64,000 nucleotides of DNA from Carpediemonas membranifera BICM (lineage: Eukaryota > Protista > Fornicata): contig JAHDYR010000024.1 in NCBI GenBank assembly GCA_019828565.1, positions 427,664-491,663 on the forward strand, given 5' to 3'. Below are positions 1-64,000 of this stretch, in pieces. Under the pieces are notes generated by a model, which made no database searches, had not been told where the DNA came from, and worked only from the letters and a program-made list of their open reading frames with translations. The first letter of the stretch is position 1. Each line of letters begins with the position of its first letter. Both the position numbers and the translations under genes were made by a program.

Positions 1-10
1 CTCGACGGCG

Positions 11-1828
11 ATGACACTGTTGCCCGAGGAAAGGGACTGGGTACTGCGGCGGCTGGAGTACTTTTTCGAGGGTCGGGCACCGCTGAACATCTCGTACACG
101 ATCCAACACGCCATGACGGCCGAGCAGATGGTGATTCAGTGCCATACCAGCGATGTTCTCGATGAAGACGGCATGGTAGTCGCTGCGGTAGGCATTGCTA
201 AGAACGTCACCGAGATGACCCGCATCCAGGCCGAGCTGGCGGACGTCAACGAGATGTTCCACGAGATGGCGGCGATGATCAGCGACGTATGGTGGATCTC
301 CAAGCCCGTGGTCACCGACGACCAGGGCACCATCGTCGACGAGGACGGCAACCACGGCATCATACCATTCCAACACGTCACCCGCAGCTGCATTGATTTA
401 TTAGAGCTCACACCTGAGCAGCTCATCGAGGATCCATACATCATGTTCACACTGGTTGACGAGGCCGACAAGAGGGATATTTGCAAGGCCATCGACACAT
501 TCATGGTCCAGGTCGCTGATGACCCCACTGACATGGTGCTCGAGATCATATGGCGACTTAGGCTATCGGGCGGGCGGGTTCGTCATGCTCTGCTCCGAGT
601 CAAACCCGTGTTGAACTGCCGTGGCACTGTGGTCCGGTTCGCGGGCACCATTAGCGACATTACTGACATGATCGACGTCCAGAGCAGTCTGGCACAGTAT
701 CTAGAGAAATCTAATCAAATCCTGGACAACATCGATCAGATGGTCTGCCTGCTGGAGCTCGTCCCCGGGGCCCTGGCCGGCCCCGTGTGTGAGGGCCGCA
801 CCAACCCGCTCACCCGCACCGTCTTCGTCAACCCGAGCTATGAGGCGATCACCGGCTTCACAGTCGACGGGATCAAGCGGAGTCGTGCGAACGAGCACTG
901 CAGTCTCTTCCTCTTTGATGACGAGCGGCACCGACAGTTCGACGCGTTTGTCATTGGGGAAGGCCACTCGCTGTCGATGCAGTACCCCCTGGTTCGTGCA
1001 GATGGCGCCCTCATTCATGTCAGTCTTAAGATTAACGCCATCCCCGAGGACGGTGTGCGGAAGTTCTTCGTCGCCACACTCTGTGACATCACTGAAGTTG
1101 TCACTGCCCTGTCTGACAAGGAGCTGATTGAGCAGCAGATGCACAGGGCCCAGAAGCTCGAGAGCCTGGGCGTGCTGGCTGGTGGCATCTCGCATGACTT
1201 CAACGACATCATATCGGTCATCATGGGAAACACGGACCTCGCCCTGGAGCTGGTCGAGCCCGGCACTGCCATACATGGCATGCTATTGGAGATGATCGAA
1301 GCGGCGACCCGGGCGTGCACCTTTACGGATCAGTTGCTGTCGTACTCGGGCAAGAATAAGGGCATCATGACGCCAGTCAACGTCACAAACCTGCTCGATG
1401 GAATGCGCACGTTCCTCACGACCAGCGTGCCCCCAAACGTCACCACGAACTGGGAGCTTCACGCCGAACACATGCCCACCATCATCGGCGACAAGGTCCA
1501 GCTCGGCCAGGTAATCCACAACCTCTTCACCAACAGCATAGAGGCCATTGGGTCTAGTGAGGGCACGATCACACTCTCCTCTGGCGTCACAGTCGTTGAC
1601 TCGGAGCCGAGGGTCTTCGTTCGAGTGGCAGACACAGGCTGCGGAATGCCGGCTGATGTCAGGGAGCGTCTGTTCGACCCTTTTTACAGCACAAAGTTTA
1701 CTGGACGTGGGCTGGGCATGGCGGCCGTGGGCGGTATCGTCAGGGCACACCGGGGATCGATAGACGTCCAGTCGGTGCCGGGGTCGGGGACGATATTCAC
1801 ACTGCGGTTCCCTATAGACGAGGGATAG
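11..1828 (+). CDS. Multi-PAS sensor histidine kinase (HisKA + HATPase_c), bacterial-type, no receiver domain; probably 5'-truncated by the window
   Basis: H-box [18 protein letters not shown]-box [10 protein letters not shown]1 DTGCG, F-box [10 protein letters not shown]2 GRGLG; PAS/PAC segments ([21 protein letters not shown]). The frame is open back to the window start. Confidence 0.9.
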
Positions 1829-1911
1829 CCGGTCAGAGTGTTGTAGAGCAGTAAAGCGCCAGAGTGTCGTGGTTGATCTCTTCACTTTTTTTTCACTTTT
1901 CAGAACACGGC

Positions 1912-2046
1912 ATGAGCACGACAAGGAGCTATGTGGAGCCCACGGCGGTATTCGTCACTGGAGAGGACGTTGATGAGTACGTACGTTGCATGGAAGAGAT
2001 GAACGCCGAGATGAGGGCCAAGGATCAACTCGACATCACCATGTAG
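1912..2046 (+). CDS. Possible small protein (44 aa)
   Basis: ATG at 1912, coding-like composition, preceded by a pyrimidine tract ending in AG; no recognisable homology. Confidence 0.3.
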   Translation: MSTTRSYVEPTAVFVTGEDVDEYVRCMEEMNAEMRAKDQLDITM

Positions 2047-2420
2047 GCCCATTCCCGAGATTGATTGGAGAAGTAATGCCGTACCACTGGTAAGGCGATC
2101 GTATGTCCTGATAATACGTTCATTGCGGACTCAATTGCGACATAGGGCTCGTCACTTGGTGTCATTCATTAAAGACCTGCGATGACAATCGTTCTGCTCG
2201 ATACGTTGAACACTGAAGCTTGATGACACCTATTCTTGTATAATAAAGGCTAATAGCTGGCCTATTCTCTCATTATTACCGTCTTCTGTCCTGAGAAGCA
2301 CTTCTTCATTTCAAATTTTCAAAGCCATAAACTGGGCTTCATTTTGACATAGTAATGCAAAATAGTATTAGAGAAAAGTGGCGACAATGAGTAGACATCC
2401 GCTTCACTAGAGTATAAGAA

Positions 2421-2837
2421 ATGGCTCGTACCAAGCAAACCGCACGTAAGCAGCAGCCCGGTGGCAAGGCCCCCCGCAAGCAGCTCGCCGCTAAGGCCGC
2501 TCGTAAGACCGCCGCCGCCACTGGTGGCATGAAGAAGGTTCACCGCTTCAAGCCCGGCACTGTCGCTATCCGTGACATCAAGAAGTACCAGAAGAGCACT
2601 GAGCTCCTCATCCGCAAGCTCCCCTTCCAGCGCCTCGTCCGTGAGATCTCCCAGGACTTCCAGCTCGATCTCCGCTTCCAGTCCGCCGCTGTGAACGCCC
2701 TCCAGGAGGCTGCTGAGGCCTACCTCGTTGGCCTCTTCGAGGACACCAACCTCTGCGCCATCCACGCCCAGCGTGTGACCATCATGGAGCGCGACATGAT
2801 CCTCGCCCGCCGCATCCGTGGTGAAGCCCGCGCTTAA
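2421..2837 (+). CDS. H3: Histone H3 (copy 1)
   Basis: ARTKQTARK...[10 protein letters not shown]...[21 protein letters not shown]...[12 protein letters not shown]. Confidence 0.98.
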
Positions 2838-2858
2838 GCGACCAAACAAACCAAAAAC

Positions 2859-2874
2859 GGTGTCATCTGACACC
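2859..2874 (+). promoter_or_regulatory. Histone mRNA 3' stem-loop (copy 1)
   Basis: CCAAAAAC-GGTGTC-ATCT-GACACC-ACTA: 6-bp stem, 4-nt loop, A/C-rich flanks, 21 nt after the H3 stop. Confidence 0.8.
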
Positions 2875-3158
2875 ACTATCTAACAATATCAAGCCATCTT
2901 GTAAAGGAGAGAGTTTAACGTCGCTGCCTGTCGGTTTCCTGGACCAAGGTCGACTCTGCTAATGATGGCCGCATCATGCTGCTGCCACGCTGCCTCCGTC
3001 GCTGCTGTGGGGAGCTGTCGCTCGTAGGGGGCGGCGACTCGAGCAACTGTGGCATATACTAGTAAATCTCAATCACACTGCCCTGCGCCTGTAACATCCT
3101 TTCCTCGTCCCTTTATAAACCCGCCTAACATCCATAAGAGTACCGTTTCACCCCTCCA

Positions 3159-4047
3159 TTACCACCCCTGTAAGAACCGTTCGAAGTCATCCTTGGCCAC
3201 GGGGTACAGCCGACGCCACTCATCCTCCAGGGCAGCAAAGGGGGATATCACCGCGCCTATTGGCAGCGAGGGCGGCTCTGAGCTGACCGAAGTAGTGGTC
3301 GAGCATCGCGTCCTCGTGTGCCCCCTCGCCGTGCAGCAGGTAGGCGACGTCCCTCATACCACATCCCTGTCCAACGTACTGGAAGTCCACTGCTGCTACT
3401 CGCCCATCCGCCGCGAAACAGAAGTTGGCCGGCTTGGCGTCGCCGTGAACGAAGGTCTGGAAGGCAGCGTCGAGGAGCTGTTGGTCGAGGTTGGCCGCCT
3501 CTCGCTTCAACCGGCCCGGCCTCATGCGTTCGTACTCCTCCTGCCGTGTAGCAAGGTGCCAGTAAGTACCGACCTCCCATATACCAGCAGGGGGACGTTG
3601 CATGAAGTGGGCGTGGAAGTGGGCAAGCCACGTCAGAGAGGCCTTCATCTCAGACGCATTCAGGGAGTGGCGGCGCAACATGAAGCCAGCGGCGTCTAGA
3701 TCCTCGAGGACGAGCACGATCTCGTCCGGGATGGCCGTTGATGAGGCATAGGCCTGCGGGATTCGGCACGGACTGTTCTCGCCACAGAGTTGGGCGCCGT
3801 AGCGGTGGTAGAACTCCGTCTCAACAATGTACGAGCGCCGCTTGCGCTGGTGGCCAACGCTTGAGTCCCTTCCCTGCTTCAGACGCACGTGCTTGATGAT
3901 TGCAGTGGGGCAAACGCCATTCCGGATGTTTGTGATGCGCTCGATGCTACCATATCCCTCCCACAAGGTTTGAACCCGCTTTGAAGCCGAGTACTTGTCT
4001 GATTTCAAGGCATGGCAAATGATACCATCCACAGTGCTCACTGCCAT
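3159..4047 (-). pseudogene. Choline/ecdysteroid-kinase-like (APH superfamily) phosphotransferase, copy 1, frameshifted near the C-terminus
   Basis: Matches 5069-5956 except for 5 G instead of 4 G at 3240-3244, which alters and truncates the last ~25 aa. Could be a homopolymer sequencing error. Confidence 0.7.
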
Positions 4048-4330
4048 CGATCGTCCTGCGAGTCGGGTCGACTGAGTTCCACTCCGCTGAATATGTGTGC
4101 TTAGAGGTTATGGGAGGTGACTGCAGGCCGAAGGTAGGCCGGAGTTTGTCCTTGCCCTCGAGACAGAAGTGCGCGAAAAAATGGTGATTTAAAAGGACCT
4201 GTCTACGGCATTTTATTCGTCCATCCGATGTGTTGAGCAACATAATTTGTCCAAACTTTTCGCAGTTTTGCCCGCAATTCCTTCCAAAAAAAATTGGCGC
4301 ACTTCGCATTCATTCGCGCAAAAGAACGAA
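4048..4330. promoter_or_regulatory. Putative bidirectional promoter between the kinase (-) and H3 (+); repeated at 5957-6239
   Basis: 283-bp divergent gap, AT-richer near H3, containing GCGCGAAA (reverse complement of the E2F-type TTTCGCGC) at 4171-4178. Confidence 0.5.
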
Positions 4331-4747
4331 ATGGCTCGTACCAAGCAAACCGCACGTAAGCAGCAGCCCGGTGGCAAGGCCCCCCGCAAGCAGCTCGCCG
4401 CTAAGGCCGCTCGTAAGACCGCCGCCGCCACTGGTGGCATGAAGAAGGTTCACCGCTTCAAGCCCGGCACTGTCGCTATCCGTGACATCAAGAAGTACCA
4501 GAAGAGCACTGAGCTCCTCATCCGCAAGCTCCCCTTCCAGCGCCTCGTCCGTGAGATCTCCCAGGACTTCCAGCTCGATCTCCGCTTCCAGTCCGCCGCT
4601 GTGAACGCCCTCCAGGAGGCTGCTGAGGCCTACCTCGTTGGCCTCTTCGAGGACACCAACCTCTGCGCCATCCACGCCCAGCGTGTGACCATCATGGAGC
4701 GCGACATGATCCTCGCCCGCCGCATCCGTGGTGAAGCCCGCGCTTAA
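4331..4747 (+). CDS. H3: Histone H3 (copy 2)
   Basis: Identical to copy 1; the true ATG is at 4331. Confidence 0.98.
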
Positions 4748-4768
4748 GCGACCAAACAAACCAAAAAC

Positions 4769-4784
4769 GGTGTCATCTGACACC
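4769..4784 (+). promoter_or_regulatory. Histone mRNA 3' stem-loop (copy 2)
   Basis: GGTGTC-ATCT-GACACC. Confidence 0.8.
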
Positions 4785-5068
4785 ACTATCTAACAATATC
4801 AAGCCATCTTGTAAAGGAGAGAGTTTAACGTCGCTGCCTGTCGGTTTCCTGGACCAAGGTCGACTCTGCTAATGATGGCCGCATCATGCTGCTGCCACGC
4901 TGCCTCCGTCGCTGCTGTGGGGAGCTGTCGCTCGTAGGGGGCGGCGACTCGAGCAACTGTGGCATATACTAGTAAATCTCAATCACACTGCCCTGCGCCT
5001 GTAACATCCTTTCCTCGTCCCTTTATAAACCCGCCTAACATCCATAAGAGTACCGTTTCACCCCTCCA

Positions 5069-5956
5069 TTACCACCCCTGTAAGAACCGTTCGAAGTCAT
5101 CCTTGGCCACGGGGTACAGCCGACGCCACTCATCCTCCAGGGCAGCAAAGGGGATATCACCGCGCCTATTGGCAGCGAGGGCGGCTCTGAGCTGACCGAA
5201 GTAGTGGTCGAGCATCGCGTCCTCGTGTGCCCCCTCGCCGTGCAGCAGGTAGGCGACGTCCCTCATACCACATCCCTGTCCAACGTACTGGAAGTCCACT
5301 GCTGCTACTCGCCCATCCGCCGCGAAACAGAAGTTGGCCGGCTTGGCGTCGCCGTGAACGAAGGTCTGGAAGGCAGCGTCGAGGAGCTGTTGGTCGAGGT
5401 TGGCCGCCTCTCGCTTCAACCGGCCCGGCCTCATGCGTTCGTACTCCTCCTGCCGTGTAGCAAGGTGCCAGTAAGTACCGACCTCCCATATACCAGCAGG
5501 GGGACGTTGCATGAAGTGGGCGTGGAAGTGGGCAAGCCACGTCAGAGAGGCCTTCATCTCAGACGCATTCAGGGAGTGGCGGCGCAACATGAAGCCAGCG
5601 GCGTCTAGATCCTCGAGGACGAGCACGATCTCGTCCGGGATGGCCGTTGATGAGGCATAGGCCTGCGGGATTCGGCACGGACTGTTCTCGCCACAGAGTT
5701 GGGCGCCGTAGCGGTGGTAGAACTCCGTCTCAACAATGTACGAGCGCCGCTTGCGCTGGTGGCCAACGCTTGAGTCCCTTCCCTGCTTCAGACGCACGTG
5801 CTTGATGATTGCAGTGGGGCAAACGCCATTCCGGATGTTTGTGATGCGCTCGATGCTACCATATCCCTCCCACAAGGTTTGAACCCGCTTTGAAGCCGAG
5901 TACTTGTCTGATTTCAAGGCATGGCAAATGATACCATCCACAGTGCTCACTGCCAT
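5069..5956 (-). CDS. Choline/ecdysteroid-kinase-like (APH superfamily) phosphotransferase, bacterial-type, intact copy
   Basis: Brenner motif VHGDAKPANFCF, metal-binding VDFQYVG, N-lobe TLWEGYGSI and IIKHV, LVLEDL. Confidence 0.85.
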   Translation of the reverse strand: MAVSTVDGIICHALKSDKYSASKRVQTLWEGYGSIERITNIRNGVCPTAIIKHVRLKQGRDSSVGHQRKRRSYIVETEFYHRYGAQLCGENSPCRIPQAYASSTAIPDEIVLVLEDLDAAGFMLRRHSLNASEMKASLTWLAHFHAHFMQRPPAGIWEVGTYWHLATRQEEYERMRPGRLKREAANLDQQLLDAAFQTFVHGDAKPANFCFAADGRVAAVDFQYVGQGCGMRDVAYLLHGEGAHEDAMLDHYFGQLRAALAANRRGDIPFAALEDEWRRLYPVAKDDFERFLQGW

Positions 5957-6239
5957 CGATCGTCCTGCGAGTCGGGTCGACTGAGTTCCACTCCGCTGAA
6001 TATGTGTGCTTAGAGGTTATGGGAGGTGACTGCAGGCCGAAGGTAGGCCGGAGTTTGTCCTTGCCCTCGAGACAGAAGTGCGCGAAAAAATGGTGATTTA
6101 AAAGGACCTGTCTACGGCATTTTATTCGTCCATCCGATGTGTTGAGCAACATAATTTGTCCAAACTTTTCGCAGTTTTGCCCGCAATTCCTTCCAAAAAA
6201 AATTGGCGCACTTCGCATTCATTCGCGCAAAAGAACGAA

Positions 6240-6656
6240 ATGGCTCGTACCAAGCAAACCGCACGTAAGCAGCAGCCCGGTGGCAAGGCCCCCCGCAAGC
6301 AGCTCGCCGCTAAGGCCGCTCGTAAGACCGCCGCCGCCACTGGTGGCATGAAGAAGGTTCACCGCTTCAAGCCCGGCACTGTCGCTATCCGTGACATCAA
6401 GAAGTACCAGAAGAGCACTGAGCTCCTCATCCGCAAGCTCCCCTTCCAGCGCCTCGTCCGTGAGATCTCCCAGGACTTCCAGCTCGATCTCCGCTTCCAG
6501 TCCGCCGCTGTGAACGCCCTCCAGGAGGCTGCTGAGGCCTACCTCGTTGGCCTCTTCGAGGACACCAACCTCTGCGCCATCCACGCCCAGCGTGTGACCA
6601 TCATGGAGCGCGACATGATCCTCGCCCGCCGCATCCGTGGTGAAGCCCGCGCTTAA
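6240..6656 (+). CDS. H3: Histone H3 (copy 3)
   Basis: Identical to copies 1 and 2. Confidence 0.98.
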
Positions 6657-6677
6657 GCGACCAAACAAACCAAAAAC

Positions 6678-6693
6678 GGTGTCATCTGACACC
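6678..6693 (+). promoter_or_regulatory. Histone mRNA 3' stem-loop (copy 3)
   Basis: GGTGTC-ATCT-GACACC. Confidence 0.8.
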
Positions 6694-6910
6694 ACTATCT
6701 AACAATATCAAGCCATCTTGTAAAGGAGAGAGTTTAACGTCGCTGCCTGTCGGTTTCCTGGACCAAGGTCGACTCTGCTAATGATGGCCGCATCATGCTG
6801 CTGCCACGCTGCCTCCGTCGCTGCTGTGGGGAGCTGTCGCTCGTAGGGGGCGGCGACTCAGCAACTGGCATCATCACAACCACTTGTCCGTCGCCGCGCG
6901 AAGCGCCAGC

Positions 6911-8470
6911 ATGGCGCACAGAACAAAGAATGCTAGTAAGGCACTCATCGCTGCGTTCAAACTCGCCGTCGAGGTGCGCTCAGTGCCCAGCGATGCCCTG
7001 TTCCTCATCCTGGACGCCTATGAACGGCAAAACGGGAATAAGCTCCCTGGATATGAAAGACTAGCGTGCTTTTCTCGCAAAGAACGTGGCGATGATCTCG
7101 ACAAGCTCATCGCCGCTCTTGCCATCATCCCGCCACTCAATCCCGAGGCACAGGCCCTCCTCGACGGCGCCCGCTGTCTGATATCGGAGGCCACGACCCC
7201 CTGGACGGCCGTGGAGCTGCCAGAGGACGATACTACATCCCCGCTGCTCGGTCTAGCTCCAGCTCTCTTGTGGGCCCTGCTGATGGCCGGTGGTGCCAAC
7301 CCAGACCTGGCACTGACCGATGAGCGTGCCGCCGATGACAATATCTGCTATACTCAACGCTCCAAGTTCCCCTGGTTCCTCTGCAGGGTGTTCCTCCAGT
7401 CCCATCGGCTCGCCAAGAAGGACGGTGAGTACTACGCCCACCGGGACGGCCAAGGGCGGTGTCTCTTCCACCGCTTGTATGTTGGCCGACTCTTCCTGCT
7501 CGACACAACCGAGCACACCTGCTTCACCCGCGCCAGGGTGCCTAGGGCTACGAGGGTCCTCTGCGACGGGTCGACCTGCCTTATACAGACCGACAAGGGA
7601 TTGTGGGGCTTTGGCGACAGCAGCAATGGTCAGCTGGGGCTCACGGTCTCTGACTTCGTCGACCCGACCCGTCTCACCTTCCCCGCCTGCCCCGAAGTCG
7701 CCGCGCTCGAGGCCAGTCTGCCCCTCTGGGAGAAGCACCGCCTCGTGCGGCAGCTCTCTGTTGCCCACAGACGCGTCCTGCTCCTAACACCAGTTGGCCT
7801 GATCATTGCGGGCGACGGTGCGGGATGGGCCACGGGTGGGAGTGAAAGTGGCCAGTTCCAGCCGGTTCCCCTGCCTGATGGATTCGTCCCAGATCATATC
7901 ATCAATGATGCTCTCACCGTCATCCTCTCCATGGGCGACCATCAGTTGATTGCCGGGGACAACTACATGGGCCGACTCGGCATCGGTCACACGCACTGCT
8001 CGCTGACGTTCGTCGACCTTCCCGTCCACGTGGACCGCATCGTAGTCTGCGGCGACATCTTCACCGTCTACTCCTGTGGCTCTGCTCTGTTGTTCGCAGG
8101 GCAGGTCTCTAGTGGTCTGGTCGAGGCCGGAATCATGCCCGGACACGCGGTATTCGACCGCTGCGTGTTTCCCGTTGAGTTGACTGTTCCCCGAGACATC
8201 ACTCGCTTCTGGTGCGATCATACCGCTGTCTGCTGTGTTGCTGGCGCCACCACTCTTTTTATTAGCGGTTGTTGCTACCACCTGCCCATCGAGGCCGCCT
8301 TCATCTCAGCAGTTCTAGATTGCTCTCCTGGCCCCCTCCCATCATTCATGGACGTCGATGGCGACGTTTACGTTGTCAGCAAGGTGAAGAAGGGCACGTG
8401 CCATGTAACAACAAGCCCGCTCTTACGACTCGTGGCAGCTGAAGAGATTAGAGTTTGCCATATTAAATAA
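6911..8470 (+). CDS. RCC1/BLIP-II-like beta-propeller family protein (paralog A)
   Basis: RCC1-like motifs LWGFGDSSNGQLG and AGDNYMGRLGIG; clear paralog at 22140-23725. Confidence 0.7.
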   Translation: MAHRTKNASKALIAAFKLAVEVRSVPSDALFLILDAYERQNGNKLPGYERLACFSRKERGDDLDKLIAALAIIPPLNPEAQALLDGARCLISEATTPWTAVELPEDDTTSPLLGLAPALLWALLMAGGANPDLALTDERAADDNICYTQRSKFPWFLCRVFLQSHRLAKKDGEYYAHRDGQGRCLFHRLYVGRLFLLDTTEHTCFTRARVPRATRVLCDGSTCLIQTDKGLWGFGDSSNGQLGLTVSDFVDPTRLTFPACPEVAALEASLPLWEKHRLVRQLSVAHRRVLLLTPVGLIIAGDGAGWATGGSESGQFQPVPLPDGFVPDHIINDALTVILSMGDHQLIAGDNYMGRLGIGHTHCSLTFVDLPVHVDRIVVCGDIFTVYSCGSALLFAGQVSSGLVEAGIMPGHAVFDRCVFPVELTVPRDITRFWCDHTAVCCVAGATTLFISGCCYHLPIEAAFISAVLDCSPGPLPSFMDVDGDVYVVSKVKKGTCHVTTSPLLRLVAAEEIRVCHIK

Positions 8471-8497
8471 CGTTTAAATTATTAAACTATCCGGCCC

Positions 8498-11400
8498 TCA
8501 CCGGAGGAACTCGCTAAAGTCGATGCTGGGCAGCAGCTTCTGCAGCTCGGCGGGGGTCAAGCCCTCGTGCACCAACACAGGCGCCTCCACGGAGAGCGCA
8601 GTCCCGTCGCCGTCCCTGAACGGGTTGTGCGTAGCCCCAGTCGAGAAAAGGACCTCGATGCGGAACCTGCTGGCGGCCGACTCGTAAACCTTGAAGACGA
8701 CGTGGGTGAAGAAGTCGAGCTCGACGATATCCGACCTGTCCAGCAGCATGCCCTCGACGCCGCTCATGAGCAGCAGGTTAAGGATGCCGTGGAGGTGGGA
8801 CTCCGACGTGAAGTACAGCCGCAGCGAGGGCACCGCCTCGAACATCATGTTGTCCGCCGTCCTGGCGAGCTTGTACATCAGAGGGCCCGTCGAGTACGTC
8901 GCGATACGGAGCCGCTCGTCTGCGGTCATGCCGTACTCGTGGGGGATGACGATGTTGGCGAGGTCGACGACGGCCTCATACATCGACTTGAGAGTGTCGA
9001 CGATGGGCGAGCCCAGCAGGAAGTCCTCGCGGCAGGAGTGCAGGGCGTCGAACTTGATCCCGTCGAAGATGTCCGGGATCTTGCTGGTGTCCCACACGCC
9101 CGTCTTGGGGTGCTTGAAATCGTCCCGGGCCTTCTTCCACCGCGACATCATCAGGTCGAGCGTCTCGTGCGGCCCTAGATTCGTCTCGGGCGAGTACTTG
9201 TCCAGCAGCGGCTCCAGCTCCCGGATGAGGTGCTCGATCTGGCTGTAGACCTCGATCAGGGCGGCCTCCGGGTTCGGGTTCTCCGTGAGGTAGTCCAGCA
9301 GCTCTGGGCTGAGGCGGGTAGAGAGGTCGTCGAATGCAGAGGCCATGTTCCGGTAGCTGTAGAGGTCTGGGGGCGTGAGCAGCACGTTCCGCAGATCCTC
9401 CTTTGCCTTGTCGAGCAGACCGGACAGCTTCTTCGGCTGCTCGATGAGTAGGCTGTTCTCCTGCACGAGGTCTGCAGGAATGGGGTCCGGCGAGAACAGT
9501 GCCTGGGAGAATGTGATCGCCGACCGGTGCACCCGCCGCTCGTTGTTGGTGTAGACCTTGGCGTTGGCCAGGAACTGCCGCTTCTTCACGGGGTCTGACG
9601 GCAACACGCTCTCCCGGAACACAGCCCCGAGCTTCTTCGCCTGGTGTCGGCCGGCACGGGTCAGGCTGCCGCCCCACTTGCAGATGAGGAGGGCGCCGGG
9701 GACGCCGTTAGTGGTGCGATCCTTCGCCTGGATTTTGAGCCCGTCAAACGTCGACTTGCAGCAGGACAACACCTGCCTCAGCCCGGCCTGCTCAGAGGCC
9801 CAGTCGGCCACAAGCCCGGCGTCTCTCACCCTAGCGTCATACACGGCGTCCTCGAGGATCTGGACGAAGCGGCCCATCCAGTCCTGCTCGTACTCGGCCT
9901 TGATGACGAGGTCCTTGCGGAGATCCCCCAGATGGCCCAGCAGCGGCGAGTACTGCACCCGCACCTTGACCTTCTGCTTGGGGGTCCGGTCGCCGTGCCG
10001 GAACACAGCGAGGATGCCCTTGAGCGTCTCTTCAGACCGGCTCCGGGATGAGTGGGCGAGTCGGTTGAACAGGTTCCTCAGCACGGGCAACTTGATGCAG
10101 TCTATGAGGGGTAGGGCCGTGTCGATGGGGAGGGCGTGGTCCTGACCGAGGGCCTGGAAGGGGTTGTGGGACGCCCCCGTCGACAGCTCAACCCGGACGG
10201 AATATTTGCCGTCGACGGTGCGGTAGAGCTTGAAGACGAGGTGGGAGAGGTAGCTCATGTCGCTGACAGGCCGGTAATTCAAGCTCAGCCCAGGGACGTG
10301 GGTGTAGAGGAAGAGTCGCGTCAGAGCAGTGATGTGAGTGGTGTCGGCGAAGTACATCGTCAGCCGGCCAGACCGGGTGTCGCCAGGCCCCTGGCGCCGC
10401 ATCTGCCGCTCCCACTCTCTGTGGGTCAGGCCGACGGGCACGACGCTGCTGGTCTCGAAGTTCCTGGGGACTGACTGGGGCATCTCCGGCGACGACAGGT
10501 CAAACGTGGCAGGGTCAAAGGCCGTGTCGACAGTGACGCTGAACCCCCGCAGGTCAGACATCATACTCTGGGGATCGCCCAGTCCGCCTGGTGTGCTAAG
10601 GACGCTGAACTCAGAGAGCGCGTCGATGTCGGGCTCGTTCTCCACGGGGTCGTTCTCCCGAATGGATGCGAGGTCGGCGATGTTCAGATTGCTCCCCTTG
10701 TGGTTGAGGGGCAGGCCCACTGACCGCAGCACAGGAGTCTGCCATCGCGTGTTGGCGGCCGTGATGAAGGGCGTGCCATGCATTGCCAGCTCCAGGTCCG
10801 TGATGATGGCGTTGAGCAGGTTCGACGAGATTCGGTTGGCCAGACTGCGCTTATCCTGCGGGGTGATGCCGTACTCAGCCCCGATGACAAGCTCGGCCAG
10901 GCCGTGGACGACGGGGTAGACCATCGACACCCCGGACACCAGCTGGCGGTTGTGTATCGCGTCGTACTTGGCGGCGTCGTAGATGTCCTTGATGACGGCC
11001 GTGTGCATGCAGGTCTCGTCCCTCAGACGGGTCAGCAGATGTGTCCAGCGCCACAGCACCACGCGGTGTGGCTCCCCGCCGCATGCGACGCCCTCAGGGT
11101 CGATCGCCTCGCCCAGGTCCGCTACTAGTCGTTCCATGAGTCGGGTGAGCTCCTTGAGCGCTCTAGTGGGGTTTCCAAGGGCTTTAAGGCCGGTCGGGAG
11201 CAGAGATGCGATCTCCTCGTCGGTGTAGTCGCTTTGCTGGAACCCGAAGACGCGGTTAGCCAGGAGTATGGATACGAGCTTCTTATCGATCTTCCTGCGC
11301 CGTAGCCTGACCTTGCCCGCCTTCCACTGCAGCATGCGGTCCTCCGTGACCAGCGCCTGGGCAGCTGGGGCAACCGCATCAGGGTAGGCTGACGCCAGTG

Positions 11401-13052
11401 TCTCATAGAACACCTCCGCGGTCCGGGACGTCCTAGCCTCGCTGCTGTGGAAGATCCGCATCTCCTTGAGGAAGTCCTCGCGCCGGTCAGCGGGCAACAC
11501 ACCCTCCGCAAAGGCCAGCGCCGCTTCCCTAGTCTGGCTGACACCCGCGTGACTCAGCCGGCCGCCCCATTTCAGGACTACGACGGCCTCTGTGTTCTTC
11601 CCACTGGGGCACGTGGCCTGGCACTCCTTGCGGTGGAAGGTCAGGGTCGCGTTCGTCAGTCGCTCGTCGTCCAGCGCCCGCACCAGCTGCATCGCCGACT
11701 CCCGCAGTTCAGCAGGAGCGTCTGAGTCACGCAGTTTTAGGAGAGTCTCATGGAACTCGAGGACCTTCTGTGGGGTCCTATCCCTACTGATGGTGGTGTG
11801 GGCCTTGACCCGACCAAAGACGCTGTTGACGATGGAGATGGGGAGGACGACCTTGATCTTCCCCTTGGGCCTCCTGTCGGCGTACCGGGCGACGCAGACG
11901 ACGGCCTCGAGCTGGCCCAGGTCCGCCTCGGTGGTACCAGGGGGCATATCCTCGCTGGTCCTGTTCTCGTGACGTGCGACCAGCCTGCTCTTGGCCTGGA
12001 TGACGAGCTGCCTCAGTACTCGGGCGGTGTGGTCGTAGTAGTGGTGGTCGCCCTTGACAAACGACCAGCCGTTCACGTCACACACAATGAAGCTCTTGTC
12101 GGGCTTGCGGAGGATGTCGAAGCCGCAGACGCGCTGGCCAAACGCCTGCCCGATCATCTTGGCCGCCCTCCGCTCCTCATGGGAGAGCACGCACACCTCG
12201 CGGACCTCCTTGCCGCGGTCATCCCGCTCCACGATCCCGTCGAGGGCCGGCGTTTTCCTCAGCTCGCCGTGCACGTAGTCGGGCAGCACGGTGTACGCCT
12301 TGAGGTCCTTGGCGTCCTTGACCTCGAGGAACTCCTCGTACAGATATGCCCCGTCCCTGCGGACGTCACACGGGCCCGGGAAGAACTCGGAGGACTTGCA
12401 GTCGACCTTGCGGAAGAGCCGGCGGACACCCGGGCCGCACGGCGACTCGGGGCCGAAGTAGATCCAAACGTTGTGGTCCTCGCCGTCGACTGGCTTCTCC
12501 ACGAACGGGGTCTGCAATGTCTGGAATCCCCTGAAGGAAAGTGTGCTCCCGTCAAAGACGACGTCCGCCTCGTCGATATCCATCCTGTCCCGGGACACCG
12601 CGAAGTGCCTGGCTACGGGGATCTTGGCGCCCTTTAGCCTGGAGTACACCTCCCTTCGATCCTGCAGTGCCTGCTGCAGGCGGAGGTCGTTGATGCAAAA
12701 GGGGTGAACGGTGTCCACGTAGCTGATGGCCTTCTTCAGGGGAAAGCCATCTGAGTAGAAGCTGATGAGGACGTCGACGACGGGCCAGTTCTCGATGGCT
12801 GTGTGAGTACGGGGGGGGGGACGAACGTTGGTGGAGGATGAGATCGTTAGGGAAGTAGACAACCTTGATGTCGCCATGGGAGGTGATACGCTTCACAATT
12901 TCCCGCATTGGTTTGCTCCTCGCCTTCTTCTCGAGCACGCAGATGCCTAAGAGCACCTGAGAGCTTGAGTCCCTGTGCGCCGAGAGTCCTTTGGAAAGCA
13001 GGTTGAAGTCCGGGAGCTGCTCAAGCGTCGTCGGTCGTAGATTCAGTGGCAT
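8498..13052 (-). CDS. PPIP5K: Inositol hexakisphosphate/diphosphoinositol-pentakisphosphate kinase (VIP1/PPIP5K); 2 exons (13052-12827, 12798-8498); ATP-grasp kinase plus two His-phosphatase-like domains
   Basis: GICVLEKKARSKPM, spliced junction ILHQPIENWP, PFVEKPVDGEDHN, CDVNGWSFVK, RHGDRTPKQKVK, LYFTSESH. Confidence 0.95.
12799..12826 (-). other. Spliceosomal intron, 28 nt (PPIP5K)
   Basis: GTTCGT...ACTCACACAG; removal joins two frames into the conserved QPIENWP. Confidence 0.9.
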
Positions 13053-13153
13053 GCTTTCTGTTGCCTTCTGGGCTTGAGAAGTGCCTGGAGAAGTCGCAAA
13101 TGAATGAATCAAACTTTACAACAATATATGGGGCATCATCCTCCACCAGCCGC

Positions 13154-14545
13154 TCACTCGCACCACCAGTGCTTGAACCCCGGCAGCAGTGAGGCGATGG
13201 CCGGTGCCAGGCTCCACACGGCGTACGCCGCCTCGCTCTGGTCCCCGGCAACCCGCCCGAAGCACTCCATGGGCCGCTCATCACGGAAGAAGGCCCGCAT
13301 CTCGCTGTCGAAGAAGGGGTTGGCCTTGCAGTGCTGTCCAACGGTCCGCTTTGCTTCGTCAAGCTTGCCCTTGACGTACTGCGTAAGAATAATGGGCAAC
13401 CCCATCTGAAGATCAGGCTCCCCCGGCCGCTTAGTGAACTCCTCGTCGCTGATGTTGGCGAGCCTATTAGTGAGCACCTCCACCGCCAGCTGCCCCATGC
13501 CAACGTTCATGTGATCCAGAATATCGAGGGCGTTCACCTCCTGGAACAGCTCGCTGGCCTGCTGGGCACTGCCGTCAGGCTCCATGAGCGCCGTGTTCCC
13601 CAAGAACGACATCGCCCTCACCAGCGGCCGGGCGAAGGCATCGTCGTGTGTCCACATCAACCCCTTCCCCAGCCGCAGGGCCCTGTCGTAGCTGGGGCGG
13701 GCCCGAGCTAGGGCTCTCGAGAGATGGGCGATGCGGCGGCCGGTGGGGCACACCGCTTCTGCCATGTACATGTGGGCCTCGAGGCAGTCTGTGTCATGGG
13801 TGAACGCTGAGACCAGCCTGCCCCGGCACTTGTCGGGATCCGTCTTCGAGCACTGGAAGGCCTCGAGCACGAGCAGCTGGGCCTCGAGCATGCCGCGGCG
13901 GGCCTCCCTGCAGACCTTCAGCTCGTTGAGGACGAGGTTTTTCTCCTTATCGAGCAGCCTTAGGGCCACCGTGTCGAGCATGGGGATGGTGTAGGGCGGA
14001 GGAGGCAGGTCCTTCTTCTTGAACGGGTGGTTCCCAAGATAACGCACTGTCACAGGGCCCAGCTTGCGGGCGGACTCTATGCGTTGTATGACGTCTGGGT
14101 CTGCTTTGTACAGCCTCGCCTTGGTCGGGCCGTCCAGGTGGGGCAGAACGTCGCTGAAGATGCGGTCGACGAGGCTCTGGCAGTAGTCCCCGATGGAGAA
14201 GCTCACGTCCATGCTGTACAGCATGTGGAAGTCCTTCAGCGCCTGGTCGTGGCAGCCAGGAAGCATGGAGGCCGCCACCGCCCGACGAAAGCGGGTTTTC
14301 GAGTGCTGGCCGTCGATCGAAAGGGCCTTGTCCGCATGGAATATGCTGTCCTTGTATCTCTTGAGCTTTGTGTAGCACTGTGCGGTGTTGCTGTGGAGCA
14401 CCACGCGCAGCTCGGCGTCCTTCGTCTCCTTGGTCTCGTCGAGGGCCGCGAGGTACAGATCAACGGCATCGAGGAACTCTCCCTTGCGATAGTGCTCGTT
14501 GGCCTTTTCTTTCAACGTCTCCGCCGTACGGGGCTCGTTGCTCAT
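13154..14545 (-). CDS. TPR-repeat protein (N-terminal chaperone-binding-type TPR triplet plus helical C-terminal domain)
   Basis: AETLKEKANEHYRKGEFLDAVDLY, LHSNTAQCYTKL, KALSIDGQHSKTRFRRA. Confidence 0.8.
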   Translation of the reverse strand: MSNEPRTAETLKEKANEHYRKGEFLDAVDLYLAALDETKETKDAELRVVLHSNTAQCYTKLKRYKDSIFHADKALSIDGQHSKTRFRRAVAASMLPGCHDQALKDFHMLYSMDVSFSIGDYCQSLVDRIFSDVLPHLDGPTKARLYKADPDVIQRIESARKLGPVTVRYLGNHPFKKKDLPPPPYTIPMLDTVALRLLDKEKNLVLNELKVCREARRGMLEAQLLVLEAFQCSKTDPDKCRGRLVSAFTHDTDCLEAHMYMAEAVCPTGRRIAHLSRALARARPSYDRALRLGKGLMWTHDDAFARPLVRAMSFLGNTALMEPDGSAQQASELFQEVNALDILDHMNVGMGQLAVEVLTNRLANISDEEFTKRPGEPDLQMGLPIILTQYVKGKLDEAKRTVGQHCKANPFFDSEMRAFFRDERPMECFGRVAGDQSEAAYAVWSLAPAIASLLPGFKHWWCE

Positions 14546-14771
14546 GTCGAAAGGCTGGACTATCCGAATTACGTATACATAACAGGCCATATACCGATCC
14601 AGGCCAGGGCGAGTGCCACCCCAATCTCAAGGCTGGGTGCAGGCTCAGGCTTTCCTGGCAAACTGGAAGGAATCATGGGTCAGCCCAATGAGCCTGCCAA
14701 TTCTGTCCAGATATTGCTGTCGTAACATGATAAATGGATTAAACTTCATGATAAAATCTGCGATTTATGCC

Positions 14772-15437
14772 TTAAGCCTCAGCAGAGGGCGAGTAGACGT
14801 GCTGCCAGAGGAGGCCGCCAATCTCCCGGCTGGTGAGCTCCACCTCGGTGGCGGGGCGCATCTTGGTAGTGTCGGTGATGGGCGTCGGCTTGATGTCGAA
14901 CATGGTGCCGAAGATGTTCTCGTCGAGGAAGTCGTACCAGGGGCAGGAGACGTCCGTGCTGGGCGGGTAGGGCAGACGGCCCTTGCGGGGCAGCGCGTTG
15001 AGCTTGGTGCAGTGGATTGAACCGAGCTTGCGGAGCTTGCCGTTGGCGTCGCGGGGGCGAGGGAGCTCGTAGTCGAGGTTGAGAGTGCGGAGGGCGTTGC
15101 CATGCTCGAAGTCGATCCAGGTGGGGCGGTGGCGCATCAGGTACCAGGAAACCGGCAGGATACGGCCCTTGCGCACAGGGTTGAGCAGGATCGGGGAGCA
15201 AATGACGCGGCCAGTCTCGGGGGTGTCGAACAGGTTCCCGAAGACGCACTCGTCAATCGTGTCGAGCCAGTCGCGCTCGATCGTGGCGTTGGGGTTGATC
15301 GGGGTCTTGCGGCCGCGGCGTGGCTCGCAGGTGAAGCACTCGGCGTTGTTGAGCTGGAAGTGAGCGTTCTCGTAGCAACGAGGGCACTGGAAGAAGTCTG
15401 GCGCGAAGCGCGTTGTGAGATCGGATTGATTCATCAT
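14772..15437 (-). CDS. Hypothetical protein with two CxxC motifs and an internal repeat
   Basis: 221-aa ORF, strongly C-ending codons, CPRC and CFTC, repeated WxDxxDExxFGxxFD. Confidence 0.75.
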   Translation of the reverse strand: MMNQSDLTTRFAPDFFQCPRCYENAHFQLNNAECFTCEPRRGRKTPINPNATIERDWLDTIDECVFGNLFDTPETGRVICSPILLNPVRKGRILPVSWYLMRHRPTWIDFEHGNALRTLNLDYELPRPRDANGKLRKLGSIHCTKLNALPRKGRLPYPPSTDVSCPWYDFLDENIFGTMFDIKPTPITDTTKMRPATEVELTSREIGGLLWQHVYSPSAEA

Positions 15438-15736
15438 AGTGTAACGTTCTGTGAACAGCTTCGCAGAAAAGGTTCGCAGGAGAGGTTCGCAAGCCGAACA
15501 TTGCTGGAAAACTCAAACTTCAGAGAATGCTGGTGCAAAACAACGAAAATTCAATGGTGTACGCGCTAATCACGAGGGAATACAAGTCGCTGATTAGACG
15601 ATTGTTGTTCTAAACAGAGATCCCGCCATGTCGTGTTTAATTGTCAGATTAGACCACCATGATGGTCCAGGTCATGATAACGAGCACATATGCCACATAT
15701 GGGCCTCACATCACATGAATACAGTGTATACCGACT

Positions 15737-17461
15737 TTAATACGCGGAGCTACGGTGCTTGGGCTCGAACGTGTAACCCTCCGGCACCTTCCCCAGCACC
15801 ATCTCCGAAATCTTGACCCAGTCTGACGCCCTGTGGCTGCCCATGAGTGTCTCCAGGTCGTCCCGACCAATGTACTCCGGAGCCCTGAGGTTCATGGCCT
15901 GGGGTTGTGTCAGGATGCCGAGGGGGACGTAGCGGCAGGCAAAGGACAGCCACTCAAGGAGGTAGTGGCGCGTCTTCTCCACCCCAACGGAGTCCGAGCC
16001 CCAGTGGGCCAGACCGTGACTCACGAACTGCCGGATGAGGTCGAGTCTCTCACCTGAGCTGATGTCGATGGGGTGGTGCTCCTTGATCTCCCGGAACAGC
16101 CACGGCTTGTACAAGGCGCCCCTACCGAGCATGGTTCCGGTCACCTCGGGGTACGTCTCCCGGACATGGCAGTAGTCGGCGTAGGTCAGGATGTCGCCGC
16201 ACCCCCCAACGTCGATGCCCATAGGTGAACCTGCCTTGGCCGTATCCTGCACGAGGGTCCAGTCCGCAGCCTTGGTGTACCTCTGGAGGGCAGACCGGCC
16301 GTGCATCCAGACAGTGCGGACCCCGGTGGCGTCGAACAGGGGCAGGAGACCCAGGGCAGTGGCCTTGGGCTTGCGGGGGCCGTGGACGCGGACCTTGACT
16401 GAGACGGGGACGTCCACGGTGGCCGTGAGTGAGCATAGGGTGCGGGATATGTCGTACGTCGAGCCCATCAGGGCGGCACACATCCCCTTCTTCGTCCAAA
16501 GATCCAGCGGGCACGCCGCGTTCAGGTCAACGAACTTGGCGTCAGTGTGGGCCATGAGGACCTCTGCTGTGTGGGCGATCTCGTCAGGCCACCGTCCGGC
16601 GATCTGGAGTCCGAAGAAATTCTCGGTCGGGTGCTTCTGTGCGAATGACACGTCCTGCTTCTGACCGCTCATGACGGACTCCGCCAGTATCATCTCGCTG
16701 AACGTGATGTCCGCCCCCTGACCGACGCACACCGCCCGGAACGGCAAGTTGCCCACAGTGCACATGGGGGCAAGGGCAAGCTTGTCACTGATGTCCATGC
16801 GGGGTGTGTCGCGGCGGTTCTTGAAGGCCACGTGGGTCAGCTCGTGTGTGCTGCCGGGCAGGATGAGCTTCTCTGAGACAAAGTGCTCCGTGTCGAAGTC
16901 TACCATGTCCTTCTTGATCGATGCGAGCTCCTTCACGACGGGCTCGCACTTGTAGGGATAGCGCTTCTTGCGGACCTGGAATATAGTGTCAGAAGGCACG
17001 AATACAGGCCTGTTATCCGGGTCATATGGTCCAGCAAAGGGGTTCCCCTCGACCTTGAAGTGGGTGGACGAGAAGCGGCAGTTGACGCCGTACTCGCAGA
17101 AACCGTGGTCCTGGATGTTGGGGCACTCGATGCCGAGGTGTGCGAGGTCCTCTGGGGCGTTGGCCAGGTATCCCTCAGGGCCTTCGAGCTCGTGGATGGA
17201 GCGGCACTTGGGGTTGGTGCACTCACCGCGGTCCTGCTTGAACTTGCAGTACTGTGGCGGAGGCATGTAGCGCTTCCTGCCACGAGTAACGCCAGACTTC
17301 TTCCTCTTTCCCTTCCCATCGACGGGAACAGCAACGACCTGCTCCTCCGTGTCCCTTTTCTCCCCTGCAGGCTCATCCGCCTTCCGCTTGGTAGGTGCAA
17401 GGTATTCAGGCTTGATTGCAAGCTCGCCGGCCCGCGTGTCGTTCTCGTGCTCTTCCGCCAT
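15737..17461 (-). CDS. DUS3: tRNA-dihydrouridine(47) synthase with CCCH zinc fingers
   Basis: LAPMCTVGNLPFR, VDLNAACP, HGRSALQRYTKAADW, GRGALYKPWLFREI, HWGSD, FEPKHRSSAY. Confidence 0.95.
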   Translation of the reverse strand: MAEEHENDTRAGELAIKPEYLAPTKRKADEPAGEKRDTEEQVVAVPVDGKGKRKKSGVTRGRKRYMPPPQYCKFKQDRGECTNPKCRSIHELEGPEGYLANAPEDLAHLGIECPNIQDHGFCEYGVNCRFSSTHFKVEGNPFAGPYDPDNRPVFVPSDTIFQVRKKRYPYKCEPVVKELASIKKDMVDFDTEHFVSEKLILPGSTHELTHVAFKNRRDTPRMDISDKLALAPMCTVGNLPFRAVCVGQGADITFSEMILAESVMSGQKQDVSFAQKHPTENFFGLQIAGRWPDEIAHTAEVLMAHTDAKFVDLNAACPLDLWTKKGMCAALMGSTYDISRTLCSLTATVDVPVSVKVRVHGPRKPKATALGLLPLFDATGVRTVWMHGRSALQRYTKAADWTLVQDTAKAGSPMGIDVGGCGDILTYADYCHVRETYPEVTGTMLGRGALYKPWLFREIKEHHPIDISSGERLDLIRQFVSHGLAHWGSDSVGVEKTRHYLLEWLSFACRYVPLGILTQPQAMNLRAPEYIGRDDLETLMGSHRASDWVKISEMVLGKVPEGYTFEPKHRSSAY

Positions 17462-17586
17462 TGCCTGCTCCGACTCGACAGACTTTGAATCATGGAACCC
17501 AGCCTGTATGTGTGTGTTCTGTATGCCTTGGATACATGGCCCAGCACTGTGGCGCTGCTCTATTTACACTATGCCCGGGCCCCGAC

Positions 17587-18523
17587 TCAGTCGCTATCTG
17601 ACCCCCCCTCGGACGGGTCCTGCCCGTCGCTAAACTGTTCAAGGTACTTCAGAAGCTTGGTCGCCCCGCCCTTGAGTGTAGACATCCAGCTCCTGAAGGC
17701 CGCGGCGACAACGAGGAGTGCGAGGGCCAGTGCGGCTAGTACCATGGGGAGTACGGTGCTCTCGACCTCAACCCCGCCCTGCAGGTACGCCCCGACACAC
17801 GTCATGGAGGCTACCACGACCACGCCCGATAAATGGGTGCTGAACGGCCTGTGAGTGGCGAGCATGGGAACTACGAGTCCCATAAAGGAAGCGATGAGAC
17901 ATAGACTGAAGAGGAAGCCGAAGACCATCTGTCTGGGCGTGTGGTACCCCCCCAGGTACGTCTCGGCGAGGACAAGCAGGGCCAGGCCGACTAGGGGGAG
18001 CATGAACACGGCGACCCAGGCGGCATGGAACAGCACACGGCGGGTGGTCTGCCATTTGTACGGCAGGTTGGCTGACCCTGGCACTGCCATGACGGCGAAC
18101 AGGGCGATCACGGTGGAGTAGAAGGCGACGTGGCCGGAGATGCTGTTGGGGTGGCTGGAACAGGCGTAGTCGCCGATGGCCTCCTTGCCAAATGTGACGA
18201 ACTGGTTGGTAAGGAGGGAGTATGCGTATACAAGGATGAACTGGGCATGGTATATGGGCAGGTGCTGCGTGAGGAAGAGGACAGGTACAAACAGAGAGAC
18301 GCCTCACGTAGACGGCGTTGCAGACGGGAATGCAGAAGCCCGTACAGATAATAACTACGATGCTGGCATAGTACAGAATGGGATTCATTGTCGATACGAT
18401 CCCAGGAAGTCCGTCCCGGCTGTGGCACTCTGTGAACCAGTCCCAGACGGTGTTGAACGCTGATGGAAGTTCCACAGATGCCCCTACGGCGCTTTCGTTG
18501 ACTATATCGTCAAATGCGTCCAT
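17587..18523 (-). CDS. PAP2-superfamily multi-pass membrane protein; 2 exons (18523-18293, 18264-17587); start uncertain
   Basis: After splicing: PNSISGH (C2-like) and YLGGYHTPRQ (C3-like) motifs, several TM helices. Confidence 0.7.
18265..18292 (-). other. Spliceosomal intron, 28 nt
   Basis: GTTTGT...CCTCACGCAG; removal fuses two ORFs in frame. Confidence 0.85.
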
Positions 18524-18832
18524 GTTGCGCGGAGTGACGCTTGGCTCGGGTCGATCGGGCAAACCTGCTCGGGTGTCAGCCCCACCGGGGGTAAACGGGG
18601 CCGTGTAGTACAGGGTCTAGGGGCGGGCTGGCCCTGGGGCATGGTTCGCATGGTCATTCTACAGTGGGGCTCAGTCCCTGACAGGAGAATGGACGATGGC
18701 CCACCCCTGAGGATGTAAACACTGAATAAACACTGCCTGCTGCCTGTTGGGGTCTCTCTGGGCAGTATTGCTGCTGCGGCTAACCTGCTCTCCAACAGCT
18801 CGAGGAGGAGAGAACTAGTCTAATACTCGTCG

Positions 18833-20416
18833 ATGGCGCATATCGTCCGTTCAAAGCGCGATCTGACGTTCACAACTGGGAAACTAGCGACGGGAGAACA
18901 AGTGGGCCCCGGTTCCTACGATCCTGACGCGAAATTCCACAAGTTCAACAGCGGAGCACCGTTCCGCTCGACCACTCGGCGTGATTTCCTTGATATGTCC
19001 GCTCAGGCTGAGCTTCCTGGCCCAGGAACATACACATCTTCGCCAACGGGCTCCGCGGGCGCTGTTTCGCTATCGAAGAGCGCCCGCTTCGCCGCAGCGC
19101 GAAAGGACCCTGTCCCAGGCCCGGGACAGTACGAGAGCCCAGGTTCGATCAACTCCAGCAAGGGACCGTCGTTCAAGCCGCACGACCACCAGGGCGAGGC
19201 CCGTGCGGTCCAGTGGGTGCGACAACAGACTGCCCCCTCGATCCCACGGGGCGCACAGTCGTTCGGATACGATGAGACACCGTCCCGTGTGCTCATCCAG
19301 CAGGGCCCGCCGCAGGAGATGCTGAGCGGTGATCCTACGAACTCAGTCGGCCCGGGACAGTACGAGCTCGGCCCCACGCCGGTCAAGCGGGCGGCCAAGT
19401 CAGCGTCGTGGGCCCGGTCGCAGTCGAACCGGGGCGACTACATCCCCAACCGTAAGACCCCAGGTGTTGGGGACTACAACGTCGCCCAGTCCTCTGCCCC
19501 GCTGTCCGCCTCGGCCAACTTCAAGTCGTCCATCAACCGGTTCAAGAACACCGCCCCGACCCTGCTCAACCCAGGGCCCGGGGAGTACGAGGTGAGTCAG
19601 CCGATCGCCCAGGTAAGGACCCAGAGCGCGTACCAGGGCTTTGGCCATGCTCAGAGGGACTGTGCCCGCATGAACGGCGGGGCAGGGCCAGGTCCCGGGT
19701 CGTACGACGTCCACGTCGGGGAGGTCAACGGCCTGATGACCAGCTCGCGTCTCAAGTACAAGGGGTTGCCATCCAGACGGTCGGGCGTCGACTCGTTCAA
19801 CTCCTCCGCACCCAGGTTCAGCTCAAAGAAGCCCGCAGAGCTTCCAGGTCCAGGTTCGTACGAACCCCGCCCCGTGTCGAGGCCCGAGCCCGCCCGGCTG
19901 GCCCCCTTTGGTCGGACAACCGGCCGTTTCTCCAACGACACGAAGGAGGGCCCCGACCCTGGAGCATACTACCAGCGCACACCCGCCAAGAAGCCTGTCA
20001 GGGCCTCTGCGGCATTCGCGGACCGGTCGTCCCGTTTTGAGGGCCCGACGTCGCTGTGGGCGACTGCCCGGGTCGACCGGAGGCCCGCCCCTATGTATGA
20101 GCTCGTCGCTGCCATAAACGAGGAGCACGGACGCCAGCCCGCCCCCCACAGTGCACCGCCCGCCCGCCGCGTTCCATTCGGGAGCACGCAGCCCAGCGAC
20201 CGCAACTCCTTCCTGGCCAAGGGGCCGAGAGACATCCCCGGGCCTGGTGAGTACATGCCGGACAAGCCTGCTCGGAAGACGAGTGTGGGGCTGTCCCGGT
20301 CGGCGCGGTTCAACAGGGGCGGGGTGGAGGAAAGACCGGGGCCCGGGTACTACTACACGGAGGGCAGCACCATGGTCAAGCGGAGCTTCAATGTAACGAT
20401 AGACAGACTCGACTGA
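18833..20416 (+). CDS. Sperm-tail PG-rich (SHIPPO/STPG/ODF3-type) repeat flagellar protein
   Basis: About ten (P/V)GPGxY repeats. Confidence 0.9.
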   Translation: MAHIVRSKRDLTFTTGKLATGEQVGPGSYDPDAKFHKFNSGAPFRSTTRRDFLDMSAQAELPGPGTYTSSPTGSAGAVSLSKSARFAAARKDPVPGPGQYESPGSINSSKGPSFKPHDHQGEARAVQWVRQQTAPSIPRGAQSFGYDETPSRVLIQQGPPQEMLSGDPTNSVGPGQYELGPTPVKRAAKSASWARSQSNRGDYIPNRKTPGVGDYNVAQSSAPLSASANFKSSINRFKNTAPTLLNPGPGEYEVSQPIAQVRTQSAYQGFGHAQRDCARMNGGAGPGPGSYDVHVGEVNGLMTSSRLKYKGLPSRRSGVDSFNSSAPRFSSKKPAELPGPGSYEPRPVSRPEPARLAPFGRTTGRFSNDTKEGPDPGAYYQRTPAKKPVRASAAFADRSSRFEGPTSLWATARVDRRPAPMYELVAAINEEHGRQPAPHSAPPARRVPFGSTQPSDRNSFLAKGPRDIPGPGEYMPDKPARKTSVGLSRSARFNRGGVEERPGPGYYYTEGSTMVKRSFNVTIDRLD

Positions 20417-20631
20417 GACCGGGTTGTCGGGCGAACAGTAAACTTATGATGGTGCGGTGGGGATGGGGTGAGGGAACAAGCCTGGCAATATGGTGGCCAT
20501 TGGACGACCATGTCCAACAACGGCCCCACCCTCATCCATCGGTAATTGCGGCTCAACAATTGGATCATCTAGGAATTTAAGGCGCCCTAGAATTTAAGCT
20601 TCGCATAACCAAAACCTCAACCCTTAAACCC

Positions 20632-21948
20632 ATGGATTCCCTCGTTTCCCGTCTCGAAAACGCTGTTGCCCGTATGGAAACCCTTATCACTGGCAAGCCC
20701 GGCGAGATCGGCGCTCCTGCTGCTGCTGCTGCCTCATCAGCTCCTCAAGCCGCTGAAGTCGATCCCCTCGTCACCCAGCTTGACAAGATCATCCAGGACA
20801 CATTTGGCAAGATCGATAAGGAGGCTGCAACCATCGGTGAGGATGTTGCGGCCGCTTCCGCCGAGGTCATGTCAGTTCTCGCCATGATGCGTGATTTCGT
20901 CGACATCTCCCTCCGCGCCAAGAAGCCCGGTATGGCTGAGCTCGCTGAGGCCACTAAGCCCATGTTCGAGCTTGCGATGAAGCTTGCAGACCCCGATCGC
21001 CGCTCGGCCCACTACGACCACCTCAAGACGTTCGGCGAGGCCATGTCTGCGCTGCAGTGGCTCGTCATGGACCCCAGCATGGGCACGCCCGCCGGGTATG
21101 TCAAGGAGATCGGCGGCAGCGCCATGATGTACGCCAACCGGGTCCGCAAGGGCCAGGCGGGCTGGGACACGGTGGACACGCGCTTCGCCACGGCCATCGA
21201 CGCCTTCTTCAAGCAGCTCGAGGAGTACATCCGCGAGAACTTCAAGACTGGGCTCAAGTGGTGCCCCAACGGCGCCGACCTCAAGTCCATCCATCCTGCC
21301 ATGAAGACCGCCCCTAACCCCCCCACTGGCGGCGGTCTGTTTGACGCGTTCGACGGCAAGGACCCGACGACGATGATGAAGCACGTGACGAAGGACATGA
21401 AGACGAAGAACCAGCCGAAGCAGGCCCCCGTCAAGCCCCAGGCCCCCGCCAAGAAGCCGGTGGCCGCCAAGAAGGACGCCCCCGCCCGCCCCCCCAAGAC
21501 GGAGCTCGTAATGCGGAAGTGGACCATTGAGAACTATGTCGGGGACAAGGTCATCGTGCACGAGGCCGAGAGCGGGCAGTCTGTCTACCTGTACAACCTC
21601 GTCGACTGCGTCGTCCAGCTACCAACCAAGTTCAACCAGCTCACGGTCGACAACTGCAGGGGTTGCGGCATCATCGTCGAGACGACGACAGCCTCGATTG
21701 AGGTGATCAACTCGAAGAAGCTCGAGGTGCAGATTAACGGCACCTGCCCGACCATGACGATCGACAACACCCGCGGCATCCAGGTCCACCTGTCCGAGAC
21801 TGCTGCCGCCGTCGAGCTCCACTCCTCGACGTCCACGGACATGAACGTCCTGCCTATGTGGCTCGAGGAGGAGATCCCCGTTCCCCAGCAGTTCGTCCAC
21901 AAGCTCGTCGACGGCAAGCTCCACACCACCACCGAGGAGCATGTGTAA
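20632..21948 (+). CDS. CAP1: Adenylyl cyclase-associated protein (CAP/Srv2)
   Basis: N-terminal RLE motif LVSRLENAVARME, FKTGLKW, KHVTKDMKT, C-terminal CARP beta-helix, EIPVPQQF. Confidence 0.95.
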   Translation: MDSLVSRLENAVARMETLITGKPGEIGAPAAAAASSAPQAAEVDPLVTQLDKIIQDTFGKIDKEAATIGEDVAAASAEVMSVLAMMRDFVDISLRAKKPGMAELAEATKPMFELAMKLADPDRRSAHYDHLKTFGEAMSALQWLVMDPSMGTPAGYVKEIGGSAMMYANRVRKGQAGWDTVDTRFATAIDAFFKQLEEYIRENFKTGLKWCPNGADLKSIHPAMKTAPNPPTGGGLFDAFDGKDPTTMMKHVTKDMKTKNQPKQAPVKPQAPAKKPVAAKKDAPARPPKTELVMRKWTIENYVGDKVIVHEAESGQSVYLYNLVDCVVQLPTKFNQLTVDNCRGCGIIVETTTASIEVINSKKLEVQINGTCPTMTIDNTRGIQVHLSETAAAVELHSSTSTDMNVLPMWLEEEIPVPQQFVHKLVDGKLHTTTEEHV

Positions 21949-22139
21949 AGTTGCTACTGAATGAATGATGCTCCGCTGTCCCGGGCACTGATGTGAGCAT
22001 TGTCGTCCCGATGTCACCCGGCTGGGCATCGGTATGTCGGACCCTGTACCGACCGTCAAGCAGTGGAAGGGGCGCGCGTTGTCACGTCTCATCGAGATCG
22101 GATCCCGTCCCGGGAGGCCTTGGCATTTCTCTAGGTCTA

Positions 22140-23725
22140 ATGATGTCTGCGGCTGCAAACGTCTCACTGGACGTCAAAGACAGTCTTATTGACGCTTATC
22201 ATGTTGCCGTAGCAGTAACATCCACAATTGCTGGCGATGTGCCTTCTCTGCTTCGTCACGCCTATTCGCGACAATTCGGGCAGATCCTGCCCACGGGGAA
22301 CGATCAGAAGACCATATTATTACCAACAAGCAACGCATCGCCTGAATCCCTCCTCGATAAGCTGATCAGTTTCCCTCTTCTCGACGATAAGGCGCAGCCC
22401 CTCCTCGACCGCGCCCGGTCGATCCTCGCAGACGGCCCGCAACTGTCCATGAACGTTGAACTCGCGGATGGCGAGGAGCTCACGGCCGCCCTGCATACGC
22501 TGAACCAGGGCGCGGTGTGGGCATGTCTGCTGAGTGGCGGGGCCAACCCCGACCTCGAGGACATGGTGTTGAAAGATACCCAAGAACAGCAGCCGCGTAA
22601 CAATATGGCGCACAGTAGGATCCGTAGTTTCTTTGTCTCGAATGCCAAGTGCCTCTGGTTCCTCTGCCGCAAGTTCTTCTTCACCTGGAACGTCGCCGAG
22701 AAGGACGGTGAGTGTTGTCAGTGTTTGGGGTACAACAGTTGCTACCACCACCGCATGTACATGGGCCGACTCTTCATGCTCCACACGAAGCATCACACCG
22801 CCTCACCAGGGCCATGATGCCCAGGGCACTAGAGGTCTGCAGCGACGAGCTCACCCACATCGCCAGGACTCCCAAGGGCCTGTGGGGCTGGGGGTATAGT
22901 GATGGTGGTCAGCTGGGGTTCGAGTCAGATGGCTTCGGCGACCCGACCCGCCTCACCTTCCCCGCCTGCCCCGATGTCGCCGAGCTCGAGGCCAGCCTGC
23001 CCCCCTGGGAGAAGCACAGGATGGTGACAGATGTGTCGATGAAGGGCGGTCAGTCATTCATACTCACCCCGGTCGGCACAGTCACTGCCGGCGAGGATGC
23101 GGTCCTCTTCGCTGGCAGGGTCGAGGAGAACAGCTATCGCTTCAACCCAGTTGCTGTACCAACTGGCTTTGTCCCAGAACGCGTAATGCATGATGAATGC
23201 ACTGTTATCCTCTCCATGGGCGCTCGGCAGGTGATCAGCGGTGACAATGGTTACGGCCGACTGGGACTGGGGCATGAGAATGAGATGACTGGGTTCGTCG
23301 ACCTTCCCTTCAGGGTCGACCGGATCATGCCCTCGAGCGATGAGTTTGCAGTGTACATCAGCCGACGCCAGCTGTTGTTCGCTGGTCTTGTCGGGCAGCA
23401 CATTGCCCAGACTGGCCTGCTGCCTGACACCGACTTCTGCTACACACCCACTCCACTCCGATTCCCATGCTCTGTGCAGGCGTGGTGCTGCACAGACCTC
23501 GCCCTCGTGTGGGTCTGCCCGGGTCAGACCCACTTCAGCGAGCGGTACCCCCACCGGCAAATCACGGTCCCGTTTGAGGCGACGGCGTTTGCTACCTCTG
23601 AACACGTGGTCTGCTTCCAACAACCCTCGGGCCAGTGGTTCGAGACTGGCCTGCAGGGCGATGTTGTTGAGTGTTGTGCCCCTGAAATGTCCTATCGTAT
23701 TGACCGGGTTCAGTTCCTGGCGTGA
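22140..23725 (+). pseudogene. RCC1/BLIP-II-like family protein (paralog B) with a 1-nt deletion at about 22800
   Basis: Shares GGANPDL, WFLCR, GRLF and DPTRLTFPACPxVAxLEASLPxWEKHR with 6911-8470. Adding one T restores HTCLTRA (paralog A has HTCFTRA). Confidence 0.7.
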
Positions 23726-24672
23726 TAAATAATATGAATCTCATAAGTCCACTTGTTGCTGGTCATGGCATTGAGGTGACTCATCTGATGTTCACCGTAT
23801 CTGTAGTGGTAGTATATGAACATCCTACAACTCTTGAGGGGTGTGCAGAATGCATCGGATGCATTAATGGTGTCGTGCATTTCAGACTTGGGCCGAGTCT
23901 GACCCTCGTCAGATGCGTCTCGGCTCGGCAGGCTCCACTCCCCTGTAAATGAAGATTCGGACCTGATCATTGATTGAAACAGCTGGTCACCCGTGCATCT
24001 TCCCCAGTCAGTCAAGTCACACGCATAGCCTCCAGCTCGGCCTGGTCGATTGTCCTGGGTGGCTATCGACGAGGTTATCGTGAAGACCAGGAGGGGAGGC
24101 CGTGTATCTGCAGATATGTGCGATCTTTCCGACCGCTGTGGCAGACTCAACGACGCGCTGGTTCATTGACTCAAGCCTAGGAATACCGAAGGCCACTCGC
24201 CTCTCGACCTCGCACCGGATACCTCAGACACCACAACATCCCATCAGGCCGGCTATATGTTAGCAGAGCTTGCTACTTGGCGGAAACAGCCCTTCCGGAC
24301 AGAAGTCGCGTGGTACAGTGATTTATAACTGGGAAGCAGACCCGGACCCGACTCAAGCAAGGGTCAACATCAGATCCAAATGTCGACTCATCTCCAGTAA
24401 GTTTCAGTCGTTGCTGTACTTTATCAGCAGGTCCATGGGTTGACTTCAATGGGGATAACTGCTTTCAAGTCAGGCGGTGCCTCGCACTCCTCCCTCGCAG
24501 CAGCCTCATCTGAGCATTGCTGGCTAGCTGGAACGGTCCTCCTATGCTGTCGAACGAGGGTTCAGCGATGAGAACAAGCAGTGATCATGGCCAGAGCCCT
24601 GTTCAACATCAACCGACCGTGCCTCCTCATAAATGGATCACTCAGTCAGGCCAAATCGCATTTACAAACCGC

Positions 24673-25959
24673 CTACACAAAATCGTCGTGGCCGTCATCA
24701 CCAGGCCGGGCGTGCCGCTGCAGCAGACCAGTGTTGTCGGCATCGCCCATTCCAGGGGACATGACGGGATAGGCTTGCAGGGGTGACACAAGCCCGCCCT
24801 GTGTCATTCTCATTTCATCGCCGACGAAGCCCTCGAGGCTCTCACTCATTCCGGCGGTAACAGTGATGACTGGCGATGCCACGAAGCGGTGGAAGAGACC
24901 AAACGCGTCCGTCTTCCAGGTGAACGCGAAATGGACGGTGGAGTCTGGCAGAGCGACGTTGACGCGGTCACAGGCGGCGTGCATGCGGCCCTCGAGCTGC
25001 GTGCGGCGCATTTGGATGAAGTAGCGCTGGAGGAGGGAGCTGACGAGCATGAACGCGATCATGAGGACTATGAGCAGCAGGCCGGCCATGAGGGCCGTCG
25101 ACACGGCCATGGAGTTCCAGAAGAGCATGGCGTAGAGGCAGTAGGGGATGAGCATGCAGACTCCGAGGACAAAGGGCGCCGCCGTGAAGATGAGGTTGTA
25201 GCGGTGAACATCCACGGTCATGCTCGTGATCGTCCGCATCGCGTTGTCCCAGGTGGGCTTGGTGACGAGGTCAGCGAGGCACTCGGGGTGTTTCCGCTCC
25301 CACTGGTGGCCCAGGAGGTACCGCGCAGACATACCGATGGAGTACTCCACGCCGTGGGCCTCGTGTAGCTCGGGAACGTCGAGGACGACAGCGATTTTGA
25401 GGTTGGACGGGAACCGCATGCGGTAGGGTCGCCAGGGCTGCCTGTACGTGCCGCGGAACACGCGCAGGGAGACATGCACGCCCATATCAGCCAGGTTGTG
25501 GCTCACGGCGATGCGACGGAGGGCGGCCTCGACGCGGCGAGCGTAATCCCAGTGAAGGGCGACGACGGCACCGTAGCCAAGGGCAGAGGAGAGATAGAAG
25601 AGCCACGGGATGCAGATGATCAGCGCCAGGGCCAAGCCGATGGCGACTGACCCGAAGATGCAGACAACGAAGCCGGCGACAAAGAGGAGCGCAAGAAGCA
25701 CATTGATGATGGGGTCGACGAGCCGGGAGAAGTTTCGGACGGCGAGCAGCTCGTGCACAATGGACCGATATGATGCGTCGGATATTTTGTCCATGTACAC
25801 CTCTGGGAGGCCGTCGATGCCGCCGTATGGGGCTGGATAGATTGGAATATGGAAAGGGACGCTTTGCTGGACCGGAGGGTTGAAGTCAAACTCTTCCCCG
25901 ATCATATCTGCGGCGTCCACGAAGTCATCCTCCTCGAAAGGGGGTTCGTTCATTGACAT
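24673..25959 (-). CDS. Membrane protein with two tandem Erf4/GOLGA7-like modules
   Basis: Two similar blocks (LPEVYMDKISDASYRSIV.. and WERKHPECLADLVTKPTWDNAMRTI..), each followed by a hydrophobic hairpin. The family call is tentative. Confidence 0.6.
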   Translation of the reverse strand: MSMNEPPFEEDDFVDAADMIGEEFDFNPPVQQSVPFHIPIYPAPYGGIDGLPEVYMDKISDASYRSIVHELLAVRNFSRLVDPIINVLLALLFVAGFVVCIFGSVAIGLALALIICIPWLFYLSSALGYGAVVALHWDYARRVEAALRRIAVSHNLADMGVHVSLRVFRGTYRQPWRPYRMRFPSNLKIAVVLDVPELHEAHGVEYSIGMSARYLLGHQWERKHPECLADLVTKPTWDNAMRTITSMTVDVHRYNLIFTAAPFVLGVCMLIPYCLYAMLFWNSMAVSTALMAGLLLIVLMIAFMLVSSLLQRYFIQMRRTQLEGRMHAACDRVNVALPDSTVHFAFTWKTDAFGLFHRFVASPVITVTAGMSESLEGFVGDEMRMTQGGLVSPLQAYPVMSPGMGDADNTGLLQRHARPGDDGHDDFV

Positions 25960-26252
25960 TGTGAGGATGCGTTCGCACTGCAAAGCTGCGCGTGCTATAT
26001 CCGGAGTTGCCTGACTGGGAACCCGCTGTGTATGGCTCAGGTAGTGGCATCGAACGACGTCTGTATGCGGCGGGCTTGGATTTCGACAGGATGTGGTTTA
26101 TCCAGAGAGCCAGGGGAGGGGAGAAGGGATCAATAGTCTTCTAGCAGCAGTCCCCAGCCGCACTGCACACACCAGAGGCTGGCTACATGCCACAGGCCGT
26201 GGGAGGCTCCATGCCCATAACGCAGGTTAACCTCAGAACGAACGCGCAGACG

Positions 26253-26552
26253 ATGAGCGAACGTAGAGCAGACAAAAGAAACCCATACACTGACGAGTCA
26301 TTTGCATCATTGGACATGCCGACGCTCGTAGACTCCCTGATTGTGAAGGCATACGACCGTGCGAAAGAATTCGTCCGTCAGCGGCCCAATGAGATTATTG
26401 AGGAGGTATCAGAGCGCGAAGAGGCACTCATGGACGAAATTGAGCGGCTGAAGAAGTCCAATCTGTATCTAGAAGGCATCGTCCGGGTTAAGAACGACGA
26501 AATCGCCGAGCTCGTGGAGATTATCCGCAGCATCTCGCAAGAGGACGACTAG
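26253..26552 (+). CDS. Small coiled-coil hypothetical protein
   Basis: Charged heptad C-terminus; start may be 26187. Confidence 0.55.
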   Translation: MSERRADKRNPYTDESFASLDMPTLVDSLIVKAYDRAKEFVRQRPNEIIEEVSEREEALMDEIERLKKSNLYLEGIVRVKNDEIAELVEIIRSISQEDD

Positions 26553-26593
26553 ACGTTTACTACAGCTATGATATTATAGGATAAACGCGCCCA

Positions 26594-27338
<745 letters not shown>

Positions 27339-27714
27339 TGTTGAACGATGCTCGTGGTTTTGGTCCTCGAAAAGTCGGTCGAGTCGACCTGTTTCCATCC
27401 AAGTACCGCCCCAGCTGAATGCACCGATGCAATGTACAGCAGACGCGATGCTGTGTTACCTGCTCTGTTTTTGTACCCAGACTCGTGCTTCGCGGCATGG
27501 CCCTAATCAAATCCTGCCAGTCAAAAATCGAAAACGATGCCAGGCAGCCTTCTTTCTCTGTGAGCCAATCGCGCCTTGCGTTAAATCACTTGAATTCACC
27601 CGATTTGAATTGATTTCAATTATCTCGACACCTGTGTGTCGAAGTTTTGTCGACTTGCCTCGTCGACGATTCGAACGGTGTTTGTTTGAGCTTTGTAGCC
27701 TTTATTCAGTATCC

Positions 27715-27987
27715 ATGGCTAAGAGAACGAAGAAGGTCGGTGTTACTGGCAAGTACGGTACTCGCTATGGTTCTTCTCTCCGTAAGATGGCCAAGAAGAT
27801 CGAGATCGCCGCCCACTCCCGCTATGTGTGCCCCTACTGCGGCAAGCACAGCGTGAAGCGCACTGCTGTCGGTATCTGGTCCTGCCGTGGCTGCGGAAAG
27901 ACCATGGCCGGCGGTGCCTGGTCTCTCAACACCACCGCTGCCGTCACCGCTCGCGCCACCATCCGCCGCCTCCGCGAGTCCCTGTAA
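27715..27987 (+). CDS. RPL37A: 60S ribosomal protein eL43 (L37a)
   Basis: [25 protein letters not shown]4 zinc finger. Confidence 0.98.
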
Positions 27988-28132
27988 ACGGCTAGCATCG
28001 TAAACCTCCAATGCGTCAGTTTGTTGTTTTATGGGTGAACTTTCGTCCCTTTGTCGCCATGCTTCGTTTGCAACAAAACGGGAAGAAGGCAGCTGGTTGA
28101 TCCAATTTAAAGGTAGTGCACAGGTACAACGC

Positions 28133-28746
28133 TCAGAACACGAACTCTTCCTCCTCCTCAGCCGGGCCAAGGCCAGGCTCGTCAACTCTGCAAATGGCAA
28201 ATGGCGTAACCTTGCCAGCGGTGGCAGGCAGCTCAATGCCAATAATTCTGCATCGACATACTCCACCCTCACGGATGACCCTATTGGCATTGTCGCCAGT
28301 GCCGACCCAGGTCACTGGGGTGGATGTGGAGTCGAAAACGTAACCAGATAGACGCTAGGTAAAGGGGCGAGCGTTGGACAAACGGATTGATCGACGAACA
28401 CACGCATGGGGCCAGCGGTCGCATGGAAGCCAGTCTCATGCGCCGTGCCGACGATGACGTCGATGACCTCGTTGATCATCGGGACAAAAACGAGGGCGCT
28501 GTATCTCACCTTGAACGAGGCAGAGCCGCCATAGCGTACAGCAGACTCATTGGACTCGGATTCTGGCAGTAGGAAACCTTCTGAGATTTCCATATTCCCG
28601 ATAACGGCTACAATTGAGCCGATTCCGTGAAGGTATCGACCTTCGACCTCGCTCTTGAGGATATCCTTGATATATCTCTGCATACCAGAGTTATAGTACT
28701 TGGGCGGCACATGGACGCGCCTACTAAGAGTCATACGCATCAACAT
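28133..28746 (-). CDS. RPB7: RNA polymerase II subunit RPB7; 2 exons (28746-28384, 28354-28133)
   Basis: EVEGR..G.IVAV, FKVRYSALVFVP..NEVID, GF...AGPMRVFV; exon 2 CRIIG...FAI. Confidence 0.88.
28355..28383 (-). other. Spliceosomal intron, 29 nt (RPB7)
   Basis: GTTTGT...CTTTACCTAG; removal restores the frame. Confidence 0.88.
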
Positions 28747-29059
28747 GCCTGTTTTCGGGGAGCCGCGTTCGCGTCTGCAGAAAACTGCAAGTCTAGAATT
28801 CCGGCCCTGTAACGTTAGTCAGGGTATGCTAGGCATGTAACGGCTCAGTACACTCGTACCAGCATCATGCTAGCGAGCTTGTTTGGTCACCCCGGCATGA
28901 AGCTCTCCGGAAATAATATTGGAGGGTCCCCAAGCACGTCACACAATCAGCAGATGCGGCACGTAGCGTCCTGGCATCATGTCTGCCTGGCCGGCTCTGG
29001 CCGCGATCTCGCAACGAGTCGCGGAGCGACTTGTGAGAGACAAGCAAACAGGCCATATC

Positions 29060-31201
29060 ATGGCGACGAGCTACAGTGTTGCTCAAATCAAGGAGAAGGT
29101 TCACGAAATTGCCCATGGTGAGTTCGCTGAGAGAATTGCGGCCGAGGGCTTCAAGCCTTGCATGAGTGGCATGCTTTTCCAGGTGAACGGCGCTTTCCCG
29201 AAGATGTGGGGCTTCATCGACCTTCCTAAGGAGGAAAAGGCCAAGTACAAGAACCCTTACAACTTCCTCTACGCGATCTGCGAGGAGCTCGGCCTCACGC
29301 CCATCGTCGAGGCCGCTCCTGTTGAGCGCGAGGTCAAGGCCGAGCCCGCCGCCGCCGAGCCCGCTGACCCCTTCACCAACGTTCCTACGAGCAACAAGCG
29401 CCTGCCCATCATGCGCGAGGCGTCTCTTGAGTTCTCCGAGCCCGGTGTCGAGGGCGGCATCCCCGCCTTCGTCGACCCCGCGACCGACGCCAACGAGGAG
29501 GACAACAAGGCCCGCGCCGCCTACCTGTCCGACAAGACATGGTGCGGCCGGGTTCTGTCTGAGCACGATAAGGTGCTCAAGGACTACGGCAACCTGACGT
29601 GCCTGACCCGCTTCCCCCCGGAGCCCAACGGGTATCTCCACATCGGCCATGCCAAGAGCATGTTCCTGAACTTCAACTACGCCAAGCAGCACAACGGCAA
29701 GACCATCCTCCGCTTCGATGACACGAACCCAGAGAAGGAGAATGTAGAGTTCGTCGAGAGCATCAAGGCTGACGTCCACTGGATGGGCCATGAGATATTC
29801 AAGACGACCTTCACCTCGTCCTACTTCCCCCGCCTCTACGCCATCGCCGTCGAGTTCATCAAGGCCGGCCTGGCCTACGTCGACGACCAGACCGACGCGG
29901 ATATGAAGCTGTACCGCGGCACCAAGCCCGACGGCACCCAGTGCGAGCCCCGCGACCCGCCCTGCCGCTTCAACTCAATCGAGACCAACCTGCGCGAATT
30001 CCAGCGCATGAAGGACGGTTTCTACCGGGAGGGCGAACGCACCCTTCGCCTGAAGATCGACATGCGCCACGCCAACCCCACGATGCGCGATCCCGTAGCC
30101 TACCGCATCAAGTTCTGCGAGCACCACCGCACGGGCACGGAGTGGTGCATCTACCCCTCCTACGACTTCTCCCACTGTCTTATCGACTCATTTGAGGACA
30201 TCACACACTCCATGTGTACCCTGGAGTTCCAGATCAGGCAGATCGTGTACAACTACGTCACGGAGCGGGCCAAGGTGTACCTCCCGATGCAGTGGGAGTT
30301 CAACAGACTGAACCTCACACAGACAGTCATGAGCAAGCGGAAACTCCTCCAGCTGGTGACGGACAAGCACGTTAGAGGGTGGGACGACCCCCGCATGCCC
30401 ACCATCCGCGGCCTCAGACGCCGCGGCTTCACCCCCGCTGCCCTGAACGCCCTGTGCGCGGCGGCTGGCGTGACCAGGTCTGACTCGCAGACGATCAGGG
30501 CGTCGCTGCTGGAGAGGTGCGTGAGAGAGGACCTCGATGCCTCGGCTCCCAGGGCATTCGCGGTTGTCAGCCCAGTCAAGGTCGTGATCGAGAACTTCGC
30601 CGAGCTGCTCGCCACCCACCCCGACTCGGCCACAGTCGAGGGCGATGCCATAATCTGCACCCACCCTCTTAAGGTCACCGCGGACACGTACACGGAACGG
30701 CTGACGTCCGAGCTCTTCATCGAGGAATCCGACTTCATGGCCACCCCCACCAAGGGCTTCCTCCGCCTCTTCCCGGGCGGCAGCGTCGGCCTCCGCTTCG
30801 GCCCTACCATCCAGCTTGCCAAGGAGGGCGCCGTGTTCACCGAGGGCGGCATGACCGTGCTGCGCGTCACTGGTGTCTGGGGCGCGACTCCCTCGAAGTT
30901 CATCCATTGGGTGTCCGCCGCGGACGCTGTCCCTGCCGAGGTCCGGCTCTACGGACCCCTGTTCGAGGACGAGAAGCCTGACCTCTCGGACGGCTGGGAG
31001 AAGCGACTCAACCCGGACAGCCTCGTCGTCAAGCGCGGGTACGTCAGCAGGTTTGTCGCCGAGACCGCACGCATCGAGGGTCACTACCAGTTCGAGCGTC
31101 TTGGTTTCTTTGTCGTCGACAAGGACACCGTGATGACCAAGGGCAAGGTGACTAGCCTCGTCGTCAACCGTACCGTAGGACTCCGCGACAGTTTCAAGTA
31201 A
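29060..31201 (+). CDS. QARS1: Glutaminyl-tRNA synthetase
   Basis: TRFPPEPNGYLHIGHAK, RFDDTNP, YDFSHC..DSFEDITHSMCTLEF, MSKRKL, QFERLGFF. Confidence 0.95.
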   Translation: MATSYSVAQIKEKVHEIAHGEFAERIAAEGFKPCMSGMLFQVNGAFPKMWGFIDLPKEEKAKYKNPYNFLYAICEELGLTPIVEAAPVEREVKAEPAAAEPADPFTNVPTSNKRLPIMREASLEFSEPGVEGGIPAFVDPATDANEEDNKARAAYLSDKTWCGRVLSEHDKVLKDYGNLTCLTRFPPEPNGYLHIGHAKSMFLNFNYAKQHNGKTILRFDDTNPEKENVEFVESIKADVHWMGHEIFKTTFTSSYFPRLYAIAVEFIKAGLAYVDDQTDADMKLYRGTKPDGTQCEPRDPPCRFNSIETNLREFQRMKDGFYREGERTLRLKIDMRHANPTMRDPVAYRIKFCEHHRTGTEWCIYPSYDFSHCLIDSFEDITHSMCTLEFQIRQIVYNYVTERAKVYLPMQWEFNRLNLTQTVMSKRKLLQLVTDKHVRGWDDPRMPTIRGLRRRGFTPAALNALCAAAGVTRSDSQTIRASLLERCVREDLDASAPRAFAVVSPVKVVIENFAELLATHPDSATVEGDAIICTHPLKVTADTYTERLTSELFIEESDFMATPTKGFLRLFPGGSVGLRFGPTIQLAKEGAVFTEGGMTVLRVTGVWGATPSKFIHWVSAADAVPAEVRLYGPLFEDEKPDLSDGWEKRLNPDSLVVKRGYVSRFVAETARIEGHYQFERLGFFVVDKDTVMTKGKVTSLVVNRTVGLRDSFK

Positions 31202-31245
31202 ACCAGGGCATAAACTGCGGGATGATTTACTGTGCATGTTTATAT

Positions 31246-32062
31246 TTATTGGGGCAGCAGGGCGAGGGCCTCCTCGAGATGCGCCCGGATCCCAACAACG
31301 TCCTTCCACTCAATCGCCGAGTTCACGATCTTGATATGCCGATGCAGCTCCTTGATAGTATCGGCGTCCAGTGTCACGGGCTTAGGGGACTTCACAGGAC
31401 TCACGGCGGGCCGGGCCGGCGAGGGCGTGGCCACTGGGGCTGGCTTAGGCGCCGGCTCGGTCGGGATGGGGTGCTGCGCCCTGGCCTCGTTGGCTAGCTC
31501 GGCCTCCAGCTGCGCCAGTTCGTCTGACACGTCGACGGGCTGCCCCGCCTCCATCGCGGCGATGTCAGCCCTAGTCCGGTCATCGGCCACCTGCTTGGCG
31601 ATGGCAGTTGCCCTGAACTTGGCGTAGCGTGTCTTATCTGAGTAATCGGTGTCAACAGAGTCCTTGAAGGACGTCAGCGCCTCAAGGAACGCCGCTGCCG
31701 CACGGAACTTGGCCGCGGTGGCCTTGCTGACGTCGCCGGTCTTGTCTGCTGTGTTATATGAGCTGGGGGAACGAACCCTTGTCTGCGTTGATGAAGACGG
31801 ACACCGCGAACGACTCGAGCTTCTTGGCCTGGTCAGCTCTGGCTATGGCGTGCTCATCCATCGCCTCCATGAGGTCCATCATCTTCGAAAGAAACGCCGT
31901 GGACGCCGGGTCCGTCGCTTGGCCTTGCTTTCTCATCACCATGGCCCTGTCAAGGGCGTGCACGAGAAGGGCGTAGGACACGACGGGATTGATGCTCTTT
32001 AGTTCATAGTGGCGCTCTAGTATATACCGCAGCGATTGGAGGGCCTGTGGGATTTGCTCCAT
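31246..32062 (-). CDS. VTA1: ESCRT/Vps4 cofactor Vta1; 2 exons (32062-31777, 31748-31246)
   Basis: PVVSY, FAVSVFINADK, F.AAA.FLEAL, KTRYAKFRA.AI, C-terminal VSL-like helix pair. Confidence 0.88.
31749..31776 (-). other. Spliceosomal intron, 28 nt (VTA1)
   Basis: GTTCGT...TATAACACAG; removes an in-frame stop and restores the frame. Confidence 0.9.
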
Positions 32063-32119
32063 TCGTTGTTTTCGTGGTTTTGCTTCGTTATTTCCAGAGA
32101 TCGTGACCCAGAGCCAGGG

Positions 32120-32611
32120 TCACCGCTGCGATACTGCGGCCAGCTTGCCCTTCTTCCGCTTCACGATGACGCGTTTGATCGGGTTCGATAGCATGCTCTT
32201 GCCCTTCTTGACCTTGATCTTCTTGGCCCGACCCACTGCCTGGTCCGACGGGGCGGATACCTCTGTACTACCGCTGTCGGCCCCATTGGACGGGGAGGCG
32301 GGCCTATGCGGGGCAGGGGGCATGAACCGCATCTGCTCGACGCTCCTCAGGGCGTCGGTGTAGATGCCGCGGAGGTCCTCGAAGGACGTGAACTGAATGG
32401 ACGTCGGTGTGGATGGAACACAGGAATCATCGCTGCCGTCGCTGTCGTCATCGTTGGAAGTGCGCATGGAGAACGACAGTGGATCGTTGAGCTCGTAGAA
32501 GATGAGGCTCTCGTTCCACATCATGTACTGTTGATCAGGGACGCTGTGCGCCATTCGTTCCAACTCAAACGCCCGTAAAGCACGGTACTCTTGTCCAACG
32601 CCTTGATCCAT
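32120..32611 (-). CDS. Hypothetical protein (acidic/Ser-rich middle, Lys-rich NLS-like C-terminus)
   Basis: 163-aa ATG ORF filling the gap between VTA1 and kinesin. Confidence 0.6.
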   Translation of the reverse strand: MDQGVGQEYRALRAFELERMAHSVPDQQYMMWNESLIFYELNDPLSFSMRTSNDDDSDGSDDSCVPSTPTSIQFTSFEDLRGIYTDALRSVEQMRFMPPAPHRPASPSNGADSGSTEVSAPSDQAVGRAKKIKVKKGKSMLSNPIKRVIVKRKKGKLAAVSQR

Positions 32612-32790
32612 GCCGGGGTTTGCTCCGCCCTTTCGCTTGACTCGAGATGCCCCAAGACTGCGAAGCTGAGGGCCGCATGGGCGTCAGCCTGGTGTAATGG
32701 GGGAGATTGCAGTCGACATCCCACAGACCCCTAGATCGTGACCAATCATTTCCAATTTTGATCGATCGGAAAGGTCACCGGCACGCACAG

Positions 32791-35700
32791 ATGCCTGCGA
32801 CCGATACTCAGAAGAACCGGAACAACATTAGAGTAATATGTCGATTTAGGCCACAAAACGGTAAGGAGAAGAAGGCAGGTGGAGCAGATTGCGTGAACTA
32901 CGGCGAGGACGACCATTCCGTCGCCATTTCAGGGAAAGGGTTCGGAGCCACGATGAAGATGTTCACATTTGACCGAGTTTTCAACGCTAGCAGCACGCAG
33001 GCGGATGTCTTCGAGACCGCTGCCGCCCCTGTTGTTGACGAAGTCTTCAAGGGCTACAACGGCACCATATTCGCCTACGGCCAGACCTCAGCCGGTAAGT
33101 ACCACGCCACCCCCTCACGCAGGTAAGACGCACACTATGCAAGGTCCGGACCTCGACGACTTCCACAACCGGGGTCTCATTCCCCGCATCATCGACAGCG
33201 TCTTCACACACTTAGAGGAGGCCGACGCCTCCCTCGAGTTCAGCATCAAGGTCAGCTACGTCGAGATCTATATGGAGAAGATCCGAGACCTGCTGGACGT
33301 CAGCAAGGCTAACTTGCCCATCCACGAGGACCGCACTCGCGGCATCTTTATCGGCGGCGTCACCGAGATCCACGTCGGGTCGCCCGAGGAGATCGTCAAC
33401 GTCATGAAGCTCGGGGCTAGAAACCGCATCGTCGCCTCTACCAACATGAACGCCGACTCGTCCCGCTCCCACGCCCTGTTTATCGTCACACTCACCCAGG
33501 TACACAGCGAGAGCGGGAGTAGGAAGGACAGCCGGTTGTACCTCGTCGACCTGGCGGGCAGTGAGAAGGTGGGCAAGACAGGGGCCGCGGGACAGACGCT
33601 GGAGGAGGCTAAGATGATCAACAAGAGTCTGGCGGCCCTCGGCAACGTCATCAACGCGCTGACCGACCGCAAGACGAACCACGTCCCCTACCGCGACTCC
33701 AAGCTGACCCGTGTGCTGCAGGAGAGTCTCGGGGGCAACAGTCTGACCACGCTCATCGTGTGCTGCTCGTCGTCCTCGTTCAACGCGCCAGAGACGGTTT
33801 CGACCCTCAGGTTTGGCGAGCGGGCCAAGATGATCGAGAACAAGGCCAAGGTCAACCAGGAGCGGAGTGTCGCCGAGTACAAGGCCCTGCTCAAGGCCGC
33901 CCACGACGAGATCGCCCGGCTCAAGGGCAAGACGGGTTCCTCGGACTCTCTGCCGACGGAGAACGACGAGGACCTGCAGGCTGAGCTCGAGGAGGTGCGG
34001 CAGGCTCTGGAGAACGCGAGAGAGGACCTCACTGTCGCCAAGGAGGAACTCGAGGCCGCCAAGGACAGGTCGGCCCTGGACTCGGCCCTGGACGCCCTGA
34101 ACGCCGTCACTGGCGAGAGGGACAAGCTCATCGACGAGCTGGAGGACGCGCTGACCCAGATCGAAGCGTTCACCATGGACCGTGACGACCAGCTGGCCGA
34201 GATGGAGGCGCTGCGGGATGAGATCGCGGCACTGCGGGAGACAGCACCACCCCCGACTACGGTTGTCTGCGGCACCCAGACGGAGCTGAGGCCCGCAGAC
34301 GACTCAGACTCGGAGTACGACTCGAGTGACTCTGACTCGAGTGACTCTGACTCGAGTGACTCAGCGGCCACGGACACGACTCGGTCGGACACTGCGACGA
34401 CAGACGCCCCCAACACTGACACGACGGCCTCGATGTCGCCCCTGCGGAAGACGATCGCCGTCATCCCCGGTACCGATGCCGCGGTCCAGACGGAGCCATG
34501 GTCAGACCCCAGAGTCGCCGCGGCAGAGGCTGAGGCCACGCGGCTGCAGTCGGACCTCGACACGGCCCAGGCCGAGCTCGCAGGAGTGACAGCGGAGTTG
34601 GCCGAGGCGAAGGCGTCGCACGAGGCTGACCTGGCCCGTATTGAGGGCGAAGAAGCCCAGCGCGTGAAGGCCGAAGCGGCGACCCGTAACGAGCTTGAGG
34701 ACGCCCGGTCGCAGGTGACCGAGCTCCAGGCGACTGTGGCACGACTCGAGGCCCAGCAGGCGGCCGGTGAGCTTATGGAGACGGACGAGGAGTCCGAGGC
34801 GGAGTCAGACAGTGACGACAGCGAAGCCCTGCAGGCCACGATTGCCCAGCTGGAGAAGGCCAATGGTGCCCTCCGGTCTGAGCTGGCAGACGCCCAGTCC
34901 TCCCTGACGCAGGCCCGGACGACGCTGGAGTCCGTGCGGGCTGACCGGACGAGGCTGGAGGCGGAGAAGCACGGACTGCGGTGGCATCTGGAGAAGATCA
35001 AGGCCAGCTACGCCACGCGGCTGTCTGCCGTCGACGCTCGGGAGAAGAGGGCCACCGCCCGCCTGGCAGAGGTGCAGGCCGAGCTCGTCCAGACCCGCCA
35101 GGCCTCTGCAGCAGCGGCACAGGTGGCGGAGGACGCCACTGCAGCACTGAAGGCGGAGGAGCGGCGTCTCAAGGGGGAGCTGGCGACGATGGGGGAGGAC
35201 CTTAGGGACCGGTGCGATAGGGTTGTCCGGCTCGAGATCCAGCTGTGCGAGGCTAGGGAACAGCAGGAGAGCTTCCTCAAGGGCGGTGGCGGCAGCAAGG
35301 CGCTCATGCGTCGTGTGACGTTCTTGGAGCGGAACCTCGAGAACATCAGCGCCGTCAACACCGCGCTGACCACCCAGAACAGCAGCCTGCGGTATGCCGC
35401 ACAGGTGGCAGAGAGGAAGCTCGCGGCAAGGGAGACCCGTGTCGAGCGGCTCGAGACGCTGGGCCGGGAATCAGAGGCGCGGTACCGGGGCCTCATGAAG
35501 GCCAAGGACGACGAGTGCGCCAGACTCCGGGGCGTCGTCGACTCCATGCGGAAGGAGCTCGAGGTGCACCGGGCCGAGACCGCGGCGGGCCTCAGCGGTG
35601 GCAGAGAGCGGGCGACGTCCATCGGGGGGCACAACATCATGCGGCCCATCCGGGGCGGGTCCCGGTTCACGGCGAGACACTTCCCCCAGGAGATCTCCCC

Positions 35701-36013
35701 GCCCAGAGTGACCACGCCAGGGTCTACCCCCGCGGAGATGAAGGCGCTGGGACAGGGGCCGATGCACCCCGTCAGGGAGGACGGGCCAGCCACACCCAGT
35801 GCCGTGCCGCGTGTGACCTCACCCCTGGCCGCACCGTCGACGCCCAGCCCGAGAGCGCAGACTGCGAGGACCCCATCGATGACGCTGGACACAATGATGG
35901 CTGGGGATGGCGAGGGTGACGTGACAGTCGCACCGGTCAGCGCCAGACCCGCCAAGAGCCGGAAGCGGTCAAACCTGGGCAACTTCTTCAGGCAGCAGAC
36001 GCAGGGGAAATGA
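32791..36013 (+). CDS. KIF5: Kinesin-1 heavy chain-like motor; 2 exons (32791-33094, 33123-36013)
   Basis: IRVICRFRP, spliced P-loop GQTSAGKT, SSRSH, DLAGSE, HVPYRDSKLT, coiled-coil stalk, tail IMRPIRGG (IAK-like). Confidence 0.93.
33095..33122 (+). other. Spliceosomal intron, 28 nt (kinesin P-loop)
   Basis: GTAAGT...CCTCACGCAG; splicing rebuilds GKT. Confidence 0.95.
34319..34362 (+). repeat. 15-bp coding minisatellite (GACTCGAGTGACTCT) x3, encoding DSSDS
   Basis: Seen directly in the kinesin stalk. Confidence 0.8.
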
Positions 36014-36189
36014 TCAGACACACGTGGATAAATGAGGAGGTTAATGGGATTGTGGGGATGCGGCTGTGATCATCTACCGCATGGGAGCACTGTACAGGCT
36101 GCTGGCACCCTCCTGTCGCTGTGTTGGCCGTTGCAGGATATGCATCGTCACGACGACACCAGCCGACAGAAATAGTGAGGTTGGGCTAG

Positions 36190-39018
36190 ATGGTGAACTA
36201 CAAGCTCGGTATCATGCATGTTCAGGTCGTAGGATGCGATGTGAATGCGCCGTGTGTCAAGATCACCGTTGACAGCGATCTTACATCCTATATTGATCTT
36301 AGCAAGCCTAAAAAGACCACAGATACGCTAGTACATGAACGTGCGACGTGCCTTGGCAATAGCGACTTTCTCCTACCCTTTAATATGGCGTTGAAGTTCA
36401 TGGAGACGAAACTTCAGCGCCTGGGCCCACTAGAAGCGCCATTCCTGACATTCCACATCCGGAAGAAGAAGCCAGGCTTGTTCAGGACGACGTACGAGGA
36501 CGTTGACATGATCCAGGCCCATCTCTCCCGCGCCACGGTCCTCAGGGGACCGCTGGAAGCCCCCGTCGATCTGGAGCTGAAGGACGCCGCCGACCACGTC
36601 CGGGGGAAGATCAGGGTGCACGCCATGCTCATTAGGAAGGACTCTGAGCAAGAGGAGTACAACGACAAGGTGCGTCGGTTCGCGGAGGCCGTGTCTTCTG
36701 AGAAGAAGAAGCTCGAGACCGCCGATAGGATCCAGAAGCGGGGGTCACCGGGAAAGGAGAGCGCGGCTCAGTTCCCTGACCCCCTGAACGGTAATAGCGG
36801 CGCCGAGGACCGCGCGGCCGAGGAGCAGGCCCGTAAGGAGAAGCGTGCGAGGGTGCTTGCGGCCATGCAGGGCGGGACACTCAACCCAGCGGCACTCAAG
36901 CCTAAGCCAGAGGGCCCTCCTGCCGACTGGGCCCGTGTGGAGCATGTCAGTGTGAGCTCCGTGCTTGCCCTTGTCGAGGCGGAGGTGCAGGGCCTACTGG
37001 AGGTCCACAGGGGGTCAGCCCAGGAGGCACAGCTCACTGCACACCTCGAGAAGGTCCGTAGTAGGATGGCGAGGATCGACGCTATGCGGCAGGCTGGCCT
37101 TACTGACGAGAAGTACGCTGGGCTCATCACCAAGGCCACTACCAAGTGGGCAGCCTATGCCCAGCAATTCGCAGCGATGAAGACGGACCCTAAGGCGGCC
37201 AGGAACGAGCAGCGGGCCGTACTATGGGTCAACACCGCGAAGGCCGAGCTCGTCTGTGTCCGAGCGGGGACCCAGCCGCAGCCCGCGGCCCCCGTGTCTG
37301 TGGGCGGTGTGGAGCTGCCCCCGGTCGACTGGCGCAGTGCAGCTAATGTGCCGGTGCATGACGTCCTCGAAGCGATGGAGGTGGAGACGTACGAACTATT
37401 CCAGACGAAGTCAGAGCAGGGGGTGGGGCCGGAGCTACTGCAGCAGATCCAGGAGATCCTCAGGGATGTCCAGAAGGCTAAGAACAAGATGGAGGACGAC
37501 TTCGAGGCCGGTACGCTGACGTATGCCGATTACCTCCCCCGAGTCGCCCGTAGTGTTGCCCTGTGGACGGACTATGGGCGCAGGTTCGGGCAGGCTAAGA
37601 CCATGGACCCTAAGTACGGCGGGCAGGAGAGGAAGGCGATGCGGTGGGCCGACATCGCCAGGACGGAGCTGACGGAGACATGCGAGGCAGAGGGCATCCC
37701 AGTTCCTTCTATAGGGCAGGCTGCACAGCCGGCGGAGTCCAAGCCCCAGCCTGTAGTACCCGTACCTGTTCCCCAGCCCGTGCCCCAGGCCGTGCCATCC
37801 CAGTACGAGCAGCCTCCCGATGATTGGAATGACGTGGCCAATGTGTCTGTGAATGACGTCCTTGATCTCATGCAGGAGCAGGCGTACACAGTGTTCGACA
37901 CGAGACGAGCTCAGGGCGACAGTGAGGAGAACCTCAAGGTGATCCTGGACACACTCCGCCGGGTACAGGACAAGATGAAGAAACTCGAGGACGACTTTGA
38001 CTCAGGAAGACTCACGAGCGAGGACTACATCCGCACCATCGTCGACTCGATCAAACGTTGGACTCGCTACGCCATGCAGTTCGAGGCGACACAGGAGCAG
38101 GACCCCAAAAACGGCGGCAAGGCGCGGCGTCTGGCTAAGTGGGTTGAGCTCGCCACCAACGAGCTCCACATCATGTGCGAGGACGCCGGTATCCCTGTAC
38201 CCCCACTGCCCCGCATCAGGTCGCCCCCGCCGACTGACTGGGACGCCGAGGGCAGGGTGATCGCCGTGAGTGTGCTCGGGCTCATGGCCGACGTTGACCA
38301 GGCGAGAGTCTCCAAAGTCACGGCCATCGCGGGCATGACGCCGGCTAAGTACCTCGCGAAGGTCAGGGCGGCCGCTGAGTTGTGGCAGGGGTATGCAGAG
38401 GCGTTTGCTATGCTGGGCAGTACAGCAGAGACCAAGGCGCGGTTATGGGCCGAGACCGCGGCCCGGGAGGTCGTGACACGCTGCGGCGAGCTGGGGCTCG
38501 ACCCCACCACCCTGCAGCCCCTGTCAGAGGCCCCGCAGCCTGCCCCGCCTGTGCAACCGGAAGCCACGCCCCAGCCGGCCCCCGTGTCGCCCGTAGAGCA
38601 GTCGCCCGAGCCATCTGTGCCGCCCGACTGGAACGACACCGCCCAGCTGGAGGTCATCAGCGTCCTTTCTACAGTCATCGAATCACTCCGCAAGAACGAG
38701 CGTGTCAACACCCGCAAGGGCCAGGCAGAGCGGGCGCAGATGTTCCAGACCAAGGCCGACGCCCTCGACGCCAAGCTCGCCGTGCTCAAGGCCACGCTGT
38801 CGGACGGGTCGTTGCCACAAGACCGGTATGCCGCCCGATTGGAGACCATGACGACACTGTGGGAGGGTTACGCTCAGCTGTTCGAGGCGGATGGGGACGC
38901 CGCGCACGCCAAGCTGGCGAGGGCTTGGGCCGGTCTGGCGCAAGAGGAAAAGGAGGCCCTGGCCCAGGCGGAGTCAGAGAGCGAGGTTGATGACGAGGAC
39001 GAGGAGTTCCTGGTCTAG
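36190..39018 (+). CDS. C2-domain protein with five helical repeats, CC2D1A/Lgd-like
   Basis: C2-like N-terminus (KKPGLFRT...GKIRVHAMLIR); five ~100-140 aa repeats starting PPxDW. Confidence 0.7.
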   Translation: MVNYKLGIMHVQVVGCDVNAPCVKITVDSDLTSYIDLSKPKKTTDTLVHERATCLGNSDFLLPFNMALKFMETKLQRLGPLEAPFLTFHIRKKKPGLFRTTYEDVDMIQAHLSRATVLRGPLEAPVDLELKDAADHVRGKIRVHAMLIRKDSEQEEYNDKVRRFAEAVSSEKKKLETADRIQKRGSPGKESAAQFPDPLNGNSGAEDRAAEEQARKEKRARVLAAMQGGTLNPAALKPKPEGPPADWARVEHVSVSSVLALVEAEVQGLLEVHRGSAQEAQLTAHLEKVRSRMARIDAMRQAGLTDEKYAGLITKATTKWAAYAQQFAAMKTDPKAARNEQRAVLWVNTAKAELVCVRAGTQPQPAAPVSVGGVELPPVDWRSAANVPVHDVLEAMEVETYELFQTKSEQGVGPELLQQIQEILRDVQKAKNKMEDDFEAGTLTYADYLPRVARSVALWTDYGRRFGQAKTMDPKYGGQERKAMRWADIARTELTETCEAEGIPVPSIGQAAQPAESKPQPVVPVPVPQPVPQAVPSQYEQPPDDWNDVANVSVNDVLDLMQEQAYTVFDTRRAQGDSEENLKVILDTLRRVQDKMKKLEDDFDSGRLTSEDYIRTIVDSIKRWTRYAMQFEATQEQDPKNGGKARRLAKWVELATNELHIMCEDAGIPVPPLPRIRSPPPTDWDAEGRVIAVSVLGLMADVDQARVSKVTAIAGMTPAKYLAKVRAAAELWQGYAEAFAMLGSTAETKARLWAETAAREVVTRCGELGLDPTTLQPLSEAPQPAPPVQPEATPQPAPVSPVEQSPEPSVPPDWNDTAQLEVISVLSTVIESLRKNERVNTRKGQAERAQMFQTKADALDAKLAVLKATLSDGSLPQDRYAARLETMTTLWEGYAQLFEADGDAAHAKLARAWAGLAQEEKEALAQAESESEVDDEDEEFLV

Positions 39019-39090
39019 TGTGTCGTGTAAAGCAGCAGTTTCAGCTCCGAGAATACATCTGAACATCTGAACCAAAGATAGGAAAAGAAC

Positions 39091-39945
39091 ATGGGGGCTG
39101 GCAGCAGCAAGAAGAAGAAAGTAACAAGCAGATGCGTTTACTATGATGGCAGTGACGCTTTCCTGGCCGCATTAGAGCCGGTACTCCTGCGGGAACCAGG
39201 CCGCCACTCATTCATGTTCGGAATCGTCCACAACTGCGAAGAGTTCCATGGATTTGGCGTCTACAGGGGAGATGAACTTGTCCTAGTTGCCATTCAGACG
39301 CCGCCGAGGCCCCTTGTTGCAGGTACCGTTGGCTCCCACGAGGTCTCCAAGGACGAGGTTGCCCTCCTGATCGACGAGGTCGCCGCGAACGATCTCGTGC
39401 TCCCTGGCATCAATGCAGACGTCGCCGTTGCTGAGATGATCGCGGCCGAACACGCCTACCGCTCGGGCCAGCTCTACGAGGAGGACATCCACCTGAACCT
39501 GTACGCCCTGGACAGCAGCCCAGAGAGCACCGGGGGCGAGCTCAGAGCGCCCACGGAGGCTGAGCTGCCCCTGGTGAACCGGTGGGTGTCAGAGTTCTAC
39601 GCCGAGGTCATCCACGAGCCCGACCGGGCCTGCCCAGCCATGGGGGTGGGTGAGATGCCCTCACTGGCGCTATGGGTGGTGGACGGTGCCCCTGTGAGCA
39701 TGCTCCAGTTCGTCCTCCCCACCCCGGCCAGCACGATGGTCACCCATGTCTACACGCCACCAGACAACAGGGGAAAGGGGTACGCCACTGGCATGGTCGC
39801 CGCGGCCGCTGCTAAGGCGGTGCAGGATAAGGGGCTGATATGCCTGCACGCCCACGCCGCCAACCCGGCGTCCAACCAGGTTTACCGGACGGTCGGGTTC
39901 GATCAGCTCCTGGTGAGGGCACTGTACTACTTTAAACTCCCTTAA
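39091..39945 (+). CDS. Bacterial-type GNAT N-acetyltransferase with an N-terminal myristoylation/polybasic motif
   Basis: VYTPPDNRGKGYA (motif A), ANPASNQVYRTVGF; N-terminus MGAGSSKKKK. Confidence 0.88.
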   Translation: MGAGSSKKKKVTSRCVYYDGSDAFLAALEPVLLREPGRHSFMFGIVHNCEEFHGFGVYRGDELVLVAIQTPPRPLVAGTVGSHEVSKDEVALLIDEVAANDLVLPGINADVAVAEMIAAEHAYRSGQLYEEDIHLNLYALDSSPESTGGELRAPTEAELPLVNRWVSEFYAEVIHEPDRACPAMGVGEMPSLALWVVDGAPVSMLQFVLPTPASTMVTHVYTPPDNRGKGYATGMVAAAAAKAVQDKGLICLHAHAANPASNQVYRTVGFDQLLVRALYYFKLP

Positions 39946-39954
39946 ACTATCCGA

Positions 39955-41961
39955 TTATTTAGTGGGCGCCGTCGTCATCTGCTTGAGGGCCCGGCGGGCT
40001 GCAGGGTTGCTCGTCAGCGTCTTGGCGTTCACAGGCCGCAGCTTCGTCTTGGACAACACCCGCCGCAGCTCGATGACGGCCGCGCGGTTCGTACTATCGA
40101 GCCTGGCTTCCCGGACGGCGGTAGCCTCATCGATATCAGCCTCGTCGACGTCCAGGGCCGCCTTGGCTTTCCGTTCGAACCGGCGGCCGCGTCCGTCAGC
40201 GGACTTGGCGAGCAGCCGCTTGGCCAGCTCCGACGCCATGTCCCCGAGCTGTCGTACTGACGGCATGAGCATGGAGTCGACGTCGAGCTCCTTGACCGCC
40301 TTGGCCCTGAGCCCGCTGACGATGGTGCCGAACTCCGTCCTGTCATTGCCGTTGATGTTCACCAGCGCCACAACAAGGCCCTTGGCGTGAGCTCTACCGG
40401 CCCTGCCCGACCGATGGGCGAACGTCTCGGCGCTGTCAGGAAGATGGTAGTGGATGACAGTGTCAATGCCAGGGTCGTCGATGCCGCGGGCAGCCACGTC
40501 CACCGCGACGAGAACAGACCCGCCCGGGGCCGCCTTGAACTTCTCCAGGGCGCCGTACCTGGCTTTCTGAGCCATGTCGCCGTAGAGCTGGTACACGGGG
40601 ATCGAGAGCTCCTTCAGGGCCGTGGCAAGGTGGTTGCATGTGGCAAGCGAGTTGACGAAGACGACGATGCGCCCGTCGGGGGTGCAGTACTCGCCGCCCG
40701 CCAGCCCGAGGTTGTCGCAGACCCGGTGCCTGTATACGATGTAGAGCAGGTAGCCGAGCTTATCAGCGTCACTGGCACACTTAATCTTGGTCAGATGGAG
40801 TCCGGGAGCCAGCTGGGCGGCGTCGCTCGTCCTCGCATCTCCAGTGAGGTCCACCATCGTAACCGTTCGAACGGGAAGCCGGGCCCTGAGCGTCGATACG
40901 GCGTCCTTGGCCTTCTTATTGCGGCGACCGGTCGCGCCCATCGTCATCGTGGCGGAGAAGGCGGAAACTTGCCGGTGACCGGGGCATGCCTGGACTCTCT
41001 CAACCAGACGGCCCACGTCGGTCTCTGGAAAGGCCGAGGCAGACCCGGATAGAAGCTTGTCGGCCTCGTCGAACACCACGAACCTTGCGGCGGGCAGCAT
41101 GGCCAGGGCCGTGACGTCTGACCTAGTCTCGATGAGGTCGGCTAGGCGGCCGGGCGTGGCGATGATGATGTGGGGTGGGTACTTGGTAAGGGCGCGGAGC
41201 TGCTTGACGTCGGCCTCACCACCCACGATGCGGCATGATGTGGCGAAGTAGCGTCCGACGGAGGGTGTGGTGCTGTGGACGGCGGTCACGACAGAGCTGA
41301 TGACGGACTCAATCTGGGCCGCCAGCTCGCGGCTGGGTGCGAATACAGTGGCTATGGGGCCCTTGTCGGCGGACAGACCCTGCTTGAGGATGGCGTCGAG
41401 CACGGGCAAGACGAAGGCGAGGGTCTTTCCTGACCCCGTGGAGGCCGCCCCGAAGACATGCTTCCCCGCGAGTGTGTGTGGAATCGCCTGCCGCTGGACC
41501 TCGAGCGGCTTCTCGAACCCCATGGCCACGAGGCCCGCGGCGAGGGCGGGGTGCAGACCCAGTGCCCGCCACGCCTCGTCCGACTGGCCGTGGGAGTCAG
41601 CGACTGGGGATGGCTCCAGCTGTACAGCCTGCTTGCCCTTCTTGGCCTTCTTTGGGCGCTGCTCGTCGTCTGAAGCCTCGAACTCGTCTCCGTCCATGAA
41701 GGTGTACTGGTCCAGGTCTGCGGGGACGTCCGCAGCGCCGTCAGCGGGGTTAAGCACCTCGAAAGACATCAGGCCCTCCTCATTGCAGCTCATGAAGTCC
41801 TCCGCGGTGGCGAACACCTCGGCTGGACGCCACGAGGCCTCGTTGAACTCAACGAACTGTGTACCGGCCTTGGGAGCAGGTTTCTTCTTACCGGTCTTCT
41901 CGCGCTTCTCGATAGGCTTGGAAAGACGCTTCTGCGCCTTGACCTTCTGCCGTTGTCCCAT
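39955..41961 (-). CDS. DDX24: DEAD-box RNA helicase DDX24/Mak5-like
   Basis: Q-motif, ASTGSGKT, TPGRL, DEAD, SAT, HRSGRAGR; the N-terminal EGLMSFEVL resembles Mak5/DDX24. Confidence 0.8.
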   Translation of the reverse strand: MGQRQKVKAQKRLSKPIEKREKTGKKKPAPKAGTQFVEFNEASWRPAEVFATAEDFMSCNEEGLMSFEVLNPADGAADVPADLDQYTFMDGDEFEASDDEQRPKKAKKGKQAVQLEPSPVADSHGQSDEAWRALGLHPALAAGLVAMGFEKPLEVQRQAIPHTLAGKHVFGAASTGSGKTLAFVLPVLDAILKQGLSADKGPIATVFAPSRELAAQIESVISSVVTAVHSTTPSVGRYFATSCRIVGGEADVKQLRALTKYPPHIIIATPGRLADLIETRSDVTALAMLPAARFVVFDEADKLLSGSASAFPETDVGRLVERVQACPGHRQVSAFSATMTMGATGRRNKKAKDAVSTLRARLPVRTVTMVDLTGDARTSDAAQLAPGLHLTKIKCASDADKLGYLLYIVYRHRVCDNLGLAGGEYCTPDGRIVVFVNSLATCNHLATALKELSIPVYQLYGDMAQKARYGALEKFKAAPGGSVLVAVDVAARGIDDPGIDTVIHYHLPDSAETFAHRSGRAGRAHAKGLVVALVNINGNDRTEFGTIVSGLRAKAVKELDVDSMLMPSVRQLGDMASELAKRLLAKSADGRGRRFERKAKAALDVDEADIDEATAVREARLDSTNRAAVIELRRVLSKTKLRPVNAKTLTSNPAARRALKQMTTAPTK

Positions 41962-42115
41962 TTCGGCGTTGCTCGCTGTTTGAATAAATCAACTCGACTC
42001 AGGCGCTAGCAGGGCGGCGGGGAGCATAGCTAGTCGGCGCGCACACCCACTCTCCCCATGTGTCCACAAGAATTTTGCTGTGCAAAAACAACCAGCAACC
42101 AACGAAATTTCGGAG

Positions 42116-43978
42116 ATGCAGCCTTCTGGCGGCCAAGAAACGGAAATGGTGATGCCACAGACTACACAAATGCAACCCAGTAGACGAGAGCAGCAGGCAG
42201 AGGACTGGACAGTGAGCTTGCCGCCGATCTTGCGAAAGCGGCTGGATATCCTTCAACGCAATGTAACTACACTCACTGAGAACTTCCTGCCGCTCGAGGA
42301 GCACATGTCTACCAAGGTGGCAAAGAGCGACATGCTCACGGCCCTCAGGTCCAAGGTGGAGCGGACGACGTTCGATGATAAGACAAAGGAGCTCCTCGAC
42401 GCCATCTCCAACCTCGACACGACGTTCTCCGACCAGCTGGGCAAGGTTTCCACTGGTCTGAACATGGTCAAGGAGCAGGCGTCGATGTTGGCGGCCCAGG
42501 CGACGTCGACGGCCAACATGTCGGACCTCTTCATGAAGCTGAAGCAGGACTCCGCACACCTCGAGCAGCGGGTGCAGCACATCCACGGCAAGGTCGAGGA
42601 GAACGACAGCAGGTATGATGCCCGGTTCAGCGCTGCTGAGGGCGAGACGGCCAAGTCCAAGGCCAGGCTTGACCACGTCGAGAACGTCGCCGGCCGGATC
42701 GACCTCAAGATCGACGGTGTCCAGAAGTCGCTGGTGACCCAGCTGACCGAGCAGCGTGAGAAGCTGGAGCCCGGGCTGACCCGACTCGGGACGGTGGAGG
42801 CCAAGGTGCGGGCCTTCACGGCGGACCTGGACAGCCTCATGGACAGCGCCGTGCAGAAGGCCAAGGTACACACGACACAGGCGCTTAACCAGGAAATCAA
42901 GGCGAGGAGCGAGGGCGACGCTGCCATTACCGCGCGGTTTAACGGCCTTGACGACCGGATGAAGCGCCTCGAGCAGATGATGTACGAGCTGGGCCGGACC
43001 GTGGACGCCAAGACCACAGAGCTGCAGCACTACATCACCGACACCGGGGCCGAGCTGCGGGCTCAGGTCGGCGCTGACGTCGATCGGGTGACCAAGCGCA
43101 TGGCCATTCTCGACCACGAGCTGAGCAACGGCCTCGAGGAGCTCCATACCGGCGCTGAGGAGCTCGAGGAGGTCAAACGGACCGTGACGGCCGACATGCA
43201 GCGTCTGCTGGCTGAGCTGGACGGGGTCAAGGCTGACTCGACCCAGCTCCGGGACGACATGACAACAGCGGTCAGGGCGGAGCGGCAGTTTGCGGAGGAG
43301 AAGGCGCTCATGCTGGATGGACGCATCAGCGAGGTCTCCGGCGCCCTCGAGCAGACGGCCGCAGACTGGCAGACGCAGTGGGAACAGCGCGCCATGGACG
43401 TCGATGACAGGCTCGATGGACTGAAGACGATGACGGCCACGATCGACGCCGACCTCACGGCGGAGAAGGAGGCCCGGGAGGAGGAGGTCGGGCAGGTTGT
43501 CCGCGCCATCTCCGACCTCGCCGACAGAATGACGACGGACCTGCAGGCTAAGGCCAATTGGTCTGACGTCCGCCGCAGTCTCTGGCTCAAGGCGGACAAG
43601 GCCGACGTGCCCATGGCTGTGACGACCCGCAGCCTGGGCGGGACCCACCAGAACAAGGCCCTCGCCGACCCGGTCAGACCCCCCTCCGAGCTCGACGGGA
43701 CGGACGTGCTGGACGTAGGATACGCTGACCCGCTCGGCCACTCCCTCACCGGGGCCGGGGACAGGGCCACGGTGCCAGGCCGCCCCCAGAACCTGACCCA
43801 GACTCTGTACACTCCCCAGCGGACCAGACCGGCCGGCGGGGCGCCGCGGAGGCCGGACCAGACACAGCCGCAGCAGAGGCCGCAGACCAGTGGGCAGCTT
43901 TTCCTCGGGGAGAGGAAGGGACGGATCGACGCGGCACAGCGGGCCTGGGGCAGCCGGGAGAGCTGGGAGTTTACATGA
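42116..43978 (+). CDS. Long coiled-coil protein, possibly cytoskeletal
   Basis: About 620-aa heptad-rich ORF ending in a KAxxxDV..L.LKADK motif and a low-complexity tail. Confidence 0.75.
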   Translation: MQPSGGQETEMVMPQTTQMQPSRREQQAEDWTVSLPPILRKRLDILQRNVTTLTENFLPLEEHMSTKVAKSDMLTALRSKVERTTFDDKTKELLDAISNLDTTFSDQLGKVSTGLNMVKEQASMLAAQATSTANMSDLFMKLKQDSAHLEQRVQHIHGKVEENDSRYDARFSAAEGETAKSKARLDHVENVAGRIDLKIDGVQKSLVTQLTEQREKLEPGLTRLGTVEAKVRAFTADLDSLMDSAVQKAKVHTTQALNQEIKARSEGDAAITARFNGLDDRMKRLEQMMYELGRTVDAKTTELQHYITDTGAELRAQVGADVDRVTKRMAILDHELSNGLEELHTGAEELEEVKRTVTADMQRLLAELDGVKADSTQLRDDMTTAVRAERQFAEEKALMLDGRISEVSGALEQTAADWQTQWEQRAMDVDDRLDGLKTMTATIDADLTAEKEAREEEVGQVVRAISDLADRMTTDLQAKANWSDVRRSLWLKADKADVPMAVTTRSLGGTHQNKALADPVRPPSELDGTDVLDVGYADPLGHSLTGAGDRATVPGRPQNLTQTLYTPQRTRPAGGAPRRPDQTQPQQRPQTSGQLFLGERKGRIDAAQRAWGSRESWEFT

Positions 43979-44007
43979 TGCATGAGTGTACTATAAATGA
44001 CGTGGCG

Positions 44008-45027
44008 CTACTCTGTCTCCAGCGGTGGGAGCCCTCCCAGACGCTCCACGGAGTCCCGGATGACCGGTGCGACGTCCGGTGCGGCGTAGACCACCGTGAG
44101 CAGGGTCGTCTTATCCTCTATGGTGTGGTACACGGTGCACACGTCTCTCTCGTCCCACTGGTCGACCGAGGCCGGCTCCGTGTTCCAGGGCAGGCAGAGT
44201 GAGATCGCGGGGGCCTTGCTACGGTGGACGGGCCCGACTCGCGCCATGCCAGGCAGGTCCTCGATGTCTATGGCAGGCAGGTGGGAGTACGCCGGCCCGC
44301 CCCACGGCGGCGACAGGTGGATGTGGTCGGCGAACATGTCGGGCAGCTCCGCCAGCACTGTCGCCGCGTCCTCCACTGCCACGCGTACTTTGTCTAGCAC
44401 GCCGTACAGGGCTGCGTTCCTTCGTAGGCACTCGGCAGTGCATGGATCCCTTTCGACGGCAATGACCAGGCCGACCTCCTCGAGACGGGCGAAGCCAATC
44501 GTATTCCCGCCGCACCCGGCAAACGCGTCTACAACGACCAGCTTGTCCCCCAGAGGCTCCCGACCCTCGAGCAACATCTGTGCCACCTGGAGTGCAAGCG
44601 GCTCGGCCGTCACGCTGAACCAGCCATCGGGGGTCATGCACACGCCCTCATCCCAACGTGTGAAGTACTTCTCCCTTCGCTGGACGTACCGCTGCAGCCT
44701 CTTGCTCTTGGGAAGGCGGTGGTATGCCATTTGAAAGGGGTCATAGGGGCCTGGCGTCGCGAAGTATCGTGTAATCAGACCCGGGAGCGTCGGACACAGA
44801 GGGCCATACTCTTTGCCGACATCGTACGCCTCTAATATGTCCAGCGGCCGCTCCTCGTCGGCGTTGTCCTCATTGCTCTCTTCAGGCTCCGTGTCAGGCG
44901 GCGGAGGCGGTACGAGCAACGACTCCGCGGCCGGGATTCCTTCACATGACTCATCACTGTCCTCGAGCCTTGCCCGTTTCCTGAACTTGTCCATCTCCGC
45001 CATAAGACCATCCATCGTCCACGTCAT
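44008..45027 (-). CDS. TGS1: Trimethylguanosine synthase
   Basis: GWFSVTAE, DAFAGCGGNTIGFA, LSPPWGGPAY. Confidence 0.92.
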   Translation of the reverse strand: MTWTMDGLMAEMDKFRKRARLEDSDESCEGIPAAESLLVPPPPPDTEPEESNEDNADEERPLDILEAYDVGKEYGPLCPTLPGLITRYFATPGPYDPFQMAYHRLPKSKRLQRYVQRREKYFTRWDEGVCMTPDGWFSVTAEPLALQVAQMLLEGREPLGDKLVVVDAFAGCGGNTIGFARLEEVGLVIAVERDPCTAECLRRNAALYGVLDKVRVAVEDAATVLAELPDMFADHIHLSPPWGGPAYSHLPAIDIEDLPGMARVGPVHRSKAPAISLCLPWNTEPASVDQWDERDVCTVYHTIEDKTTLLTVVYAAPDVAPVIRDSVERLGGLPPLETE

Positions 45028-45334
45028 TATCACCGACTTGAGGCAGAGTCAAAACATGCGGCCGGGGCGAGAGACAGTCAGTGTGCCGAGTAGAGGTGAG
45101 CTCGGAGCTCTAGCCTCTGCCCCCATCGGACGGGGATGGGGCTGCCTTACCAGGCTGATCTGACCCTGCCGCAGGCTGGAATCGCACACCCGGGCTGGCT
45201 TGGACGCGCTGAAAGCGAACGGGCGTTGATTGCATGCTGAGCTGATGAATTTGATTCGGAATTTTCAGATCTCTTTTGGCAGAACATCGACGAATCTTGC
45301 CGAACGGCCACCAGCAAGGTTTCGACACTTTAGA

Positions 45335-47878
45335 ATGATACATAGTGAATATTACAATGCAACACAATCTAAATTGACCTCTAATAGCGGGCGACGGGAC
45401 CTAGGCCACTGGTATACGCAGGAATGCCACAAACTGGGCATCGCACCGGAGAACCAGCTTGCAGAGGCTCTCTCGAGGCAAACCGGGGACGGTAGGATAC
45501 AGTTGAATGCGGTATTTAGGCTCGGGAACTTCGGGAACGAGCACATCACCGCCGTCTACCACGCCTTCTTCAACGGCGAAGAGGGCTGGCGGCGGCTCCA
45601 CAAGCTCTCCGCAGACGGGAACGGCATCAGCAGCGCTGGGATGCGGCACATCAACGGACTCCTCGTCCTTAACCCGGGCCTGACGACGCTTGAGCTCTCC
45701 CACAACCCCATCGGCGACGAGGGCGTCCACACGCTGTGCCAAGCCCTCATCCCGCCCCGGAACCCCGCCTACCCCCGTGTCCAGCTCCAGCGGCTGAACC
45801 TGAGCGATTGCGGGATATCTGACTTCGGGGCCAGTCGAATTGCCGAGATGCTCAAGCGCAACACCGCGCTGCGGGTCGTTGAGCTGCAGACCACAGGCGT
45901 CAGTGCGGGACACCCCACGCTGCCCGACGACCTGGTCGACAACCCGGCCCTCGCTGACTTTGTGGCCGGGCTCGAGGCTGACCTCACGGCCGAGCGGCAG
46001 GTGAGCCTCTCCAGCCAGGCCAGCAGGCCGCGGTCAGGGGCCCTGTCACACGCGAACGACATTGGTCCAGTGGGGGCGACGGCGCTGGCCCAGGCGCTGA
46101 GTGTGAACCGGTCGATCCAATCACTGAACCTGCTGGGGAACGCCATCGGCCACGAGGGATTCAAGAACATCGTCACACACGCCACGGGCCACACGAGTCT
46201 GCGGAGTCTGGGCCTGTCTGTCTTCCACCGGCCGCACGGGTGGACCCACGGGGAGTTTTACGGGGCCAACAGCCCGCCCGGCTACCCGTACGCCAGACTC
46301 ATCGAGCTGCTCAGAATGACACCGGGGCTGCAGCGGCTGGACTTCGACTGGGTGCTGGTCGGCCCACTGAGACAGGTGGCCCGGCCAAGATGTCACGTGC
46401 TCGACCACACAGTCGACTTCACCTCGGGAGTGCCGTCATACCTGCCAAAAGACGCCCGGCTGGCCCTGGAGGAGGCGTCACCCCGCCCCATCCCCCTGTC
46501 GGTCCCGGACTCACCGGCCCGCGGTGTGCAGACGACGCCCCCGCCGAGACAGAGCGGGCTGAGTCCAGAGGGCGCGGCAGAGCTGGAGCCGCTGGTGGTC
46601 GCCGCACGGCAGCGGACAGCAGAGATGAACCAGGCGATCCAGCGGTCAGCGTCCCAGTCCACTGTACCCCCCGACACTGGGAGCGACGGGGCAGTGTCGC
46701 CGCCGTCCCCAGTCGCCGTGCACACCCCTGAGCTTACCTTACAGCACCTGCGCCACAGCCTGCTGTCCTCCATGTCGAAGCCAGACCTCAGAGTGCACGC
46801 CGATAGCCTAGAGCTGTCGTCCCCCGTCTTCCGGTTCTCAGAGACGGTTGGGCCCCCGACCAAGGGATACGCCCCGCCCCGTAACCAGACGCCCCCGGCT
46901 AAGCTCGGGCAGGGTACAGCATCTATCGCCACGGAGAGCAAGACCATGGTCGACGACATTGTGAAGCTCGAGAAGGCTCACAAGGCCGAGATCGACCTGC
47001 TCCAGAAGCAGCACGAGACGGAGCTCCGAAGAGCATCGTCAGGTCCAAGGGCAGAGCTGGCCCGTCTGGCAGAGACGGTGGCAGGCCTGCAGCAGACTGA
47101 GACCATGCTCCGTCAGAAAGTGCAGGATAAGGATGAGGAAATCGAGCAGCTTAAGGATATGCATCGGACGATGGCGGAGGACGTGGACAAGCGCATCAGC
47201 AAGGCCGTGGCGGATGCAGAGACGGCGATGGCGGCCAGGATGGCAGAGGCCGCGAAGGAGTTCAAGGAGGAGCTCGCCGCCGTCAGGGCCGACATGGCGA
47301 CGGTCTCGGAGAAGTACGCCGCCGCTGAGAGGATAGCAGCAGAGCTCCGGGCGGAGAACAGCAGGCTCAGCGCCGCCCTGCTCGAGCAGCAGCGGGTGGC
47401 AGATGACCGCAAGGCCCAGGAGGCTGAGGCCAAGGCCGCTGATGCTAGGAAGGCCAAGGAGGCCGCCGAGGCTGAGGCGCGACAGAAGGCGCTGGCTGCG
47501 GAGAAGGAGCGTTCCCGGTGGGCGGACCGAGAGGCGGCCATTCAACAGTCGGAGACGAGATACGCAGAGTCACGGTCGCAGCGGCAACGGACGCAGAAGA
47601 AGCAGCTGGAGCGGAAGCTATCGAGCGCCAAGAGCCTCATCCACCGGCTGTCGGACGCCGGGGACAGCGATGCGTCGACGACGAGCACGGCATCCATTCC
47701 CGTGACCCGGAAGTCAGCCAAGGAGAGGCTGGCCGAGATCCGGGCGAAAGCCAGGGCCCGCGGGGCAGCGAGGGAGCGGGCGCTGTCGAGGGAGAGCCTG
47801 TTGTCGCGGTCCCAGGTCGGTAGCGACAGTGAGGGGTTGCCTGGTTCACTCAGTGGTATAAGTGGTTTAAAGTACTAG
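45335..47878 (+). CDS. RNI-like leucine-rich-repeat protein with C-terminal coiled coil (start uncertain)
   Basis: LTTLELSHNPIGDEG, LQRLNLSDCGISDFGA, LNLLGNAIGHEG. Confidence 0.85.
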   Translation: MIHSEYYNATQSKLTSNSGRRDLGHWYTQECHKLGIAPENQLAEALSRQTGDGRIQLNAVFRLGNFGNEHITAVYHAFFNGEEGWRRLHKLSADGNGISSAGMRHINGLLVLNPGLTTLELSHNPIGDEGVHTLCQALIPPRNPAYPRVQLQRLNLSDCGISDFGASRIAEMLKRNTALRVVELQTTGVSAGHPTLPDDLVDNPALADFVAGLEADLTAERQVSLSSQASRPRSGALSHANDIGPVGATALAQALSVNRSIQSLNLLGNAIGHEGFKNIVTHATGHTSLRSLGLSVFHRPHGWTHGEFYGANSPPGYPYARLIELLRMTPGLQRLDFDWVLVGPLRQVARPRCHVLDHTVDFTSGVPSYLPKDARLALEEASPRPIPLSVPDSPARGVQTTPPPRQSGLSPEGAAELEPLVVAARQRTAEMNQAIQRSASQSTVPPDTGSDGAVSPPSPVAVHTPELTLQHLRHSLLSSMSKPDLRVHADSLELSSPVFRFSETVGPPTKGYAPPRNQTPPAKLGQGTASIATESKTMVDDIVKLEKAHKAEIDLLQKQHETELRRASSGPRAELARLAETVAGLQQTETMLRQKVQDKDEEIEQLKDMHRTMAEDVDKRISKAVADAETAMAARMAEAAKEFKEELAAVRADMATVSEKYAAAERIAAELRAENSRLSAALLEQQRVADDRKAQEAEAKAADARKAKEAAEAEARQKALAAEKERSRWADREAAIQQSETRYAESRSQRQRTQKKQLERKLSSAKSLIHRLSDAGDSDASTTSTASIPVTRKSAKERLAEIRAKARARGAARERALSRESLLSRSQVGSDSEGLPGSLSGISGLKY

Positions 47879-47905
47879 TAGTATTAATAGTAACCTATGT
47901 TTATA

Positions 47906-49630
47906 TCACGCGTACATGAGTTCCTCCTCGTCGCTGCTCTCGTCGTCGGCCACCTCAAAGTCGAACCCACCGGCCCGGAGCCTCTCCAAGTGGGTCGCCG
48001 CCCAACCAACAGCAGGTTCCTGCTCGCTCGCTGAAATGTCAATGCCCCGCTCGGCGTCGAACTGCTGCAGCATCTGCGCGGCGATGTCATCGTATCGCGG
48101 CTCAGCTTCCTTGGCCGGCTCAGACCAGTCGTAGGCGGGCTTGATCTCGAAGTCCATGACAGGGGCGGCGGGCATCGTGTAGTCGGGCTCGGCGTGCTCC
48201 TGGATGGGTGCCTCCTGCTCGGCCTTGGCCTCGGCCTCGGGTTCTGGCGCAGGAATCTCGACCTCAGGCTCGGGCTCAGGCTCCTCTGCCTGTGGCACTG
48301 GCAGGGGGTCTGGGTGGACGGCCTCAGCGGGGTTGAACTCGGCCAAAGGCTCCTCCTCCTCCTCCTCCTCCTCCTCCTCTTCCTCCTCGCTCTCGCTGAC
48401 CGCCAACGACTGGTCCGAGTCACTCGACTCCGCGTCAGCCACGGGGGCGGGGGCGACGAACGCCTCGAAGCTGGGCGCCTGTTCCCGCCGCTCGAGCAGA
48501 GTGTCGATGTCCTCGGTGAAGTGTGCGTACTGAGACGGTGCCGCCTTGAACTCCACGGGAGCGAACGTCTCCACCCGCTCCACTGGCGGGGCGACAGCCC
48601 CCTGGGTCTCGAGGGGGAGCGGGGTGAGGTTCACCGGCGCGGTCGGCATGCTGGTCGACTGGGGCACGACGATGGGCGCCACCCCGATGCCTTGGGCGTT
48701 TAGGATCGCCGCCTCCTTTGCCGCGAGGTCCTGCCTGATCCTATCCCGCTGCTCCCGTGCGAGCATCAGCGCCTGCCTCAGCCCGACCTCCCTGGCCTCG
48801 ACGGCCCCGGGGTCCAGGGGAATCGGGGCCGCGGGGTTGATGGGCTGAAGCTCGGTGTCCTTCTTGGCCGCGGTGATGCGGGTGCCCACCACTGAAGTGT
48901 TATCGGTCTTGCTCTCTCCCATCTTGGCGATGGTGCCGATCACCTGTACGTACCAGCCCCGCTTCATAGGGGGCACGGGGACCAGCTTGGGAACCTGCAC
49001 AGTGACGTCTGAGAACCTCCCCTCGCTAGGGTCCATCTTAAGTGTGAAGTCTCGGCCCAGCATCGCAGACCTCACCAGTTTGCCCTGCCAGGTGACCATG
49101 CGGCCCTGGAAGAACTTCTCAAAGTAGTACTGCGGCTCCTGCAGCGCTGCATGGGAGCACTCCAGCAGGTATTCAAGCCAGGTGACGTCGAGGAGCTTCG
49201 TCTGGAACTGCTGACGGGAGACGAGCGGCACGTAGTTGAACACATGGTAACGCTTGCCGATGTGGCTGAACAGCGCGGTGAACGAGAAGTACTGCCCCTT
49301 GTTGTGCTCGGACCCGAACCGGAACCCCTTGGGGAACCTCAGCTTGATGTCGCCCTTGGAGTTCTCGGTTGGGTTCATGCGGAGGATCATACGGCTGTGG
49401 GGTGCATCCAAAACAAGGATATATCCCTCAAACTCACAAGCATTGCCCTTGTACTTCTCCTCAAACCTCCTCTCCACGCGCTTAATGGTTTTTGGACCGC
49501 AGTAGTTCAAATACTCCTCCCAGAGAGGCGGGTTGTGGAGTGCGAGCTCCATGTACTGGTGCTCGTACTTCTGTGACCTCCCTTTGGTGTTCTTGTTGTT
49601 CTTGCCTGAAAAGAGGCCAAATATGCCCAT
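47906..49630 (-). CDS. Hypothetical protein: two tandem OB-fold-like domains (wolframin C-terminal-like), coiled coil and acidic tail
   Basis: Repeats WEEYLNYC..FEEKYKGNACEFEG..LRMNPTE..DI and WLEYLLEC..FEKFFQGRMVTWQG..LKMDPSE..DV. Confidence 0.7.
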   Translation of the reverse strand: MGIFGLFSGKNNKNTKGRSQKYEHQYMELALHNPPLWEEYLNYCGPKTIKRVERRFEEKYKGNACEFEGYILVLDAPHSRMILRMNPTENSKGDIKLRFPKGFRFGSEHNKGQYFSFTALFSHIGKRYHVFNYVPLVSRQQFQTKLLDVTWLEYLLECSHAALQEPQYYFEKFFQGRMVTWQGKLVRSAMLGRDFTLKMDPSEGRFSDVTVQVPKLVPVPPMKRGWYVQVIGTIAKMGESKTDNTSVVGTRITAAKKDTELQPINPAAPIPLDPGAVEAREVGLRQALMLAREQRDRIRQDLAAKEAAILNAQGIGVAPIVVPQSTSMPTAPVNLTPLPLETQGAVAPPVERVETFAPVEFKAAPSQYAHFTEDIDTLLERREQAPSFEAFVAPAPVADAESSDSDQSLAVSESEEEEEEEEEEEEEPLAEFNPAEAVHPDPLPVPQAEEPEPEPEVEIPAPEPEAEAKAEQEAPIQEHAEPDYTMPAAPVMDFEIKPAYDWSEPAKEAEPRYDDIAAQMLQQFDAERGIDISASEQEPAVGWAATHLERLRAGGFDFEVADDESSDEEELMYA

Positions 49631-49937
49631 TCAGGCTGCTGTTCCGCAGTTTTGCCTCAGGAGCCAATCTCCTGATCCCAAGCGAAAATAGCTAGATGTG
49701 GCATGGCACCGCCCTGGGACTCAAGCTGGGCGAGGGCGCTCATAGTGCTTCTCGTGCCCCACCAGCCCGCCTCACCGCCCCGAAATCCCTGGATCACAAC
49801 AAGACCCAGACAGACCCAGACGAGACATTCATTGATGCTAGTAGCATTCAGTACACCGCTCAGACATCCCCAGCCCGTCTTACCAATCGATCCGGCTTCC
49901 CCGCATCTTACGGCCACATCCGCATCGAGCGGCCCAG

Positions 49938-52922
49938 ATGTTTAGTTCGACAACCTGGGACCTGGACTACCGCCCAATAGCAAATAAGAAGCAGTTTGAT
50001 TGTACAAAGGATTCAAATGAGCCTCGACTCCGCATTGTCGGCGAGGACGGCGAAGGCGAGGTCCTACTTGTCGCTGAGAGCCTCTTCCACGAGTATAACG
50101 GTAAGAAGAACGTCTCGTCAACACTCCTACGCTATAACGTGCAGACGAGGACGCGTCCCGTGCAGCTTCTAAGCATTCACGAGCCCGTCCGCATCATAAA
50201 CGCCTCGCTCGGCCCTCCCCTCGCCAACAGCGCCAACCGCCTGCCTCTCATCATCACAGTCGGCCAAATCGATGCCCGGGGCGGCAGTCTGTCGCACGAC
50301 GTCAAGATCACGACAGTTCCGTCCGACTTCACCACCGTGCCCACCTCGCTGACTACGGTCTCGGCCAACCTGCGGGGCCGGGCAGGTAAAGACAGCGGCA
50401 GGGGCTACGCGTACATCGTCCGACAGATGTGCACCCCGGACACGCTGACAATGCTCCATGTCACAGCCCTCGGCGTCAATGAATACAGGATCGGGTTCAA
50501 GCGGGGCTTCACACCGAAGATCAGCCTGACCCGCGAGATCACAGCCAAGAAGCAGATTATGTGGCACAGCTTCGACGAGGCGCTCGGCGTGCTGTCAATA
50601 CTGACTCAGCGTTTCAAGTCGCTCGCTCTCACAGTACACCGGCTACGGGACGCCGGTAAGGACAAGCCGCGCGCCATAGTGGACGGAATCCACGTCGCCA
50701 ACATCCCCGAGGCGGCTGAACGCATCCTGGCCCTGGCTCGCAACAAGGACCTCGCCAGGAAGCACCTGCCCTTGGTTGGCGGCGCACTACAGCCGGCCTC
50801 CTCGCTCGTGGCGCCCGTGTCCATCTCTGTGAGCACGATCTCGTCCAACGGCCTCGTGCTGACCGTGATCTCCGCTCCAGCCGACCTGCGCAAGAAAGCT
50901 GCCCCGTCCATCCGACACTTCGTCATCCACCAGTACAAGGCCGTCAGACTCGCAGTCAGCAGCGCCGCGTCCTCAGTGGGGTCGCCCGTGTCTCAGCTGA
51001 TGGGGTCCGACTCGATCCACCGCACGGAGACGGAGGAGCTGCAGACAACCAGGGCCAGACTCATCGCCAGCACCGCCCTGGGGTCCGCCTTCCCACTGTG
51101 GTCTGGCGTGGTCACAGTCAGCCCGGCCTTCGGCGCGGTCCTCGAGGACTACCACCCCTCGCACTCCTGCTCGGAGGGGAGTCTGCTCGCCCACCGCATT
51201 GAGGTCCCAAAGGGCGCCGCTCAGACGGCCATCGACATGTTCGCGGCCGGGGCGGGTGCAAGGGACGCCGCCTCCAACACCCGACTGAGGTCGTACCTGG
51301 ACGACGCCGAGGCCCTGGACGCCGTATTTCCGACGTCGCCATGCCGCTGCAGCACGGTGCTGGTAAGGTCCGAGAAGGCTGTGTTCGAGGTGATAAACCT
51401 CCGCAAGACCAGTCCTGCCGAGATCAGGATCACATTCCCCCACGTGGCGGCCCATCCAGAGCCCTACAACGACATCATCACATTCGACGCCTGGACGAGC
51501 AGGTTCTCCCAGATATACGTCGACGTCGACGCCATCGTGGACAGCCCCGCCTCGCTCAAGCCCGAGGCCTTCCCCTCCGTCCTCCATCTTCTCGCCAGCC
51601 ACCTGGGCGACCGGGAGGCGAGCCTCAGACTCGTCGCCAAGGCCGCCTCAAACGTCGAGCTGTTCGCCAACAGCGCCAACACCATGATCCACGAGGTCGG
51701 CGCCATCCTCCACAGGGACGCGATGATGACCAAGATCTGGGCCGACCAAAGCCCGCGGGACTGCCTCAACATGTTCTTCCTGGCACTATGCGGGGCCTCA
51801 CCCAAGGGCCTCATGCTGCCTGGCGTCATCGCGATGTCCCAGCGGGAGGTGCCCAGCGACATTGCCGAGGTCATCAGCGACGCCGTGTGGGCCGCGAACT
51901 CGATCAAGTGCAACCCCCTTCCCATCGCGACAAAGAGGGACGTCCGCAAGCTGCCAACGACCCTGTCCCCCGGCCCTCAGGTTCAGGCCATCGACTCCTC
52001 TCACCCCCTGTCACCCCGACCCATTCACGAGTCCTTTGGGGCAGGGACAGCGGGAGAGGAGAGCAGACGGGCCAAGGTGCGGACTGACCTGCAGGCACTG
52101 CTGGAGCGGAGCGTGAGGATGATGCCGAAGACACGAACGGCCTGGGCCAAGGCGATCGACCTCTTCATCGCTGAGCACATGGGTCAGCGCGCAGACGCCG
52201 TTCATGCCATCACAGCGGCCGTAGTGCGTCGTAAGGGCAGCGACCACGCGTACAGGGCTACGCTGTTCAATATCCTGCTGCTCATCGACCATGCAGCCCG
52301 GGCTCAGGCGTTGAGGAGCCCGCTGCTGAACGACGCCATTGCCCTGGTCGCCCTCGAGACGCTTCCCTTCACGGAGTTCGTCCAGTTCGTACAAAGGGAC
52401 GTGTTCGACGTGACAAACCTCAACTCCGCCCTGAGACCGACGGCAGAATCCAATGCGTCGTTGCGGACAATGTCACAGGACCTCGCGTACTACATCACTA
52501 CAAGGGCACCCCAGCCGACAATCTTCTACAAGACCATCAACGACATCACCCGAGACAACAGGGCCCACCTCAACACTCTCAGGGCAAAGTTGGAAGTGCA
52601 GTTTAACGTCATACCGCAGTGCTACGACCTGGCGCGGGACCAGACGACCGCGTACATGCGGCTGATGGAGCGGTGGGCGACGTTGACCCCCACGGATGAG
52701 CCCTACGGCGAGGACGACACGGCCCACATGGTGCACTACCCATACCAGCTTTTCATGCGGCATGTGACTCCGTACGTGACCGATGGGGCGGCCAGCGGGA
52801 AGAAGGTTGGCGATAAGGAGAAGGAGCAGCAGCTGATGCTGCAGAAGAGCCTGCGGATGTACTCTGACCTCGTCACGGGGCCAGGGCTGGGGGCTGTCGA
52901 GCCGAGGCGGACGGACGAGTGA
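49938..52922 (+). CDS. Gamma-secretase-activating protein / Pigeon-like protein
   Basis: LRIVGEDGEGEVLL, IINASL, IMWHSFDEALGVL and C-terminal LETLPFTEFVQFVQRDVFDVT resemble GSAP blocks from memory. The CDS is solid; the family call is moderate. Confidence 0.6.
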   Translation: MFSSTTWDLDYRPIANKKQFDCTKDSNEPRLRIVGEDGEGEVLLVAESLFHEYNGKKNVSSTLLRYNVQTRTRPVQLLSIHEPVRIINASLGPPLANSANRLPLIITVGQIDARGGSLSHDVKITTVPSDFTTVPTSLTTVSANLRGRAGKDSGRGYAYIVRQMCTPDTLTMLHVTALGVNEYRIGFKRGFTPKISLTREITAKKQIMWHSFDEALGVLSILTQRFKSLALTVHRLRDAGKDKPRAIVDGIHVANIPEAAERILALARNKDLARKHLPLVGGALQPASSLVAPVSISVSTISSNGLVLTVISAPADLRKKAAPSIRHFVIHQYKAVRLAVSSAASSVGSPVSQLMGSDSIHRTETEELQTTRARLIASTALGSAFPLWSGVVTVSPAFGAVLEDYHPSHSCSEGSLLAHRIEVPKGAAQTAIDMFAAGAGARDAASNTRLRSYLDDAEALDAVFPTSPCRCSTVLVRSEKAVFEVINLRKTSPAEIRITFPHVAAHPEPYNDIITFDAWTSRFSQIYVDVDAIVDSPASLKPEAFPSVLHLLASHLGDREASLRLVAKAASNVELFANSANTMIHEVGAILHRDAMMTKIWADQSPRDCLNMFFLALCGASPKGLMLPGVIAMSQREVPSDIAEVISDAVWAANSIKCNPLPIATKRDVRKLPTTLSPGPQVQAIDSSHPLSPRPIHESFGAGTAGEESRRAKVRTDLQALLERSVRMMPKTRTAWAKAIDLFIAEHMGQRADAVHAITAAVVRRKGSDHAYRATLFNILLLIDHAARAQALRSPLLNDAIALVALETLPFTEFVQFVQRDVFDVTNLNSALRPTAESNASLRTMSQDLAYYITTRAPQPTIFYKTINDITRDNRAHLNTLRAKLEVQFNVIPQCYDLARDQTTAYMRLMERWATLTPTDEPYGEDDTAHMVHYPYQLFMRHVTPYVTDGAASGKKVGDKEKEQQLMLQKSLRMYSDLVTGPGLGAVEPRRTDE

Positions 52923-52957
52923 TTTATATGATGGCAGGATAGCATGTAAAGACTAGG

Positions 52958-54940
52958 TCACCCATGTATCGTGTAGCCGCCGTCCGTGAGTGACAGCGCC
53001 ACGACACCCCGCACCTCTGCCTCGACGCGGCCCCGGAACTCACTGACAACACAGTGCTGGATGCGGGTCGCAGCGAGGACACGGGCCTGGCCGGAGGAGG
53101 TAAGGACACCGTTGGCGATGAGCCCCTCGAACATCGAGGCGACGAGGCCCGGCTCAGCGGTGGGGAAGCCGAACTCCAACGCCACCGGTGTGGTCACCTC
53201 GCCATCTACAGCCACGCGGAGCACGGCGGGCTGGCTGTCGACGTTGAACTCACCGGCGACGTCTATAAACGGGTGCAAGAACTCGGGCACGCTGTCGATG
53301 GCGCCTTCGGGAAGGGGTAACCCAATCGACACGGTCCGGCCTGGCAGCCGCTCCTGCAGCAGGAGGGGCGTGGCCCTGGGCTGGGACAGCAGGGCTAGGC
53401 TCGTCGCTGCGGGCAGGGGGAAGTGGGGCCGGGCTGGGTCGACGAGGTCACCCCGCACAGGTGGCGGCCGCACGACCGTGGCGCCAGGAGGGTAGAGAAA
53501 TATGGCCGGGCCGACCCCAACGGTCGTCATGGCGAGCAGACGGACCCAGGGCTGCAGGGACGGGTCCAGCCCTCGGCCTAGGGCGGGTGTCGGCGTGTCC
53601 AGGTGGGTGGCGCGGGGGCACACGATCAAGCGTGTCGACGCAGGCACGGCCAGCTGACCCGGGCCCTCGGCTAGACGCTCCGTCGCCATGAGGTAAATCC
53701 TGTGGCCTGCGGGGAGGGCCTTAGCGAGGGCGTCCAGGATCACCCCAATTGCTCGCACCGCCGCGACCTTCGTCTCCCGGGAGGACTCGAGGTCGAGCAC
53801 GTGCGGCAGACCGGCAGACTCAGCCATGGGAGTGGGGGCCACCGCCCCGAACTCCGCCGTGATGAGGCGGGCCATGTCCCTTGCCTCCCCATCCCCGGCA
53901 TAGCCCGTCTGCCCGATCTTATGGGCGATGTGGACCAGCTCGGCCGGCCCATCGAGCTCGGCCACCGCCCGGAGGACTGCGGGGTCGAGGGCCACGCCGA
54001 CGCTCGACTCCGCCGTCTCAGCGGCGTCCCCGTCCAGCCAAGAGGAGTGGTAGACGGCGACAGACCTGGGGTCGGCCGGCCCTGGTAGTAGGGCGTGGAC
54101 CAGCCCCACTCGGATGAGGGTCGCGGTCTGCTGGTCCGGCCCGGGCCTGTCGAGGGCGGCCAGGAGCTCGCACTCGTACGGTACAAGGTCAGATACGTCT
54201 GTGAGCACCGCGGCAATGTCGGTCGAGGCGAGACTGACACCGTGATCCGGGATGGACTGGAAGAAGACGCTGCCCTGCGACATGAGGTCCAGCAGGTCGT
54301 CCACGGGGAGCTCCCCCGCTGTCCGAGTGCCCTGTGCAGCCTGTATGAGTCCATACGTCTTGGCCAGCCGTCCACTCGGGCTGGGGCTGTCCGGGTTGGC
54401 GTGCACCGTCCACCAGTGGTCAATCGCGGTCCGGGAGAGAGGGGGGAGCCGCACCTTGGGGGCCGCCGCCCTAGAGAACAGCGACCGTCGGGTGGTGGGC
54501 CTGCGGTCGAGCTGCTCCTGGTACCACGCCCCGTCGACGGCGAACAGCTTGACGATGTCTGCCCTGGTAAAGGGAGAGACGTCCTGCCACGCCGTCCCCG
54601 CCGCCAGTTGCTGCTCTATCAGCGTCTCGTAGAACATTGGGACGGGCATGTCCGCGGCGAGGCAGTCGGGGAGGAGGGCGTATGGAAACACCTGCCCGGC
54701 CTTCGCCAGTGCCGCCATCATGCGCTTATAGTACTGCTTCTCCTTCATCTCGGGCTTCATATCGCGCCTCCACCGTCTGCGCTGGAGGAAAAGGACCTGC
54801 TGCTGCTGGCTCTTGGAGACACGGCCCGCAGGCGGGTCCAGCGGGCCTGCAAACGGCGACTTGCCCGGTATTCCCGCTATTGAGATGTTGTAGTGGCTCT
54901 CCAGGTCCGTGGAGAAGTCCATACACAGATCATCGCCCAT
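52958..54940 (-). CDS. FAM91A1: FAM91A1-like protein
   Basis: EKQYY...VFPYAL, FTRADIVKLF, AIDHWW.V, C-terminal LEFGFP match FAM91 blocks. Confidence 0.72.
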   Translation of the reverse strand: MGDDLCMDFSTDLESHYNISIAGIPGKSPFAGPLDPPAGRVSKSQQQQVLFLQRRRWRRDMKPEMKEKQYYKRMMAALAKAGQVFPYALLPDCLAADMPVPMFYETLIEQQLAAGTAWQDVSPFTRADIVKLFAVDGAWYQEQLDRRPTTRRSLFSRAAAPKVRLPPLSRTAIDHWWTVHANPDSPSPSGRLAKTYGLIQAAQGTRTAGELPVDDLLDLMSQGSVFFQSIPDHGVSLASTDIAAVLTDVSDLVPYECELLAALDRPGPDQQTATLIRVGLVHALLPGPADPRSVAVYHSSWLDGDAAETAESSVGVALDPAVLRAVAELDGPAELVHIAHKIGQTGYAGDGEARDMARLITAEFGAVAPTPMAESAGLPHVLDLESSRETKVAAVRAIGVILDALAKALPAGHRIYLMATERLAEGPGQLAVPASTRLIVCPRATHLDTPTPALGRGLDPSLQPWVRLLAMTTVGVGPAIFLYPPGATVVRPPPVRGDLVDPARPHFPLPAATSLALLSQPRATPLLLQERLPGRTVSIGLPLPEGAIDSVPEFLHPFIDVAGEFNVDSQPAVLRVAVDGEVTTPVALEFGFPTAEPGLVASMFEGLIANGVLTSSGQARVLAATRIQHCVVSEFRGRVEAEVRGVVALSLTDGGYTIHG

Positions 54941-55235
54941 TTCGATGTCGAGCGAGCCGTTCTACCATGATGCATTCATTTCAACACGGCCGAAAGCTGC
55001 CGTGGAATCATTGCTAGCTTGGTCTAGATCGGCACAGCTGACCTCCTTTCCTGATGTGGCTGGCCGCAGGGTGTCTCTGCGTTTCAATGCCTCACTCACA
55101 GACGGTAATGAAATGGCACGGCGCCTGTAATGAGACTGCCACGCGCTGGTGTTACACTGATTCGTTCAAGACATTGTGACCTCCAGTTATGAGGGGTCCA
55201 CTTCGCACTTTAACCCTTGCCACTCGTCGTGCGGT

Positions 55236-56856
55236 ATGAATTTCTCCCGAAGGAAGAAGTCTGTGTCGTCCCTGCCAGTCCCCACAGCACCCAGAATATC
55301 CTATAACGTCATCAAGATCAACAGACATGGCAAACGCCAGAACCGGTTTGTGAAGGGAGTTCCGCTCACGCAGTATTCTCAATCTTTCCACTGACGGAGT
55401 CAGAAACATGAATGGGTCATCGATACAGTGGCACATGGACTCAAAGGATGTCCACTCGGTAACCGTGGCTCCTGACGGCAAGTCGTTCACCATGAGCGTG
55501 CTTCAGCACTACTCATTCGAGCCCGAGTCCATGGAACACATGTGCCAGATCATCTCCTCCTTCGAGAACCTCAACATCGTCGACTCCGTCAAGCGCCCAC
55601 CCGCGCTGGCTGAGCAGATTGCGCTGTCGAGGCGCGGCCCCGTGCACCCGATGATGACCTTCGACAACCTGCCCGCCTTCCCCAGCACAGAGAAGACGGA
55701 GCAGATGCTCTCCGACGACGACGACGACGAGTTCCCGTCCGACGATGGGCAGGACACGATCCCGATTGCCGCCCAGGAACGGAGGGATGTGGTTCAGCAC
55801 GACGAGGGCGTCGGGCCCGACAACTTCACGCTACTGTACCTGATCGGGAAGGGGTCCTTTGCAAAGGTCTTCCTGGTCCGCAAGAACGACACCGGTGACC
55901 TTTACGCCATGAAGGTCATGCGCAAGGCCGAGCTCGTGCGCCGCGACCAGGTCCACCACACGATGACCGAGCACCTTGTGCTGAAGCAGCTGACGCACCC
56001 CTTCATGGTCCAGCTGCACTACTCCTTCCAGACCCCTACCAAGCTCTACCTCGTGCTCGACTTCGCGTACGGCGGCGAGCTCTTCTACCACCTCAAGAAG
56101 ACCGGCCGCTTCCCTGAGATGCTGGCGGTGTTCTACACGGCCGAGATCCTGCTGGCCCTCAACTTCCTTCACTCCCGTCACATCATCTACCGCGACCTCA
56201 AGCCCGAGAACGTCCTGCTCGACAAGGAGGGCCACGTCAAGCTGGCGGACTTCGGCCTGTCCAAGGCCGGCGTCACCGCGGTCGGGGGTGGGTCCGGCGG
56301 CATCTCGGCCAAGACGTTCTGTGGCACTCCCGAGTACATCGCCCCAGAGGTCCTGACTGGCGTCGGACACGGCAAGGGCGTCGACTGGTGGTCCACCGGC
56401 GTGCTGCTGTTTGAGATGCTCACCGGGTCGCCGCCTTTCTACTCCAAGAACCGCCAGCAGATGTACAGAAACGTCATCCGCGGCAAGATCGCCTTCCCCT
56501 CCGTGATCGGGCCCGAGGCGCAGGACTTCCTCTCGCGTATCCTTGTCCGCAGGCCCGAGGACCGTCTGGGGGCCAACGGGTTTGACGAGATCAAAACCCA
56601 CCCCCTCTTCAAGAGCATCGACTGGGCCCGACTCGAGGCCCGCCAGGCACCCCCTCCCTTCCGGCCTCGCCTTCGTGAGGACGACCTGACTGCGAACTTC
56701 GACCCCGAGTTCACCAGTGAAACCCCACGGGACTCGTACGTGCCACCAGAGCAGGGAGGGGTCGAGCGGGACGTCCAGGAGACATTCGACGCATTCACCT
56801 TCAACAAGGACGTCGATGCCCGGTTGCCGCAGAGCAGGTGGGCTGCGGAGCAGTGA
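55236..56856 (+). CDS. AGC-family Ser/Thr kinase (PKB/SGK/S6K-like) with an N-terminal PH-like domain; 2 exons (55236-55345, 55374-56856)
   Basis: GKGSFAKV, YAMKV, YRDLKPEN, DFG, TFCGTPEY, NFDPEFT, hydrophobic motif FDAFTF. Confidence 0.93.
55346..55373 (+). other. Spliceosomal intron, 28 nt (AGC kinase)
   Basis: GTTTGT...GCTCACGCAG; gives YNVIKINRHGKRQNRILNL in frame with the kinase. Confidence 0.88.
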
Positions 56857-56890
56857 TAAAGTACCATGCTGTGTCGATAAGTTTATAAGA

Positions 56891-57385
56891 CTAGCGCATC
56901 CTGTTACTGTATGCCAGGATGGGGCTGTAGATGGCGGACGCGTCCCGGGATCCTGGGCCGGGGCTGCGGGTGCTGGCGGGCCGGACGGAGTGCGAAAGAA
57001 TGGGGGACGCCGACAGTACGGATACGGCGGGCTCGGGCTCAGGCATGCGGCCGTATGACGGCGGTGGTGTGTTCCTGGGCTCATACATGGACTGCTGGAG
57101 CGATACAGGGCCTCCCTGGATCTCGGCATTGATACCCGTGAGCAGCGATTGGCTCCGGTCCATGCTGGACTGGATCTCCGCCAGTTGCGCCTGGATGCGC
57201 CCCATTTGGTCCATCTTCTGCTTCTTGAGCATCTTGAGGTGGCGGGCGCCGTCAGAGAAGCAGTCCCGACCATACTTGAGCGTGAAGTTCTCCGCCGTCG
57301 TCAGGTCGGCATCAATTTCCTGAATTTCTGCTTCTAGCACAACATAGTGCGATCGAAGTTGTTGATCAAGCCCTGTAGGGGTCAT
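56891..57385 (-). CDS. Hypothetical protein, coiled coil plus Pro/Ser-rich tail
   Basis: 164-aa ATG ORF filling the gap. Confidence 0.65.
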   Translation of the reverse strand: MTPTGLDQQLRSHYVVLEAEIQEIDADLTTAENFTLKYGRDCFSDGARHLKMLKKQKMDQMGRIQAQLAEIQSSMDRSQSLLTGINAEIQGGPVSLQQSMYEPRNTPPPSYGRMPEPEPAVSVLSASPILSHSVRPASTRSPGPGSRDASAIYSPILAYSNRMR

Positions 57386-57472
57386 TTGGCGTCAATGTAT
57401 AGTGAATAAACGTGCGAAATTCTGCAAGGCAACCTTCACCAACCAACCGCCCCCCCACAAGACTAGGGATAT

Positions 57473-58452
57473 TTAATGCTTCGTCCACACGGCGTCCGTC
57501 TTGTGGACACGGTCGGCGGGCACGTCGTACTGGGAGACAGCCTTGATCAGGGCGATGCCGATGGAGGACTCAAGCTTGTGCTTCTCGTCGTGGGTCAGGA
57601 AGTCGTTCGAGCGGCGCTGGGCGAGGACGATGTTGGCGCCGGCGGGCTTGATGGTGCCGTGTGAGCTGCGGGCGAGGTCGAACAGGTGGAACGTCTCCAT
57701 CTCAATGGCGACGGTGTTGGGGTACTTGGCAACGAGGTCGTCGACGACAGTCTCGTTGCGGTCGTCGAAGTAGGTGTTGGTACGGCCCTGGGAGGAGTAG
57801 AACGAGCAGCCAGAGGCGTTCACACCCTCGTGCACGTTGGCCTCACCGACGGCGGCGGCACACTCCTTGTTGACGAGGTCCTGGAGGACGCGGTCGGCGG
57901 GAGCAAGGCGGGTGATCTTGAAGGGCATCTTGCGGTCGGTGTCGTCAGCATCCTCGGCGAAGGCATCAGGGTTGCGGTAGATGCCGCAGCAGCCACCTCC
58001 AGAGACGGCGATGTGGCCGACGGGGATGTCAGGCTGGGGGGTGCCGCAGGTGCCGAAGCGGACGATGGCGAGATCACCCTCGACAATGGCGCGCAGCTCA
58101 CGGACGACGAAGTCCATGTTGGGGAAACCCATCATGGAGGCGACGATGGAGACGGGGACCTTGTTGTAGAAGCCGGTGTAGATGACGAAGCCGCGAGGAG
58201 ACTTGTTCTCGAAGACAATCTCGTCAAGGAGGGTGGAGAGGAACTTGGCACGGCCAACATCGCCGCAGGTGACGATGCGGTTGGCGACTGCGTGAGAGAA
58301 ACTATGTGTAACGAACCGTGGCCTTCCTTGACGCCGAGGTGGTACACCAGCCCGTTGCCGTCACGGGGGAAGTTAGCATCAGTGCAGTTAGAGATCTCAG
58401 TAGTTTCGGGGACCTGTGTAGGGCGTATTTGGGTGGAACGAACACCAGACAT
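57473..58452 (-). CDS. Uridine/nucleoside phosphorylase (NP-I family); 2-3 exons
   Basis: DANFP.DGNGLVYHLG, spliced VANRIVTCGDVGRA, MGFPNMDF, RFGTCG, SFYSSQGR, EMETF. Confidence 0.92.
58288..58316 (-). other. Spliceosomal intron, 29 nt
   Basis: GTTCGT...TCTCACGCAG; removal restores the frame (EGHVANRI). Confidence 0.92.
58414..58443 (-). other. Probable in-frame spliceosomal intron, 30 nt
   Basis: GTTCGT...CCCTACACAG right after ATG TCT GGT; fits the consensus but is not needed to keep the frame. Confidence 0.7.
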
Positions 58453-58750
58453 CGATGATTCGACGATTTGAGGGTAAAGCTGCACTTTGTCGCGGTCTCG
58501 ATCGGTCCACCAGAATTGATGCACCCGAATCTCTGTCCAATCGCACTGTCTCATCTAATCTCGGCCGCTAGTAAGGTGTCCATGGCCGTAGTGAGGATGC
58601 ATAGCTCGGTCAGGACAGCCACGGTTAGCCCTGCTCGCCGTCAGTCAGTCGTGATGGGGGTCTGCTGCATCTGAGACGTGCTGCTGCGGTGCCAATAACA
58701 TTCCAGCGCGGGTACAAGCGCCGCAGTTTTTGTTCTCCGACGCTGGTGAC

Positions 58751-59437
58751 ATGGACGTCGACGAAATTATCACTGTTAACGAGGAAACGCCGCGCGATAC
58801 GAATGAAGACCTCCTTGATATTCTCACTATCACAGACATTGGGCCTGTTGTCGCCGAGAAGGGCATGCAATACTGCATCGACAATATTCTCCCCGAGGTT
58901 TCCACCTACCTCAGCGGATTCGAGTGGAGACCGCGCGCCAAGATGATCCGGCTCTTCCCGTCCCTAGTCGAGCATCTTGCCGAGGAATCCATGTTCAGCG
59001 GGGACGTCGTCGCCGCCCTCTTTTCCGTGTGGCTGTCCGACCCCGTTCAGGCCGTCCGCGCCGCCGCCTCCGAGACCGTGGCCGTAATCACGGGCAAGTT
59101 CGGGCAGGACTGGGGCGCGGCCTCCCTGTCGCCCCAGCTCCAGGGGCTCAGCAAGTCGGACGTCTCTCGCTTCAGGGTCGCCGCCGTGGACGCTCTCGAG
59201 TCACTGATCTCCTTCTTCGATGACTACCACACCGAGCGGTACGCCCTGCCGGTGCTACTCTCCCTCGTTGCCGACCCCGTCCCCAACGTCCGCATCAACG
59301 TCGCCCATGCCCTCAACGCCGTCGCCGTGGGCCACCGCTCGCTGCGGGACAAGGTGCGCGCGGCGATCGAGACGCTGTACACCGACCCGGACCTCGACGT
59401 CAAGGAGGTCGCTGAGGTGGCGCTGAAGCAGTGCTGA
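58751..59437 (+). CDS. Truncated PP2A scaffold (A) subunit-like protein, C-terminal HEAT repeats only
   Basis: EWRPR, WLSDPVQAVRAAA, KFGQDW, DPVPNVRINVA, DPDLDVKEVA. Confidence 0.8.
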   Translation: MDVDEIITVNEETPRDTNEDLLDILTITDIGPVVAEKGMQYCIDNILPEVSTYLSGFEWRPRAKMIRLFPSLVEHLAEESMFSGDVVAALFSVWLSDPVQAVRAAASETVAVITGKFGQDWGAASLSPQLQGLSKSDVSRFRVAAVDALESLISFFDDYHTERYALPVLLSLVADPVPNVRINVAHALNAVAVGHRSLRDKVRAAIETLYTDPDLDVKEVAEVALKQC

Positions 59438-59526
59438 GCATCGATACTGCCTGTTGTGATACATTATGGGGCGGGGCGCCAGTAAATCAGCATCCGCGTC
59501 ACTCACGACTGGTCTCACAAATTTTC

Positions 59527-62500
59527 ATGGAACATGAACTGAGCTTTCACGAGCTGGGGAACCACAAGACGCCATATAGGCCATCCCCGTTCGGCACAGG
59601 AGCTACGCGTGTGACGCCAAAGGTCTCTCAGCGTCCCGACGATGACGAGCATCACATTGACATCCCAAGCCCGACGAGAGAGGACGGTGCCAGCGCACAG
59701 TACACAACGCCGATGCAGTCAACCATGCATGATTCAGAAACGCAGGAACTTAGCGCGAAGATTGACAGCTTGGCGGCAGAATTCCGTGCCCTTCAGCAAC
59801 ACGTCCTTGTGCCCACCACCCGCCGCCAGCCCCCCTCCCAGGTCGCCCGCAGCTACACACAGGGCCTAGAGGCGTCACTGGACCAGTACAGTGCCAATGG
59901 GCCGCTCGACCTCGGGGAGCGGGTCGGGCGGATTGAGAGAATGGTCGCGGCGTTCAGCTCGCACTACCCCCAGGTCGCCCAAACAGTCGAGGTCGACGCC
60001 TGGATGGTGAGCAAGATCAGTGACGACAGAGACGAGCTCATGGCCGCCATCAGCGACTCTATCGACCTTTCCCAGGCCGTCCTCGAGAAGTACAAGCGGA
60101 CACGCAGCTGGAAGACCAAGCTCGAGCGGGAGCTCAAGAAGCAGCTGGATCCCCTCGTTGACCGCATACACCAACACGACTCCGACCTCGAGGCGCTCAG
60201 AGGGTGGGCGGCCGGGGCGAGGGTCCAGCCGAGAGTTGAGCCCCAGGGCCTCGGCGATCTCGAGGCCCGGATCGCGAGGCTGGAGGCGAGGGATACCAGC
60301 GCCGGGCTGAGCGAGCGTGATGTCCGTGCACTCGCGGCGAAGGTCGTCCGAGAAATCCTGGACGACGACGACACCGCCGAGGCCGCGATGGGACCAGCCT
60401 TCGACCTGCGTGTGAATAGGATACTGAAAGGACGGCTTGGCTCGGCCACAGAGGAGCTCGGTCGGGCAAGAGCTGACTGGACTGCAGACCTCGGCCGTGT
60501 GAAGGCGGCTGCCGACGCGGATAAGGCGGAGGCCGAGCGGCGGGAGACAAAGCTCCGTGTCGCCCTGGATAATCTGGCCGATCAGCTGCGCTCCGAGGCC
60601 CGCCAGCGTGATGAGGCCGCCACTGCCACGGCCATGCAGGCCAAGGCGGTGGACGAGCGATTGGCCGACCTCGAGTCTACTGCCCAGCAGTCTGCCAGTA
60701 GTGCAGATGTGGATGCTCTCTGGGCAGCCCACGAGGAGCTGCAGACGTCCCTCCGTGGTGCGACCGAGACGGCGGCCGGGCTGGGCGATCTTGTCCAGAA
60801 GCAGGGCACCGCGGCCACTGAGCAGTACTCAAAGGTAGTAGACTTCATGAGCGAGTTCGCAAAGCAGACAGACGCCCTCTCAGCGGCCGTCAGCGCCAAG
60901 GCGAATGCCTCTGCTGTCGAAGCTTTTGTCAAGCAGCAGGGCGACGCGTTCGCGTCCCAGCAGGCGGAGGCCGTTGGGAAGCTCAAGCAGACGGTGTGGA
61001 AAGCACTGGACGCGGTCGGCCACCGCGTGGACGAGGCCGAGCAACGAGCCCGGGGTATGGAGGAACGCCTGGCCGCCAGCGACGCGGCCATCGCTGCAAC
61101 GGCCAAGACAGTGGGCGAGGTCCACGAGAAGCTTGCCGCACGGTGCGATGGCCTTAAGACCGCCGACACCCGCCTCACAAACAGGATCCAAGCCATCGAG
61201 ACCGTCGTCCGTGACACAGAGACTCTGGTCAAGGATGGTCAGAGTCGCCTGGAGTCGGCCATGGATGCTAAGCACTCCAAGGTGATGGGGCGCGTCAAAA
61301 GCCTCGAGAAGATGGCACAGGCGTTGGAGAGGAGCAGTGAGGCCGCGGCCAAGGAGCACAGCGAGGCGATGACCGGGCTTCGGAGCCAGATCGAGGATCA
61401 CACTGCCACCTACACGCGGGCCCTGGAGGCGATGAACGCCAGTGTCGACGGGAAGCTGGGAACCCTGACTGCACTTGTCGGTCAGAAGGCGGAGTTGGCC
61501 GATGTCGCTGGGATACAGAGCCACCTGGAGGCGAAGGCTGACGCCCTCGAGCATCGCGTGGATGAGACCGTGTCCGCGGCCAGCACAGACCTCAGAAAGG
61601 CCTCTGTCGCGCTTGAGACGCGCATTGAGGATGTCCAGCGGACCATTTCCGGTGTCGAGGAAGCAGTAGGGGCCACTGGTGAGCGTGCTCAGGCCAGCTT
61701 GGTCACACGACTGGCTGCCCTGGATGAGGCCATCGCCAGTGAGGCTGTCCGCATCACCAAGAACGAGGAGACCGCCTCTGACCGTGCCGCAGCCGTTGAT
61801 CGCAGTGTGGCCGAGCTCGGTCAGCGCATCGACACTGTCGTGTCTGCTGCCGCCTCGCGGGCCGACGAACTCGCTGCTGAGATTGATAGCCGGACTGCAG
61901 GCCTGTCGCAATCTGTTGCCCGGCACGACGAGATAATCACGACAATGGATATCCGCCTGGGCACACTCGACTGTGCCGTCCAGGAGGTCGCTAGCAGCAG
62001 CACATCGGAAGAAGTCAGGATCAGTGTGGGTGCGCTTGCTGCGGACATCAAGCGCGTCGAGGCAGACGGGGCGGCCACCGTCGCTGCACTGGCTGGCCTC
62101 CGCGATGAGATGAGTGGCCATGCCGATACGGCGGCAGGGCATGTTGTGAAGCTTGCGGAGCTCGAGCAGTTGTCATTGGAGCATAGCAGCGCCATCTCGG
62201 GTCAGGCGACAACACTCGCTGAAGTTTCCGAGAGGACAGTCGCTCTCGCCGCAGAGAACGCGGAGACGACCAAGGTCCTCGGGAAACTCAGTGATGGTGT
62301 TGACAGCCGCTTCAACGCCGAGGAGGCCGCCCGGCAGAAGCAGCATGACACCCTGAGTGGACGTCTCCAGGACGTCGAGCAGGACATCAAGGTCGTGGCG
62401 GACAATATCCCGCGAGAGATGGAAGGCATGCTTCGTCGGGAGATCGCGACGACCTCGGAGTCCCTGCAGTTGCAGATCGAGCTGCTCGGACAGGACATGG

Positions 62501-63234
62501 CCGGCGATATGAACCAGAGGGTGCAGGAGGCCCACGACAGACTTACAACACTGGACACAACTCTGACCAAGCGGGTAGACGAGGCCCGGCTTGAGATCCG
62601 CGGCTGTTCGGAGCGTGCGGACGTTTTGGAGGGTGCGACCGAGGAGCGCATCGAGGCCATCAACGTCGCCATGAGAGCACTTCGAGAGACAGCCACTGAG
62701 CAGGCCGCGGCCCTCTCGGACTCCCTGGTGGAGCAGCAGACCGGAAGCCGCGACCACCGGGCCAAGATCGACCTCAAGGTGCGCGACCTCGCGACCCGGG
62801 CGACCGAGCTCGAGAGCAGGCTGGCCGGGGCGACATCACAGGTGGAGGTACTGAGCGGTGCGATGGTGCGGGCGGAGAGGGGACTGGAGCATCTCAAGCT
62901 GACGGCGTCATCGACGACAGTCGGCATGGATGAGGTAAGGGCACGGGCACGGACTCAGAGCTCGAACCTGCAGGCGATTGGGGCAGTCATTAAGGTGCAC
63001 GACGACGCGTTGTGCGAGATTGCCGAGACCACCATCGAGATGGCGAAGAAGGTCGACCCTTCCAGAAGAGATCCCCGAAAGAACTCAGAGATGGCCATGT
63101 TCGCGGCGGTACAGCGGCGGAAGCCAGCTGAGGGAGGCGATAGGCCGGCGATCAGGTCGCTGCTGACTAGTCTGCACAAGGATGACTCCGCGGCCGGGTC
63201 TGTGGCGCCCAGTGTGGTGGAGGGGCATGAGTAG
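59527..63234 (+). CDS. Very long Ala/Glu-rich coiled-coil protein (~1235 aa)
   Basis: Uninterrupted ORF with heptad character throughout; no catalytic motif. Confidence 0.8.
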   Translation: MEHELSFHELGNHKTPYRPSPFGTGATRVTPKVSQRPDDDEHHIDIPSPTREDGASAQYTTPMQSTMHDSETQELSAKIDSLAAEFRALQQHVLVPTTRRQPPSQVARSYTQGLEASLDQYSANGPLDLGERVGRIERMVAAFSSHYPQVAQTVEVDAWMVSKISDDRDELMAAISDSIDLSQAVLEKYKRTRSWKTKLERELKKQLDPLVDRIHQHDSDLEALRGWAAGARVQPRVEPQGLGDLEARIARLEARDTSAGLSERDVRALAAKVVREILDDDDTAEAAMGPAFDLRVNRILKGRLGSATEELGRARADWTADLGRVKAAADADKAEAERRETKLRVALDNLADQLRSEARQRDEAATATAMQAKAVDERLADLESTAQQSASSADVDALWAAHEELQTSLRGATETAAGLGDLVQKQGTAATEQYSKVVDFMSEFAKQTDALSAAVSAKANASAVEAFVKQQGDAFASQQAEAVGKLKQTVWKALDAVGHRVDEAEQRARGMEERLAASDAAIAATAKTVGEVHEKLAARCDGLKTADTRLTNRIQAIETVVRDTETLVKDGQSRLESAMDAKHSKVMGRVKSLEKMAQALERSSEAAAKEHSEAMTGLRSQIEDHTATYTRALEAMNASVDGKLGTLTALVGQKAELADVAGIQSHLEAKADALEHRVDETVSAASTDLRKASVALETRIEDVQRTISGVEEAVGATGERAQASLVTRLAALDEAIASEAVRITKNEETASDRAAAVDRSVAELGQRIDTVVSAAASRADELAAEIDSRTAGLSQSVARHDEIITTMDIRLGTLDCAVQEVASSSTSEEVRISVGALAADIKRVEADGAATVAALAGLRDEMSGHADTAAGHVVKLAELEQLSLEHSSAISGQATTLAEVSERTVALAAENAETTKVLGKLSDGVDSRFNAEEAARQKQHDTLSGRLQDVEQDIKVVADNIPREMEGMLRREIATTSESLQLQIELLGQDMAGDMNQRVQEAHDRLTTLDTTLTKRVDEARLEIRGCSERADVLEGATEERIEAINVAMRALRETATEQAAALSDSLVEQQTGSRDHRAKIDLKVRDLATRATELESRLAGATSQVEVLSGAMVRAERGLEHLKLTASSTTVGMDEVRARARTQSSNLQAIGAVIKVHDDALCEIAETTIEMAKKVDPSRRDPRKNSEMAMFAAVQRRKPAEGGDRPAIRSLLTSLHKDDSAAGSVAPSVVEGHE

Positions 63235-63842
63235 GCCGATTTATGTTAAATGCTAATCAACAGTACACGAAAAACGGCCTCGTTAGTGAAATGAGACCTC
63301 TTATGCCCCTTCTAGCCCGTATAGACTCGTTTGGACAGGCTGTTGGCGCCCTGGTGGCCATGGCCGGCCGAGTCGATTTTCAGCGAATTGGGTCGCAGAG
63401 CTCGAGCGATGGTTTTGAAGGTGTTGGCGAGGTCATCAGAATCACGTGAAAGCGAAGCAATGAGGCTAATATGGCTTTACTAACGCAACTGAGTGGTTCA
63501 AGCGCTTGAAGACATCTCACTGTGCCACTTTCGGCGATGACACCGAGAACACGCTATACTCAGAAGTACTGCAAGCACAGCCCTCGTGATATGTCTTCTA
63601 GTATCACTATACGCTCTCTGTTAGCTTCTTCATCCATGTAGCTCTCCCCAAGGGTAGAAATTTGGCCCAGGAGTTCCATCCGGAGCACACCCCAGCCACG
63701 CCGCCCTGGAGCACCTCTCGGCACGCCATGTGACAGTATGAGGATCATCTAACACATTTCTACCTTTATAGGTATTGTACCTCCCGCGGTACCCTCGTCC
63801 TCCGGTGCCGGCCCGCACCATGCCCATGCACGGCCCCAGCCT

Positions 63843-64000
63843 GTAAGGTAAGGTAAGGTAAGGTAAGGTAAGGTAAGGTAAGGTAAGGTAAGGTAAGGTA
63901 AGGTAAGGTAAGGTAAGGTAAGGTAAGGTAAGGTAAGGTAAGGTAAGGTAAGGTAAGGTAAGGTAAGGTAAGGTAAGGTAAGGTAAGGTAAGGTAAGGTA
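63843..64000 (+). repeat. Putative telomeric repeat (TAAGG)n, about 31 perfect copies running to the window end
   Basis: Perfect pentamer array with the G-rich strand running 5'->3' toward the end. Confidence 0.85.

Follow-up and report, generated by a model that had tools for sequence, protein, structure and literature searches.

In Carpediemonas membranifera, a free-living organism related to Giardia, the short segments that interrupt genes are (probability roughly 0.8) GT-AG U2-type spliceosomal introns on a near-minimal plan, with a composite 3' element that U2 snRNA would read and a floor on their length. Intron lengths are almost all 28–34 nt, with a hard floor and the mode at 28 nt, and the branch signal, mostly CUCAC or CUUAC, appears to be joined to the acceptor, which puts the putative branch nucleotide at –6. 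These introns are a local variant of a design published for Giardia, Spironucleus and Trichomonas, in which branch and acceptor are fused and the introns are uniformly short.

Short introns in the window

The window, the whole 64,000-nucleotide stretch that was analysed, contains nine segments proposed as introns in an initial annotation, and all nine were found there with the coordinates, donors and AC-N-YAG ends it had described. Seven lie on the minus strand and two on the plus strand (33095 and 55346; segments are named by their first position). Six are 28 nt long, two 29 nt and one 30 nt, and the donors are GTTCGT (five), GTTTGT (three) and GTAAGT (one). A motif scan added a further candidate at 27680.

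12799..12826, minus strand: 28-nt intron, phase 1, PPIP5K/Vip1-type kinase gene; GTTCGT, CTCAC-A-CAG
18265..18292, minus strand: 28-nt intron, phase 0, membrane protein gene with a weak PAP2 match; GTTTGT, CTCAC-G-CAG
27216..27243, minus strand: 28-nt intron, phase 2, DPM1 (dolichol-phosphate mannosyltransferase) gene
27680..27709, plus strand: candidate 30-nt intron, absent from the initial list, 5' UTR of the ribosomal protein eL43/L37a gene (ATG at 27716); GTTTGT, TTTAT-T-CAG
28355..28383, minus strand: 29-nt intron, phase 0, Rpb7/Rpc25-like gene; GTTTGT, TTTAC-C-TAG
31749..31776, minus strand: 28-nt intron, phase 1, Vta1 gene; GTTCGT, ATAAC-A-CAG
33095..33122, plus strand: 28-nt intron, phase 1, within a kinesin motor domain; GTAAGT, CTCAC-G-CAG
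55346..55373, plus strand: candidate 28-nt intron, phase 2, upstream of an AGC-type protein kinase ORF; GTTTGT, CTCAC-G-CAG
58288..58316, minus strand: 29-nt intron, phase 1, uridine/purine nucleoside phosphorylase gene; GTTCGT, CTCAC-G-CAG
58414..58443, minus strand: candidate 30-nt intron, phase 0, nine bases past the start codon of the nucleoside phosphorylase gene; GTTCGT, CCTAC-A-CAG

Shuffled sequence would be expected to contain the pattern GTWYGT-N16-ACNYAG 0.12 times, compared with five occurrences in the window, and at six of the nine CTCACNYAG sites a GTNNGT donor precedes the AG by exactly 28 nt. Excision of each of the eight 28- or 29-nt segments fuses the longest open frames upstream and downstream. 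The initial annotation considered all eight necessary to restore reading frames; excision joins the frames at every one, but necessity is less certain for 55346, since an ATG at 55408 could open the kinase ORF without this intron, and the segment may therefore sit in coding sequence or in the 5' UTR.

For six of the nine there was independent support from RNA contigs skipping the segment, continuous Pfam profiles, protein models in the public annotation, or an intron at the orthologous site of a related genome. In three runs, RNA contigs omit exactly 29 nt at 28355, and one of these contigs has a poly(T) tail end; exactly 28 nt are missing at 31749 from one RNA contig. At 27216 an RNA contig stops at 27215 and resumes with the letters of 27244 onwards. 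Protein profiles run on over the junctions: PPIP5K2_N covers 1–42 in the upstream exon and 42–90 in the downstream exon at 12799, Vta1 covers 3–90 and 92–143 at 31749, and the kinesin profile covers 1–85 and 86–327 at 33095, where RNA coverage was absent in the read runs examined. The SHS2_Rpb7-N domain lies in the exon upstream of 28355. These observations bear out the claim that the segments are spliced, as do public models: P0001 (1508 aa) is spliced at 12799 (75 aa, a split codon and 1432 aa), P0145 (238 aa) holds 31 exon-1 residues, the split codon and exon 2 at 27216, and P0121 is spliced at 58288, where the PNP_UDP_1 domain begins at the exon start without an in-frame start codon. The warning that gene finders would call such introns frameshifts was thus misplaced for at least these three, which the public annotation already splices.

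The related genome GCA_002919055.1 has a 34-nt intron orthologous to 58288, in the same phase and position, which ends in CTGAC-T-CAG. Its interior and length differ, and the A is still at –6. The same locus holds a second candidate (28 nt, CTCAC-A-CAG; motif and frame joining only).

Two segments were identified by frame joining and motif. Excision at 18265 links open frames of 108 and 225 codons; no early Met is present in the exon downstream, though the weak PAP2 match begins at residue 38. At 55346, whose interior is G-rich, 61 and 493 codons are joined. The 30-nt candidate at 58414 was recognized by motif alone. It is in frame and stop-free, the public annotation reads through it, with P0121 translating ten residues (VRSTQIRPTQ), and no equivalent exon was found in GCA_002919055.1.

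The RNA nature of the read runs is a guess, so the segments might in principle be DNA-level differences, such as assembly insertions or excised DNA elements, rather than RNA introns. We consider this extremely improbable: the contigs include a poly(T) tail end and cover genes rather than spacers, their depth varies ~2000-fold between genes, the segments have GT-AG ends and a branch-like motif, the genome has spliceosomal snRNAs, and the published annotation, made with RNA-seq hints, splices the segments (PMC8516963).

The GT...AG termini, the absence of three introns from RNA contigs and the public spliced models place the segments among U2-type GT-AG introns, and the genome encodes U1, U2, U6 and core factors of the U2-type machinery. 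Hallmarks of U12-type (minor) introns, the donor (A/G)TATCCTT and the branch sequence TCCTTAAC, were absent from the nine introns and from the listed genome matches.

Intron length across the genome

Lengths were examined by pattern counts over the 24.2-Mb C. membranifera genome with reversed patterns as control. The resulting histogram is motif-anchored, and introns with other motifs or of far greater length escape it. GTTYGT-N(3-33)-CTCACNYAG gave 263 matches compared to 46 for the reversed control. Among the first 100 of these, 39 were 28 nt long, 12 were 29, 7 were 30, 12 were 31, 6 were 32, 3 were 33 and 6 were 34 nt, with none at 26 or 27 nt; the remainder occurred at about the control rate, save a 19-nt tandem repeat present in five copies. 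No excess was seen at 49–79 nt in the motif-anchored count (29 vs 25 in the control). The ruler-like tightness proposed initially is borne out by these counts. The suggested range of 28–30 nt was right in being tight, but the distribution is better described as a floor at 28 nt, where the mode also lies, with a tail to 34.

When length was fixed at 28 nt and any GTNNGT donor was allowed, 183 matches were found compared to 9 in the control. Collapsing copies left 77 unique sequences with unrelated interiors, of which 48 have GTTYGT donors and 13 have GTA(C/T/A)GT. Copies do exist: contig C5 carries at least 15 copies of one 28-nt sequence, and C24 loci carry four copies of a 29-nt one, evidently within repeated elements. 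The 28-nt peak might then reflect recent copying of one intron-like element, by an introner-type burst or as transposon cargo, with no physical limit involved. We judge this very unlikely, as the 77 unique sequences remain after collapse, the length cut is one-sided (zero at 26–27 nt, tail to 34) and the orthologous intron keeps its ends while differing in length and interior.

We favor instead a limit set by the spliceosome, in which the distance from donor to branch A could not fall below 22 nt. Such a minimum would account for the hard 28-nt floor, and deletion bias together with selection would hold most introns at or slightly over it (28–34 nt).

The 3' element and the putative branch site

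When the spacing between CTCAC and YAG was left free (0–6), about 86 of the 100 listed matches had exactly one base; other spacings were nested matches or at noise level. Leaving –9 to –4 free, the intron-like matches comprised CTCAC (17), xTTAC (8), xTTAT (4), CTAAC (2), CCTAC (1) and TTCAC (1), so that –8 is nearly always U and –6 nearly always A. The base at –7 varies, C being commonest (56%). The general branch consensus is yUnAy, and the initial description of a similar element directly before the acceptor, with A at –6 and no pyrimidine tract, proved accurate. The spacer between donor and element is C-rich and G-poor and has no conserved position. In some 28-nt candidates (C9:306169 and C4:351214) the only adenosines are A-6 and the A of the AG.

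The overall layout is a six-base donor, GU(U>A)YGU, a spacer and a nine-base composite element, (C/U)U(C/U)A(C/U)-N-YAG. In the mechanism we propose, U2 snRNA pairs with this element around a bulged A at –6, in a putative register discussed below, and branch site and acceptor would be read as one unit through this pairing. The first AG beyond the helix, at a distance of five bases from this A, would then serve as the 3' splice site.

Spliceosomal RNAs and factors

Six U2 gene copies scored above the U2 cut-off of Rfam (57–68 bits). U1, present in two copies (36 bits), and U6 (35 bits) fell under theirs, yet canonical sequences are seen at the U1 5' end, AUACUUACC, and in the ACAGAGA box of U6. 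The branch-recognition sequence of U2 is GAAGUU in place of GUAGUA in all six copies. Altered pairing of U1, U6 and U2 had been predicted; in these sequences the change is confined to U2. The predicted reduction of the spliceosome was overstated, since a U2AF65-like protein and Prp18 are encoded in the genome. SF1-HH and Slu7, also on the list of factors to be inventoried, gave no match in genome searches, which lack the power to show absence.

Intron positions –9, –8, –5, –4 and –3 can pair or wobble with 5'-GUGAAG-3' of U2, and the commonest base at –7, C, mismatches the opposing A. By duplex energy, the bulged register is not favored over plain UCAC/GUGA pairing. At the donor, +3 and +4 (U, Y) do not pair with canonical U1, nor does +4 C with U6, and donor recognition is accordingly left unexplained by the model.

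A stronger version of the proposal is possible, but we hold it only tentatively and think it rather less probable than its negation. It states that the altered U2 (GAAGUU) reads branch and acceptor as one nine-base element through a helix extending to –3, that CU(C/U)AC breaks the WCTRAY rule followed by every other strongly constrained lineage, and that the 22-nt floor is the physical minimum of the machine. The donor pyrimidines at +3/+4, poor partners of a canonical U1, would under this version point to U6 or proteins as the main means of donor recognition.

The mismatch of C-7 with U2 and the weak duplex energies might reflect real introns in which A-6 belongs to an extended acceptor read by proteins (U2AF-like or Prp8) and the branch lies in the upstream spacer or is not an adenosine. 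A branch five bases from the AG would be very tight, and the encoded U2AF65-like protein could serve such a reading. We nevertheless regard it as unlikely, because the spacer offers no conserved position and in some candidates no other A, U at –8 and A at –6 match yUnAy, Yarrowia lipolytica has CTAAC-AC-AG with the same spacing, and the branch sites of Giardia and Trichomonas are fused (PMC2483917, PMC12316389).

Comparison with other short-intron systems

C. membranifera shares with Giardia lamblia and Spironucleus the Fornicata lineage, short uniform introns and an invariant branch-acceptor distance, here without a pyrimidine tract. A constrained spatial distance between intron elements was already proposed for those two organisms (PMC1201135, PMC6679479). 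The initial comparison with Giardia and Trichomonas, in which the A lies at –8, was correct (PMC1201135, PMC2483917, PMC12316389). Giardia introns end in ACTAAC/ACTGAC-ACAC-AG with A at –8, with one base more in Spironucleus; the donors in both are GTATGT/GTAAGTY, only 3–8 cis introns are known, and the snRNAs are highly divergent (PMC1201135, PMC6679479). Carpediemonas snRNAs, unlike these, are recognizable by Rfam models. The 12-base metamonad motif ACTAACACACAG (CTRAC branch, A at –8) is not the rule in Carpediemonas, where CTAAC appears in 2 of 32 intron-like matches, the base before A-6 is C or U, and the A is at –6, not –8. Nor is the extended donor (GTAYGT or GTAAGTY), with GTTYGT dominant (48/77).

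The donor resembles GTWYWD of the type B introns of Trichomonas vaginalis and T. stableri, which are 23–25 nt long and reach 28 nt in T. stableri (PMC12316389; Wang 2018, PMC6260720). Common to both are A/T at donor +3 and C/T at +4, a fused branch/3' motif, a pyrimidine-rich remainder and U2-type GT-AG ends. The Trichomonas branch motif, (T)CTAA, occupies –12 to –8, so that its A lies at –8, or one base nearer in the six shortest introns; type B introns number only 24–52 and coexist with a second, long class of 50–196 nt (PMC12316389, PMC6260720). Carpediemonas differs in having A at –6, CUCAC/CUUAC, a 28-nt floor and several hundred introns, with no excess of long motif-bearing introns in the 49–79 nt count.

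The A-at-minus-6 spacing is identical to that of Yarrowia lipolytica, whose branch motif lies two bases (AC) ahead of the terminal AG (Irimia and Roy 2008, PMC2483917). Yarrowia, unlike Carpediemonas, keeps canonical ACTAAC and has long introns (median ~200 nt; PMC2483917), and since it is a fungus we take the likeness to be convergence. Tiny introns also occur in Stentor (15 nt), the Bigelowiella nucleomorph (18 nt and up) and Paramecium (cited in PMC12316389, PMC2483917), with narrow lengths near a lineage-specific minimum as in Carpediemonas. Those genomes are intron-dense and their internal signals tend to be weak (PMC2483917), whereas Carpediemonas is intron-poor with a strong 3' signal.

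Two small introns were reported earlier in the C. membranifera carbamate kinase gene (Simpson et al. 2002, discussed in PMC1201135), and the 2005 paper noted that their potential branch sequences abut the 3' boundary within a pyrimidine-rich stretch (PMC1201135). That account covered two introns, without a length law, fixed –6 spacing, donor consensus or snRNAs. A 2025 comparison table gives the intron number of the C. membranifera genome as 'ND' (PMC11787283).

Implications

Carpediemonas diverged close to the root of the lineage leading to Giardia, and here the fused, fixed-size design is seen in several hundred introns rather than a handful, with snRNAs that are still recognizable. The rules of the design (28-nt floor, A at –6, GUUYGU, U2 GAAGUU) thereby become statistically measurable. 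Carpediemonas also suggests that the Trichomonas type B and Giardia plans share an early origin in Metamonada. For Carpediemonas and its relatives, the minimum intron length in gene callers and aligners has to be set no higher than 28 nt, and in-frame introns of 30 or 33 nt should be allowed. If the altered U2 does read branch and acceptor as a single element, these several hundred near-minimal introns would be a natural system for minimal splicing geometry.

Short introns with a fused branch motif and acceptor

The window lies at the end of the 491,663-base contig C24, is gene-dense and has a G+C content of 61% (the C. membranifera assembly comprises 24.2 Mb in 69 contigs with 57.1% G+C; PMC8516963). 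A sequence check of the window reproduced the coordinates, lengths, donors and AC-N-YAG ends of all nine segments that the initial annotation had read as introns: six of 28 nt (12799-12826, 18265-18292, 27216-27243, 31749-31776, 33095-33122 and 55346-55373), two of 29 nt (28355-28383 and 58288-58316) and one of 30 nt (58414-58443). The pattern GTWYGT-N16-ACNYAG was found five times in the window compared to 0.12 expected, and for six of its nine CTCACNYAG sites a GTNNGT donor stands at a distance of exactly 28 nt upstream. This excess, together with the pairing of acceptor and donor at 28 nt, indicates that the segments are not chance occurrences. Upon removal of each 28- or 29-nt segment, the longest open frame upstream fused with the longest downstream frame. 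In Pfam searches run exon by exon, using no joined spliced model, the profiles continued unbroken over the gaps at 12799 (PPIP5K2_N, 1-42 and 42-90), 31749 (Vta1, 3-90 and 92-143) and 33095 (Kinesin, 1-85 and 86-327).

Evidence from RNA

RNA contigs from four runs of one sample were compared with positions 27150-33140 of the window (5,991 letters). These contigs behave as cDNA: a loose end of 24 T marks the 3' end of one minus-strand gene, spacers are left uncovered, and the depth ranges from 40 to 77,000. Exactly 29 letters, those of intron 28355, were absent from the contigs of three runs, and exactly 28 letters were absent from the contig spanning intron 31749. At intron 27216 the contig stopped at 27215 and then continued with the ten letters directly after 27243. 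The fourth intron of this stretch, 33095, was without RNA cover in the four runs. A 255-letter loose end at 27724 had no match in the window and probably comes from a chimeric contig. The mRNA of the Rpb7-like gene (5' end at 28776, minus strand) was preceded by 23-24 extra letters (CTGGACCTTGGCTGTCACTCAAA, transcript sense), the same in contigs of three runs and with no match among the 32 genome loci searched; they represent either a library adapter or a leader.

By far the deepest RNA cover (~78,000, compared to 40-470 for its neighbours) fell on the ribosomal protein eL43/L37a gene (27716-27987, plus strand). Upstream of it lies one further segment:

27680-27709, plus strand: intron-like 30-nt segment, GTTTGT...TTTAT-T-CAG, ending six bases upstream of the eL43/L37a ATG

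Judged by its motifs, this segment is a possible 5' UTR intron of eL43/L37a.

Public gene models and a related genome

Gene finders with larger minimum intron sizes had been expected to see these introns as frameshifts. Three NCBI proteins on contig C24 that are 100% identical to exons of the window already lack introns of this kind (P0001 that at 12799, P0145 that at 27216 and P0121 that at 58288), showing that the annotation pipeline did find such introns. The 30-nt segment 58414-58443 is translated as ten residues in P0121. Because this segment is in frame and contains no stop, its splicing is argued for by motif only; P0121 reads through a segment that bears every mark of an intron, and the annotation may treat in-frame introns of 30 or 33 nt as coding throughout the genome. 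The same genome holds a second PPIP5K gene, 77% identical (P0002, on a contig of 1,024,508 bases).

In the related genome GCA_002919055.1, which probably belongs to the second Carpediemonas species with a sequenced genome, the orthologue of the gene holding 58288 (75% identical) has a 34-nt intron that matches 58288-58316 in codon phase. Its donor is GTATGT, its interior is unrelated and it ends in CTGAC-T-CAG. A 28-nt intron candidate ending in CTCAC-A-CAG is present at the same locus. No DPM1 orthologue could be distinguished among the thousands of conserved matches in that genome.

Genome-wide length and motif rules

An unbiased scan for any GT...AG uniting two open frames, each 80 codons or longer, gave no length peak and was too noisy, as the genome is G+C-rich with long open frames in every phase. 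We therefore used motif-anchored pattern counts, with the reversed pattern as control. Over the whole genome, GTTYGT-N(3-33)-CTCACNYAG gave 263 matches compared to 46 for the control. Lengths among the first 100 of these were 28 (39 matches), 29 (12), 30 (7), 31 (12), 32 (6), 33 (3) and 34 nt (6), with none of 26 or 27 nt; of the other 15, five were copies of a single 19-nt tandem repeat and ten lay near the control rate. At G000:C8:1028063-1030272, units of ~548 bases are repeated in tandem, and each unit carries a 19-nt GTTCGT...CTCACCCAG match, too short to be counted in the intron class. Matches of 49-79 nt occurred at control level (29 compared to 25), and several of them were two short introns with a 3-nt exon between them. 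Such pairs lie at G000:C4:171750-171976 (32 nt + CGA + 29 nt; 30 nt + CCA + 29 nt). The length rule is thus a 28-nt floor with a tail up to 34 nt: the introns are short and bounded, as first proposed, but not confined to a nearly fixed 28-30 nt.

With the length fixed at 28 nt and any GTNNGT donor, 183 matches were found compared to 9 for the control. Donors of the 77 unique 28-nt sequences were GTTTGT (26), GTTCGT (22), GTATGT (7), GTACGT (5) and others (17), with U at +3 in 66% and a pyrimidine at +4 in 92%. On the acceptor side, position -4 (counted from the 3' end) was A in 51%, G in 22%, C in 19% and T in 8%, and -3 was C in 88%. When the gap between CTCAC and YAG was left free at 0-6 bases, it was exactly one base in about 86 of 100 matches. 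Leaving -9 to -4 free yielded intron-like matches with CTCAC (17), xTTAC (8), xTTAT (4), CTAAC (2), CCTAC (1) and TTCAC (1); positions -8 (U) and -6 (A) hardly vary. The interior of the nine window introns and the 27680 candidate contains 46% C and 15% G, compared to 30% and 31% for the window, and the pyrimidine-rich spacer is placed upstream, not downstream, of the branch motif.

Dividing the 174 net matches by the 28-nt share (0.46) and the CTCAC share (0.53) gives an estimate of ~700 introns in the genome, a rough extrapolation and not a count. A 200-kb portion of contig C24 held few introns and many repeats. Identical 28-nt and 29-nt introns recur in many copies, on contig G000:C5 (at least 15 places, e.g. 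8766-8793) and at genome loci L011, L019, L025 and L026, evidently inside repeated (transposable) elements with intron-containing genes.

Splicing machinery

Altered U1, U6 and U2 pairing had been anticipated, and the change was found in U2 but not in the others. In all six U2 genes UCAAGUGAAGUUUC replaces the UCAAGUGUAGUAUC of the Rfam consensus, so that the branch-recognition hexamer reads GAAGUU for GUAGUA. The two U1 copies have the canonical 5' start AUACUUACC, and U6 has its ACAGAGA box and AGC triad. Among the protein factors named initially, a U2AF65-like protein and Prp18 are encoded; SF1-HH and Slu7 gave no match in a six-frame search, which cannot prove absence. The U2AF65 assignment concerns a 414-residue protein whose match to U2AF_lg (135 bits compared to 50 for the next family) spans all three RNA-binding domains; its best relatives of known structure are without exception U2AF65 proteins.

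Two identical U2 genes lie inverted on either side of a tRNA gene (L002, G000:C63:800404-803587), which itself has a 19-nt insertion, a tRNA intron, in the anticodon arm. At loci L002-L009 an A-rich box (AACAACATCA / TAACAATATCAGTA type) common to U1 and U2 genes is located ~10-20 bases 3' of them and is probably a 3'-end processing signal.

A proposed pairing scheme

Taking U2 as 5'-G31 U32 G33 A34 A35 G36-3' (human numbering), -9 (C/U) would pair with G36, -8 (U) with A35, -5 (C/U) with G33, -4 (A/G in 73%) with U32 and -3 (C/U) with G31; A-6 would be bulged and the acceptor AG would directly follow the helix. The sole poor fit is -7, where A34 can pair with U (38%) but not with C (56%). Only 6% have the canonical A at this position, a rarity that is at least compatible with a U2 in which U has changed to A. 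RNAduplex energies for intron tails against U2 were weak and did not tell pairing registers apart. Some candidates contain no adenosine but A-6 and that of the terminal AG, which favours A-6 as the putative branch point.

Pairing of the donor with U1 is limited to +1, +2, +5 and +6. A wobble pair between the U at +3 and the G in U6 ACAGA is possible, and the C at +4 has no partner in U1 or U6. The 28-nt floor corresponds to 22 nt from donor G to the putative branch A, a distance that may be a steric minimum, as proposed by Hudson et al. for diplomonads and Trichomonas (PMC6679479).

Relation to known introns

A Giardia U2 candidate predicted computationally in 2008 was reportedly revised later. 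This candidate was left out of our U2 comparison (PMC2518118). Uniformly short introns with a fused branch point and 3' splice site at invariant spacing are known from Giardia, Spironucleus and Trichomonas (PMC1201135, PMC6679479, PMC12316389), and the closest match to the Carpediemonas introns is the Trichomonas type B (23-28 nt; donor +3 A/T, +4 C/T; PMC12316389). The A-at-minus-6 spacing is already known from Yarrowia lipolytica (PMC2483917), and by 2005 a branch motif next to the acceptor had been described for two introns of Carpediemonas (PMC1201135). We found no genome-wide account of Carpediemonas introns in the literature; the genome paper and its supplements contain no intron statistics (PMC8516963), and the intron number of C. 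membranifera is given as ND in a table of 2025 (PMC11787283). New here are the floor, spacing and donor figures, and the CU(C/U)AC branch consensus, unlike WCTRAY, with the matching U2 change. The intron finding holds, and it is both robust and well bounded. The design is a variant of the known metamonad plan and does not amount to a new type of splicing.
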